In this document: positions 1 to 26,713 of the stretch, in pieces | Position numbering within the stretch: position 1 is the stretch's first letter | How the letters are laid out: each line of letters opens with the position of its first letter | IMG/VR virus record: IMGVR_UViG_3300043411_002784 | DNA length: 26,713 nucleotides | Strand: one strand, 5' to 3' | From: a virus | Lineage: Duplodnaviria; Heunggongvirae; Uroviricota; Caudoviricetes | The notes under the pieces: model-generated | Databases searched by the model: none | The model's input: the letters and a program-made list of their open reading frames with translations, nothing else | Told to the model about the DNA's origin: nothing | Position numbers and translations under genes: made by a program

Positions 1-480
1 TGGCTCGCCGCGCTGATCGTGAACGGCCATCCTGGCGTCAATACGATCACAGGCTGGGAGTTGCAATACGCCGAGAGCACTTGGCTCCGACTGTGCGTCA
101 GCAGCATTCTCGCCTGGCGCGAGCGCTACGGGCTGAACTGCTCGCAGCTGGACGCCGACAGGACGTTCACAATGTTCTTGGAACGCAAGTACGCGGAGCA
201 GCAGACGACGCTGGAGCAGGCTCACCGCGAGGCGCAGGCCGATTCAGGGGTGGCCGGGCATGAGCCTGACGACGGTTACACGGCCGAGTCGCCCGCCGAA
301 CTGACGCCCGAGACCATCCAGCAGCTGGCGGAGTTTCGGACCGTGTCGCCGCACGAGCTGCGTCCGCCGCGCTTCGGCGAGGACGTTCAGACGGCGATCG
401 ACTGTTTCGACGTCGAGGCCCTCTACCCTGCGCTGGATCCTGCAGAGATCGACGCGGCCGAGCTTGACTCCGAGTTCTAG
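1..480 (+). CDS. Hypothetical protein, acidic C-terminus; probably truncated at the window start
   Basis: Frame is open from base 1 to TAG at 478-480; ORF track 19..480 is in this frame. Confidence 0.7.
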   Translation, partial: WLAALIVNGHPGVNTITGWELQYAESTWLRLCVSSILAWRERYGLNCSQLDADRTFTMFLERKYAEQQTTLEQAHREAQADSGVAGHEPDDGYTAESPAELTPETIQQLAEFRTVSPHELRPPRFGEDVQTAIDCFDVEALYPALDPAEIDAAELDSEF

Positions 481-864
481 CCGGCCCTATCGTGCACATA
501 GCTCTGCAGTGCCTGGCCCTTGCGCCTGCGGAGATCTGACGGCAAGGAGCTTCTAGGCCATTCTTGGCCGACGATGCACGCGCTGTGCAGAACCCCGGCA
601 GGGGCCCAATGTCACCCGGCCAACTGGCCGTTGACCGTTGGACGACCACTAGCGAGTTGGTGCGCGCAGGAAGGGACCTGATCCTTGCTGGATCCTTGCG
701 GGATCCGGGGCAGTTGGTGCCTTTTGCGACATTGGCCCGTTGGAAACTGGTCGTCAAAGAGGTTGTTTTTGATCGTCTTACGACCCTGTTTCACGACGTC
801 ACGAAACGCTTTCCGAGACAGCTCAGGCTAAACGATAACTCGTTATAACAAGGAGGTTTACGAG

Positions 865-1269
865 ATGAACCAGACCATCACGCCCGCCATGCGTAAGTCG
901 GCGCAACAGGTCATGATCAACTACGTCAACGGGCTCGCCGAGCGGGTGCCTGCTGGCACCAAGGCCGCGGAGGTCGCCAGGAACGCCCAAACGTGCACGA
1001 GGCTCCAAAAATTAGCGCAGGTCATGACAGGCGGTAAGGACGTCTATCAGGCCGTCGCGCAGGTCTTCGCGGACAAGAATGCGGCCTACCAGCACACCGT
1101 CATCACGGGTCTGGCCCGCGGCTTGATGCGGCATCTTGCTAGCAAGCAGGCCGGCGTGAAGGGCGTTTCGCGTCATCCGAGCGTCAACGTGACCGGCAAG
1201 ACCACCTCGCCCTCCTCGGGCGTCAGCACGGTCGGCCCCAAGATGAAGACCATGCCCGCCTCCTGCTAG
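865..1269 (+). CDS. Hypothetical basic protein (134 aa)
   Basis: ATG preceded by AAGGAGG and an AT-rich promoter-like stretch (CGTTATAAC). Confidence 0.85.
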   Translation: MNQTITPAMRKSAQQVMINYVNGLAERVPAGTKAAEVARNAQTCTRLQKLAQVMTGGKDVYQAVAQVFADKNAAYQHTVITGLARGLMRHLASKQAGVKGVSRHPSVNVTGKTTSPSSGVSTVGPKMKTMPASC

Positions 1270-1283
1270 GCGGACAACTCGTC

Positions 1284-1355
1284 CACGCGTTTGTCTCCCG
1301 TCGAGGTTCGTCTCACCCCCCTGACGGCCTCACGGGAGACAAACCGTGCTTTTAA
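1284..1355 (+). terminator. Long bulged hairpin followed by a T-tract; probable intrinsic terminator or RNA structure
   Basis: GTTTGTCTCCCGT (1289-1301) pairs with ACGGGAGACAAAC (1332-1344); extra helices CACG/CGTG and GAGG/CCTC; followed by CTTTTAACTT. Confidence 0.7.
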
Positions 1356-1387
1356 CTTCCTACTCTGTAAACGTTTAAGGAGATCCC

Positions 1388-1696
1388 GTGGCGAACAAAC
1401 AACGCGTCTACATTAGCTGGACAACTCAGTACATGGACGCGAAGAAGGCGTCCAACAGCACGGACACGAGCACAGGCATTGAGGTCGACAACGTCGAGCG
1501 CATCGACGTGCTGGACGGCCTGATGCTAAAGCTCACCCGTCGCCGTTCGTCGGGCGACCCCAAGGACGTCTTCGGCGAGCTGATGGGCGAGGTCGTGTCG
1601 TACATCCCCCTGCGGGACGTCGCCCGCATCGTGGCGATCGACGGCCGCACGCCTCAGGGCATGCACGACAAAGCGTTCATGACCGCCCTCGCCTAA
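1388..1696 (+). CDS. Hypothetical protein (102 aa)
   Basis: GTG start with AAGGAG Shine-Dalgarno. Confidence 0.85.
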   Translation: MANKQRVYISWTTQYMDAKKASNSTDTSTGIEVDNVERIDVLDGLMLKLTRRRSSGDPKDVFGELMGEVVSYIPLRDVARIVAIDGRTPQGMHDKAFMTALA

Positions 1697-1707
1697 CGCG
1701 AGTTTAG

Positions 1708-1735
1708 CCCTGTCTGCGGGGTTCGATCGCAGGCC
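1708..1735 (+). repeat. Pseudoknot repeat, single copy (S1 CCC/GGG, S2 GTCTGCG/CGCAGGC)
   Basis: CCC-T-GTCTGCG-GGG-TTCGAT-CGCAGGC-C; both stems pair; 11 nt after a stop codon. Confidence 0.85.
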
Positions 1736-1753
1736 GCCAAACAGCAACTTTTA

Positions 1754-1767
1754 TTATCACGTGATAA
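1754..1767. promoter_or_regulatory. Operator-like perfect 14-bp palindrome TTATCACGTGATAA
   Basis: Perfect palindrome in an AT-rich intergenic region; near-identical copy at 7071. Confidence 0.65.
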
Positions 1768-1792
1768 CTTTCTCCCCGTAAGGATACGAATC

Positions 1793-2491
1793 ATGGGAAA
1801 CCCAGCTTATTCCGAGCAGTACATCGCCGCCAACGCCCCCGACGAAGCGGCTCAGGCCACGCTGCCGATCGTGCTCTCGGACGAGTTCGAGATCTACGAG
1901 CATCACGGCGCGCGAGTCGCCGTGCGCAGCGCCCTCAAGGGCACGCATCGCGACCTGTGCCTCTGCTACGACTGCGAGAGCTTCGCCCCTGCGGAGGAAG
2001 GCCAGGCGTCGGGCTGCCCCATCGCCAACGCGGTCTATGAGAACGCGGTGAAGTACGACCTGGTGAGCCCTGTGCTCGAATGCCCTCAGTTCAAAGAGAG
2101 CGTCGTGGCGGGAAGCAAATACCGTCCCGAAGGCAGCGTCGAGAGGACGCCCCTGGGCATCCTGACCCCGGTGACGATCAACCGCGCCATCCAAGGAATG
2201 CTCGGAGCGCTGCTAAACGCCGAGGTCGTAGCGACCAGCGCCGTGCGTTGCGCTGATCCCGACAATTGCTGCGGCAACCCCGAGGCTTGCGTCAGCGACG
2301 TCTCGATCACGAGCGCCGAGGGCTGTTGCGGGGGCGGCTGCTCCGAAGGCCCTCCTGAAGCCACGTGCATGGGCGACCCTGCATTCTGCGAAGTAGGCGT
2401 CGCCTGCCCCAACCAGGGGGCGTGCGATCCTGAGTCGCCCATTGGCGTCGCTTACGACGGCGTCAATTACGAAGACGCGGACGAGGACTAA
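1793..2491 (+). CDS. Cys-rich (16 Cys), acidic putative metal-binding protein (232 aa)
   Basis: AAGGA upstream of ATG; CLCYDC...CP...CP motif and C-terminal CC/C clusters. Confidence 0.8.
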   Translation: MGNPAYSEQYIAANAPDEAAQATLPIVLSDEFEIYEHHGARVAVRSALKGTHRDLCLCYDCESFAPAEEGQASGCPIANAVYENAVKYDLVSPVLECPQFKESVVAGSKYRPEGSVERTPLGILTPVTINRAIQGMLGALLNAEVVATSAVRCADPDNCCGNPEACVSDVSITSAEGCCGGGCSEGPPEATCMGDPAFCEVGVACPNQGACDPESPIGVAYDGVNYEDADED

Positions 2492-2504
2492 GACCAGTCG
2501 CCGA

Positions 2505-2607
2505 GCCTGTCGCCCGGCTTAGTAGGGCGGACGGATAGTCGGCAACGGTTATCCGCCAACGAGGCAATGAGTGAATTAGGCCTGTCGTCCGGCTTGATGC
2601 GGCGACC
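2505..2607 (+). repeat. Pseudoknot repeats, 2 copies (2505, 2580)
   Basis: GCC-T-GTCGCCC-GGC-TTAGTA-GGGCGGA-C and GCC-T-GTCGTCC-GGC-TTGATG-CGGCGAC-C. Confidence 0.85.
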
Positions 2608-2649
2608 CGGCAGCTTATAAGGCAAGAAGCCAACAAGGGAACCAAGAAG

Positions 2650-5600
2650 ATGCCTACGATGCCCAACGGAGCCACGCTGCCTCAGTCGGCGTTGCCCATG
2701 CAGCCTACGCTTCGGCCTCAGGCCCCTAACCCTGCGGCGCAGATCAACACGCAACAGGCGGGCGGACCCGGTCAAGGCGGAGCGGCGACGGCGGCAGGCG
2801 TCCAACAGGTGGCTCAACAGCAGGGCGTGGGCGTCCCCTCGCCCACGCACGGGCAAGCGGCTCCCCCTCCACAGCCTGCCGCGGGGCCTCCCGCCGCGGC
2901 CTCGCCCCCGGTGACTCCGCCCCCAGTTCCCCCAGGCTTCGCTCCCAACAGTCAGGGCCAGGTGGTCTACCCGCCAGGCCAAGGCCCCGTCACGGAAAAG
3001 GCCAAGCAATTGATTCCCCAACCCAACGCTCCCATCGCTGCGGAAGCGCGTGGTCCCCAAGGCATGCCCATGAACGATCCCTCGCTCAACCCGTTCAACG
3101 TGCGGACGGCGGCTGACTGGGATGCCAGGCTCAAGCAGCTCAAGGAGCGTCGCGATCCTCTGGGCCTTGAGGAAGACCCCGACCATGATCCCGAGCGGGA
3201 TTGGGTCGGTAAGCACGCCATGGCTGCCGCTGGCCTTGATACGGCGGCCGAGAAAGCGCTGGACATCGCTAAGCGTGCCGCCTCGCTTCATCAGGGCGGC
3301 GTGGGCCAAGGCCTGCAACCAACGCCTGCCGTCGGGCTTCATAAGACGGCCTGGCACCATTCGCAACCTGTCGCCGGGACTAATGCGGCGACCCCCGTGA
3401 AGAATGCCTCTGAGCGTGCCGTCGCGCTTCGTACGTCCGGCCCTGTGTGTCGGACCGTGCAAGACGGCCATGGCTACGCAGTCGTTAAGCATGCCGCCTT
3501 GCTTCAAGTTGGCGGCCATGTCGTCGGACCTATGGACGACGAGCCTGTCGACGGGCTTCATACGTCTGACCAACTCCAGCAGGACCAAGAGACGGAAGGC
3601 GACGAGCTGATGGCTCGGGCTGCGACTCTGGGTAAGATGGCGGGTCTATTGTTCAAGACGGCTGGCCAGGGGGCGTCCCCATCGATCGCCGTCGCGGGCT
3701 ACACGGCTAACGGCCAAAACGCCCTCGACCAGGTGAACCGGGCCATTGCCCGCCGCCAGCCGCGCCGCCCGTACGTCGAGAACGACAAGCAATCCGCCGC
3801 GCCGGGGCTCGTCCCGCAGCCGGCCATGCCGACGGCTCCCGCGTTGCCGCCGGCGTTCGCCATGCCTGCCGCCGGGCCTAGTACGACGGCCGCCAAAGTG
3901 AACGCAATGCCGTCCGCCGCCTCCGCTCGTCCCACGATCCAGACGGCTCCGGCTGCTGGAGCGATCCGTCCCGCTGTGCCTGCCGCGCGGCCTGGTAGCG
4001 CTGCCCCGATGCAGACTAATGCCAAGCCCAAGCCCCTGGTCCCCGCGGGCACGGGCTCCAGCAAGATGCCCGCCGTCCCAGGCGGGATCAAGAAAGCGTT
4101 CTTCGGTCCGCTCGGCGGGGGCATGGTTGGCGCTGCCGCCGGTCGCGTAGGCACGAAGATACTCGGAGCGATGACTGGGCCGTCGACTCCCGCCGCTGCG
4201 CCCAAGCCGCCAATGCCGCCAACGCCTAAGCCGGCCCCGACGCCGGCTGCGGCCATGAAGCCGCCGGCCCCTGCGCCGGCGAAGCCGCCGATGCACGTCG
4301 TGCAGGATCCCAAGCTCATGCGCCAGGGCGTGACGCCGACGCCGCCTCCTACGCCTGCCGCACGGCCTAGCAGCGCCGGCTTCGGCTCACTGACTCCGCC
4401 TGCCGTGCCGCCGATCAGTCGCCCGCCGATCACGCCGCAACCGGGGCTAGGCGTGCCGCCAGTTAAGATGCCGCAGAAAACGCCGCAACAGCCGTCGATG
4501 GACGAGTTCTGGCGGTTCCGGTCGCGGATGCCTCAGAACATGGATCCCGGGTTCACGCCGAACTTCACGCCGCAACAGACGTGGCTGGAACAGGAGCTGG
4601 GCATGCCCGCCGGCTCGTGGAACATGGATCCCGGGTTCACGCCGGACGTCCCGCCGCAGCAGTCGCCGGCCGAGAAGATATTGGGGGTGCCTGCCGGGTC
4701 GCTCAACAAGGACCCTGGCATGACGCCGCCGCAGCCTGCCGGTCCCGCAGCTCCCGACATGCTGCAGCAGCTAAAGGCGAGCGAGTTCAACAAGGAAGCC
4801 TGGCTCGGGGCCTTGGCCCGCGGAGCCGGCAAGATGCTGGGCGGAGCCGGCAAGGCCGTGGGCGGAGCTGCAGCTCGGCTCGAAGGGGCCGCCGTACCCA
4901 AACTGCTGTCCAAGATGGCGCCCGCTGCGCCTGCCGCCGCGGCCAAGCCCGTGGCTCAGGGCCTTGAGTCGCTCGCCATGCGTCCCGCACAGGCCGCTGG
5001 TCAGGCCGCTAGCAAAACTCTACCCATGGCCGCCGACTCGACCATTGCCATGAGCCCCGCCGTCCGCCAGCAAGCGATGGACGCCGCCAAGCGGAACGCC
5101 ATCCAACTGGAAGGCCGTCGCGCGGCGGCCCAGGGACAGCCCTGGAACCTCTCAGGAGCCCCCTCGCCCGCTCAGGCGGCTGCGGCGCGGGCTCGCACGG
5201 GACTTCCGCCTGGCGCCGCTCCTAGCGGCCCTGGGGCGGGCGTACGCCCCGTGCCTGGTCAAACGCCTCCCGTCGGGCCTGGTATGACGGGCACTGTCCC
5301 GAAGCAGCCAGGAGCGATGCCTGCCGCCGGGCCTAGTGCGGCGGCGACGGACCCACTGTCGGCCGGTCTCGGCGGCCGCGCCGCCGCACTCGGTCGTCAA
5401 GCCGGCAAAGCGACGCTCAATACGGCCAAGAGCCTCCCGGGCGCCGTGGCCATGGGTGCTGGCATGACCGCGGGCGTCCAAGGGCTCGATGCGGCGATGA
5501 CGGCGGCCGATCCCCAGGCTCCCGGCAACCAAGGGGGCGGCGGGGGCTTCATGGATTCGATCAAGGGAACGGTCGGCTCGTGGCTGGGGGTCGACCCTGG

Positions 5601-6300
5601 CAGCGTGAAGGCGTTCCAAGGACTCCAGGGCGAGCTCGACGCTGCGGGCATCAAGGTGATGGACGACAACGGGCAGCCCTTGGGGCTCAACGACATCATG
5701 ACCCAGGCGATGCAGAGTCCCCAGGGCCAGAAGATGCTCGTCGAGCGAGCCCCCGAGATCATGGCGCAAGCCTTGGAGGATCCCGAGAAGGCGGGACCGC
5801 TGATGGAAGGCTTCGCCGGCTCGCTGGCCAGCCTCTCGCCTGAAGCGAAGGCCCGGTTGGCGGCTGATCCCAACGCTGCGGGCATCCTGTCGTCCCTCAT
5901 GGGCGGCGGCGAGGGGATGATGGGCGGCCTCGCCGGCGGCGCGCAGCAGCTCTGGACGATGTTCCAGCAGCTCGATCCGACGCTGCAGCTGCTCATCGGG
6001 GGCGGCCTCATCGCCGGGTTGACGGGCCTGCTCAGCGGCAGCGGCATGCTGACCGCCGGCGGACTCGGGGCGCTGGCGGCGGGCGGCCTCGGAGCCTATT
6101 ATGGCGACGAGATCGGCGCGATGTTCGGGGGCGGCGAGCAACAGCAGCCGCAGCAACCTCTGGGCCCGCGATCGATGGCTCCCATGCCGTCGCTCGTGCC
6201 TCAGCAGTTGTTTGGGCAGGGCGGCCCGCGGGGGCTGATCAACCCCGCTTTGAAGATGCAAGGCCTCGACCCCAACACGGGGATGCCTCAAGGATCCTAA
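2650..6300 (+). CDS. Large Pro/Ala/Gly/Gln-rich low-complexity protein (1216 aa) with a C-terminal Gly-rich hydrophobic segment; possibly virion-internal
   Basis: 3.6-kb uninterrupted ORF; internal 28-aa repeats in frame; hydrophobic LLIGGGLIAG...GGLGAYYG near the end. The functional label is inference only. Confidence 0.85.
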   Translation: MPTMPNGATLPQSALPMQPTLRPQAPNPAAQINTQQAGGPGQGGAATAAGVQQVAQQQGVGVPSPTHGQAAPPPQPAAGPPAAASPPVTPPPVPPGFAPNSQGQVVYPPGQGPVTEKAKQLIPQPNAPIAAEARGPQGMPMNDPSLNPFNVRTAADWDARLKQLKERRDPLGLEEDPDHDPERDWVGKHAMAAAGLDTAAEKALDIAKRAASLHQGGVGQGLQPTPAVGLHKTAWHHSQPVAGTNAATPVKNASERAVALRTSGPVCRTVQDGHGYAVVKHAALLQVGGHVVGPMDDEPVDGLHTSDQLQQDQETEGDELMARAATLGKMAGLLFKTAGQGASPSIAVAGYTANGQNALDQVNRAIARRQPRRPYVENDKQSAAPGLVPQPAMPTAPALPPAFAMPAAGPSTTAAKVNAMPSAASARPTIQTAPAAGAIRPAVPAARPGSAAPMQTNAKPKPLVPAGTGSSKMPAVPGGIKKAFFGPLGGGMVGAAAGRVGTKILGAMTGPSTPAAAPKPPMPPTPKPAPTPAAAMKPPAPAPAKPPMHVVQDPKLMRQGVTPTPPPTPAARPSSAGFGSLTPPAVPPISRPPITPQPGLGVPPVKMPQKTPQQPSMDEFWRFRSRMPQNMDPGFTPNFTPQQTWLEQELGMPAGSWNMDPGFTPDVPPQQSPAEKILGVPAGSLNKDPGMTPPQPAGPAAPDMLQQLKASEFNKEAWLGALARGAGKMLGGAGKAVGGAAARLEGAAVPKLLSKMAPAAPAAAAKPVAQGLESLAMRPAQAAGQAASKTLPMAADSTIAMSPAVRQQAMDAAKRNAIQLEGRRAAAQGQPWNLSGAPSPAQAAAARARTGLPPGAAPSGPGAGVRPVPGQTPPVGPGMTGTVPKQPGAMPAAGPSAAATDPLSAGLGGRAAALGRQAGKATLNTAKSLPGAVAMGAGMTAGVQGLDAAMTAADPQAPGNQGGGGGFMDSIKGTVGSWLGVDPGSVKAFQGLQGELDAAGIKVMDDNGQPLGLNDIMTQAMQSPQGQKMLVERAPEIMAQALEDPEKAGPLMEGFAGSLASLSPEAKARLAADPNAAGILSSLMGGGEGMMGGLAGGAQQLWTMFQQLDPTLQLLIGGGLIAGLTGLLSGSGMLTAGGLGALAAGGLGAYYGDEIGAMFGGGEQQQPQQPLGPRSMAPMPSLVPQQLFGQGGPRGLINPALKMQGLDPNTGMPQGS
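2874..2901 (+). repeat. Pseudoknot repeat inside CDS
   Basis: GCC-T-GCCGCGG-GGC-CTCCCG-CCGCGGC-C; both stems perfect. Confidence 0.7.
3222..3571 (+). repeat. Pseudoknot repeat cluster inside CDS, 7 copies (3222, 3273, 3324, 3366, 3414, 3489, 3543)
   Basis: S1 variants GGC/GCC, GCG/CGC, GCC/GGC, GCA/TGC; start-to-start distances 51, 51, 42, 48, 75, 54 nt are all multiples of 3. Confidence 0.85.
3864..4381 (+). repeat. Pseudoknot repeats inside CDS, 3 dispersed copies (3864, 3978, 4353)
   Basis: e.g. GCC-T-GCCGCGC-GGC-CTGGTA-GCGCTGC-C at 3978. Confidence 0.65.
4537..4728 (+). repeat. 84-nt (28-aa) tandem repeat, about 2.3 copies, NMDPGFTP...LG(M/V)PAGS
   Basis: AACATGGATCCCGGGTTCACGCCG identical at 4537 and 4621; degenerate third copy at 4705. 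Confidence 0.9.
5265..5346 (+). repeat. Pseudoknot repeats inside CDS, 2 copies (5265, 5319)
   Basis: GCC-T-CCCGTCG-GGC-CTGGTA-TGACGGG-C and GCC-T-GCCGCCG-GGC-CTAGTG-CGGCGGC-G. Confidence 0.7.
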
Positions 6301-6805
6301 GCCTGTCGTCTGGCTTCGTAGGGCGACCAATCGGTCCAGCGTGCAGACGCCAGGACTCGATCGTCGTCGGACTTGGAGACGGCCGTGTGAGTGTGCGCCT
6401 AAGCCTGTCGTCTGGCTTCGTAGGGCGACGGCTAGCCGGTAGCCTGGCCGGCGGCAAAGACGACCAAGATGCTGTGCCTGCCGTCTGGCGTTGTAAGACG
6501 GACGTCGGTCGTTGTCTAGCCGGCCGTTGGTCTGCTCGTGCCTGCCGTCCGGCTTGATAGGACGAGCCAAAATCCGCATCCGAGTGCTCGTGCCTGCCGT
6601 CTGGCTTGTAAGACGGCCAATAGGGGGAAGGATTGAGCTTGCCGCCGAGCTTCGTACGTCGGCCCGACTTCAAGTGTCACTGAGCCTGCCGCCTGGCTTC
6701 GTAAGGCAGCCTCGATGCCGCAACCGGTCGTGCCTGCCGTCTGGCTTCGTAGGACGGCCGAACGCGTCTTGGACCTGAGCTTGCCGTCGAGCTTTGTAGG
6801 CGGCC
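6301..6805 (+). repeat. Pseudoknot repeat array, first part, 9 copies (6301, 6403, 6476, 6540, 6592, 6637, 6684, 6732, 6779) with unique spacers
   Basis: Typical unit GCC-T-GCCGTCT-GGC-TTCGTA-GGACGGC-C; starts immediately after TAA of the large ORF. Confidence 0.95.
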
Positions 6806-6840
6806 TCCGTGCCGCAAATTGACGGACAAGAAAGAAGAAA

Positions 6841-6941
6841 GCCGGAGTAGCTCAAATGGTAGAGCGGCGGGAGTGACCGCGGCGAAACCCTATTACTGCT
6901 GCAGCAGATGGGTAGTGCGGGTTCGAGTCCCGTCTCCGGCG
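6841..6941 (+). tRNA. tRNA-like RNA with intact acceptor, D and T arms but a non-canonical anticodon arm and oversized variable region (possibly degenerate tRNA-Ser(TGA))
   Basis: GCCGGAG/CTCCGGC acceptor stem; TA-GCTC-AAATGGTA-GAGC D arm; GCGGG-TTCGAGT-CCCGT T arm; discriminator G; no encoded CCA. Confidence 0.75.
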
Positions 6942-6945
6942 TTGA

Positions 6946-7752
6946 GCCTGCCGCCCGGCGTCGTTGGGCGGCCGGGGGTGATCTCGATTTCGCAATCTGA
7001 TCGCGCCTGCCGCCTGGCGTCGGGCCTCGTACGACGGCCGATGGGGTCGGGGCAGCCCATAGCTAAAAAATTATCACATGATAAGTTTGTCGCAGGACTT
7101 TGTTCCGCGACCTTGTGGCCACTGAGTTCGAGCCTGCCTGCGGGCTTCGTACGCCGGGCGCACCTGGAGACGCCGTCTTCGCCTATGTCTGCCGCAAGAC
7201 TTTGACCTGCGGCCCACGAGACCGTGCGGGTTGCGGCCTCAGCCATGAACGCTCGCGCCTGTCGACGGGCTTCGTACGCCGGCCTGACTGGGACGACGCC
7301 GACCGCCGGATCTGGTAAGCTGATTCGCTACTACGCTCTGCCGTCGAGCTTCGTCCCACGGCCTTGCGATCAGGGGCAACGACGGCCTACCATCGCGATT
7401 CCGCAATCAGACGGCCTTCGCAGGAAAGACATTACGCTTGCCGTCGAGCTTTGTTCGCCGGCCTGCTCGCAGCTCCTCGCTGCGCCAGAACGTGCCGCGT
7501 CGTTTGCTCACGCGGCCCATCGTATCGCACCGGTTTGCGCCTGCCGTCGGGCCTCGTGCGTCGGCTTGAGCTTGCCAGAGGTCCTGGTATGCTCGCAGCC
7601 ATGCTTGCCGTCGAGCTTCGCATCGCGGCCAAACGGACCCGCTGCCGACGGACCCGATGTCGACGGACTGAATGCAGCTACTCGCTGCGTGCGGCGTCGC
7701 CTCGTAACGCCGCCATCGTCTCGTGCTTGTCGCCTGGCCTCGCAGGGCGGCC
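6946..7752 (+). repeat. Pseudoknot repeat array, second part, 12 copies (6946, 7005, 7132, 7187, 7257, 7335, 7436, 7490, 7539, 7603, 7687, 7725)
   Basis: Includes S1 variants GTC/GAC (7187), ACG/CGT (7490), GCG/CGC (7687), GCT/AGC (7436, 7603). Confidence 0.92.
7071..7084. promoter_or_regulatory. Operator-like near-palindrome TTATCACATGATAA
   Basis: One mismatch to the 1754 palindrome; preceded by A6. Confidence 0.6.
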
Positions 7753-7797
7753 ACAATGTAACCGGGATCCTCCCCTCATTTCCTCAGGAGACGTCCG

Positions 7798-8133
7798 ATG
7801 CTGAGCACCGTATTCATCGACGCGATTCACGGCACGCTGTTCCTCAAGGGACTCGCGCTGCTGCAAGGCCTGCTGATCTACATCATGCTGGTTCGCTGCT
7901 CGGGCCTCGGCCCCAGTCATTCGACGGCGACGCTCTACCACAACACGGAGCAGCGGCTGATCTATGCGCTGCTCGCCGTCGGCGCGGTCTACGTCCAGCT
8001 GGGCCTGCTCTGGCACTGGTTCGAGAAGGCGCTGGACAACGGCCCGTTGTCGGGGCTGCTGCAGGACGTCTACAAGCTGCTGTTCGACACCTACACCGTT
8101 TGTTGTGCTACGCCTGCCGGCGGGTTTTGTTAG
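7798..8133 (+). CDS. Small integral membrane protein (111 aa)
   Basis: AGGAG Shine-Dalgarno; 2-3 hydrophobic stretches; the stop lies inside the 8112 repeat copy. Confidence 0.8.
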   Translation: MLSTVFIDAIHGTLFLKGLALLQGLLIYIMLVRCSGLGPSHSTATLYHNTEQRLIYALLAVGAVYVQLGLLWHWFEKALDNGPLSGLLQDVYKLLFDTYTVCCATPAGGFC

Positions 8134-8366
8134 CCGGCCCCAAATGTGCGGCGACGAGCGCAAGCGCACTCGTTGCGCACTCGTCAGGCCTGCCAGCGGG
8201 CCTTGTTCGCTGGCCCGAAAGATGATGGCAAATATGCCTGCCGCGCGGCTTTATTGCGCGGCCCGGCACTCGTTTGTCTGCGTGAACTGCGCCTGGCATC
8301 AGGCCTTGTTTGATGTCCCCCGCTCTTTTTTTGCGCTACGCCTGCCGACGGGCTTCGTCGTCGGCC
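8112..8366 (+). repeat. Pseudoknot repeats, 5 copies (8112, 8188, 8236, 8291, 8340)
   Basis: S2 stems differ in sequence yet pair: GCCAGCG/CGCTGGC, GCCGCGC/GCGCGGC, GGCATCA/TGATGTC, GCCGACG/CGTCGGC. Confidence 0.95.
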
Positions 8367-8396
8367 ATTGATCTTAAGGGCAACAAAGGACCGCCT

Positions 8397-8819
8397 ATGA
8401 CATTTAGTGAACTTGACGCCGCCGATCAGCAGCGTCGCCAGCGGGACGAGGACCGCGAAGCCAAAAGCCTGGCCGCCCGGCAGGCGTTCATCGAGCTGCT
8501 GGCCGACCCCGAGGTCCGCAACGGCGTCGACACGGTCGCAAAGGCCCAGGAGCTGATCGATCAGATGGAAGAACAGATCCCTGGCGAGTCGCTGCCGCCT
8601 TGCTACGACTGGGCGGTGGCGAAGCGCAACCACCTGGAGAAGTCCTTGACGCTAGACGATCTCGCCAACGCAAGGCATGAAGCGATGCAGGCCAACGTCG
8701 ACGAGCAGCTGGGCTTCTCGCCCACGCCCGAGGCCCAGACCCGCATGATCCGCCGGCTGATCGAGCTGCTGGCTCGCGCCGAGGTCACCATTGAAATGCT
8801 GCAGAAGTCATGCCGCTGA
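8397..8819 (+). CDS. Hypothetical helical protein (140 aa)
   Basis: ATG at 8397 after AAGGA, in frame with track ORF 8310..8819. Confidence 0.85.
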   Translation: MTFSELDAADQQRRQRDEDREAKSLAARQAFIELLADPEVRNGVDTVAKAQELIDQMEEQIPGESLPPCYDWAVAKRNHLEKSLTLDDLANARHEAMQANVDEQLGFSPTPEAQTRMIRRLIELLARAEVTIEMLQKSCR

Positions 8820-9091
8820 AACGCTACCTGACCAACTGCACCGTCCAGGGCAACGGCTCGGCGATCACGGCGATGATCGACGTTGCTCGCGAGATCACCC
8901 GGAAGACGTTTCTCAAGCACGTCGACCGCGCGTCGCTCGTCGAACTGGAGCGCTCTCTGGGCTACGCGGCCCATCCTCGCCAGGGGCTCACCCTGGCGGG
9001 AGACTATCACGTTCAGTATGCGAAAAGCACGTTTCGCGGCCGCCCCTGCGTCTACCTGACCTGGAGCTGCATCGAGTACGTGTTCGTCTGA
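8810..9091 (+). CDS. Hypothetical protein (93 aa)
   Basis: Overlaps the upstream stop region; globular-looking sequence; TGA directly abuts a repeat. Confidence 0.85.
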   Translation: MPLKRYLTNCTVQGNGSAITAMIDVAREITRKTFLKHVDRASLVELERSLGYAAHPRQGLTLAGDYHVQYAKSTFRGRPCVYLTWSCIEYVFV

Positions 9092-9119
9092 GCCTGCCGG
9101 CGGGCTTGCTTCGCCGGCC
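9092..9119 (+). repeat. Pseudoknot repeat abutting the stop codon
   Basis: TGA-GCC-T-GCCGGCG-GGC-TTGCTT-CGCCGGC-C. Confidence 0.9.
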
Positions 9120-9187
9120 CGCCGATATTTAGCCGCCTGGCGTGTCGCCGGCGGCGCGTGTCACCCTCTCTTAGAAGGAACGTTGTG

Positions 9188-9691
9188 ATGAGAAATCTAT
9201 TGTTGAGCCTTGTCGCCTTGACGCTTGTTGCGGCCGGGCAGTCCCACGCAGCGACCCTGACGCTGACCAACCAGTCGGCCAATTCGACCTTCTTTGCGGT
9301 GGCCCCCGAGCAAGACTACTTTGATTACGACCACCGCTACGCCTCGCTGAACCAGACCGGCGCACCCGCGGTCGACGTGCAGACGAGCACCTTCTGGACC
9401 GACGCCAATCAGTTCTGGCTCTTCGGGGCCGACAACAAGGGCGTCTTGCACACGATCGACCTGAACCCGATGCCGACGCTGGTCAACGTGACGCTGCACC
9501 AGATCGTCAACGGTCAGCAGCGCAGCACCTACCAGTATTTCTTCGGTCAGACGACCAACGGCGTGATCGCCGAGCAATGGCTCCCCGTGGTGACGCGGAC
9601 GTTGGCGCCCGCCGGGGTGCCGGAACCGTCGACGCTGGCCTTGGCCGCTTTGGGCCTCGTGGGCGCAGCGTTCCGTCGTCTGCAGCAGTAA
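9188..9691 (+). CDS. PEP-CTERM sorting domain-containing secreted protein
   Basis: N-terminal signal peptide (MRNLLLSLVALTLVAAGQSHA) and C-terminal VPEPSTLALAALGLVGAAFRR (PEP, transmembrane helix, basic tail). Confidence 0.9.
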   Translation: MRNLLLSLVALTLVAAGQSHAATLTLTNQSANSTFFAVAPEQDYFDYDHRYASLNQTGAPAVDVQTSTFWTDANQFWLFGADNKGVLHTIDLNPMPTLVNVTLHQIVNGQQRSTYQYFFGQTTNGVIAEQWLPVVTRTLAPAGVPEPSTLALAALGLVGAAFRRLQQ

Positions 9692-9706
9692 ACTGAGCGA
9701 GCCCGC

Positions 9707-9736
9707 GCCCGTCGCCGTGATCGCACGGCGGCGGGC
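9707..9736 (+). terminator. 13-bp GC hairpin after the PEP-CTERM gene (no T-tract)
   Basis: GCCCGTCGCCGTG-ATCG-CACGGCGGCGGGC. Confidence 0.5.
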
Positions 9737-9749
9737 AGGTTCGAGCTAA

Positions 9750-10068
9750 GCCTGGCGTTCGGCTTCGTCAGGACGCCCCGGTATCACGGCGCCCAGGCGT
9801 CGCGGTGCGTCGGAACGCCCGTAGCGGTGGAGATTAGACCAAGCCTGTCGTCTGGCTTCGTAGGGTGACTGCGAATGTCACCCGTGAAGGCGACCCGGCG
9901 GATGCGATGAACCTGTTGACGAATTAAGCCTGTCGTCTGGCTTCATAGGCCGACCAACCGGGTCGCCAGTGGAAGACGACCCCAAACATTGCCTGTTCGC
10001 GTCTGTCGACGGACTTCATGCGTCGGCCCTACCCCCATATCTGTGTCCGGCCAGTTCATAGCCGGGCC
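9750..10068 (+). repeat. Pseudoknot repeats, 5 copies (9750, 9843, 9928, 10001, 10041)
   Basis: Includes GTC/GAC (10001) and CTG/CAG (10041) S1 variants. Confidence 0.92.
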
Positions 10069-10103
10069 GTCCGCTTGCTGATGTCAAACCTAAGGACAAA
10101 CTC

Positions 10104-10301
10104 ATGTCATTAGCCCCAGCCAAAATCAAGAAACGACTAGAGTATCTCCGCGGCGAGCTGCGGGCTGAGTGCATCAGCCTGGAGGAGCTCGCGGAGCTGC
10201 AAGATCTCGCTCCGCACATTGACCCAGGCGACGTCGAGCTGCTGGAAGCGGCGGGCGTCCCTGAGTTCCCTGAAGACGATGCGGGCCAGGACGCTTCGTA
10301 G
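10104..10301 (+). CDS. Small hypothetical protein (65 aa)
   Basis: AAGGA Shine-Dalgarno; amphipathic RLEYLRGELRAECIS...LLEAAGVPE. Confidence 0.8.
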   Translation: MSLAPAKIKKRLEYLRGELRAECISLEELAELQDLAPHIDPGDVELLEAAGVPEFPEDDAGQDAS

Positions 10302-10327
10302 CCTGGACCATCTCCGAATGAACCTGT

Positions 10328-10448
10328 GCGTGTCGGGCCGCCTGATAGCCCGGACGAACTGTGCCTCTGTTTCCGCGTGCCAGGCCGCCTCGTCGTCTGG
10401 ACCATCTCGGCACGACTCGAAGCGTGCCCCGTCGCTTCGTGCGGGGCC
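10328..10448 (+). repeat. Pseudoknot repeats, 3 copies (10328, 10375, 10422), all with S1 GCG/CGC
   Basis: e.g. GCG-T-GCCCCGT-CGC-TTCGT-GCGGGGC-C; 47-nt period. Confidence 0.9.
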
Positions 10449-10502
10449 ATCCCAGCCGCCGTTGTTTCCCTTTCACCTCTTTTCACCCTTGGAGAATCTT
10501 GC

Positions 10503-10892
10503 ATGAATCTCAGTCGCGCCGCTCAGTACGCCATCGTGTCGATGGCTCAGCTACGCACGACCGGCGACCCCGTCCCCTGCTCCCATCTGGCCAAGCGGGG
10601 CGACATGCCCGAACGGTTCCTGCTGCAGGTGCTGCGCAGCCTGGTGACCGCCGGCCTCGTGAAATCCCGTCGCGGCGTCGACGGGGGCTACAACCTGGCC
10701 AAACGGCCGAACGAGATCACCCTGGCGATGATCATCGAAGCGATCGACGGTCCGGTCGCCGTCGGATCCTTCGAGGTGCTGCAAGCGTTGCCCTCGGACG
10801 CTCTGTCGCACGTCGCCCGGGCGCTGAAGCACGCCAACAGCGAGTCGCTGCGCCAGCTGTCGCGAGTCACGCTTTCCCAGCTCGCCTGTTAA
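10503..10892 (+). CDS. Rrf2-family winged-helix transcriptional regulator, lacking the Fe-S Cys triad
   Basis: YA...LA...MPERFLLQVLRSLVTAGLVKSRRGVDGGYNLAKRPNEITLAMIIEAIDG matches the Rrf2 signature; GGAGA Shine-Dalgarno. Confidence 0.92.
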   Translation: MNLSRAAQYAIVSMAQLRTTGDPVPCSHLAKRGDMPERFLLQVLRSLVTAGLVKSRRGVDGGYNLAKRPNEITLAMIIEAIDGPVAVGSFEVLQALPSDALSHVARALKHANSESLRQLSRVTLSQLAC

Positions 10893-10902
10893 GCGTTATC
10901 AT

Positions 10903-11071
10903 GCCTGCCGTCGGGCTTCGTGCGACGGCCGTTGGCCGCAGTCGTCTTAAGCCTGCCGAGCGGCTTCGTAGTTCGACCGATAGGTCTAAGCGACCTGTCG
11001 CCCTTCGCAAAAGTCGCGCTCGGACGTGGCTGGATCTGATTACGCCTGCCGTCAGGCTTTGTAGAACGGCC
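10903..11071 (+). repeat. Pseudoknot repeats, 3 copies (10903, 10951, 11044)
   Basis: e.g. GCC-T-GCCGTCG-GGC-TTCGTG-CGACGGC-C. Confidence 0.92.
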
Positions 11072-11100
11072 TTAGCCCCCTCTGGCTGCGGAACTGAACT

Positions 11101-11418
11101 ATGTCACAACCTCTCTGCGATCTCTTCAACGAGACGATGGACAAGCTCCGCGACCTCCAGCGGCAGCACGGACTGCTGAAGCTGGCGTTCGGGCTCGATC
11201 CCGAAGACCGGATCGTGGACATTGGCGAGGACAAACGGAGTCTGCTCGTCGATAATCGAGCAGGCTGGCGTCGCCGCGTGTGGAGCGCGGGCGAGACGGC
11301 CCTGGAGCGCGAGCACGCCTCGTCCCTGTCCGGGGACTTGGTCGCGTCACTGGCGAGTTGCGGCGGGTTGCGCATTACGACGGACAACGTCGCAGCGGAG
11401 GTTGCGACCCAAGATTAG
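11101..11418 (+). CDS. Hypothetical protein (105 aa)
   Basis: ORF fits the + strand tiling between repeat clusters. Confidence 0.75.
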   Translation: MSQPLCDLFNETMDKLRDLQRQHGLLKLAFGLDPEDRIVDIGEDKRSLLVDNRAGWRRRVWSAGETALEREHASSLSGDLVASLASCGGLRITTDNVAAEVATQD

Positions 11419-11429
11419 GAGCGTCGGTC

Positions 11430-11705
11430 ATGGAAGGCCTCGATCCCGTACTGATTGGATTTCTGCTGGGGGCCGTCGTCGGCGGCCTGCTGGGCTGCCT
11501 CGGGGGTTATTGTCTGGGGCTGGGTCGCGTGCGTCGCGAGGCGGTCGAGCGCGGCTTCGGCCGCTTCCAGCTCTACTACGTCGAGGCGGCGTTCGATCAG
11601 CCGGGGACGACCATCGGCCGCTTCGTGTGGCGGGGCGACCCGGAGTGGGGAGACGCCTGCGACTATCAGCCGCCGCACTTGGCGACGATTGACGAAGAAA
11701 CCTAA
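11430..11705 (+). CDS. Single-pass membrane protein (91 aa)
   Basis: AGGAG then ATG at 11430; N-terminal hydrophobic Gly-rich helix. Confidence 0.8.
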   Translation: MEGLDPVLIGFLLGAVVGGLLGCLGGYCLGLGRVRREAVERGFGRFQLYYVEAAFDQPGTTIGRFVWRGDPEWGDACDYQPPHLATIDEET

Positions 11706-11733
11706 GCCTGTCGTCGGGCTTCGTACGACTGCC
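11706..11733 (+). repeat. Pseudoknot repeat abutting the stop codon
   Basis: TAA-GCC-T-GTCGTCG-GGC-TTCGTA-CGACTGC-C. Confidence 0.9.
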
Positions 11734-11787
11734 GCAACACAGTGTTAGGCTACGACGACCTGTCACTTGACTTACTTGGAGAACTAT

Positions 11788-12198
11788 ATGGACCGTAGAA
11801 CCGCTTTGCGTTGCCTAGCCGGAGCTGCGGCGATGCCTTTGGTTGCGCCTGCAATCGCTTCTGCCGTCGTCGTTCCGTCTCCCGACGCCATTTGGCGAGG
11901 CCTGGAGGTTTCGAGCGTCGCCGGTAAGCATTGCGTCGCTCGTTACGACGGGCTCGCCGGCACGATCGTGGCCGGGCTGTGGGACGAGCCGTTGTCGGTT
12001 GAAGACGAAAATCGGTGGCTGGACGATCCTCGTTGGTTCTATACGTCGAAGCCTTACAGCGTGTGGGCGATCGACGTGCCGAAAAATCTGACGTCGCAGG
12101 AGCTGACCGGCTACTACCAGCAGGCGCGGGACGGGTTTCAAGCGTTCCCGAGTCTGCCGTCGAGCTTGCCGCGACGGACCCTTGCGCACGTCCTTTAA
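11788..12198 (+). CDS. Protein with a twin-arginine (Tat)-type signal peptide
   Basis: GGAGA Shine-Dalgarno; MDRRTALRCLAGAAAMPLVAPAIASA. Confidence 0.75.
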   Translation: MDRRTALRCLAGAAAMPLVAPAIASAVVVPSPDAIWRGLEVSSVAGKHCVARYDGLAGTIVAGLWDEPLSVEDENRWLDDPRWFYTSKPYSVWAIDVPKNLTSQELTGYYQQARDGFQAFPSLPSSLPRRTLAHVL

Positions 12199-12326
12199 GC
12201 CTGCCGTCCGGCTTCGTATGACGGCCCATCCGCACAATCTTCTCTACGCCTGCCGTCCGGCTTGATGCGGCGGCCTCGCCAATTTCTGCACGGACCAAAC
12301 CTGCCGTCTGGTTTCCCATGTCGGCC
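12152..12326 (+). repeat. Pseudoknot repeats, 4 copies (12152 degenerate and in-gene, 12199, 12248, 12299)
   Basis: 12199 abuts TAA; 12299 has S1 ACC/GGT. Confidence 0.88.
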
Positions 12327-12370
12327 TGTCGCAAGCATGAGTGCGGCAAAAGATAAGAGGGGAACGCCGG

Positions 12371-12592
12371 ATGAGATTCAACCTGCCGTTCCTGCTCTGG
12401 CTCGCCGCCTTCGTCGCCGTTGCGGCGTTTAGCGGCCAATGTTGGTACGATGCTCGTCCGGACAAAGCGGGCGACGCCAGATATATCTTTGATTCCGTTG
12501 GCTGGGGAGTCACCGTCGCTGCGCAGGCCTGCATCGTGTTCCCGGCGATTCTCGGCAGCCTCTGGCTCGCCTGGCGTCGTCGCAAACCTTAA
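12371..12592 (+). CDS. Small two-helix membrane protein (73 aa)
   Basis: GAGGGG Shine-Dalgarno; two hydrophobic segments and a basic tail. Confidence 0.8.
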   Translation: MRFNLPFLLWLAAFVAVAAFSGQCWYDARPDKAGDARYIFDSVGWGVTVAAQACIVFPAILGSLWLAWRRRKP

Positions 12593-12619
12593 CCTGCCGC
12601 CTGGTTTCGTCGGGCGGCC
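12592..12619 (+). repeat. Pseudoknot repeat overlapping the stop codon (S1 ACC/GGT)
   Basis: ACC-T-GCCGCCT-GGT-TTCGTC-GGGCGGC-C. Confidence 0.9.
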
Positions 12620-12637
12620 AATGTCGTAATTGTCGTC

Positions 12638-13171
12638 ATGAAACACCGCCAACTGCTTGCCACCGTGCTGATCGACGCGCTCGCTCCCGAGGCCGTCGGT
12701 CCCGAGCTGCTCGACGCGACGATCAATCACGCCTGCACGAAGGTGCTCAACGCCCTCTACTCGGAGGAGCTCGATCTCACCGTGAAGATGCCGAAGGGTC
12801 TGACCGTTAAGATCAACGTCGGCTTGGTCACCTTCGGGCGGCCCGTGCTCGTTCACGGCAACGCGACGGGCATGAGCCCCCATCGGCCGATCGTTCACGC
12901 TCACTTCGAGCCTGACGAGTCGACGGATCTGGACATCTACCGCTCGATGCACGAGGCGCTCAGCGCCATGCCCGCGCTCTACCAGGCGAACTGGGAGCGC
13001 GATAACCTGTTGCTGCAAGCCTGCCGCGACGTCGTCGCCGTGCACTCGGGAGACGAGTTCCTGGTGAAGAGCCTCGACCAGCGGCTGCGGCAATCACACC
13101 CGTTCGCCCAGGAGAAGGATCTCGATGAACCGGCTACTAATCTTCCTGCTGTTGGCTGCCCTGACGGCTAG
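12638..13171 (+). CDS. Hypothetical protein (177 aa)
   Basis: ORF track; consistent + strand tiling. Confidence 0.75.
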   Translation: MKHRQLLATVLIDALAPEAVGPELLDATINHACTKVLNALYSEELDLTVKMPKGLTVKINVGLVTFGRPVLVHGNATGMSPHRPIVHAHFEPDESTDLDIYRSMHEALSAMPALYQANWERDNLLLQACRDVVAVHSGDEFLVKSLDQRLRQSHPFAQEKDLDEPATNLPAVGCPDG

Positions 13172-13343
13172 CCTCGTCTGGGCGACGAGCGTCGGCGACG
13201 CCGAGCTGTATTCCCGGACGGCCGCCGTCGTGATCCTGGGTCTGGGCGTCACAGGGGTCACGCTCCTGGTCGCGTCCATTCCCACGTTGTGGCAGCGGGC
13301 CATGCGTCACGACTATCCCGAAGACGAGGAGGCTGATGGCTAA
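13125..13343 (+). CDS. Small two-helix membrane protein (72 aa)
   Basis: GGAGAAGGA Shine-Dalgarno; two hydrophobic helices. Confidence 0.75.
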   Translation: MNRLLIFLLLAALTASLVWATSVGDAELYSRTAAVVILGLGVTGVTLLVASIPTLWQRAMRHDYPEDEEADG

Positions 13344-13578
13344 AAGAAAGCCGCGCATGAAGTTGATCAAGGTCACCGTCGCCCCTGAGGCGCTAGTGGC
13401 GAAGACCAACGAGCTGGCGATCCTGTTTTATCGGATGCGGGGCTACCAAGTCCCGTCCGAGTACAAGATGTACGAGGCGCATCACCCCGACGAGCTGGGC
13501 ATGTGGAAGATGGCCGTCGCGGCCATGGAGCACGTGCTCGACGTCGAGGTGGAAGACGCCCTGTCGGAGATCGAGTGA
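13336..13578 (+). CDS. Hypothetical protein (80 aa)
   Basis: GAGGAGG Shine-Dalgarno; coupled to the upstream stop. Confidence 0.85.
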   Translation: MAKRKPRMKLIKVTVAPEALVAKTNELAILFYRMRGYQVPSEYKMYEAHHPDELGMWKMAVAAMEHVLDVEVEDALSEIE

Positions 13579-13581
13579 GTA

Positions 13582-13601
13582 TTATCGCGCGAAAACAATC
13601 T
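13582..13601. promoter_or_regulatory. Operator/promoter-like TTATCGCGCGAAAACAATCT
   Basis: Resembles 1754 and 7071; shares GAAAACAATCT with 23812. Confidence 0.5.
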
Positions 13602-13617
13602 TCTCCAAGGAGCCCGT

Positions 13618-13917
13618 ATGTTCGACGCGCCGTCGCCGCTTGTTCACGTCGTCATCTTCTGCGCCGCGGCCCTGACGTGCTGGCTCGTTTACAGCACGTT
13701 CAAGGCCCTCGACTGGGTCGTCCGTTATCACGCCGCGACGCCTATCGGCCGGCGGATCATGCTGGCCAACGCCAGTCGCGAGAAGAATGGCTTGCCGCCC
13801 CTCACTGACGAGGAGGAGTCCGACTACATGCACCTGCTGCTTTGCCAGGAGTGGGGCATTCCCGCTCACTACGATCCAGCCGACGACCCTGACGGGGAGA
13901 TCTGGCATGCGGTCTAA
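13618..13917 (+). CDS. Single-pass membrane protein (99 aa)
   Basis: AAGGAG Shine-Dalgarno; N-terminal hydrophobic helix. Confidence 0.8.
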   Translation: MFDAPSPLVHVVIFCAAALTCWLVYSTFKALDWVVRYHAATPIGRRIMLANASREKNGLPPLTDEEESDYMHLLLCQEWGIPAHYDPADDPDGEIWHAV

Positions 13918-14194
13918 CAACCGTTGGGACGGCAAGAAGACCCCCCACGAGGAGCTCGTCAAACGTTTCTACGCCGACGTCGAGTTCGCGTTGCGGGTGA
14001 ACGACGTCGTCGAGCTCATGCACGAGTTCATCGCCGAGGGCGTGCCGCTGAACGACGTCCAAGACATCGTCAACATGGCGCAGCCGCAGTTCCTGCTGGA
14101 AGACGTCATCTATTCGAGGCACCGCACGTCGTGCGGCCATCTGCCGGGCCACTCGCCCGCCTATCATCGCCGGGATCGTCCCAGGTGTCGCTAA
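13907..14194 (+). CDS. Hypothetical protein (95 aa)
   Basis: GGGGAG then ATG at 13907, in frame with track ORF 13787..14194. Confidence 0.75.
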   Translation: MRSNNRWDGKKTPHEELVKRFYADVEFALRVNDVVELMHEFIAEGVPLNDVQDIVNMAQPQFLLEDVIYSRHRTSCGHLPGHSPAYHRRDRPRCR

Positions 14195-14205
14195 CTGGAG
14201 AGCGT

Positions 14206-14688
14206 ATGAGCTTGAACCCAAGCAATCTGATCGCCGCCCGCGAGAACCCCGGGCGGACGATGTTCGCGAATCTCGCCCGCCGCGTTCCTGAGAACGCGAT
14301 TGAAACGGCCGTGGTCCACGACTTTGTCGACGGGGCCGTCCTGGCGGAACTTCGCGACGCCGGTATCAAGGCCACGGGTATGGAGTCCTTGCGTCGTGAT
14401 CGCGAGGTGCCGACCAAGTACCTTGGCGAGCATTGTCGCTGGGGTTTCCGCCGCAACTGGTACTACTGGGTCGCCACCGGCCCCGGCGTTCCCGCGGACA
14501 AGGCGGAGGAGTTTCATCAGGAGTGGGGCACGCAGTGCCGCGTCGAAGGACACTGCGGCTGCCCCGCGCCGCTGGAGTCTAACCGCGGCTTCGCCGTGGG
14601 CCTGTATCACATCGACACGCAGGAAGGCCTGGCGGCGTTCGCCAAGCTCCTGTCGTCGATCTACTTGGGAGAGGAGTCTAAGCCGTGA
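14206..14688 (+). CDS. Hypothetical protein (160 aa)
   Basis: GGAG then ATG at 14206; aromatic-rich WGFRRNWYYWVATGPG. Confidence 0.85.
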   Translation: MSLNPSNLIAARENPGRTMFANLARRVPENAIETAVVHDFVDGAVLAELRDAGIKATGMESLRRDREVPTKYLGEHCRWGFRRNWYYWVATGPGVPADKAEEFHQEWGTQCRVEGHCGCPAPLESNRGFAVGLYHIDTQEGLAAFAKLLSSIYLGEESKP

Positions 14689-15275
14689 ACTGGGACAATC
14701 CCTGGACCTGGCTGTTGGTCGGCTACGGCCTCGGCTCCCTGATCGTCTTCGTCGTCGGCCATTTCGAGAACGGGCGGAACCGCAGCTGCGGCAAGCCTTG
14801 TCACGCCGGCGTCGACATTGTCGGCTACGCCGTCGTCTGGCCGCTCGTACTCGCCAGCTTCCTGCTGGAATTCGCGGGCTGGTGCTGGGGGCTGGGCGCA
14901 TCGAAAGACAAGGGGACGGCTCTGTACGATGCGGCTAGGTTGCGGGCGGCCAAGCTACACCAGGCCAAGCAGCGGCAGGCCAACATGCGACAACAGCGGA
15001 AGCACGAAGCCAGAATGGACGAGCTCGGAGCGGAACTACTATCGCAGTTGCAGGCCGCCGGGACCGATCAATGGCAGGAGCGGCCCCGGCGGCCGCACGC
15101 CGCTCCCGTACGCTGCGCCCGCGCTAGCGAGTCCGAGGAGGGACGGATCGGGGTTACGGACGGCAAGTCGGAGGGGTATTTTTATACGATCGAGCCGCCC
15201 GAGGGCTTCGTGCCGGACGGTCCGGTCGATCGCGTACGACTCGTGCAACCTGGCTGGCTTCCTCACGATGGCTGA
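14685..15275 (+). CDS. Membrane-anchored hypothetical protein (196 aa)
   Basis: GTGA start/stop overlap; two N-terminal hydrophobic segments. Confidence 0.75.
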   Translation: MNWDNPWTWLLVGYGLGSLIVFVVGHFENGRNRSCGKPCHAGVDIVGYAVVWPLVLASFLLEFAGWCWGLGASKDKGTALYDAARLRAAKLHQAKQRQANMRQQRKHEARMDELGAELLSQLQAAGTDQWQERPRRPHAAPVRCARASESEEGRIGVTDGKSEGYFYTIEPPEGFVPDGPVDRVRLVQPGWLPHDG

Positions 15276-15513
15276 AACTCGACCGCGGGCAGGCCATGCT
15301 GCGCCCACGCTGCCCACGCTGCCCACGAATATAGCGACGGTCTTCCGCGAGCAGTGCATCGAGACGCTGCGGGCGGAGAACGTGCAGCTACGCCTCGACA
15401 ACCAACGGCTCGTCGATCGGATCACGGAGCTCAACTCCGAGCTGACGCAGGCCGAATCGCTGCTGCGGCACTACCTGCCCACGGACGACGAGGTCGATCG
15501 TCGGGGCCGCTAA
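15268..15513 (+). CDS. Coiled-coil hypothetical protein (81 aa)
   Basis: ATG overlaps the upstream stop; heptad pattern. Confidence 0.7.
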   Translation: MAETRPRAGHAAPTLPTLPTNIATVFREQCIETLRAENVQLRLDNQRLVDRITELNSELTQAESLLRHYLPTDDEVDRRGR

Positions 15514-15537
15514 CCAACCTCCAACAGGAGTTCGCCC

Positions 15538-15732
15538 GTGTACGAAGGTACGCGTTACGACGTCAAGACGCCCCTGCAGAAGATCGCCGACGGCATCCTG
15601 GAGCTGCAGGCGGCGGTCGACGAACGCATCAGCGACGAAGAGAACGTTCCGGCGGTGCTCAACCAGCTCAACGACCTGGCGACGGACCTGCGCGCGGTGC
15701 GCCTGCGTTGCCTTTGCATGAAGGAACTGTAA
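15538..15732 (+). CDS. Small helical hypothetical protein (64 aa)
   Basis: AGGAG Shine-Dalgarno before GTG. Confidence 0.75.
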   Translation: MYEGTRYDVKTPLQKIADGILELQAAVDERISDEENVPAVLNQLNDLATDLRAVRLRCLCMKEL

Positions 15733-15734
15733 CC

Positions 15735-16007
15735 ATGGCCTACGATCAAGACGCCGCCGTACGGCACGTCATCCGCGAGTCCTTCCGCGAACTGGCGGAG
15801 AAGCTCGCCGACTTCAACCAGACGACCCATACGTCCTTCCATCGTCACCGGGGCCTGCCCGGGATCACGGAGTGTCTCGCCGCTTGTTACATGAAGCCAG
15901 ACGCGCTCGCGATCAGCAACCTGTCGCAGACGCTGCGGCAATTTCTCAAGGACTCGAACCATGACCCAGACGCCCCTCCGTTCGGACGTGAGGCACCTCC
16001 CGGCTGA
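15735..16007 (+). CDS. Hypothetical protein (90 aa)
   Basis: AAGGA then ATG at 15735. Confidence 0.75.
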   Translation: MAYDQDAAVRHVIRESFRELAEKLADFNQTTHTSFHRHRGLPGITECLAACYMKPDALAISNLSQTLRQFLKDSNHDPDAPPFGREAPPG

Positions 16008-16491
16008 CCGGGACCTGACGCTCTGCCCCTTCGGCTGCGAGGGGGCGGCGCAGCACAACGACTCGTGTTACTCCTGGGAGTGCGGCAGCAACTCGCTGCG
16101 ATTGGCGTCCGACTCGACGACGCACGACGGCAAGAAGGGCGATCCGATCCCCGGCGACCTCGTCCAGACGCCGCTCTGCCGGCTTCGCTTAGAGATGGTC
16201 GAGCTGCGACGGGAACGCGACGAGCTGCAGCGCAAGCCGCGGATGGCCGACTATCGGGGCTGCACTTACCTGCGGCCTCTCTGGTGGAGCTGGCCCTCGT
16301 GGTGCTACCGGCTTTGGCGGCGGTTCGGCTGCCGCCGCGAGATGCACCTGTTCGACGAGGTCTACTCGACGGGCGGCGGGCTCAGGCATTATCTGGTTTG
16401 CGACGCCTGCCAGTTGATGGTGGGGATCACCTGTTTCGACGACACCTACTGCAAGGACGCGAAATCTTCCCTAACGAAAGAAGACCCGTGA
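15961..16491 (+). CDS. Cys/Trp-rich hypothetical protein (176 aa), possibly Zn-binding
   Basis: Several Cys motifs including CDAC; start uncertain. Confidence 0.65.
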   Translation: MTQTPLRSDVRHLPADRDLTLCPFGCEGAAQHNDSCYSWECGSNSLRLASDSTTHDGKKGDPIPGDLVQTPLCRLRLEMVELRRERDELQRKPRMADYRGCTYLRPLWWSWPSWCYRLWRRFGCRREMHLFDEVYSTGGGLRHYLVCDACQLMVGITCFDDTYCKDAKSSLTKEDP

Positions 16492-16841
16492 GTTCGATGC
16501 TAAACATCCGCAATTGCCATATCTCCGCCTGCGGCGCGCCGCCTGTCGGCGTCTCTTACGACGAGTGCGATTACATCGGCTACTTCCAGAACCACTACGG
16601 AGAGCAGTGGATCTTTACGGTGGCGAAGGGCGATCTGCACGAGGAGACGCCGCACAAGGGCCAGCTCCGCGGCGGCGACATCGATTGGGAAAAGACCTAC
16701 TACGTGACGCACGAGCCCGAGGGTCTGTGCGTGCGCAACGCGGAGACGAACGAGCCGATCGCTCTGAACCGCTCGGAGAAGACCTGGCTTCTTTGCGTCT
16801 GGGAGACGGCGTTTCACCGCGGACGCATGCACACGATCTGA
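16488..16841 (+). CDS. Hypothetical protein (117 aa)
   Basis: GTGA overlap with the upstream stop (alternative ATG at 16497); YIGYFQNHYGEQWIF...GQLRGGDIDW. Confidence 0.8.
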   Translation: MSSMLNIRNCHISACGAPPVGVSYDECDYIGYFQNHYGEQWIFTVAKGDLHEETPHKGQLRGGDIDWEKTYYVTHEPEGLCVRNAETNEPIALNRSEKTWLLCVWETAFHRGRMHTI

Positions 16842-16886
16842 TTACTCGCTCAACTGGCCGCCCCGTTCCTTTATGGAGATCTCGTG

Positions 16887-17261
16887 ATGGAAGGCGAAGT
16901 CAACGCTTTGGACGCCTGGAAACGCAAGCGACGATTGCAGACTCTCGTGCTGTGCCTTATGGCGCTGTCAGGGGTAGGCGCTGCGGCTCTTATGCTCTGC
17001 TTAGGCTTGCCGCCGGATGGCGACGGGTCTGCGGAGCTCACGCCGCCCAAGCCGCCTGCGACGGTCGTCAAGCCGATCGACCGCCTAGAGCCGCTGATCC
17101 TGGGCGACCGCAACGGACTCGTCTATCAGATGGAGTTCCGCGTCCTGGCCGCTGACAAGACCTATTGCGTCGTGAGCATCACGGACTTCGAGAAGCTCAG
17201 CGTGGGCGACCAGTTCGCGGCCGAGTGGCGGCCGATGTTCGGTCCCGGCCCTGACGAGTGA
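16887..17261 (+). CDS. Single-pass membrane protein (124 aa)
   Basis: GGAG Shine-Dalgarno; basic patch followed by a hydrophobic helix. Confidence 0.8.
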   Translation: MEGEVNALDAWKRKRRLQTLVLCLMALSGVGAAALMLCLGLPPDGDGSAELTPPKPPATVVKPIDRLEPLILGDRNGLVYQMEFRVLAADKTYCVVSITDFEKLSVGDQFAAEWRPMFGPGPDE

Positions 17262-17267
17262 GCCGGA

Positions 17268-17313
17268 AATCGTATCAAATATGATACGATTCTGGGCGGT
17301 AATCGTATCAAAT
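17268..17313. promoter_or_regulatory. Operator pair: 10-4-10 inverted repeat AATCGTATCA-AATA-TGATACGATT plus a direct copy of the half-site 33 bp downstream
   Basis: Perfect inverted repeat 17268-17291; AATCGTATCAAAT again at 17301-17313. Confidence 0.75.
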
Positions 17314-17341
17314 GTGATCCTTCCCGCAGGAGAACTGCCCG

Positions 17342-17644
17342 ATGAGTAAGGTGATGCCCAAGGCCTACCGGCCCGAGATCGCCAAAGAGGTCGCCCGCGC
17401 GGATCGCGAGGGCTGGCAGGTGACGGAAGTCGCCCAGATCGATTACTGGGTCGTGGCGGGGACGTCTCGCTGGGGTCGTCTGATCCGTCGCGACGGCAAG
17501 TTCGTCAGCTGCGGTCACAAGCACCGCACCAAAGCGGCGGCTTTGCGCTGCCTGCCCAAGACGACGCGACTGCAGCCCGGCAACTGCGCCCGTTACGAGG
17601 TGCAGCGTCGCGAAGGCTTCGCGATCCGTCGCGTCAAGAAGTAA
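17342..17644 (+). CDS. Basic hypothetical protein (100 aa)
   Basis: AGGAG Shine-Dalgarno; CGHKHRTKAAALRC motif. Confidence 0.85.
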   Translation: MSKVMPKAYRPEIAKEVARADREGWQVTEVAQIDYWVVAGTSRWGRLIRRDGKFVSCGHKHRTKAAALRCLPKTTRLQPGNCARYEVQRREGFAIRRVKK

Positions 17645-17648
17645 TGAA

Positions 17649-17676
17649 GCCTGCCAGACGGCGTTATTGTCTGGTC
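17649..17676 (+). repeat. Pseudoknot repeat, isolated copy just after a stop codon
   Basis: GCC-T-GCCAGAC-GGC-GTTATT-GTCTGGT-C. Confidence 0.85.
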
Positions 17677-17695
17677 TAGCTGGGAGACTTGATCG

Positions 17696-18241
17696 ATGTC
17701 CGCAGGAAAGAAAAACGTTTACACCTGTCCCCAGGGACACGAAACCGTCACCGTCGACCTGGTCGACGGGACGACGCCGTTTATGATCTCGTGCCGCACG
17801 CCGGGCTGCGGGGCGACGGCCCAGTCGTCGTTCTACGGCGTCGACCAGGCCCGTGACGCCCTCTGGGAGTGGTACCGCCCTGACGACACGGAGAAGGGCG
17901 GACTCGCCGCCGCGATGCGCAAGCACGTCGAGATGGGCGGCTTGCTGCTGCGCGAACACGCCGAGCTCGGCGGTCAGCTAGGGGAAGAGCCGTGCCCGGA
18001 AGCCAAGCTCGTCTGGGGTCCGGCGCGACCGAACTATCAAAGTGCGACGACCCTCGTTCCCGAGGAGCGTCCCGTCGTCGGCTTTAGACGGTCGTCGATC
18101 CCGACGTTCGATCCCAGCTTGAAGCCCTTGCCCCGTTATCAGCCGTGCCTGGACTGTCAAAAGCCCACGCGCGGCCGGTTCTGCCAGCCCTGCCTCGCCG
18201 CCCAGGCGGCGCGAGCGGCGCTGCCCCGGTCCGAGACTTGA
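17696..18241 (+). CDS. Zn-ribbon-type hypothetical protein (181 aa)
   Basis: GGGAG Shine-Dalgarno; CPQGH, CRTPGC and CLDC...CQPC motifs. Confidence 0.8.
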   Translation: MSAGKKNVYTCPQGHETVTVDLVDGTTPFMISCRTPGCGATAQSSFYGVDQARDALWEWYRPDDTEKGGLAAAMRKHVEMGGLLLREHAELGGQLGEEPCPEAKLVWGPARPNYQSATTLVPEERPVVGFRRSSIPTFDPSLKPLPRYQPCLDCQKPTRGRFCQPCLAAQAARAALPRSET

Positions 18242-18327
18242 CCAGCCTAGCCGGAAGTCAAAAGCCCGCCACTTGTGAACATGTGGCGGTGGTTCGGCCC
18301 GTCCCCTATCACGTAAGGAACGCGAAG

Positions 18328-18567
18328 ATGTTTCACTTTTCCCCTCTGTGGCTGCTCCTCATCCCCGTCTCCAGCGTCGTCGGTCTGTGCCTGGTGCTGC
18401 ACGCCTCGCGGCATGCGCCCATGCGACAGGACACGCCCGACTATTGGGACGCGACGGAGCCGAGCGGCCGCGAACCCGGAGAATCCGACAATGGCAGCGA
18501 CTGTGCAGCCCGAAGCCAAAGGTCTAGAAGAGGCGGCCGTCAACAAGGTCGCCTGTCCCGAGTGTAG
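18328..18567 (+). CDS. Single-pass membrane protein (79 aa)
   Basis: AAGGA then ATG at 18328; hydrophobic N-terminus; overlaps the next ORF by 77 nt. Confidence 0.55.
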   Translation: MFHFSPLWLLLIPVSSVVGLCLVLHASRHAPMRQDTPDYWDATEPSGREPGESDNGSDCAARSQRSRRGGRQQGRLSRV

Positions 18568-19057
18568 ACGTCGCACGGGCTCCGTGTGCGTCACCGAGGC
18601 GGGACGCACGCGCAAGCACGTTCATCCCAAGCGAATCCAAGCCCTCCGCGACTTCGACCCTGAACTGGCGGCGACGATCGAGATGTCGTCCACCGACCAG
18701 GGCGTCGAGGTGGCGAAGACAATGCGGATCTGGACGCTGGGCTACACGCCCTTCGTCATGGGCGGCTCGACGCTGCAGCCGATCTGCACGCACGTCCCCG
18801 TCACGGGGCCGATCAAGCTCCCCAAGGGGATCGAGGTCTACGAGGCCCGCTCGCCTCACGGGAAGACCTACGTCGTCGAGGCGACCACCGGCGGCATCGT
18901 CGGCGATTCGGTCGCCAAGGTGCGGCAGGACCTCGGCCAGGCGCCCCAGGCCGTGCTCGCCAAGCAGCTCGCGCAGCAACGCGCCAAGGGCGAGCAGGCG
19001 ACGGAGCTGCAGCCCGGCGACTTCTGGCGACGCATGGAGCAGGGGCTGAAGAAGTGA
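18491..19057 (+). CDS. Hypothetical protein with an N-terminal CPEC...C...H Zn-finger-like motif (188 aa)
   Basis: GGAGA then ATG at 18491. Confidence 0.75.
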   Translation: MAATVQPEAKGLEEAAVNKVACPECRRRTGSVCVTEAGRTRKHVHPKRIQALRDFDPELAATIEMSSTDQGVEVAKTMRIWTLGYTPFVMGGSTLQPICTHVPVTGPIKLPKGIEVYEARSPHGKTYVVEATTGGIVGDSVAKVRQDLGQAPQAVLAKQLAQQRAKGEQATELQPGDFWRRMEQGLKK

Positions 19058-19227
19058 CCAAACTCTCGCCCAGGGCCTGCGTCTTCTTCTCCTGCTCCGC
19101 CGGGCTCTGCGCCGTGCTGGGCGCGTGCGCGGGCGACCTGATCGATTGGCCCTGGCGGTTAGGGGCCGGCGTGTTGGCGGGCCTGGCGCTCGCTAGCCAG
19201 TTTCCGAAATCTCGTCCTGGAGGCTAA
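19054..19227 (+). CDS. Small membrane protein (57 aa), absent from the ORF track
   Basis: GTGA overlap with the upstream stop; two hydrophobic segments; fills the gap exactly. Confidence 0.65.
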   Translation: MTKLSPRACVFFSCSAGLCAVLGACAGDLIDWPWRLGAGVLAGLALASQFPKSRPGG

Positions 19228-19229
19228 GC

Positions 19230-19496
19230 ATGTTCGACGTCGACAAGGCGTTCGTCGCGTGGGCGAGCGATGCGGAGAAATACCCGCTCGTCGACCGCAT
19301 CACCGCGCGCCTCCATCTGGAGGGGGTCACTGCGGATCAATTCCACGAGCGGTGGCTCAGGCGGTACCACGAGGGCGGCAATCGCCTGAGCCTGGCGACG
19401 GTCAACAACATCTACAGCCGGATGCGGGACGTTTCGCACGGCACGTTCCGTCTCGACAAGCGGCTGACGGAGCTCGCGCTGGAGTTGCCGATCTGA
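19230..19496 (+). CDS. Hypothetical protein (88 aa)
   Basis: GGAGG Shine-Dalgarno. Confidence 0.8.
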   Translation: MFDVDKAFVAWASDAEKYPLVDRITARLHLEGVTADQFHERWLRRYHEGGNRLSLATVNNIYSRMRDVSHGTFRLDKRLTELALELPI

Positions 19497-19534
19497 AGAC
19501 GTTACAACGTCGCTAGCCAAGGAGGGCTCGCATC

Positions 19535-19636
19535 ATGTCGTTTCGACGTTATCTGGTCTGGATGTTGACGAGCGTCGCCTTAGGGTGGCTCGTCTTGTAC
19601 CTGTACTGCGGCTTTCTTACCCGAGAACATAATTGA
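19535..19636 (+). CDS. 33-aa single-pass membrane peptide, absent from the ORF track
   Basis: AAGGAGG Shine-Dalgarno; MSFRRYLVWMLTSVALGWLVLYLYCGFLTREHN. Confidence 0.65.
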   Translation: MSFRRYLVWMLTSVALGWLVLYLYCGFLTREHN

Positions 19637-19643
19637 TCGGACC

Positions 19644-19922
19644 ATGTTAAAACCCGCCAACGCTAAGTTTCTCGATCGCATCACGTCGCTCAGCGTGGAG
19701 CAGGCGGAACGGTTGGCGTTCGAGGGCCACTTGGCCCAACGCGACTATGACCGGTTCCTGCGGATTCACGAGTGGGCCGCCCCGCGGACCTCGTCCTGGG
19801 CTCAGGAACGGCACTACAATCGGTACGGCTACGCGTCGTACCTGGCGAAGATGAACCGGCTGCGCCGCGTGCTGCAGCTGCCGCAATATCCCCTGCCTGA
19901 TCCTGTAGGAGCCATTGCGTGA
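19644..19922 (+). CDS. Hypothetical protein (92 aa)
   Basis: ORF fits the tiling. Confidence 0.75.
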   Translation: MLKPANAKFLDRITSLSVEQAERLAFEGHLAQRDYDRFLRIHEWAAPRTSSWAQERHYNRYGYASYLAKMNRLRRVLQLPQYPLPDPVGAIA

Positions 19923-20074
19923 GAAAGAAACTCTGCACGACGCTGCTAGTTCTCTTCGGCGCGGGGGCGACGCTCGCCGTATTCTATCAGGGCCATTTCT
20001 TCGCCGGACTTGGCGCTGCCATGGTCAGCCTGGCGGTCACTGGTTTCCTACATTACGAGGTGTGGAATGAATGA
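19919..20074 (+). CDS. Small two-helix membrane protein (51 aa), absent from the ORF track
   Basis: AGGAG Shine-Dalgarno; GTGA overlap. Confidence 0.65.
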   Translation: MRKKLCTTLLVLFGAGATLAVFYQGHFFAGLGAAMVSLAVTGFLHYEVWNE

Positions 20075-20207
20075 CCGCCTGGACGCGGGCGAGCCGCTGC
20101 GCTACGTCGGCGGACGGTCGCTGGACGGCAAGTCGCCGACGTTGATTCCGTTTCTTGACGCCGTGCCTGCGGACGACGCGCCCCCTGCCGCAACAGAGGA
20201 CCTATGA
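20067..20207 (+). CDS. Small hypothetical protein (46 aa)
   Basis: GAGG then ATG at 20067; ATGA coupling to the next gene. Confidence 0.55.
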   Translation: MNDRLDAGEPLRYVGGRSLDGKSPTLIPFLDAVPADDAPPAATEDL

Positions 20208-20419
20208 TCACCGAAGAAGAAGCCAAGGCCCTCGTCGCCCCGCAACGCTGGCGGGTCGGCGAACAAGCGCTCCAGGAGTGCAGCGGACCGGAGCTGATGG
20301 ACCGTTTGTTGCTGGAGCACAACGGGACGACGCTCGCGCAGGTCGGCCAGCTGTTGGGCTCCGTCCCCGTGGGCGGCGACGTCTACCTGGAGAATCTCAG
20401 GTATCACCGCCTGCAGTAG
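20204..20419 (+). CDS. Hypothetical protein (71 aa)
   Basis: GAGGA Shine-Dalgarno; ATGA overlap. Confidence 0.75.
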   Translation: MITEEEAKALVAPQRWRVGEQALQECSGPELMDRLLLEHNGTTLAQVGQLLGSVPVGGDVYLENLRYHRLQ

Positions 20420-20455
20420 ACCTACTTTACTATATACGCCCAGGACGGAGGTCGC

Positions 20456-20668
20456 GTGGCGGAAACCCCGGGAAAACAAGGGTCTGACGAACAGGCTGAG
20501 GGGAGTATATATACTCCCCTCGCGGCCCCCGAGCTCTGCCCGACGTGCGAGACGCCGCTGAAGTTAGAGACCGATTATTGTCTCGACCAGCACGTGGCGA
20601 TCTGCAGCTATTTAGCCTGCCGCGGCTGCGGCGCGATCTACGAACCCCCAGGAGCGGAAGATGGCTGA
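20456..20668 (+). CDS. Small Zn-ribbon protein (70 aa)
   Basis: GGAGG Shine-Dalgarno; CPTC...CRGC. Confidence 0.75.
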   Translation: MAETPGKQGSDEQAEGSIYTPLAAPELCPTCETPLKLETDYCLDQHVAICSYLACRGCGAIYEPPGAEDG

Positions 20669-21017
20669 GTTTGATCTTAAAGCAATCGCCACGAAGGCCG
20701 TCTACGATGCGCTTAGCGACGAGCAGAAAGAGGAGCTCGTCACGAAGACGCTCGACACGATGCTCAAGGCGTCGACGTCCAACGGGAGCTACCGCAACGA
20801 CGGTCCTTCGCTGCTGGAGACGGCGGTGCAGGACGTTCTCAAGCGGGAGATCGTCGAGCAGGTGCGCGTCTACTTCGAGTCGCATCAGGCGCAGCTCCAG
20901 ACGGTGCTGGGCGGCGTCATCGACCATTTGCTGGACGACGAGGAGATGCGGGAGCTGTTCGTGCGCGCCATCGCCAATTCCATGCAGCAAGGCCTCAAGT
21001 CTCTGCGAGGCTATTAA
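20661..21017 (+). CDS. Helical hypothetical protein (118 aa)
   Basis: GGAG Shine-Dalgarno; overlaps the upstream stop. Confidence 0.85.
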   Translation: MAEFDLKAIATKAVYDALSDEQKEELVTKTLDTMLKASTSNGSYRNDGPSLLETAVQDVLKREIVEQVRVYFESHQAQLQTVLGGVIDHLLDDEEMRELFVRAIANSMQQGLKSLRGY

Positions 21018-21032
21018 GAAGGAGGTCTCGGC

Positions 21033-21575
21033 TTGTATACGTCCGTACGTCCCTATCGCGTGATCTGGTTCGGCGATCTAGGGACGACTCTGCTTGACAA
21101 AACGCTGCCGGCGGTCTGCAATTTCAGGCAAGCGTTGTCGCTGGCCATGCACTTGCAGGGCGCGGCGACGCACGGCGTCCTGATCGACGCCAACGACTGT
21201 TGGGCGGCGGACCTGCCCGTGAAGGACTGGACGCCGCTCGACCCTGACGAAGAGTGGAGTTCCCCGATGCCAAGACTGGTGACCCGCGACGAGTTCGACC
21301 GGGCGTGCAACGCCGTCTGGTCGGAGATCGAATATCAGAACACGCTCCCGCGTCGCACGGACGACGAGGCGAAGGACGTGCCAGGCTTCCTGACGCTGCT
21401 GCGGCGCTATACGCGGCGGACGGAGGACGCCTGGGCGGATCTGCCCGCGGAGGAGCTCAGCGAGCACGGTCCCCAGGTCCGCGAGGCGCTCGGCGGGATG
21501 CGGAAGCTCGCGGCGATCTGCGTCCGCGCGATGATCTACAACGGGATTCGTTTTCGGCTTGACCCGCCCCGCTAA
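21033..21575 (+). CDS. Hypothetical protein; C-terminal half resembles MazG-like all-alpha NTP pyrophosphohydrolases
   Basis: GGAGG before TTG; EIEYQ...MRKLAAICVRAMIYNG pattern recognised by eye only. Confidence 0.55.
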   Translation: MYTSVRPYRVIWFGDLGTTLLDKTLPAVCNFRQALSLAMHLQGAATHGVLIDANDCWAADLPVKDWTPLDPDEEWSSPMPRLVTRDEFDRACNAVWSEIEYQNTLPRRTDDEAKDVPGFLTLLRRYTRRTEDAWADLPAEELSEHGPQVREALGGMRKLAAICVRAMIYNGIRFRLDPPR

Positions 21576-21585
21576 GGGCGGCCGT

Positions 21586-21616
21586 GCCTGCGGCGAGGCT
21601 TGGACGGATCGCCGCC
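21586..21616 (+). repeat. Pseudoknot repeat with a longer (9-nt) loop
   Basis: GCC-T-GCGGCGA-GGC-TTGGACGGA-TCGCCGC-C, 10 nt after a stop. Confidence 0.8.
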
Positions 21617-21657
21617 ATGACGGTGGTCCGATCGCCGACTTCAAGTCGGTCTGCTTT

Positions 21658-21726
21658 CCAGGCGCTATCACTGTCTGGTATAGCGCCCAGGCGCTATAAC
21701 TGCCCGGTATAGCGCCTGGGCGCTAT
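21658..21726. repeat. Tandem 29-bp palindromic repeats (2 full copies plus 1 partial)
   Basis: CCAGGCGCTATCACTGTCTGGTATAGCGC and CCAGGCGCTATAACTGCCCGGTATAGCGC, then CTGGGCGCTAT. Confidence 0.9.
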
Positions 21727-21729
21727 TGT

Positions 21730-21757
21730 GCCTGGGATCGGGCTTCGCACGATCGCC
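21730..21757 (+). repeat. Pseudoknot repeat
   Basis: GCC-T-GGGATCG-GGC-TTCGCA-CGATCGC-C. Confidence 0.8.
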
Positions 21758-21791
21758 CCACATCGACTAAGTCCTTTTAAGGAGAGAACCG

Positions 21792-22475
21792 TTGCTTACG
21801 CCTGTCGCCGCCGAAGAGTTGCGGCTGAAGTCAGTTCGTCAGTTTCAGGAGCTCGTGGGTCTGCACGGCCTGCACAAGTTCGTCGCCGACTTGATGGAGC
21901 TGCTGCGGATCGCCCAGGGCGACGCAGGACATCGCGGCGAGATCGAGCCCCAGCACTGGGTCGTCGTCGGCCGGCAGCTTAACGAGCTGCTCGCCTTCCA
22001 CGGGACGCTCGCCGCGGAGCACGCCTGCGTCGAGGAGGCCCAGGCCGAACTGGAGAAAGCGGTCAACGAGACGTCGCTCGCCATGACGCGCCTCGAAGCC
22101 GTTCAGATGTCGCTCAGCTCGATGAACGCCTGGCGGGAACGCATCCTCGCTTGGGCGACGGAGCAGCAGGAACAACGTCGTCGCGACGAGTACGACGAGG
22201 ACAGCGAGCAAGACAAGTGGCTCCGGGGGCTGATCGCGCGGTTGGAAGACGTGCCGCTCACGATTCGCTTCGAGCCGCTCGACGCAGATCCCGCGTCGCA
22301 GCTGGCCGGCAAGCCGTACGCGGAAGCGATCGTGAAGCTGACCGCCGACTTTAATCACCTGATCCGCCTCGTCCTGCCGCCCGCCGCCGACGGGACGGAG
22401 CTGGGCGGGTACCAGATCGTCTGGGAAGCCGCCGAGCGGCAGCTGACGATGGACTCGCAGCTGACGCAGTCATGA
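21792..22475 (+). CDS. Coiled-coil hypothetical protein (227 aa)
   Basis: AAGGAG Shine-Dalgarno before TTG. Confidence 0.8.
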   Translation: MLTPVAAEELRLKSVRQFQELVGLHGLHKFVADLMELLRIAQGDAGHRGEIEPQHWVVVGRQLNELLAFHGTLAAEHACVEEAQAELEKAVNETSLAMTRLEAVQMSLSSMNAWRERILAWATEQQEQRRRDEYDEDSEQDKWLRGLIARLEDVPLTIRFEPLDADPASQLAGKPYAEAIVKLTADFNHLIRLVLPPAADGTELGGYQIVWEAAERQLTMDSQLTQS

Positions 22476-22738
22476 GCCGCTTCCGCTTCACCGTTCGCCA
22501 GTTGGCCCTGCTCGCCGTCGCCGTGGCGCTGCCCGCGACGGCGGCGCGGTTGTTCTACGAGGGAACTCGCACGACGAGGTTTCCCGACGACGACTATTGG
22601 CACGGCTTTCCCGAATTCTTCAAGGCGATGATCGCTGCGCTGGCGGTCGAGTGCCTGATAATCGCCTGGCCCTGGCTTTGGCTTTGGGCAGGCCGACCAC
22701 GCCCTACCGAGGAGCCTGACGATGAATCAGTTAGTTGA
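22472..22738 (+). CDS. Two-helix membrane protein (88 aa)
   Basis: ATGA overlap; two hydrophobic segments. Confidence 0.75.
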   Translation: MSRFRFTVRQLALLAVAVALPATAARLFYEGTRTTRFPDDDYWHGFPEFFKAMIAALAVECLIIAWPWLWLWAGRPRPTEEPDDESVS

Positions 22739-23234
22739 ACGCGCCGGCGGCAAGGCCTCGGCGGTGATCCGCGCGATGTGCGACGGCCTCGAAGCCAACG
22801 AGCGACGCGACGACTTCAAAATCCGTATGAGCACGTTCGGCCTTGCGGCGCTGCACAAGTGTTTCGGCTGCGCCGCGACGTGCGCCGTGATGCAAATCAG
22901 CGGGCATCGCTTCACTCCCGCAGTGATCGCCAGTAGTCGCGACCGCGCCAAGGAGCTGGATCTGGACTGGGACGACGTCGAGAAGTTCGAGATGGCCATC
23001 GATCGCCTGCGCGCCTTCAGCCGGCCGCAGAGTCTGATGGACTTGTGCGAGGTGCCCGTCGGCGTCTGGATCGAAGCGCTGAACGACGCTACGGGTCGCG
23101 ATTTCCGCGACGTCATGGCGACGTACGAGCTGCGGCCCGAGTCGCGACCCTGGCTGCTGAACGACCACGACTGGCAAGAGCAGCTGCCGATCGTCCGTCG
23201 CTTCGCCGACGCCCTGGAGGCGGTCGGCTACTAA
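22722..23234 (+). CDS. Hypothetical protein (170 aa)
   Basis: GAGGAG Shine-Dalgarno; CFGCAATC motif. Confidence 0.85.
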   Translation: MNQLVERAGGKASAVIRAMCDGLEANERRDDFKIRMSTFGLAALHKCFGCAATCAVMQISGHRFTPAVIASSRDRAKELDLDWDDVEKFEMAIDRLRAFSRPQSLMDLCEVPVGVWIEALNDATGRDFRDVMATYELRPESRPWLLNDHDWQEQLPIVRRFADALEAVGY

Positions 23235-23235
23235 C

Positions 23236-23263
23236 GCCTGTCCGGCGGCTTCGCGTCCGGACG
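23236..23263 (+). repeat. Pseudoknot repeat 1 nt after a stop codon
   Basis: GCC-T-GTCCGGC-GGC-TTCGCG-TCCGGAC-G. Confidence 0.8.
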
Positions 23264-23316
23264 CGTGTCCGGACATGTCCGGACCTTGTGGCACTTGGTC
23301 TTTGGAGAAAGCCTTT

Positions 23317-23808
23317 ATGGGAAAGCAAACCGTCGCCAAGCGACGTCAGGTCAAACCTCCGGTCATCGACCGCTGGAAGCCCGTGCGGGCGGGACTTGTC
23401 TACTGTTCGCCGGCGTGCGGCCGCGGCTGCATGCGGGCGGAATACGATCGAGCCGTGCTCAAAGCGACGCGGCTCGCTCAGCGTCTGGGCCCTGGTTGGC
23501 GGACGCGCGTCTGGGAGAACCTGGGCTGGCACTGGTGCGTCTATTCGCCGAACGGCTGGGTCGAGGTGTCGGGCGGCGATCGCCACTTCACCGCCTGGGC
23601 CTTGCATCAGAAGTTCACGGCGGGCGGTTCGCCCATCGCCAGCGGGACGACGCCCGCCAAGGCCCTGCTCGCCCTGCAGGCCGTCATGGCGACCCAGGCC
23701 GATCAGTACGTGCTCGCCGCCGATCGCGTCACCAAGGCGATGAGCGTCAAGCTCCAGCTCAAGGCGGCCGGCTACCGGGGCAAATACGATGCGATGCTCT
23801 GCCGTTAG
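23317..23808 (+). CDS. Hypothetical protein (163 aa)
   Basis: GGAG then ATG at 23317; CSPACGRGC and PGWRTRVWENLGWHW. Confidence 0.85.
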   Translation: MGKQTVAKRRQVKPPVIDRWKPVRAGLVYCSPACGRGCMRAEYDRAVLKATRLAQRLGPGWRTRVWENLGWHWCVYSPNGWVEVSGGDRHFTAWALHQKFTAGGSPIASGTTPAKALLALQAVMATQADQYVLAADRVTKAMSVKLQLKAAGYRGKYDAMLCR

Positions 23809-23818
23809 GAATTAACAC

Positions 23819-23917
23819 GTGAAAACAATCTCGTTTTCGCGACGCCGCTGGGACGCGCTGGCCTGGGCAGGCTATCTTGCGTTCATGACGGTCGTCGCCT
23901 GGATCACTTGGAGCTAA
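23819..23917 (+). CDS. 32-aa membrane peptide, absent from the ORF track
   Basis: AGGA before GTG; RRRW followed by a hydrophobic helix. Confidence 0.5.
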   Translation: MKTISFSRRRWDALAWAGYLAFMTVVAWITWS

Positions 23918-23921
23918 CGTT

Positions 23922-25700
23922 TTGTACCACTACCGAGCGACTCTCGAAGCGATTAGCAGCTATCCGGAGAGTTCGACGGACGGCTACTTGTTCTTCATCG
24001 AGCGCCGTCTGCCGTTTGGATCTTGGGTCGCTCGCGAGACGCCGCGTCGCTTGCTGCGGCACGGTCCCGCCGAGCGTCTGGCCATCAAGCTCCGGTTCGT
24101 CGCGGGCGGTTTGCTCGTCGCCCTGCAGCTGCTCGTCGGCTGGCTGCTGATCGAGCTCCACGCGCGGCAAGGCTGGACGTTCGACCGCCTCTTCCTGTTG
24201 GCTCCGCTTCCCTTGCTCGTTTGGGCGTGGGTGATCGAGCACCAGGTCTACGGGATGGGCCTCACGTGGCGGCAGGCCTTTGAGCTGCTGACGGGGACCT
24301 GGCCCGAGGAAGAAGAAAAACCCGCCGCGGCGACGTCGCCGGCGGATCTTACGGAAGAGATCGTCACAGTCACCGTGACCGATGCGGACGGCAGGACGTA
24401 TCGCACCGACGGGATCGTCGACGGGCAGGCGATCATGCACTACTTGCCTGCGTCGGACGATTCGGGCTGCACGGGCCGGATCTTGCTGAACGGGATTCAT
24501 TGGACGAGCGAATCGTTGCCCCTGCAAGTCAATCGGAACGGCGACGCGTACGCGACGCCGCAGCCAAGCGAGTTCAGCGTCTTCGAAGACCCCGCCCCGC
24601 GGTCGCAGTGGCGGTCGCAGTTGCGGGGCTACAGTTACGTGCGGCGAGACGAACCGGGGGCCGACTACGCGACCTATCCGATCGAGTCGCCGCCGGCGGG
24701 CCTGACGGAGGAGCAGTACGCCAGCGCGACGCTAGCGCTGAACAACGTGCTCGATCGCGTCGCGACGCGGCGGGAGCGGCAAAGCCTTATTCTGGCGTGC
24801 TGCGACGACTGGATGCGGTTCGACGAGACCAGCGAGTCGCCGTTTGAGTTGCGTTGCGAGCTGCACTGTACGCACTGCAATCGGCGACAGCAGGTGGTGC
24901 TGTCGGCTGCGCAGCCTGATCGAGCGGACCTGGACCGACGGTTGACGGGCTATCAGTCGGAGCTGGAAACAGACGCGGCGCAGCGGGACGGGGGGAGCGA
25001 CGCGACGCCCGCGTGGCTGGAGTCGTCGCGAGCGCAGGTGACCGAGGCGATGCGCCGCGAGCTGCTCCGCCGTCTGACGCCGGCCGAAGAACAACTGCCG
25101 CAACTCTGCCATGGTCTCTATATGCCGCTCGAAACGATGTCGCTCGACGGTGCGGACGCCGTGTTTCATTTTCGCTGCCTCGTTTGTAACCGCGGGCATG
25201 ACGCGCGCACGCTATTCGCCGAACCGCCGGCGACGCCGGCGGCCGTCGCCGAGATCGAACAGACGTTCTTTCTCACGGACGACGTCAATCGTTTGACGTT
25301 TCCGGAGGCGGCGAGTCGTACGACGGAGTTCGTCGCGGCGGAGTACGAGCGCGTCGCCGCGACCTTGGCGACGGAGTTGCGTCGCGACGCGACGCCCACG
25401 GAAGTGGTGGCGACCTACCGCCGCTGCTGCCAGACGGTGATGGCCGTCAGTCATCACCATCTCACCGTGCGGGGGCCGGCGAAGGCTTTCAACGTCTTCG
25501 AGTTGCACTGCCTGCTCTGCTGCAAGACTGGCCGCGTGAACGTCACGGCGCCGAGACCGGGGGCTGTCACCGTTCCCCGCAAGCCGGAGCCGATCCGGGC
25601 CAATCTTGTGCGTTTCGATCGTCCCCCTCGCCGCTTGTTGAAGCGGCCTCCTCCAGGAGATTCCCATGGCCCGCAAACGGGTAAAGACCCGCCTGGCTAA
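23922..25700 (+). CDS. Membrane-anchored protein with three repeated C-x(~20)-[LF][HR]CxxC modules (592 aa)
   Basis: Two hydrophobic helices near the N-terminus; CxxC at 24867, 25176 and 25509; start codon uncertain. Confidence 0.75.
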   Translation: MYHYRATLEAISSYPESSTDGYLFFIERRLPFGSWVARETPRRLLRHGPAERLAIKLRFVAGGLLVALQLLVGWLLIELHARQGWTFDRLFLLAPLPLLVWAWVIEHQVYGMGLTWRQAFELLTGTWPEEEEKPAAATSPADLTEEIVTVTVTDADGRTYRTDGIVDGQAIMHYLPASDDSGCTGRILLNGIHWTSESLPLQVNRNGDAYATPQPSEFSVFEDPAPRSQWRSQLRGYSYVRRDEPGADYATYPIESPPAGLTEEQYASATLALNNVLDRVATRRERQSLILACCDDWMRFDETSESPFELRCELHCTHCNRRQQVVLSAAQPDRADLDRRLTGYQSELETDAAQRDGGSDATPAWLESSRAQVTEAMRRELLRRLTPAEEQLPQLCHGLYMPLETMSLDGADAVFHFRCLVCNRGHDARTLFAEPPATPAAVAEIEQTFFLTDDVNRLTFPEAASRTTEFVAAEYERVAATLATELRRDATPTEVVATYRRCCQTVMAVSHHHLTVRGPAKAFNVFELHCLLCCKTGRVNVTAPRPGAVTVPRKPEPIRANLVRFDRPPRRLLKRPPPGDSHGPQTGKDPPG

Positions 25701-26022
25701 TACGCGGAGCCCCGAAGATCGGCTTCGCAACGATCTGTACTATCAGGAGCACTTGCGAGATCAGCAGAACGAACGGATCGCGAAGCTGCTCAATCAGCTG
25801 TTTCCGCCGCTGACGCCCGTGTACGTGACGGACTGCACGGGCCGCCGGATGCGGGGGACGGTCGCCTGCTCGACGTCGACGTCGCACGTCGGTCTGGTGC
25901 CGGTGAAGTCGAGCGCGGGCAAGGTCCACTGGAAGTCTTGGAAGGACGTCCAGCGCGATCTGTCAGTCAAACAAACGTTGCGCGGCACGGTGAAGGAAAG
26001 CCGCGAGTTCGGCAAAGGCTAA
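25666..26022 (+). CDS. Basic hypothetical protein (118 aa)
   Basis: AGGAG Shine-Dalgarno. Confidence 0.8.
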   Translation: MARKRVKTRLANTRSPEDRLRNDLYYQEHLRDQQNERIAKLLNQLFPPLTPVYVTDCTGRRMRGTVACSTSTSHVGLVPVKSSAGKVHWKSWKDVQRDLSVKQTLRGTVKESREFGKG

Positions 26023-26026
26023 CACG

Positions 26027-26311
26027 ATGAACCGAGAACAACTGACGAGCAGCATTCGCGTGGCCGTCTACGGCTGCGGCGTGACGCTGGAGCATTGCAA
26101 CAAGACGACGGCGGGCCTCTTGGACGTCATCGACGCCTACGTCGCTCACGTGACGGAGAAGCAAACGTTTTACTGCCATCGCTGCTACAAGGCGGGCGAC
26201 GGCGAGGTGACGGAAGAAGTCGCCGCCGCAGAGCTGGCCCAGGTCGGGCCGCCTCACTGCGGCGACTGCGGCGAACTGATGACGCTCGAACCTCTTGAGG
26301 CGCCCGCATGA
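26027..26311 (+). CDS. Zn-ribbon protein (94 aa)
   Basis: CHRC...CGDC. Confidence 0.8.
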   Translation: MNREQLTSSIRVAVYGCGVTLEHCNKTTAGLLDVIDAYVAHVTEKQTFYCHRCYKAGDGEVTEEVAAAELAQVGPPHCGDCGELMTLEPLEAPA

Positions 26312-26670
26312 GCCGTCCCGCCTGGGGCCACGTGACGCGTTATTGCATCCACTGCGGCGGGGTCGGCCCGCGGACGCAGGTCGTCGGCGGCTGGGCGCAC
26401 AAGCGCTGCCTGTCGACGGAGACGAAGGGGCCGTCCAAGGGCCCGCCCGCCAAGAAAGAGCCGGCGGAGAAGCTGCCGCCTATGTCCGCCTACAAGGACG
26501 CCAAGGTGAAGCTCCTCAAGGAGCTCCGCACGCAGGGCGGCGACGTGTTCAAGGCGGGTCTGATCCTGCGCGTGACCAGCTGGCACCGGGGGACGCTGGC
26601 CCTGTCGCATGCGAAGCTGGGCAACATCCGCTGCGTCGCTCGTCGCGACGTGGAGCTGCTCGAAAAATAG
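26308..26670 (+). CDS. Hypothetical protein with an N-terminal CxxC...HxxC motif (120 aa)
   Basis: GAGG Shine-Dalgarno; ATGA overlap. Confidence 0.8.
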   Translation: MSRPAWGHVTRYCIHCGGVGPRTQVVGGWAHKRCLSTETKGPSKGPPAKKEPAEKLPPMSAYKDAKVKLLKELRTQGGDVFKAGLILRVTSWHRGTLALSHAKLGNIRCVARRDVELLEK

Positions 26671-26686
26671 CGCGGGCGTTATTTGG

Positions 26687-26700
26687 TAACGTGCACGTTA
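26687..26700. promoter_or_regulatory. Perfect 14-bp palindrome TAACGTGCACGTTA
   Basis: Intergenic, in an AT-richer patch after the last gene. Confidence 0.45.
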
Positions 26701-26713
26701 TTCGGACCCAGCG

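Follow-up and report, generated by a model that had tools for sequence, protein, structure and literature searches.

Dispersed, structured repeats at the ends of genes are nothing new: REP elements, PeSLs, RNase III sites and ribozymes lying between genes are all known from this position. In REP/RAYT systems, imperfect palindromes that carry a GTAG head at the 5' end and frequently stand in inverted pairs go together with a RAYT gene in the genome, and REPs stabilise the mRNA upstream of them. In phage T7, cleavage by RNase III leaves a protective 3' hairpin, and the RNase III sites of this phage, like REP hairpins, insulate and stabilise segments of their messages. CsrB-type RNAs and the pseudo-antitoxin RNAs of phages act as sponges, the handle of the Cas12a crRNA is itself a small pseudoknot, and integron attC sites are bottom-strand hairpins of 57-141 nt with R and L boxes and a tyrosine integrase. 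Among pseudoknots, a single nucleotide can span a 7-bp stem in A-form geometry, following Pleij's rules and the example of T2 gene 32. Rickettsia palindromic elements (RPEs) also occur in frame inside ORFs (PMC10969869), and PeSLs mark the hyperplastic regions of T4-type phages (PMC2839356, PMC4122927).

The DNA considered here (hereafter the window) is a 26,713-nt stretch of uncultured, phage-like origin (Caudoviricetes; IMGVR_UViG_3300043411_002784), and it carries around 64 copies of a 27-28-nt pseudoknot, from 1708 (the first copy) to 23236-23263 (the last), or one copy per 400 bp. The architecture put forward by a first-pass annotation, S1a(3)-T-S2a(7)-S1b(3)-loop(5-7, mostly 6)-S2b(7)-C, was borne out by parsing 66 copies, 59 of which (59/66) have all three S1 pairs Watson-Crick. 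The copies are distributed as follows:

1708..1735, + strand: single copy with S1 CCC/GGG, 11 nt past the stop of ORF 1388-1696; a palindrome (1754-1767) lies downstream
2505..2607, + strand: two copies (2505, 2580), after ORF 1793-2491 and before the 1216-aa ORF begins
2874..5346, + strand: 13 copies inside ORF 2650-6300, all in codon phase 2, starting at 2874, 3222, 3273, 3324, 3366, 3414, 3489, 3543, 3864, 3978, 4353, 5265 and 5319
6301..6806, + strand: ORF-free array, part one (6301, 6403, 6476, 6540, 6592, 6637, 6684, 6732, 6779); copy 6301 directly follows the TAA stop of ORF 2650-6300, and the period from 6592 on is 45-48 nt
6946..7752, + strand: ORF-free array, part two (6946, 7012, 7085, 7132, 7187, 7257, 7336, 7436, 7490, 7539, 7603, 7687, 7725); copy 7336 has a 2-nt linker
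8112..8366, + strand: five copies (8112, 8188, 8236, 8291, 8340) between ORF 7798-8133, whose stop codon falls within copy 8112, and ORF 8397-8819
9092..9119, + strand: copy abutting the TGA stop at 9089-9091
9750..10449, + strand: copies upstream of an Rrf2-like ORF (end 10892), at 9750, 9843, 9928, 10001, 10041 (descriptor only), 10281, 10328, 10375 and 10422, the last four with a period of 47 nt and S1 GCG/CGC
10903..11071, + strand: three copies (10903, 10951, 11044)
11706..11733, + strand: copy abutting the TAA stop at 11703-11705
12152..12326, + strand: four copies, at 12152 (S1 imperfect), 12199, 12248 and 12299 (S1 ACC/GGT)
12592..12619, + strand: copy with S1 ACC/GGT, 18 nt upstream of the start at 12638
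17649..17676, + strand: isolated copy, 4 nt past the stop of ORF 17342-17644
21586..21757, + strand: two copies, at 21586 (weak, 9-nt loop) and 21730 (good), which flank palindromic 29-nt repeats; the related contig L052 has copies in the gap orthologous to this region
23236..23263, + strand: last copy, 1 nt past the stop of ORF 22722-23234

With one mismatch allowed, the core 14-mer of the unit had 25 matches, on the + strand only, where shuffled sequences lead one to expect 0.25. A descriptor made up of the T and seven of seven S2 pairs, with S1 ignored, found 64 matches on the + strand and 30 on the - strand; with three of three Watson-Crick S1 pairs included, it found 26 and 0. A covariance model (R1) built on the 7-bp S2 hairpin only, with S1 left out, returned 62 matches with E<=0.01, or 64 when the limit was relaxed to E<=0.04, every one on the + strand; its best minus-strand match stood at E=1.9. 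The copy number and coordinates of the first-pass annotation (~64 copies) were thus recovered (62-66 by covariance model, + strand only), as were its S2 variants at 8188, 8291 and 7687 and every S1 type that it listed, of which the CTG/CAG copy at 10041, caught only partially by the covariance model, rests on the descriptor.

Both helices bear the imprint of compensatory change. When mutual information was calculated all-against-all over 45 columns, the top eight pairs of columns were made up of the variable pairs of S2, five in number, and all three pairs of S1. In an alignment for testing S1 (95 copies from four loci, aligned by a model without S1), S1 was paired in 99.3% of cells and S2 in 90.4%; changes on both sides were found at all 10 pairs of the two stems, with 4, 6 and 15 such cells at the three S1 pairs; none of 500 shuffles came up to the real alignment in paired fraction or covariation score, and in slid controls only 27-49% was paired. 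The mutual information and these paired fractions uphold the earlier claim of crossing helices that both covary, and the unit belongs among H-type pseudoknots, with interleaved helices each backed by covariation. Because matched mutations maintain both helices, the structured element is a real one and its fold is under selection. The S1 signal persists in independent genomes and between orthologous copies, which goes against the refuting case named by the first-pass annotation, a loss of S1 covariation once relatedness is allowed for. Covariation was lacking for three other pairings, which were rejected on that ground: the leader with the loop, a nested extension of S2 (S1b with the loop's 3' half) and a 5' hairpin (G5-C10). 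At 3 bp, S1 is marginal by itself; nested folding programs recover S2 alone, and ViennaRNA cannot score pseudoknots.

On this comparative evidence, the unit is a conserved H-type pseudoknot whose 7-bp S2 and 3-bp S1 would be stacked as one 10-bp rod, with the single U spanning the deep groove of S2 and the 6-nt loop spanning S1. One nucleotide over 7 bp and six over 3 bp agree with published rules, and the loop lengths fit the classical H-type RNA geometry that had been claimed. In shape the unit resembles the T2/T4 gene 32 pseudoknot, whose stems are likewise coaxial and unlinked, with one nucleotide over stem 2 (7 bp) and 6-7 nt in the loop over stem 1. That pseudoknot, however, is present in one copy in a 5' leader and serves gp32 autoregulation, whereas the phage unit, with a stem 1 of only 3 bp and no likeness in sequence, recurs 64 times, behind stop codons, as arrays and within an ORF.

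Pairs of G.U outnumber A.C mismatches by 62 to 15 (p=6e-8), which supports the proposed folding of the + strand; within S2 the window counts are 34 and 9, matching the 'roughly 30 to under 10' first reported. Two strain SNPs in stems (7750, 10384) each turn G.T into A-T. Covariation and the G.T excess are compatible also with folding of + strand ssDNA; the uncatalogued element is most likely RNA, which would fold within + strand transcripts of an uncultured phage lineage. The array itself is probably transcribed because a tRNA-like gene (an Rfam match at 6841-6941, 4 nt before a copy) lies within it.

Pairing is accompanied by a set of conserved unpaired bases. The linker is U in 127/130 copies and the trailing C is kept in 112/130, beyond which positions are unconserved, whilst the consensus of the 6-nt loop, Y-U-N-R-U-N, includes the U-N-R turn signature and is held at U2 (118/118), R4 (112/118) and U5 (101/118). 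On the 5' side lies a 4-nt leader, Y-Y-R-H, with Y-4 in 121/130 copies, R-2 in 119/130 and a base other than G at -1 in 126/130. The proposal that structure rather than sequence is selected therefore holds as regards structure, and fails in its exclusive form, as several unpaired positions are near-invariant. The loop resembles the UUCG of a T-loop; mimicry of RNase P, T-arm or anticodon-loop type was rejected on a misfit of register and closing pairs.

Dozens of copies occur in at least three related genomes, and 130 variants were sampled in total, the lineage coming from fresh water, groundwater and waste water. Two contigs from one sample are syntenic with the window (L077, 35 copies; L052, 3 copies), and two others carry ~27 copies in 2 kb (L059) and 7 copies (L068). 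The gene strand bears every copy in all five loci (window, L077, L052, L059, L068); the S1 variants of the four contigs are GGC/GCC, GCG/CGC, GTC/GAC and CCC/GGG, and their S2 sequences are wholly different. The low-complexity 1216-aa ORF (2650-6300) has a homologue in L077 that is 57% identical, and 7 of its 13 internal copies stand at identical alignment columns there, with 8 base pairs changed on both sides between orthologues and still paired. The unit is absent from two more distant phage contigs that share a 102-aa protein family (L053, L055), and a 592-aa protein used as a guide had no match among metagenome contigs.

Searches of catalogued sequence agree with the earlier statement that the unit belongs to no described family. 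Rfam 15 covariance models, whose one match was the tRNA at 6841-6941, did not match the units even at E=10, nor did the Rfam ribozyme models at the same cut-off (on a short stretch); INPHARED phages offered no DNA or protein match, exact consensus scans of IMG/VR with three patterns gave 0 matches, and a bacterial genome collection held only single exact consensus matches per locus with poor full-model scores, which we read as chance. No description of such a repeat was found in the literature, and to our knowledge no pseudoknot family of 27 nt has been reported in which both helices covary and which stands at one copy per 400 bp, forms regular 47-48-nt arrays and keeps orthologous codon positions inside a protein gene.

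At most gene ends in four loci the unit begins 0-1 or 10-13 nt after the stop; the next start may be as near as 11 nt or as far as 57 nt. Successive units are most often 47-48 nt apart (21/52 short gaps, three genomes), and the spacers between them are unique sequence of 10 nt to several hundred nt (whole genes), most commonly 19-20 nt. The copy-rich segment (1.7-12.6 kb) contains small ORFan genes; ORF 7798-8133, which follows the array, looks by eye like a membrane protein from its hydrophobic sequence. Intrinsic termination was rejected, there being no U-tracts after units and no conservation past the trailing C; a terminator scan gave 9 sites against 8.7 in shuffles, with no excess.

We favour, with a probability of about 0.4, the reading that the unit may act in cis, as an RNA mark at the ends of genes that a protein reads in processing or protection. 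Standing near stops, in tandem 47-48-nt arrays and within one tolerant ORF, it would mark gene boundaries and transcripts in cis; a shape- and sequence-specific protein, of phage or host, would recognise it as a nuclease or a protective binder. Through cleavage of long polycistronic early RNAs in the single-stranded leader, or through protection of the ends so produced, this protein would insulate and stabilise each segment. The early RNase III sites of T7 offer a likeness, as structured RNA elements behind every early gene on a long polycistronic transcript, but these are long irregular hairpins of ~60 nt that number ten per genome and are not known from arrays or ORFs. Some observations sit awkwardly with a cis mark. 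Arrays of 21-27 copies are not obviously required; cleavage at the 13 conserved copies within an ORF would ruin the message that carries them; a cut right at the stop codon would yield messages that invite ribosome rescue; and no candidate partner was recognised among the ~40 ORFs scanned. By eye, no slippery heptamers were seen before the in-ORF copies.

Copy number invites a different explanation, which we consider unlikely: arrays, and copies on each early message, would act as a sponge or decoy and titrate a host RNA-binding protein or defence nuclease. The very high copy number (64 in 27 kb; ~27 in 2 kb of L059), the ORF-free arrays, conserved unpaired bases that suit a binder and bacterial genomes devoid of the unit beyond single chance matches all point this way, but a sponge predicts neither linkage to stop codons nor conservation inside an ORF, the repeats are diverse and not homogenised, and no target protein is known. 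Pfam and PHROGs scans of the window ORFs found no ToxN/AbiQ-type endoribonuclease. ToxI is similarly a repeated, pseudoknot-forming RNA unit with single-stranded stretches between units; its repeats, however, are near-identical and abut before a ToxN-type gene, whereas the phage units vary in both stems, with unique spacers or entire genes lying between them. The antitoxin or antitoxin mimic suggested by the first-pass annotation thus lacks two defining features of a type III system, identical or abutting repeats and an endoribonuclease in the ORFs scanned, and was rejected.

Of similarly low probability is a selfish palindromic repeat of REP or RPE kind, spread or kept at the level of ssDNA, tolerated after genes or in frame in a disordered protein, and recognised by an HUH-type or other enzyme. 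REP/BIME elements and RPEs are also short, structured, high-copy and placed after genes, and the distribution of the unit is like that of REP, MITE and Rickettsia palindromic elements, in-frame ORF copies included (PMC10969869). The single orientation would be expected of a repeat tied to one replication strand, homologous ORFs differ by whole-unit indels of ~48 nt, and in other strains a 76-nt deletion takes out one copy. The 4-nt leader, moreover, recalls IS200/IS605 target tetranucleotides. Yet those elements are plain hairpins or longer palindromes of bacterial chromosomes, often in inverted pairs; here a pseudoknot lies in a phage-like genome in one orientation, with inverted pairs absent and no Y1 or other transposase or RAYT family in the ORFs scanned, the window covering the smaller part of its 90.7-kb source contig. 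Spanning 7 bp with 1 nt is easier in A-form RNA than in B-form DNA, and old copies with unique stems, orthologues among them, stay paired through compensatory changes, which argues for selection at each site and not for recent copying.

Less probable still is that the pseudoknot may form the core of a new RNA system, either as the handle of 47-48-nt small RNAs, each with a variable tail of 19-20 nt and excised from the arrays for an effector, or as an RNA active without protein, be it the smallest motif to cleave itself or a mechanical block to nucleases.

We rate lower again a recombination module, in which the repeats would be short homologies or structured sites for swapping gene cassettes in the manner of PeSLs or attC. 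The copy-rich segment of small ORFans would suit it, as would two genes bounded by copies (8397-8819 and 9158-9691) that are missing from the syntenic L077, and PeSLs likewise are small repeated motifs flanking variable small genes in a hyperplastic early region (PMC2839356, PMC4122927). PeSLs, however, are sequence-conserved and pair a terminator hairpin with an early promoter, whereas the stems of the phage unit covary and its flanks hold no conserved promoter-like element, on which ground a T4-type PeSL was rejected; attC was likewise rejected, as the unit is far shorter at 27-28 nt, its G.T-tolerant strand is the + (coding) strand and no integrase was found. Homology-driven exchange would favour sequence identity and not covarying stems. 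Contig joints and loose ends in four other DNA runs (5800-13200) link copies that have no relation to one another (7278, for instance, to what follows copy 3543); we read these as k-mer assembly artefacts and not as rearrangements.

Guide-like small RNAs, each a pseudoknot handle with a variable tail of 19-20 nt used by an effector in a Cas12a crRNA-like layout, are very unlikely. Their attraction is the sharp 47-48-nt spacing mode, with unique spacers and a conserved leader just 5' of each handle, and CRISPR arrays too alternate a 28-nt structured repeat with unique spacers. But the repeats are non-identical and the handles not uniform, spacers run from 10 nt to whole genes, their matches among the loci compared were no better than shuffled controls, and no cas, effector or acquisition genes were seen; a CRISPR array was rejected. 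Least likely of all is a minimal ribozyme cleaving itself within the Y-Y-R-H leader, in the slot that hammerhead and twister ribozymes occupy between genes of other phages. Gene-boundary placement, invariant unpaired bases and a pyrimidine-purine step immediately 5' to the fold speak for it; against it, all known self-cleaving classes are far larger than 27 nt, no Rfam ribozyme model matches and the 13 conserved in-ORF copies would cleave their own message.

For RNA biology, the gain is a very small natural pseudoknot, richly sampled in 130 variants, and the copies inside the large ORF provide a clean case of synonymous sites under nucleic-acid-structure constraint. In the phages themselves, an unexplored lineage, the unit suggests a level of transcript organisation or, possibly, the use of decoys.

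The repeated unit is a compact H-type pseudoknot of 27-28 nt in which a 7-bp hairpin stem (S2) is crossed by a 3-bp helix (S1), with a single linker U between their first strands. Its core 14-mer (≤1 mismatch) occurs 25 times, always on the + strand, against 0.25 expected. A covariance model built from the hairpin only, and thus blind to S1, returned 62 hits in the window at E≤0.01 and 64 at E≤0.04, every one on the + strand (best minus-strand hit, E=1.9), in agreement with the roughly 64 coding-strand copies counted in the first-pass annotation. The architecture described there, and each example quoted, was reproduced on parsing 66 copies: S1 is perfectly Watson-Crick in 59 and uses G.U in three more, while copy 7336 retains a GCT/AGC S1 with a 2-nt linker.

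Mutual information, computed for all pairs among 45 fixed columns (flanks, stems and loop ends) with no structure assumed, placed the five variable pairs of S2 and all three of S1 in its top eight (0.31-0.95 bits), the remainder reaching at most 0.30. Across 95 copies from four loci, aligned with the S1-blind model, S1 was paired in 99.3% of cells and S2 in 90.4%; every one of the three S1 and seven S2 pairs showed two-sided changes. None of 500 shuffles equalled the real alignment in paired fraction or covariation score, and with the partners slid by 1-3 columns only 27-49% stayed paired. At least nine Watson-Crick versions of S1 occur, and the copies that carry them have unrelated S2 and spacers. 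The crossing helices with compensatory changes in both stems, as originally proposed, are thus borne out. Competing nested pairings raised by folding or a terminator scan lacked covariation and were rejected.

Four other metagenomic contigs carry the unit. L059 (~27 copies in 2 kb) and L068 (7 copies) were the two many-copy contigs from a degenerate 28-mer scan; beyond the unit, neither resembles the window in DNA or protein, save that L068 encodes a distant homologue of the window's big protein. Protein searches yielded L052 (syntenic with window 20.6-26.7 kb, 3 copies) and L077 (syntenic with 0.8-10.9 kb, 35 copies), both from one other sample. All copies in these relatives lie on the gene strand; their S1 variants are those seen in the window, and their S2 sequences differ widely from it. 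In one, most S2 positions differ from consensus and all still pair. The big ORF (2650-6300, 1216 aa, apparently given a later start and 1076 aa in the source annotation) encodes a low-complexity protein with abundant Pro, Ala, Gly and Gln and no family match; its C-terminal domain has conserved counterparts in L077 and L068. The protein is 57% identical over aligned columns to its 1190-aa L077 homologue; each gene contains 13 copies, every one in codon phase 2, of which seven occupy identical alignment columns. The peptides encoded by in-ORF copies are short and take the form P-A-A-G-P-S-x-A-A or x-A-V-x-L-x-x-x-G. Between the seven orthologous pairs, eight base pairs changed on both sides with pairing kept, two changed on one side via G.U, and at seven a mismatch arose or disappeared. 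Copy 5319 and its counterparts in L077 and, probably, L068 all specify one peptide, through three distinct S2 versions that are mutually compensated and draw on synonymous Ala codons. In near-identical strains from other metagenomes, both SNPs falling in stems turn G.T into A-T. The first-pass annotation had itself raised the objection that covariation might vanish once relatedness was considered; this fails because independent genomes, orthologous copies and strain SNPs all retain pairing.

With 130 copies pooled, G.U pairs outnumber A.C mismatches by 62 to 15 (p=6e-8), and it is therefore the + strand that folds, as had been suggested from fewer copies. RNA is the favoured molecule, partly on established grounds, because every copy is co-oriented with genes, because the narrow deep groove of A-form RNA is suited to a one-nucleotide bridge over a 7-bp helix, and because the loop shows the U-turn signature, with N and R after an invariant U. 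Unpaired bases are strongly conserved: the linker U in 127/130 copies, loop U2 in 118/118, R4 in 112/118 and U5 in 101/118, and the C directly after S2 in 112/130. The 4-nt leader 5' of the unit is nearly invariant (Y at -4, R at -2, non-G at -1), and a stop codon occupies its last three positions in 31/130 copies. Since L059 leaders are mostly Y-Y-A-Y, without a stop, and in-ORF copies retain TAA or TGA out of frame, the leader is part of the motif and exploited by gene ends.

At real gene ends in four loci the stop is mostly followed by the unit after 0-1 nt or 10-13 nt, and the distance to the next start varies; no U-tract follows the unit, and terminator-like sites were not enriched in a terminator scan. 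Copies are dense at 1.7-12.6 kb, among small ORFan genes and long gaps, and become rare at 13-26 kb, which is tightly packed. In three genomes the short gaps from copy to copy show a sharp peak at a 47-48-nt period, and the spacers are unique. This is most simply read as old tandem duplication of a ~48-nt unit of which only the fold was kept, in agreement with the whole-unit indels that separate the two big-protein genes. Compared with L077, the window carries two additional genes, bounded by copies. In contigs from two other metagenomes, copy 7436 is lost through a 76-nt deletion (7383-7458) bounded by two short direct repeats, so the ORF-free array (6301-7752) varies between strains. Inside this array lies a tRNA-like gene (6841-6941, +; Rfam tRNA model score, 45 bits), in which 37 nt replace the 17-nt anticodon region and past whose 3' end the next pseudoknot begins after 4 nt; ARAGORN did not call it, and no tRNA was found in L077, L059, L068 or L052. 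Two further elements lie near copies.

Local elements in the window and related contigs
Window 1754-1767 and 7071-7084; L077 1809-1822 and 6280-6293: 14-bp A+T-rich palindrome TTATCACRTGATAA, conserved in both phages
Window 21658-21726; L052 ~3243-3285: 29-nt tandem repeat, 2.4 copies, of 9-bp inverted repeats

One palindrome lies upstream of the gene at 1793 and the other within the array, abutting a pseudoknot copy, with a weaker site at 23812-23825; it may be an operator or extended -10 region. The tandem repeat, conserved in the syntenic L052 gap just upstream of a pseudoknot copy and gene start, is probably a regulator-binding or promoter region.

The window is ~64% G+C and all convincing genes, judged by third-position G+C, are on the + strand. 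Pfam and PHROG scans assigned families to almost none, the exceptions being a PEP-CTERM tail, a weak phage zinc-finger match and an Rrf2-like regulator. The PEP-CTERM sorting tail (Pfam E=7e-7) belongs to a small secreted protein (9158-9691), whose gene is bounded by pseudoknot copies and missing from syntenic L077, and hints at a host with exosortase. Window ~10494-10892 is homologous (53% identity) to an L077 Rrf2-family regulator (Pfam E=5e-25); four copies at 10281-10422 lie upstream of this gene's real start, not within it. A 102-aa protein (21267-21575), without a Pfam family or INPHARED match, represents a widespread uncharacterised phage protein family: 73 relatives, with 55-80% identity, are encoded on phage-like metagenomic contigs that reach 332 kb. 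Because that family occurs on contigs with terminase, DNA polymerase A, SSB and helicases, we regard the source as an uncultured phage; proteins of the window itself appear in the records of a 90.7-kb contig.

We propose, at a probability of about 40%, that the unit is a cis-acting RNA mark at gene boundaries: a candidate specific protein would read it there, then cut at the leader or shield the ends. This is favoured because the unit is tied to stop codons, its single-stranded bases are conserved, terminator and promoter features are absent, and the array-embedded tRNA-like gene must itself be processed; T7 RNase III sites and REP stabilisers offer analogies that point the same way. Arrays and conserved in-ORF copies fit a boundary mark poorly, and for that reason a sponge or decoy, a REP/RPE-like selfish or ssDNA repeat and a recombination module are kept alive as rivals. 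Guide-like small RNAs are a long shot, the spacers having no matches beyond chance among the loci compared, as is a minimal ribozyme.

No Rfam family matches the unit in the window or its relatives, consistent with the initial view that it is not a described family; INPHARED and IMG/VR gave no match, and full-text literature searches found no report of such a repeat. Dispersed structured repeats at gene ends are already known as a kind; a pseudoknot form with this density, regular arrays and orthologous copies within ORFs is not.

Follow-up and report, generated by a model that had tools for sequence, protein, structure and literature searches.

A repeat of about 27 nt fills the intergenic regions of a phage-like genome found at freshwater or groundwater sites and recurs 13 times, in a single codon phase, within one long open reading frame (ORF). 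The letters of these 13 copies are likely to be under a double constraint, as an RNA fold and as protein code (dual coding), a reading that comes from comparative sequence analysis in the absence of RNA or protein data. The explanation as a whole, namely, that the ORF copies are true members of the repeat family, lie in frame, and have a fold that is selected on the sense mRNA, also appears likely. An earlier note on this DNA had proposed such dual coding, and the proposal is supported by the common phase of the copies, by compensatory changes at paired positions, and by conserved synonymous sites in relatives.

The repeat and its host gene

The element has the arrangement S1a(3)-U-S2a(7)-S1b(3)-loop(5-7)-S2b(7)-C, in which a 7-bp hairpin (S2) is accompanied by a second stem (S1) formed between the 3 nt just upstream and the first 3 nt of the loop; judged from these pairings alone, without RNA structure data, it has the geometry of an H-type pseudoknot. 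The motif CCTGYCGNNNGGCYT, with at most one mismatch allowed, occurs 44 times in the window (the whole stretch of 26,713 nt that was analyzed) vs 1.2 expected, with 43 of the 44 occurrences on the + strand. The training set of a covariance model, R1, was limited to 54 intergenic copies, taken from the window and two other metagenomic contigs, L138 and L139; the start coordinate of R1 is the element start minus 3. Across the three loci, R1 yielded 156 matches at E <= 1, of which 153 were on the + strand. Almost every small gene is flanked by intergenic copies, which show covariation at 3/3 S1 pairs and 6/7 S2 pairs and share the loop consensus UUCGUA, with GUA located inside the loop and not at the 5' flank of the stem. 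Read on the sense strand, the pairs include far more G.U than A.C (37 vs 11, p = 2e-4, by a symmetric criterion), from which retention of the fold by purifying selection on the sense mRNA is inferred, folding not having been shown directly. A descriptor based on structure only, without the U spacer, proved too loose (139 matches on the + strand vs 80 on the - strand) and was tightened to a strict form (S1 3/3, U spacer, S2 >= 6/7). The Rfam search identified no family for the repeat and no match to the Rfam CRISPR-DR families.

The gene that hosts the in-frame copies and the intergenic copies next to it are as follows:

2505..2607, + strand: two intergenic copies (2505 and 2580) in the 5' leader of the ORF; R1 24.9 and 33.1 bits
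2650..6300, + strand: P0001, a 1216-aa Pro/Ala/Gly/Gln-rich ORFan gene hosting the in-frame copies
6301..6328, + strand: intergenic copy that opens the non-coding array 6301-7760; R1 40.6 bits

The copy at 6301 begins directly after the stop codon of the ORF (TAA, 6298-6300). The true start of P0001 is ATG 2650, and the database call, P0002, begins 140 codons downstream. L138 and L139 carry syntenic homologues with the same Met start, P0003 in L138 (1190 aa, 41% identity, with 71% identity over the first 168 residues, counted from Met1) and P0005 in L139 (at least 1327 aa). By these comparisons, ORF 2650-6300 is a real gene because Met1 is shared, the N-terminal region is highly similar, no frame other than the sense frame is open across the window, L138, and L139, and differences are in excess at third codon positions, with 70 vs 30 and 25 at the other positions over codons 1-155 and a weak excess (69 vs 56 and 50) over codons 156-310, the repeat cluster. 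Translation of the region is inferred from this conservation, without direct evidence of either transcription or translation. P0001 has no match in Pfam or PHROGs, and no function could be derived for the protein or its neighbors from Pfam, PHROGs, PADLOC, or ESM Atlas features. The encoded protein is probably of low complexity and disordered, for which an AF2 model built from the single sequence without an alignment (mean pLDDT 45.8, and 27-37 over the cluster) provides only a weak hint.

No further relatives were detected in protein-based scans of viral_contigs and genome_contigs together with a "shorter" homologue search, or by megablast of window positions 1-13000 against phage records, and among 1.84 billion representatives a search returned P0003, a fragment from the L139 lineage, and nothing else. 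In viral_contigs and genome_contigs, scans for an exact pattern (17 specified positions) identified several copies per locus in L138, L139, and L140 only, with nothing but single-copy, chance-like matches elsewhere, and R1 found nothing convincing on Planctomycetota-labelled loci.

Codon phase of the 13 copies and the role of chance

R1 recovers exactly the 13 ORF sites listed in the earlier note at E <= 0.04 (E 4e-6 to 0.04, 17.9-35.5 bits), each of them on the sense strand. The single codon phase claimed for them holds arithmetically, with (start-2650) mod 3 equal to 2 for 13/13 listed starts; each ORF copy detected in the motif and descriptor scans lies in the same phase, and the peptides quoted in the note are present in the ORF translation. 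Each copy would be read as about nine codons of the form [P/A/R/H]-A-x-[G/S/A/L]-[L/P]-x-x-x-A/G/D:

2874..2901, + strand: copy 1, PAAGPPAAA; R1 27.0 bits, E 3e-4; S1 3/3, S2 7/7
3222..3249, + strand: copy 2, AAAGLDTA; R1 30.8 bits; S1 variant GGC/GCC, S2 7/7
3273..3301, + strand: copy 3, RAASLHQGG; R1 25.9 bits; S1 variant GCG/CGC 3/3, S2 7/7, 7-nt loop
3324..3351, + strand: copy 4, PAVGLHKTA; R1 35.5 bits, E 3.6e-6, the top ORF score
3366..3393, + strand: copy 5, PVAGTNAAT; R1 18.2 bits, E 0.03; S1 2/3, S2 7/7; fold z-score -2.5
3414..3442, + strand: copy 6, RAVALRTSG; R1 27.6 bits; degenerate S2; fold z +0.75, not beyond shuffles
3489..3517, + strand: copy 7, HAALLQVGG; R1 19.0 bits, E 0.02; S1 variant GCA/UGC, S2 6/7
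3543..3570, + strand: copy 8, PVDGLHTSD; R1 26.4 bits; S2 5/7
3864..3891, + strand: copy 9, PAAGPSTTA; R1 31.4 bits; S2 6/7; L138 orthologue at 4138
3978..4005, + strand: copy 10, PAARPGSAA; R1 31.8 bits; S2 6/7; weak single-copy fold
4353..4380, + strand: copy 11, PAARPSSAG; R1 17.9 bits, E 0.04, the lowest score; S2 about 4/7
5265..5292, + strand: copy 12, PPVGPGMTG; R1 23.1 bits; S2 7/7
5319..5346, + strand: copy 13, PAAGPSAAA; R1 29.7 bits

The strict descriptor is satisfied by nine of the 13 copies (those at 3366, 3414, 3543, and 4353 are missed), and S1 is intact in 12. Single-copy folding energies could not be distinguished from those of dinucleotide shuffles in this GC-rich sequence (z -2.5 to +1.3), the folds of 3414, 3864, 3978, and 4353 being no better than shuffles. 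The S2 hairpin is the minimum-energy fold of copy 4 (3324); it is not that of copy 11 (4353), which is probably decaying.

The earlier note had cautioned that Pro-Ala codons (CCT GCC) might bias detection toward this phase and had suggested synonymous-codon shuffling as a check that could refute dual coding. Applied to the window ORF, such shuffling produced 0.71 +/- 0.81 phase-2 descriptor matches (maximum 4) vs 9 observed, so that dual coding is not refuted, and permutation of whole codons produced 0.39 +/- 0.63. Synonymous shuffles of the homologous ORFs gave 0.81 matches vs 12 observed in L138 and 2.07 vs 31 observed in L139, and the observed count was reached by 0/500 shuffles in each of the three ORFs. 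Because the shuffles fall far below the observed counts, Pro/Ala codon bias does not explain the phase-2 matches. That the in-frame copies are an artefact, whether of this bias or of a spurious frame in GC-rich DNA opposite a real minus-strand gene (2488-3588), is hardly credible given that neither control reproduces the matches. Such an artefact could be suspected because over 2700-3750 GC peaks at codon position 1 and not at position 3, and because the antisense ORF 2488-3588 has a gene-like GC3 pattern. High GC at position 1 is to be expected from the Pro/Ala/Gly/Gln-rich composition of the protein, and the antisense frame is closed in L138 and L139, whereas the sense frame, with its shared Met, is open in all three genomes.

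As the earlier note had also stated, copies in the non-coding array are not spaced by multiples of 3; stops occur there in all three frames (20, 11, and 8), and the in-ORF cluster 3222-3571 has zero stops in the coding frame. Accidental ORFs that run through the non-coding arrays contain copies in mixed phases (2,1,1,1,2 in L138 6615-7019 and 0,0,2,2,0,1,1,0 in window 7224-8225), and these nearby array ORFs are probably false genes. No strong copy was found in the other genes of the window, where the sole other coding site, 12149, is weak and in frame b (15.7 bits, E 0.12). Programmed -1 frameshifting was rejected: the 20 nt preceding each of the 13 copies contain no slippery heptamer X XXY YYZ, and in 12/13 a stop in the -1 frame follows 15-78 nt downstream of the element start.

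Change of stems and peptides across three genomes

The ORF contains 13 copies in the window, 11-13 in L138, and 32-41 in L139, and all model-defined ORF copies over the three genomes (56/56) are in phase 2. Among stem pairs of positional orthologues, which we picked from a gappy alignment, 76 are unchanged, 13 have undergone compensatory changes, three have changed on one side and are still paired, and four are broken. Copy 1 (2874) has orthologues in all three genomes, with S2 pair 6 being G-C in the window, C-G in L138, and A-U in L139; the orthologue of copy 2 (3222), L138 3385, differs by a compensatory U.G to A-U change; the L138 orthologue of copy 7 (3489) has GCG/CGC, a compensatory change in S1; and copy 12 (5265) differs from L138 5281 by three compensatory pair changes, the peptide becoming PAGRPGMPA. 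Copy 10 (3978) has no clear orthologue in L138 in the homologue alignment. Four-fold sites are identical at 35/45 positions (78%) inside the elements vs 186/387 (48%) outside (Fisher p = 1.4e-4), and synonymous sites outside the elements are near saturation (48% identity vs 33% by chance). S1, which is not modelled as paired in R1, is intact in 53/56 ORF copies vs 25.8 +/- 2.6 with shuffled partners and is realized in eight pair combinations. With only three lineages known, the covariation rests on few independent comparisons.

These patterns bear on the possibility that the peptide is the selected unit, a repeat of about 10 residues (AxGLHxxD or PAAGPSAAA) whose RNA pairing is inherited and has no present function. 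The peptide motifs are indeed conserved, LH..D in about 30 L139 units and PAAGPSAAA, the peptide of copy 13 (5319), identically in three genomes. CGT or TGT forms the loop triplet of 38/62 intergenic vs 8/47 ORF copies, the latter being dominated by CAT, GGT, and AGT, and this move away from Arg and Cys codons may reflect peptide constraint. Selection on the peptide without a role for the pairing is nevertheless highly improbable. With the peptide held fixed, synonymous shuffling cuts descriptor matches from 9 to 0.7 and from 31 to 2.1. PAAGPSAAA is encoded in the three genomes by different yet mutually complementary synonymous codons, such that the S2 pairs of copy 13 differ via paired synonymous changes. 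Covariation links residue 1 to residues 4 and 5 (P with G, R with S or A, H with L) in precisely the way that S1 pairing predicts, because the respective codons pair and not on account of protein chemistry. By these comparisons, base pairing in the ORF copies is in excess of what the peptide requires.

It also appears unlikely that the copies are tolerated hitch-hikers, that is, repeats spread or homogenized by copy-and-paste or gene conversion in a disordered Pro/Ala-rich protein that tolerates open-frame inserts, with intact stems reflecting continual overwriting by well-formed donors and no mRNA function. Signs of concerted evolution are evident in the PAAGPS core elements, which are identical at L138 4138 and 5332 and nearly so among the window copies, and because copies are alike within a genome, gene conversion could mimic compensatory change and synonymous conservation without per-site selection. 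The wide variation in copy number through tandem duplication, the decay of some window copies, and the low pLDDT across the cluster in the weak single-sequence AF2 model are likewise compatible with hitch-hiking. However, the ORF subtypes PAAGPS (loop CUAGUR), KRAAxLH (S1 GCG/CGC), and AAxGL (S1 GGC/GCC) occur in all three of the diverged genomes and are unlike the dominant type of intergenic copy, which indicates that the ORF copies are old residents and not fresh imports; the stems remain paired although outside synonymous sites are close to saturation; and with no copy in any other window gene apart from the weak site at 12149, a neutral spreader would need strong counter-selection elsewhere.

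Tandem periods in the L139 ORF are 48, 96, and 141 nt, all multiples of 3, vs 49 nt in the L139 leader, and about one-third of the L139 protein is translated repeat array. In a diverged strain (run X3, low depth), the ORF shows net differences of 6 nt and 69 nt, and the non-coding array a 76-nt deletion. The suggestion of the earlier note that the element could have helped build the protein is partly supported by this array in L139, grown by tandem duplication, whereas independent insertions in the manner of Rickettsia palindromic elements (RPEs) have not been shown. Each indel between homologues takes in complete repeat periods together with spacer, a pattern equally compatible with unequal recombination and with insertion. 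Under dual coding, copy number would rise and fall via unequal recombination or slippage between copies, an inferred process that, given the common phase of the copies, would preserve the reading frame.

Possible function and relation to known systems

If the ORF copies share the cis-acting role of their intergenic counterparts, they could serve as structural or protein-binding modules that punctuate the transcript, protecting it against degradation or processing within an unusually long 3.6-kb message. This role in transcript protection is tentative and, in the absence of functional data, is the least secure step of the explanation; because the ORF loops depart from UUCGUA, the ORF copies might no longer perform a loop-dependent job. 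A possible, if doubtful, extension is that the element is a working RNA module selected even in coding sequence, for example, a site for phage or host protein binding or for processing, or a decoy for host RNA-targeting defence, and that its amplification builds the protein. The message would then be a protein template and a multivalent RNA scaffold at once, and we know of no description of such a mode of protein growth combined with RNA function for phages.

Functional RNA structures within viral ORFs, such as the picornavirus cre and the HIV RRE, display suppressed synonymous variation and covariation. As in these elements, nucleotides here would be constrained both as codons and as base pairs; unlike cre and RRE, which are single, unique structures of RNA viruses with known functions, the repeat is multi-copy, belongs to a DNA phage-like genome, and occupies coding as well as non-coding sequence. 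Promoter/stem-loop cassettes of T4-type phages (PeSLs) flank accessory genes, and given the similar delimitation of small accessory genes by stem-loops, they are, together with the REP elements considered below, a plausible model for the intergenic copies.

By analogy, the closest counterpart would be the RPEs, which are about 150 bp long and occur as single insertions into many unrelated genes (PMC10969869). The repeat resembles RPEs, and intragenic insertions of MITE, ERIC, and BOX elements, in being a short structured repeat found between genes and in frame inside genes, and it resembles RPEs further in that inserts are translated into a stretch of peptide and could play a part in protein evolution (PMC10969869). 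All ORF copies are in frame and read as peptide, as expected of RPE-type elements; RPE-type insertion into many unrelated genes was rejected, strong coding copies being confined to one gene. The repeat differs from RPEs in its length of 27 nt, its phage-like genome, its restriction to one gene family, its arrays of 13 to >40 copies in one phase, and its compensatory evolution, selection on RNA pairing not having been reported for RPEs.

REPs have a GTAG or CGTC head beside a palindrome, require a RAYT transposase, are by definition confined to extragenic sequence, and lack a pseudoknot stem (PMC3733652). Like REPs, which act as 3' mRNA stabilisers (PMC3733652), the elements described here are strand-oriented stem-loop repeats at gene boundaries; a REP/RAYT system was ruled out by the single orientation of 43/44 motif matches and the position of GUA in the loop, and no transposase domain was found in the scanned window ORFs. 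ToxI, for which a phage pseudo-ToxI mimic exists, consists of contiguous, near-identical, non-coding 36-nt pseudoknot repeats beside ToxN (PMC3475682). The likeness lies in phage-borne arrays of small pseudoknots whose copy number expands by slippage, and a ToxI-like system was ruled out by irregular spacing, variable stems, unique spacers, and the many copies in the ORF; no ToxN-like protein was identified, there being no PADLOC match in 10 neighboring proteins (26.7 kb of the 90.7-kb contig covered). TIGR-Tas systems combine two alternating 8-12-nt repeats, 9-nt spacers, and 36-nt RNAs with a Tas gene encoding a Nop domain (PMC12045711); they were ruled out because pairing here takes place between the variable segments and units are spaced 42 to >100 nt apart, and Pfam found no Nop domain in the window ORFs that were scanned. 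The variable stem sequences and irregular spacing likewise rule out a CRISPR array.

For annotation, the locus carries a warning, with a truncated gene call in the database and assemblies that break at the repeats. To our knowledge, Rickettsia is the main known source of repeats that can fold as RNA and are also translated, and the RNA structure is not thought to be important there. Here, three diverged genomes appear to keep RNA fold and reading frame together via compensatory and paired synonymous changes, such that the amino acids in a large portion of a protein would be dictated by base-pairing rules. The phage-like genomes thus may provide a natural system for RNA-structure constraint on protein evolution and for the growth of a low-complexity protein from non-coding modules, one that also bears on the role of an abundant, uncatalogued 27-nt pseudoknot in phage transcripts.

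The repeat family and its genomic setting

One or more copies of an element of about 27 nt are present in nearly every intergenic region between approximately 2500 and 12650. The unit has the layout S1a(3)-U-S2a(7)-S1b(3)-loop(5-7)-S2b(7)-C, in which S2 is a 7-bp hairpin and S1 a 3-bp pseudoknot stem, and is most commonly represented by GCC-U-GCCGNCN-GGC-UUCGUA-NGNCGGC-C. The 5' half of the element, CCTGYCGNNNGGCYT, was found 44 times in the window with at most one mismatch (1.2 expected), with 43 of the 44 occurrences on the + strand, and an Rfam search identified no family for the element. Among 54 intergenic copies, both-sided changes were detected at 3 of 3 S1 pairs and 6 of 7 S2 pairs, and the covariation score was 0.545, compared to 0.169 with shuffled partners and about 0.04-0.15 with partners slid by 1-3 columns. 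These copies were picked by a pairing descriptor, which biases the percentage of paired positions but does not trivially bias the diversity of pair types. When G.U and A.C are scored symmetrically, the element stems contain more G.U than A.C (37 vs 11, p = 2e-4), implying that the sense strand is the folding strand, as expected of RNA. A 1-nt loop 1 over a 7-bp stem combined with a 6-nt loop 3 over a 3-bp stem is a sound H-type pseudoknot geometry.

Intergenic copies directly follow stop codons and precede start codons by about 20-70 nt. Many copies are immediately preceded by UAA or UGA, which belongs to the element consensus, YUAAGCC, and doubles as the stop codon of several genes (6298, 9089, 11703 and 12196). 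One intergenic stretch includes two features:

6301-7760, + strand: non-coding array holding about 21 copies separated by unique spacers; 20, 11 and 8 stops in the three frames
6841-6941, + strand: tRNA-like sequence inside this array (Rfam tRNA, 45.2 bits)

The tRNA match extends over 101 nt of sequence for a 71-position model, indicating an insertion of about 30 nt; ARAGORN called no tRNA at this location, and an element copy (6946) starts 5 nt past the end of the match. A 76-nt deletion in the array (7382 to 7459), seen in single low-depth contigs from each of two independent sequencing runs with related strains, X2 and X3, indicates that the copy number of the array is polymorphic. X2, a groundwater metagenome from a different study, contains a near-identical genome across 2400-8400, whose assembly is split into pieces at repeat copies (2592, 2768/2874, 5433/5485, 6325, 6427, 7379 and 7507); the element repeats fragment short-read assemblies.

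The window is part of a 90.7-kb contig record, and its credible genes, judged from ORF calls, Pfam and PHROGs, are all on the + strand, short and nearly all ORFans. Family matches are restricted to a phage zinc-finger domain, a probable Rrf2-type regulator matched in PHROGs and a signal peptide combined with a PEP-CTERM-like tail, and we treat the window as a phage-like mobile genome whose host is not established. Two genes, each with repeat copies on both sides, are host-like accessory genes in phage-like surroundings:

9188-9691, + strand: secreted protein with the PEP-CTERM-like tail VPEPSTLALAALGLVGAAFRR
10503-10892, + strand: probable Rrf2-type regulator (PHROG 24072 match; PF02082 in the counterpart on the related contig L138)

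In-phase copies within the long ORF

The ORF at 2650-6300 (1216 aa) has one full-length homologue in a word-indexed search, P0003 (1190 aa, 41% identity), encoded on L138, a syntenic 9-kb JGI contig; the first 168 residues of P0003 are 71% identical to the ORF product, with the same Met start. A metagenome scan yielded a third relative, contig L139, whose ORF spans at least 1327 codons and likewise starts with MPTMPNGA. Throughout the region, no frame other than the sense frame is open in all three genomes; an antisense ORF (2488-3588) with a gene-like GC3 pattern is not conserved in the relatives and was rejected as a real gene. Substitutions between the window and L138 are concentrated at third codon positions in codons 1-155 (70 vs 30 and 25 at the other two) and 701-1216 (223 vs 143 and 117), with only a weak excess in the repeat cluster (69 vs 56 and 50). 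In the database, the gene is called as P0002, with its start placed 140 codons too far downstream. Residues ~165-250 of P0003 (L138 ~3100-3400) form an insertion of about 85 residues that neither the window nor L139 has; it contains a CxxC...C..H zinc-ribbon-like motif, and Pfam gave sub-threshold hints only.

A covariance model built from intergenic copies only was run unfiltered on all three genomes. Within the ORF, it returned exactly the 13 sites (E <= 0.04) that the earlier note had reported as copies in a single phase, all on the + strand and with (start-2650) mod 3 = 2 (hereafter phase 2), along with two marginal matches, 4926 and 4795, both at E > 0.07. The peptides attributed to these copies are found in the translation, and the upstream stop trinucleotide is, as proposed, out of frame, being read as xxU AAG (Lys), for example at 3270 and 3486. 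The upstream triplet is TAA in 14 of 47 ORF copies, compared to 11 of 62 intergenic ones. Nine of the 13 ORF copies meet the strict descriptor, with 3366, 3414, 3543 and 4353 being weaker; the folds of 3414, 3864, 3978 and 4353 as isolated 29-mers do not surpass those of shuffled sequences. Only one copy lies within another gene, and it is weak:

12149-12181, + strand: copy within ORF 11788-12198 (15.7 bits, E 0.12)

This copy is in the other open phase (codons CUG CCG ...) and encodes SLPSSLPRRT near the C-terminus.

The earlier note had cautioned that Pro-Ala codons might bias detection toward phase 2, in which case codon-shuffled controls would yield similar numbers of hits. Synonymous codons were permuted among identical residues, leaving protein and codon usage unchanged. 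Phase-2 matches numbered 9, compared to 0.71 +/- 0.81 in 500 shuffles (maximum 4), and the homologous ORFs gave 12 vs 0.81 (L138) and 31 vs 2.07 (L139); whole-codon permutation produced a similar background. Shuffled controls thus fall far below the observed counts, which answers both the caveat and the proposed refutation and rules out codon bias as the source of the in-phase copies.

The L138 ORF contains 11 model matches at E <= 0.05, or 13 with two at E 0.07-0.1, and the L139 ORF contains 32, or 41 when a relaxed descriptor is used; each of the 56 model-defined copies across the three ORFs is in phase 2. Two accidental ORFs running through non-coding arrays show mixed phases (2,1,1,1,2 in L138 6615-7019; 0,0,2,2,0,1,1,0 in window 7224-8225), so that an open frame alone does not force one phase. 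L138 6615-7019, a called gene of 134 aa, and window 7224-7797, the 5' part of ORF 7224-8225, are probably false gene calls, arising because the repeats are stop-poor; GC3, examined in the window ORF only, is flat in this 5' part.

Maintenance of the fold and copy-number dynamics

In a comparison of eight sets of positionally orthologous copies, 76 stem pairs are unchanged and 4 are broken; 13 differ on both sides and 3 on one side, all with pairing kept. One S2 pair of the N-terminal copy is G-C, C-G or A-U, depending on which of the three genomes is considered; between copy 5265 and its L138 orthologue there are three compensatory pair changes, which alter the peptide as well, and the PAAGPSAAA copy keeps its peptide with synonymous sites altered in complementary pairs. 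S1, left unpaired in the covariance model, remains intact in 53 of 56 ORF copies (25.8 +/- 2.6 with shuffled partners). In columns with identical residues in the window and L138, four-fold degenerate sites outside the elements are 48% identical (387 sites; chance 33%) and hence close to saturation, compared to 78% inside the elements (45 sites; Fisher p = 1.4e-4). As both stems extend across codons, the RNA imposes residue covariation on the protein: P with G, R with S or A, and H with L.

The main rival explanation is that the ORF copies are tolerated hitch-hikers, with gene conversion keeping their stems in good shape; L138 4138 and 5332 have identical core elements, which indicates that conversion or recent duplication does occur. 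The subtypes PAAGPS, KRAAxLH and AAxGL are common to all three genomes, implying that the ORF copies are old residents. CGT or TGT serves as the loop triplet at the codon-6 position in 38 of 62 intergenic copies compared to only 8 of 47 ORF copies, where CAT, GGT or AGT is used instead, a shift that could stem from peptide-level selection or from subfamily membership. Tandem Repeats Finder detected periods of 48, 96 and 141 nt in the L139 ORF, all multiples of 3, and of 49 nt in the leader array; in X3, a wastewater run, single low-depth contigs of a diverged strain show net differences of 6 nt and 69 nt inside the ORF. With all copies sharing one phase, unequal exchange between any of them would leave the frame intact, and such exchange would account for the variation in ORF length (1190, 1216 and at least 1327 aa) and for part of the uniform phase.

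Possible roles and precedents

A frameshift signal was rejected, given that no slippery heptamer was found upstream of any of the 13 ORF copies and that the -1 frame closes 15-78 nt past the element start in 12 of them. Membership among ToxI-like, TIGR, REP/RAYT or CRISPR elements fails in each case on defining features. Structured elements with suppressed synonymous change exist in viral ORFs and are the nearest functional analogy. The nearest precedent is the Rickettsia palindromic element, which, unlike the present one, is of a different size, is scattered over many genes and has no evidence of a maintained RNA fold (PMC10969869). We rate the repeat family and its phage-like genome setting as new; the copies form in-phase arrays and show compensatory evolution.

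Because intergenic copies are positioned between stops and starts, we favor, by inference only, a cis-acting role, in which these copies may form a module that punctuates or protects the transcript, or else a protein-binding site. The ORF copies would then perform the same job inside a 3.6-kb message.

Follow-up and report, generated by a model that had tools for sequence, protein, structure and literature searches.

A conserved array of small pseudoknots at a putative inter-operon junction of an uncultured phage-like genome

A noncoding stretch in which structured repeats alternate with unique sequence raises the question of whether it is a CRISPR-like source of small RNAs or an element of another kind. 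Such a stretch occupies positions 6301 to 7751 of the DNA analysed here, 26,713 nt of the Caudoviricetes record IMGVR_UViG_3300043411_002784 (hereafter the window). The original prediction described it as 21 pseudoknots separated by unique spacers, and proposed a polycistronic noncoding RNA cut into pseudoknot-plus-spacer units that might have a guide or antisense role, or else a multivalent scaffold. The claim that these 1.45 kb hold no convincing ORF was borne out, as GC content by codon position is flat over 6301–7750 and scans for a Shine-Dalgarno sequence plus start codon returned nonsense ORFs only.

The repeated unit is 32 nt long and reads YYRA-GCC-U-7 nt-GGC-UUCGUA-7 nt-C. Four nucleotides (YYRA) precede the pseudoknot and a C follows it. 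The layout in between is of the H type, with a 3-bp stem 1, a single U as loop 1, a 7-bp stem 2 and a 6-nt loop 3 (UUCGUA), and stem 1 has its 3' strand within the loop of stem 2. That a 1-nt loop 1 spans a 7-bp stem 2 is what classical H-type geometry leads one to expect, the gene 32 pseudoknot of phage T2 being an example. Across 75 copies, 93% of the cells are paired, as against only 27–46% in slid registers, and two-sided changes occur in 131 cells compared with 29 in shuffles, none of 500 shuffles reaching 131. The nine pairs of highest mutual information coincide exactly with the nine predicted pairs that vary. An anchor composed of the unpaired positions only found 46 sites on the + strand, 4 on the − strand and 7–9 in shuffles, and all three stem-1 pairs are formed in 36 of the 46 + strand sites. 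Chance is excluded, because the yield of this anchor lies far above that of the − strand and of the shuffles. In the relative L256, which was left out of model building, 61 matches (E ≤ 0.01) all lie on the + strand, and stem 1 is paired in 55–58 of the 58 aligned copies using GCC/GGC, GCG/CGC and GGC/GCC. Judged by covariation in both stems, in this independent genome too, the unit is a genuine H-type pseudoknot.

In stability, the nested minimum-free-energy fold of the most tightly spaced block of copies does not exceed shuffled sequences (z = +0.88), and the same applies to either strand; the structural support therefore comes from covariation and not from folding energy. At unbiased sites, G·T combinations (39) outnumber A·C combinations (20), which points to the RNA level. 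The loop-1 U is invariant in 75 of 75 copies, and the opening G of stem 2 is likewise invariant. Loop 3 conforms to YUNRUN, and both the trailing C and YYRA are near-invariant. The invariant U and G together with the conserved YYRA and trailing C suggest sequence-specific recognition by some factor. The R at position −2 could pair with the second U of loop 3 in 68 of the 75 copies, without covariation. An extended 5-bp stem 1, which would give a terminator-like hairpin with a T-rich tail, was rejected: covariation links the added positions to stem 2 rather than to the invariant U and G. A reading as iterons of an origin was also set aside, since structure is kept rather than sequence and the copies are scattered over 11 kb. 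No match to a riboswitch or ribozyme was found for the unit in Rfam, which includes no family corresponding to it.

A covariance model (R1) built on stem 2 only detected 22 copies within 6301–7751, all on the + strand, with matches spanning 6299–7753 and scoring 22.8–42.8 bits. The − strand of the entire window gave zero matches at E < 0.1. Repeat-finding tools and custom scans also recovered array copies. Thus, the predicted array is real and its copies were recovered, but the model count is 22 rather than 21, the extra copy being a weak one, probably that at 7085 or 7336. The array is the densest cluster in the window of this small pseudoknot.

Copy 1 (6301–6327, 38.1 bits, 10 of 10 pairs formed) abuts the TAA stop codon of the ORF at 2650–6300 with a gap of 0, and copy 2 (6403–6429, 35.6 bits) is an exact 32-nt duplicate of it, including 5 nt upstream. 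The stem-2 subfamily of these two copies is found again at 9843 and 9928. Copy 3 (6476–6502, 34.3 bits) and copy 4 (6540–6566, 32.0 bits, two stem-2 mismatches) precede the tight block, which opens with copy 5 (6592–6617, 29.7 bits, loop 3 of 5 nt) and continues with copy 6 (6637–6663, 35.2 bits, stem 1 GCU/AGC), copy 7 (6684–6710, 37.0 bits), copy 8 (6732–6758, 42.8 bits, the nearest to the consensus) and copy 9 (6779–6804, 24.5 bits, loop 3 again of 5 nt). The predicted period of 45, 47, 48 and 47 nt was recovered for this block, with linkers of 18–20 nt. A 140-nt gap with a tRNA-like gene follows, as had been described; the other linkers, given as about 20–90 nt, measure 10–74 nt. Copy 10 (6946–6972, 39.4 bits) lies 4 nt downstream of the tRNA-like gene, and copy 11 (7012–7038, 35.9 bits), overlapped by a 5' half-copy that marks a partial duplication (7005–7018, + strand), is the last before an internal palindrome. 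Copy 12 (7085–7111, 27.2 bits) abuts the palindrome and is followed by copies 13 (7132–7158, 34.3 bits, stem 2 degenerate), 14 (7187–7213, 27.0 bits, stem 1 GUC/GAC), 15 (7257–7283, 37.7 bits), 16 (7334–7362, 24.7 bits, a 1-nt insertion in loop 1), 17 (7436–7462, 33.4 bits), 18 (7490–7516, 22.8 bits, stem 1 ACG/CGU), 19 (7539–7565, 33.8 bits), 20 (7603–7629, 27.2 bits) and 21 (7687–7713, 28.2 bits, stem 1 GCG/CGC and stem 2 GCGGCGU/ACGCCGC). Copy 22 (7725–7751, 33.5 bits) ends 46 nt upstream of the start codon of the first gene past the array (7798–8133, + strand). This gene encodes 111 aa of no known family, shows a GC3 signal, and has an ortholog of 41% identity at 7263–7571 of the relative L003. 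AGGAG lies 6 nt upstream of its ATG, and its TAG stop codon falls inside the next pseudoknot (8112–8138).

The tRNA-like gene (6841–6941, + strand) matches Rfam RF00005 at 45.2 bits, above the cut-off of 29, but with the anticodon arm unaligned (37 nt instead of 17). It has intact acceptor, D and T arms, and about 49 nt replace the anticodon arm and variable region. ARAGORN reported either no tRNA at 6841–6941 or one implausible intron solution. No tRNA was found in L003, L256 or L254, and the gene is thus absent from both array-bearing relatives.

The operator-like palindrome and A-tract that had been noted inside the array are both present at 7065–7084: an A6 tract (7065–7070) and a 14-bp palindrome (7071–7084), TTATCACATGATAA. 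The palindrome TTATCACGTGATAA splits all three syntenic arrays, those of the window, L003 and L256. It occurs exactly or nearly so at 1754 and 7071 of the window and in weaker form at 13582 and 23812; in the relatives it is found at 1809 and 6280 of L003 and at 952, 3509 and 11415 of L256. The palindrome also precedes gene 1793 and its orthologs, 25 nt before the start. Palindrome and following pseudoknot abut in the window (7085) and in L003 (6294) and are 5 nt apart in L256. No recognisable sigma-70 −35/−10 partner accompanies the palindrome. Together with the A6 tract it may be a DNA site of the operator or promoter type that divides the array in two. An Rrf2-family protein is encoded nearby (10326–10892).

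The pseudoknot is not confined to the array. A further 41 copies (E ≤ 0.01) lie elsewhere in the window, which makes 63 in total, all on the + strand; L003 has 38 matches at the same threshold, also all on the + strand. Over the three genomes, every one of the 160-odd copies is co-oriented with transcription. Most non-array copies mark the ends of genes in the stretch from 1.7 to 12.6 kb, most genes of the adjacent 11 kb are followed by a unit, and clusters of 3–5 copies occur between ordinary genes. Some copies fall within a long ORF. In 15 of about 18 genes of two genomes, the first copy begins at a gap of 0 (±1) or 10–13 nt past the stop codon. Such spacing is perceptible only to the mRNA and the ribosome, which argues that the element acts at the RNA level.

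The relatives L003 and L256, at about 40–70% protein identity, have arrays of 16 and 19 copies at the same position as the 22 of the window. In the window and L003 the giant ORF precedes the array; in L256 a 225-aa gene stands between the two. All three genomes keep this array-filled gap between two gene blocks, and start-to-start spacing has a sharp mode of 47–49 nt in each. L256 has about 4 copies per junction. Syntenic copies hold the fold by compensatory changes amid saturated linkers (1708 and L003 1756, 6301 and L003 6185, 10903 and L003 8620). The window has genes at 8310–8819 and 9158–9691 beyond those of the relatives, L003 has a small ORF within its array, and L256 has other small genes, each with about 4 flanking copies. 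In a contig of a near-identical strain from wastewater run X3, position 7382 is joined to 7459, and the two ends, ACGGCC/CCGGCC, overlap ambiguously by 6 nt. The missing 76 nt (7383–7458) comprise a linker and most of copy 17, and on the evidence of the junction this loss is a repeat-to-repeat deletion. DNA of the genome is present in sequencing runs from freshwater, groundwater and wastewater, and two look-ups gave no RNA run that contains it.

Among more distant genomes, those found as relatives of a 93-aa protein (L244–L253) are devoid of the motif, except for L249, which matches L003. Neither flanking protein led to related loci in viral contigs. Degenerate 19–20-mers, run against viral, genome and metagenome contigs, gave only single chance matches, with the full stem 2 in 0 of 240 loci. 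An exhaustive protein search returned distant domain relatives only, except for P0007, which led to L254–L259, and phage and plasmid collections gave no match at the DNA or protein level.

Like a CRISPR array, the locus alternates repeats with unique sequence, and the spacers are mutually dissimilar as predicted, no linker position being conserved beyond −4 and +28. Unlike in CRISPR arrays, the repeats diverge: copies are 63–100% identical to the reference with compensatory stem changes, whereas CRISPR repeats (23–47 nt) are near-identical. Linkers of 10–74 nt plus one of 140 nt replace spacers of near-constant length, the 41 copies outside the array show that the repeat is not confined to it, and neither cas genes nor a leader were found in the window, which belongs to a 90.7 kb contig. 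In line with the prediction of no cas or nuclease gene in the window, Pfam (about 40 ORFs) and PADLOC (10) revealed no cas, nuclease, transposase or RNA-binding domain. Linker matches to the rest of the window or to L003 were no better than those of shuffled linkers, and the comparison with related genomes that had been proposed identified no linker common to the three arrays. The proposal of linkers as guides or antisense RNAs is thus not supported, given a unit dispersed at gene ends, repeats that are not near-identical, linkers that are neither conserved nor matched, and no nuclease in the window. The broader proposal of a structured noncoding RNA or multivalent scaffold is possible, as genuine sense-strand pseudoknots fill a noncoding stretch.

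The preferred reading, to which a probability of roughly one half is assigned, is that the array forms an inter-operon junction of cis-acting pseudoknot "beads", a 3' trailer joined to a long 5' leader, with the beads as barriers or as docking sites of one protein. We infer that transcription runs through the array. The junction, made up nearly throughout of tandem copies of this lineage-specific element, would lie where one transcription unit of the phage-like genome gives way to the next. The upstream unit would end in the first part, an untranslated 3' trailer with 11 pseudoknots and the tRNA-like gene, and the downstream unit would begin with the second part, a 5' leader of approximately 700 nt that also has 11 pseudoknots. 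On the mRNA the pseudoknots would work in cis as modular structural beads. At the borders of genes they would stop 3' exonucleases, prevent Rho from loading or ribosomes from running on, and/or offer a docking site for one RNA-binding protein. The array would then be a long untranslated RNA covered by many beads, its linkers would be unconstrained filler rather than guides, and recombination between repeats would alter copy number.

Known systems offer partial parallels. The RNase III hairpins of phage T7 protect 3' ends once processed, and they resemble the present element as structured RNA placed between genes on long phage transcripts; they differ in being about ten single sites with long irregular hairpins, neither tandem arrays nor pseudoknots. 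REPs influence mRNA 3'-end stability and, if near a stop codon, translation. Like the unit described here, REP/BIME elements of enterobacteria are short (30–40 nt), structured, clustered extragenic repeats found in many copies after genes and inside operons. Unlike them, the unit is a pseudoknot rather than a plain imperfect palindrome, is limited to one part of a phage-like genome, and is directly oriented throughout, in arrays of up to 22 copies with a 47–49 nt period. The STAXI RNA motif (RF01728; Weinberg et al. 2010, PMC2864571) comprises tandem small pseudoknots in 2–3 units in Enterobacteriales. It too is a tandem small pseudoknot in mobile-element DNA whose function is not established, and whether it acts as RNA or single-stranded DNA is debated; the window had no match to RF01728, either at the gathering score or with the threshold relaxed to E ≤ 10.

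A simple barrier does not explain the tandem multiplicity (4 copies per L256 junction, 16–22 in the arrays), as one pseudoknot should suffice against an exonuclease, nor does it explain the 47–49 nt period; multivalent protein binding would fit better. A possible, if tentative, alternative is that one phage or host RNA-binding protein reads the gene-end pseudoknots and tunes translation termination or mRNA decay. The arrays would titrate or concentrate this protein, as high-avidity sinks or as scaffolds for assembly. The invariant or near-invariant unpaired positions, the close packing with its sharp spacing mode in three genomes, the occurrence of single dispersed sites alongside large arrays, and the retention of the array in three lineages are all consistent with such a protein. 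However, no candidate for it was found, the approximately 40 window ORFs having no RNA-binding or nuclease domain, and the array differs in size only from the 3–5-copy clusters between ordinary genes. CsrB/RsmZ and CsrA provide an analogue. A related proposal, offered as conjecture and with slightly less conviction, is that the pseudoknot may be the recognition module of an undescribed phage post-transcriptional system with Csr/Rsm-like logic, in which single copies at a fixed distance from the stop codon set the fate of a cistron and the 16–22-copy arrays act as scaffold or sponge for the reader protein.

That the unit is instead a selfish or neutral repeat, a REP/BIME- or MITE-like mini-element that spreads by self-copying or short-patch gene conversion and piles up in permissive intergenic DNA, appears unlikely. 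Its mobility could account for the identity of 6296–6327 and 6398–6429 within unrelated flanks, for the recurrence of that subfamily downstream, for the copy number differences among relatives and strains, and for the copies inside a long ORF, and REP elements also cluster downstream of genes. Yet the 160-odd copies share one orientation with respect to transcription, whereas BIMEs alternate, and they are anchored precisely 0 or 10–13 nt past stop codons. Syntenic copies keep the fold by compensatory changes despite saturated linkers, and the array and its internal palindrome are retained at about 40–70% protein identity. Neither a transposase nor the Y1 domain of a RAYT was found in the window.

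An element acting at the DNA level is improbable. Hairpins in single-stranded DNA would in this case be points of gene-cassette recombination, like integron attC sites or the PeSLs of T4-type phages, or sites of replication or priming. Gene content between pseudoknot clusters does vary among relatives, and one repeat-to-repeat deletion was observed, but identical indels are expected from homologous recombination between any repeats. The 27–32 nt unit has neither the length (57–141 nt) nor the R''/L''-L'/R' layout and GTTRRRY core of attC, and no IntI or other integrase or recombinase domain was found in the window. PeSLs combine an early promoter with a terminator stem-loop (PMC2839356, PMC4122927). 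They are likewise short structured elements repeated around small variable genes in plastic phage regions and are sites of indels between relatives; unlike PeSLs, the present units fold as pseudoknots, lie in many tandem copies without intervening genes, and have no sigma-70-like site in or beside them, although the host promoter type may differ. Stem-1 covariation and a fixed distance from the stop codon play no part in such models.

A processed array, CRISPR-like with linkers as guides or antisense RNAs, or ToxI-like with units that neutralise a toxin, is very improbable: the tight-block linkers are guide-sized and type III antitoxin RNAs are pseudoknot-forming repeat arrays, also phage-borne, but ToxI and phage pseudo-ToxI arrays consist of identical contiguous 36-nt repeats without linkers adjoining a ToxN gene (PMC3475682), whereas here the repeats are divergent and dispersed, the linkers unique and variable, the searches of the window yielded no cas, TnpB, ToxN or AbiQ-like gene, and no array match occurs in the phage collection.

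Structured repeats at phage gene boundaries are common and few are explained. The present pseudoknots are an unusually clean case, with approximately 160 co-oriented copies in three lineages, covariation in both stems, a fixed distance to the stop codon, and an array split by a conserved operator-like site. Such arrays resemble CRISPR, and gene callers overlay false ORFs on them, for example at 6615–7019 of L003, which is a warning for annotation. The motif is a candidate for a new Rfam family, and it provides a defined, testable RNA module for asking how phages may shield the cistrons of a long transcript from one another, stabilise them or regulate them jointly.

The region between two gene blocks at window positions 6301–7751 carries tandem copies of a 32-nt element, which were recovered alike by repeat finding, pattern search (54 matches versus 3.7 expected) and structural scans. 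The codon-position GC signal present in the genes on either side is absent across 6301–7752, and SD-plus-start scans of the array gave nothing but nonsense ORFs crossing the repeats, in agreement with the original prediction of 1.45 kb without a convincing ORF. The predicted repeated units were confirmed, and their number was revised from 21 to 22 (between 6299 and 7753) by a covariance model of 75 aligned copies in which stem 2 alone was given as pairs. Also found as described were the tight block with periods of 45, 47, 48 and 47 nt, the tRNA-like gene in a 140-nt gap, and the A6 tract and palindrome inside the array at 7065–7084. The other linkers are 10–74 nt long. They include a second, minor repeat, CGATT(T)CGCAATC(T/A)GA, present twice (6984–7005 and 7396–7417), and a single 15-nt tandem at 7633–7662, ACGGACCCGCTGCCG followed by ACGGACCCGATGTCG. 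One 32-nt unit has an exact duplicate within the window, with unrelated flanks.

The tRNA-like gene (6841–6941) scores 45.2 bits, above the Rfam tRNA threshold, and is rejected by ARAGORN. Its acceptor, D and T arms are intact; the 49-nt middle, where the anticodon arm should be, is unalignable. Among the three genomes compared, it occurs in the window lineage only, the related phage-like genomes L003 and L256 being without it.

Conservation of the unit extends from −4 to +28 and not outside this range. From 5′ to 3′ come YYRA; the 3-nt stem 1a, in most copies GCC; the invariant loop-1 U; the 7-nt stem 2a, whose first base is an invariant G; stem 1b (GGC); the 6-nt loop 3 (YUNRUN, most commonly UUCGUA); the 7-nt stem 2b; and C. 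A single loop-1 nucleotide spanning a 7-bp stem 2 is classical H-type pseudoknot geometry. Pairing holds in 93% of cells over the 75 copies and falls to 27–46% in every slid register. Cells changed on both sides number 131, as compared with 29 in shuffles, none of 500 shuffles reaching 131. Stem 1 occurs as GCC/GGC, GCU/AGC, GCG/CGC, GGC/GCC, ACC/GGU, GUC/GAC and CCC/GGG, and a blind mutual-information scan placed exactly the nine variable predicted pairs in its top ranks. Since the copy list was partly chosen by pairing, selection bias was controlled with an anchor of unpaired positions only, which found 46 sites on the + strand, 4 on the − strand and 7–9 in shuffles; all three stem-1 pairs were present at 36 of the 46 sites, and at least 5/6 free stem-2 pairs at 35. 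The independent genome L256, which played no part in building the model, gave 61 model matches on the + strand and none on the − strand at E≤0.01, with stem 1 paired in 55–58 of 58 aligned copies and covarying again. In a nested thermodynamic fold, the tight block did no better than shuffles (z = +0.88). It is on covariation that the case rests, and by that measure the H-type pseudoknot is real. Rfam 15 includes no family matching it, even at E≤10.

In many copies, G·A takes the place of the G–C pair that closes stem 2, giving the 3′ end GGAC, not GGCC. Such copies lie at window 2505, 6476, 10328, 10375 and 12152 and in the L256 array, and make up 32 of 58 L256 copies, which hints at a bulge or at another closing pair, formed with the invariant trailing C.

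Near-identical DNA was found at low depth in contigs of four other metagenome runs. One of these joins 7382 to 7459, with 76 nt gone between two similar 3′ half-repeats. Strain substitutions are few: that at 7750 turns a G·U into an A–U pair, that at 7028 lies at a variable loop position, and that at 7690 (loop-1 U of copy 21) comes from a single low-depth contig and is possibly an error. All others are in linkers. Between syntenic copies of the window and L003 (for example 1708/1756, 6301/6185 and 10903/8620, respectively), the fold is kept via compensatory changes.

The window, part of a 90.7 kb contig, has no match in phage and plasmid collections, and family matches within it are nearly nil (PEP-CTERM, Rrf2 and phage zinc finger only). 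Its syntenic relatives are L003 (JGI, 9 kb; 40–72% protein identity) and L256 with L254–L259 (several Logan runs; 35–59%). L003 and L256 carry the motif in large numbers, exclusively on the + strand, and the same small gene precedes the start of the motif-bearing region in each of the three genomes; in L254, the 10 kb upstream, which include glycosyltransferases, have no copy. The array position is likewise common to the three, downstream of a giant low-complexity ORF, from which it is separated in L256 by a 225-aa gene. The arrays comprise 22 copies in the window (11 before and 11 after the palindrome), 16 in L003 (6183–7204; 2 and 14) and 19 in L256 (11057–12027; 7 and 12). At L003 6615–7019, a called 134-aa gene lacks coding signal, contains six pseudoknot copies and was probably called in error; a good SD precedes a short ORF that starts at ~6817. 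L256 12133–13049 has a cassette-like layout, with gene content unlike that of the window and L003: four pseudoknots with a period of 45–54 nt bracket each small gene, one of 65 aa and one of 94 aa (the 94-aa product is DUF6527, phrog_15183). At window 9158–9691, pseudoknot clusters flank a gene whose product has a PEP-CTERM tail; L003 has no such gene at the corresponding place.

The palindrome TTATCACGTGATAA lies within the array in all three genomes, and it occurs again ahead of gene 1793 and the orthologs of that gene, 25 nt before the start codon. Weaker versions precede the window blocks starting at 13618 and 23922. In front of gene blocks, the palindrome or a close variant occurs at window 1754–1767, 7071–7084, 13582–13595 and 23812–23825, L003 1809 and 6280, and L256 952, 3509 and 11415. 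It may be an operator- or promoter-like DNA site marking transcription-unit starts, a role that we only infer because no sigma-70 partner hexamers accompany it. The conserved Rrf2-family gene at 10326–10892 is a candidate for its binder.

In the whole window, 63 copies reach E≤0.01, every one of them on the + strand; the − strand gave no model match below E 0.1. The 41 matches outside the array are mostly in 1.7–12.6 kb, with four beyond 13 kb. Between 1.7 and 12.6 kb, nearly every intergenic gap has copies, in clusters of 1–6, and some lie inside ORF 2650–6300. The distance from the stop codon to the first copy is 0 (±1) or 10–13 nt in 15 of ~18 genes of the window (ends at 1696, 2491, 6300, 9091, 10892, 11705, 12198, 12592, 17644, 21575 and 23234) and L003 (1745, 2410, 6184, 7571, 8608 and 8952). 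The distances are bimodally distributed; depending on the register, a terminating ribosome would have the fold within it or just beyond its edge. TAA, TGA or TAG directly precedes stem 1 in 17 of 56 window copies, 7 of them within the non-coding array. At unbiased sites, G·T exceeds A·C (39 versus 20). The fixed stop-codon distance, meaningful for mRNA alone, together with strict gene co-orientation and the G·T excess, favours an element acting at the RNA level.

Many copies also lie in the giant low-complexity ORFs (window 2650–6300 and L256 4327–10326), including ~30 at a ~48-nt period in L256 5641–7319. GC3 at window 2700–3600 is at odds with the frame of ORF 2650–6300, and the 5′ third of this ORF may therefore be non-coding.

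Start-to-start spacing has a sharp mode at 47–49 nt in all three genomes, in arrays and small clusters alike. A putative protein reader of the pseudoknots is suggested by their tandem multiplicity, by this fixed period and by the single-stranded bases that are invariant; hence, substantial weight is given to the alternative that the arrays are a sponge or scaffold for such a protein. A selfish REP-like origin is probably how the copies spread; however, it leaves unexplained the strict orientation, the stop-codon register, and the conservation of the array and of the palindrome inside it. Known systems that come closest are REP/BIME elements, STAXI tandem pseudoknots (PMC2864571), PeSLs of T4-type phages (PMC2839356, PMC4122927), T7 RNase III sites and pseudo-ToxI (PMC3475682), to none of which the unit belongs.

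When the arrays of the three genomes were compared, only pseudoknot cores and the palindrome matched, and no linker was in common. No linker position was conserved. Exact matches of linkers to L003 or elsewhere in the window, on either strand, were no longer than those of shuffled linkers. As far as sequence comparison can tell, the linkers are filler, and not the guides or antisense RNAs originally proposed; a CRISPR-like processed guide array, or a ToxI-like one, fails on all of the defining features open to testing.

What the data support is an RNA module that acts in cis at gene boundaries, together with a conserved junction paved with it. If the palindrome marks the start of a transcription unit, part 1 of the array, with 11 pseudoknots and the tRNA-like gene, would be the 3′ trailer of one unit, and part 2 the next unit's long 5′ leader. 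The favoured function is that of barrier or docking sites on the mRNA: the pseudoknots would shield 3′ ends, stop long untranslated RNA from serving as a Rho or exonuclease entry site, and set limits to ribosome traffic.

Follow-up and report, generated by a model that had tools for sequence, protein, structure and literature searches.

Introduction

RNase P, RNase Z (or RNase E together with exonucleases), and the CCA-adding enzyme read only the acceptor, T, and elbow parts of a tRNA, and the ribosome, most synthetases, and anticodon nucleases read the anticodon part. A number of tRNA-shaped RNAs that do not decode are already known, including YrlA, tmRNA, the TMER units, mascRNA, and irregular or inactive tRNAs from soil. 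The YrlA of M. smegmatis is not a tRNA, yet it has a 7-bp acceptor stem, and in vivo RNase P cuts it and CCA is added (PMC4201824). In MHV68, tRNase Z cuts behind the tRNA-like units of the TMERs and thereby releases hairpins (PMC4838037). Soil metagenomes contain irregular tRNAs in allo-tRNA-like polycistrons, some of which are charged but unused in translation and some of which are pseudogenes (PMC5389517). At the 3' end of phage tRNAs, cleavage can be carried out by theta ribozymes, a minimal HDV-like class that folds as a nested double pseudoknot and has its catalytic C in J4/2 (PMC10879173).

The locus described here is another instance of a non-decoding tRNA-shaped RNA, in an unusual setting. 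It lies in a 26.7-kb stretch of viral DNA, which we refer to as the window and which is part of a 90.7-kb contig. The element is a 101-nt tRNA-like gene on the + strand, inside an array of pseudoknot repeats, and its parts and immediate neighbors are as follows.

6775 to 6805, + strand: upstream repeat copy (nhmmer, 23.6 bits), of direct-repeat family D1, the last of a tightly spaced run
6806 to 6840, + strand: leader of the tRNA-like gene, 35 nt (direct reading)
6841 to 6941, + strand: tRNA-like gene (RF00005), with acceptor 6841-6847 paired with 6934-6940, D arm 6850-6865, G26 at 6866, T arm 6917-6933, and discriminator G6941
6867 to 6880, + strand: hairpin 1, at the anticodon-arm position, GCGG/GAGUGA/CCGC, 4 bp with a 6-nt loop, no U33 and no purine 37 (folds and register test)
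6887 to 6913, + strand: hairpin 2, at the variable-arm position, irregular, 27 nt, with the cap CUGC-UGCA-GCAG (folds)
6942 to 6973, + strand: downstream repeat copy (nhmmer, 19.5 bits), with helix 1 formed by 6946-6948 and 6957-6959 and helix 2 by 6950-6955 and 6967-6972

Comparison with known non-decoding tRNA-shaped RNAs

YrlA (RF02553; PMC4201824) resembles the window element in that it is non-decoding and keeps a T arm, a D arm, and an acceptor-like stem. However, the arms of YrlA stand in a circularly permuted order (T arm, then a closed acceptor stem, then D arm), its structure continues into a stem that binds Rsr, and its gene adjoins rsr, whereas the window element has the normal tRNA order. 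No match to RF02553 was found at an E value of ≤10 over positions 5000 to 9500 or at the gathering score in the whole window, and no TROVE domain was found among the 30 window ORFs scanned. YrlA-like loci did turn up elsewhere in our searches. In Streptomyces sp. N35 (contig L010), tandem matches of 51 and 41 bits, below the cut-off of 69, lie at 2441-2545 and 2691-2768 (- strand), and others are found on contigs L025 and L028. The D and T arms of these Streptomyces loci are nearly identical to those of the window element, in permuted order, and the loci are probably unannotated actinobacterial Y RNAs.

The MHV68 TMERs (PMC4838037) and the mascRNA of MALAT1 (RF01684) share with the window element a non-decoding tRNA shape that sits inside a longer noncoding RNA and is followed by other structured RNAs. 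Their ends are set by host tRNA-processing enzymes, and the same would hold for the window element. They are eukaryotic or herpesviral RNAs with experimentally mapped ends, whereas the window element is read from sequence alone and belongs to a bacterial host, and the likeness is one of function and not of membership. The window element gave no match to RF01684. The soil tRNAs (PMC5389517) are likewise environmental tRNA-shaped genes with an irregular secondary structure, but their acceptor/T configuration is 8/4 or 9/3 and their anticodon arm is retained, whereas the window element combines a 7/5 configuration with the loss of the anticodon arm. Finally, no tmRNA was called by ARAGORN, either in default mode over the window or in tmRNA-only mode over positions 6700 to 7100, and Rfam gave no tmRNA match; the middle of the gene, at 50 nt, is too short for a tag frame.

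The tRNA-like gene keeps its acceptor, D arm, and T arm

Positions 6841 to 6941 of the + strand match RF00005 over model positions 1 to 71 (45.2 bits, with a gathering score of 29; E = 9e-7; Rfam/Infernal), and this is the sole Rfam match above gathering in the window. In the Infernal alignment, the acceptor, positions 8 to 26, and the T arm are placed at near-certain posterior probability. Direct reading of the acceptor, GCCGGAG/CTCCGGC, gives Watson-Crick pairs at all seven positions, followed by the discriminator G73; CCA is not encoded, and TTG stands directly after G6941. Positions 8 to 26 read TA-GCTC-AAATGGTA-GAGC-G, so that the D stem is GCTC/GAGC, and the D-side core nucleotides U8, A14, G18, G19, and A21 are kept. 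The T arm, GCGGG-TTCGAGT-CCCGT, carries G53, T54, T55, C56, A58, and C61, and a Levitt pair is possible between A15 and T48. Taken over the acceptor, D, and T stems, 16 of 16 pairs are formed, one of them G.U; all elbow and core nucleotides are kept, and the acceptor/T minihelix of 12 bp has the 7/5 configuration. The leader starts with TCCGTGCCGCAA, which is similar to the preceding spacer, and its last 15 nt (6826-6840) are purine/A-rich and unstructured. The Rfam match and direct reading therefore confirm the original prediction, made from the letters of this DNA, that the acceptor, D, and T arms are intact behind an A-rich 5' leader. We also ran the ARAGORN check that had been proposed: in default mode, the program calls no tRNA anywhere in the window, the tRNA-like gene included, and ARAGORN and Rfam together reveal no second tRNA there.

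The 5' half of the gene is identical at 25 of 25 positions to a bacterial tRNA-Thr(CGU) (contig L012, 5962-6035) and is near tRNA-Gly and other tRNA-Thr sequences, and the acceptor and T arm are identical to those of a Nocardioides tRNA-Leu(UAG) (contig L026). The D arm of that tRNA-Leu is class II and quite unlike the D arm of the tRNA-like gene, which is of the class I type with a 4-bp stem and an 8-nt loop and is identical to that of tRNA-Thr and tRNA-Gly. Because the 5' half matches tRNA-Thr and the D arm differs from that of class II tRNA-Leu, the body of the gene is, by sequence, a generic class I tRNA and not Ser-like. An earlier description of the gene as Ser-like holds for the G discriminator and the long extra hairpin but fails on the class I D arm and the complete match of the 5' half to tRNA-Thr. 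Identity as a class II tRNA-Ser was rejected for the same D arm and, in addition, for the six unpaired nucleotides that precede the extra hairpin in the constrained fold, unlike the arrangement in tRNA-Ser.

The tRNA-like gene probably cannot read codons

With a canonical class I tRNA (RF00005; the tRNA-Thr(CGU) of L012), the gene has in common the acceptor, positions 8 to 26, the T arm, the elbow, and the 7/5 minihelix. It differs in its middle, where 50 nt (6867-6916) rather than about 22 separate G26 from the T stem, and where there is no 5-bp/7-nt anticodon arm and no U33 or purine 37. Infernal leaves 37 unaligned nucleotides in place of the 17 of an anticodon arm and adds 11 inserted nucleotides in the variable region. 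In the canonical register, the arm reads GCGGG-AGTGACC-GCGGC, which forms three of five pairs (two positions are G.G), has G33 and C37, and presents TGA as the "anticodon." When 17-nt windows were taken across the 50-nt middle, four of five stem pairs were found in just two, neither of which has both U33 and a purine at 37. An exhaustive scan of single excisions restored no canonical class I arm, the best reaching three of five stem pairs; when the long variable region was retained, the sole solution with 5 bp was a 19-nt excision that leaves the loop TATTACT, with A33 and C37. With introns allowed, ARAGORN draws a tRNA-Asn(ATT) with a 17-nt intron at 32/33 and a loop with T33 and A37. We rejected this model for its A34, a G.G in the stem, and the spacing of two nucleotides between the D and anticodon stems. 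No group I intron was matched in the gene by Rfam.

The gene lacks a usable anticodon arm and, for that reason, is unlikely to read codons. The broken arm had been predicted in the same terms (G33, C37, two G.G mismatches, and a TGA register), and direct reading and the register test agree with it. The two hairpins that had been proposed for the middle, one of GCGG/CCGC with a 6-nt loop (GAGTGA) and one of the form CCC..CTGC-TGCA-GCAG..GGG, are both present in the folds. The broader proposal, a tRNA-shaped gene that lies within the array on the same strand and is non-decoding in any canonical way, is likewise supported.

Hairpin 2 holds a 12-nt palindrome, CTGCTGCAGCAG, that is unique in the window, as are both middle segments of the gene. 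A second GGTTCGAGTCC at 15950-15960 on the - strand is a chance match and forms no hairpin there. When the three tRNA arms were enforced, the gene folded at -43.7 kcal/mol into a five-way junction with two extra hairpins, compared to an unconstrained minimum free energy (MFE) of -45.3 kcal/mol, a gap of 1.6 kcal/mol; among the genuine tRNAs folded as controls, two of four likewise did not have the cloverleaf as the MFE structure. The probability of the T arm in the unconstrained ensemble is 0.01, because the GC-rich middle can pair with the T arm. Compared with shuffled sequence, the two inserted hairpins show no added stability (z = -1.2), and a search with the repeat HMM (nhmmer) found no repeat copy hidden within the middle.

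The downstream pseudoknot is a gene-end copy of a genome-wide repeat

To describe the neighboring repeat, we built an HMM from 12 array copies and searched with nhmmer. The window contains 47 copies, all on the + strand, and in a related contig, L001, 26 of 27 copies are on the + strand. All 47 are confined to 6296-12619, in the first 12.6 kb of the window, with none beyond 12.6 kb at an E value of ≤10. The family folds as an H-type pseudoknot, about 28 nt long, whose two helices have 4 bp and 6 bp. Across 38 copies, 88.9% of pseudoknot cells are paired, compared to 20 to 49% in slid controls; the same copies show 23 double-sided changes versus 8.1 in shuffles, and 0 of 500 shuffles reached the observed covariation score. 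The RNA that lies 3 to 4 nt downstream of the tRNA-like gene is a real pseudoknot, supported by covariation at the level of the family. A pseudoknot directly 3' of the tRNA-like RNA was part of the original prediction and stands, with helix 1 beginning at 6945/6946, 3 to 4 nt past the discriminator and not at it.

Repeat copies also adjoin the ends of protein genes. Five overlap protein-gene stops, at 6300, 9091, 11705, 12198, and 12592, and two more lie 9 to 12 nt downstream of such a stop. Adjacency to the tRNA-like gene thus follows a general rule of this genome, and the downstream pseudoknot is an ordinary gene-end copy of a genome-wide repeat, not a tRNA-specific device.

As in the case of theta ribozymes, the downstream copy is pseudoknotted and immediately follows a phage tRNA-shaped gene on the same strand. 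Unlike theta ribozymes, the repeat has two helices only, and most of its 47 copies are away from any tRNA. It does not form the nested double pseudoknot (P1, P1.1, P2, and P3), since the single nucleotide between the 5' strand of helix 2 and the 3' strand of helix 1 leaves no room for P3/L3 or P1.1. The invariant unpaired columns of the repeat are T9 and T21, T24 is near-invariant, and the conserved Cs all fall within helices. No ribozyme in Rfam matched the repeat at an E value of ≤10. A theta/HDV-like ribozyme dedicated to the tRNA-like gene, a role previously suggested for this pseudoknot, is removed by the repeat analysis: the RNA is H-type with two helices, lacks an invariant unpaired C and an Rfam match, and is one of 47 family members, which are found next to the stops of protein genes as well.

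The only syntenic relative carries the array without the tRNA-like gene

Relatives were sought by protein with the products of the 1216-aa, 134-aa, and 93-aa genes, which led to L001 and to contigs L021 to L024 and L030 to L034. L001, a JGI contig of 9,082 bp, is syntenic with the window over eight genes whose proteins are 41 to 73% identical, and it is the sole true relative among the data searched. Its array sits after the homologous long gene and includes the same A-run and palindrome fused to a repeat copy. Before the palindrome, there are 11 repeat copies plus the tRNA-like gene in the window versus 2 repeat copies in L001. The tRNA-like gene itself left no tRNA match in L001 at an E value of ≤1 and no trace by blastn. 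Because L001 has the array and the palindrome without the tRNA-like gene, the unit is lineage-specific and dispensable for the array as such. The other contigs, which carry homologues of two conserved neighboring proteins, contain neither the repeat nor the tRNA-like gene.

Searches by nucleotide sequence returned no further homologue. In IMG/VR, exact and gapped DNA patterns of the tRNA-like gene matched nothing but unrelated phage tRNAs, and blastn against 50,697 phage records gave no match. When the 5' and 3' halves were run as patterns over 185,579 species genomes, the matches were ordinary tRNA-Thr, tRNA-Gly, and tRNA-Leu genes, isolated tRNA 3' halves, and YrlA-like loci. The pseudoknot pattern is absent from the viral and genome contig collections, and its seven matches in metagenome contigs are single-copy and all unrelated.

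Some of the loci recovered along the way are unusual in themselves. In three IMG/VR phages (L005, 413-507; L007, 1231-1322; L008, 3574-3666), a tRNA-Ile(UAU) of 92 to 95 nt has a long class II-like variable arm, which is unusual for an isoleucine tRNA. Four phage tRNA-shaped genes of 101 to 113 nt (L003, 6185-6297, - strand; L002, 2635-2735; L004, 3214-3314, - strand; L009, 2608-2708) are above the Rfam tRNA cut-off (47.3 and 31.7 bits) and uncalled by ARAGORN; the inserts between their D and T arms are long, and their sequence is unrelated to that of the window element. Isolated tRNA 3' halves, consisting of the T arm and the acceptor 3' strand, occur in an Azoarcus metagenome-assembled genome (MAG) (L027, 4505-4545, - strand) and a Solibacteraceae MAG (L029, 7650-7690, - strand). 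These are identical to the window element over 24 nt, lie outside callable tRNAs, are probably integration scars, and give no firm clue to the host.

Predicted excision of the tRNA-like unit from the array transcript

The array, at about 6296 to 7760, follows a 1216-aa low-complexity gene, and the convincing or called ORFs are all on the + strand, as are the tRNA-like gene and the 47 repeats. No promoter- or terminator-like sites were found beyond chance at 6200-7900, including the interval between the 1216-aa gene and the tRNA-like unit. When 30 of the window ORFs were scanned with Pfam and PHROG, the only matches were to Rrf2, a PEP-CTERM motif, a phage zinc-finger domain, and a single PHROG whose function is unknown; no integrase, TROVE/Ro60, RNA ligase, nuclease, or synthetase domain was found among them.

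The explanation that we favor, to which we assign an even chance, is that the locus is a tRNA-derived, non-decoding unit that keeps everything that tRNA-processing enzymes read and is consequently excised from the array transcript. The tRNA-derived gene would have lost the ability to decode or would never have had it; its anticodon arm and variable loop would have been replaced by the two hairpins, with the minihelix, elbow, and discriminator kept. Upon transcription of the array, the unit would be cut out as a stable RNA of about 101 to 104 nt, and its excision would split the transcript into two pieces, one downstream and one upstream that extends the 1216-aa gene at its 3' end. Since the parts read by RNase P, RNase Z, and the CCA-adding enzyme are intact, excision is expected from any array transcript that reads through the unit. 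Service as an array-processing site for RNase P and RNase Z, one of the roles raised in the original prediction, is plausible. Should processing occur in this way, the tRNA shape would act as punctuation for a bacterial mobile element within a long noncoding pseudoknot array, and the unit would offer a handle on the maturation of this unexplained array.

Excision could be selected, either as punctuation or for a stable tRNA-shaped RNA, or it could be incidental to a phage tRNA gene that was disabled recently, and these two options are close to evenly balanced. The specific form of selection in which the unit is a non-decoding tRNA mimic that serves as a built-in cutting mark for RNase P and RNase Z, releasing or separating the pseudoknot-bearing noncoding RNAs from the 3' end of the long structural-gene transcript, strikes us as rather unlikely; its RNA might also be charged by SerRS via G73 and the long extra arm. 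Were it correct, the locus would be the bacterial-virus counterpart of the herpesvirus TMER and MALAT1-mascRNA arrangements.

The most serious alternative, although a doubtful one, is that the gene is an inert relic, that is, a phage tRNA gene that lost its anticodon arm to an insertion and substitutions, that has no selected role, and whose processing is incidental or absent. The gene is missing from L001, the sole syntenic relative; the stretch of array in which it stands has expanded in this lineage (11 copies ahead of the palindrome versus 2 in L001); its inserted hairpins are thermodynamically unremarkable, being no stabler than shuffles; and there is no other tRNA in the window. These points would all suit a relic. 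What would speak for selection is that at least two events are needed to produce the present middle, yet the remainder is unhit, with no defect in any of the 16 stem pairs or the conserved elbow nucleotides, and that the gene has its own gene-end pseudoknot in the same arrangement as the protein genes. If it is merely a disabled tRNA gene, the locus is ordinary and is a marker that the lineage once had a tRNA.

Less probable still is that the RNA is a selected mimic that acts by binding, as a sponge or decoy for a host reader of the acceptor end or elbow (a tRNA-targeting toxin, a modification enzyme, the CCA enzyme, or EF-Tu) or as a non-decoder charged by SerRS. In favor of such a mimic are the intact elbow and acceptor and the discarded anticodon arm. 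No partner protein was recognized in the 30 window ORFs scanned, however, and for a tRNA-Ser-like mimic, the class I D arm and the six unpaired nucleotides before the extra arm are out of place. An anticodon-nuclease decoy, as proposed in the original prediction, is unlikely because those enzymes require and recognize the anticodon loop, and the gene lacks precisely this loop. The RNA may be a decoy for acceptor-end or elbow readers, or may be serylated via G73 and the long arm, and nothing in our analysis supports either. SerRS does ignore the anticodon (PMC7609411), and irregular tRNAs that are charged but unused in translation are known (PMC5389517).

It is highly improbable that the gene encodes a decoding tRNA with an unusual arm or with a small intron that is removed before use. 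The Asn(ATT) model drawn by ARAGORN does supply T33 and A37 by way of a 17-nt intron, and excision of one 19-nt segment leaves TATTACT enclosed by a 5-bp stem, but both models break basic rules: the first has A34, which is not a natural Asn anticodon base, together with G.G in the stem and a two-nucleotide spacer from the D stem to the anticodon stem, and the second has A33 and C37. The best single-excision class I model has three of five stem pairs. The 28 extra nucleotides are far too few for a group I intron, and Rfam matched none; bulge-helix-bulge splicing is not known from bacteria and phages.

A misassembly of the metagenome within a tRNA gene, or an attP core derived from a tRNA, although brought to mind by the isolated 3' halves of L027 and L029, with their 24 identical nucleotides and their look of integration scars, has very little chance of being right, given that the 5' and 3' halves of the gene pair perfectly and flank one continuous, unique middle, that the same repeat brackets the element on both sides, that an attP would need only the 3' part, and that the 30 ORFs scanned include no integrase domain.

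Additional features of the array

Two further features of the array were noted. The motif TGCCGCAA recurs just past pseudoknot copies, at 6714-6722, at 6809-6817 (the start of the tRNA-like leader), and at 7192-7199, and some repeat units may extend 3' to include it. In both genomes, an A-run is followed by the palindrome TTATCAC(A/G)TGATAA, fused to a pseudoknot copy (7060-7112 in the window and 6270-6322 in L001); this looks like an operator or promoter that divides the array. A gene for an Rrf2-family regulator lies downstream of the palindrome in both, at 10326-10892 in the window and 8012-8608 in L001.
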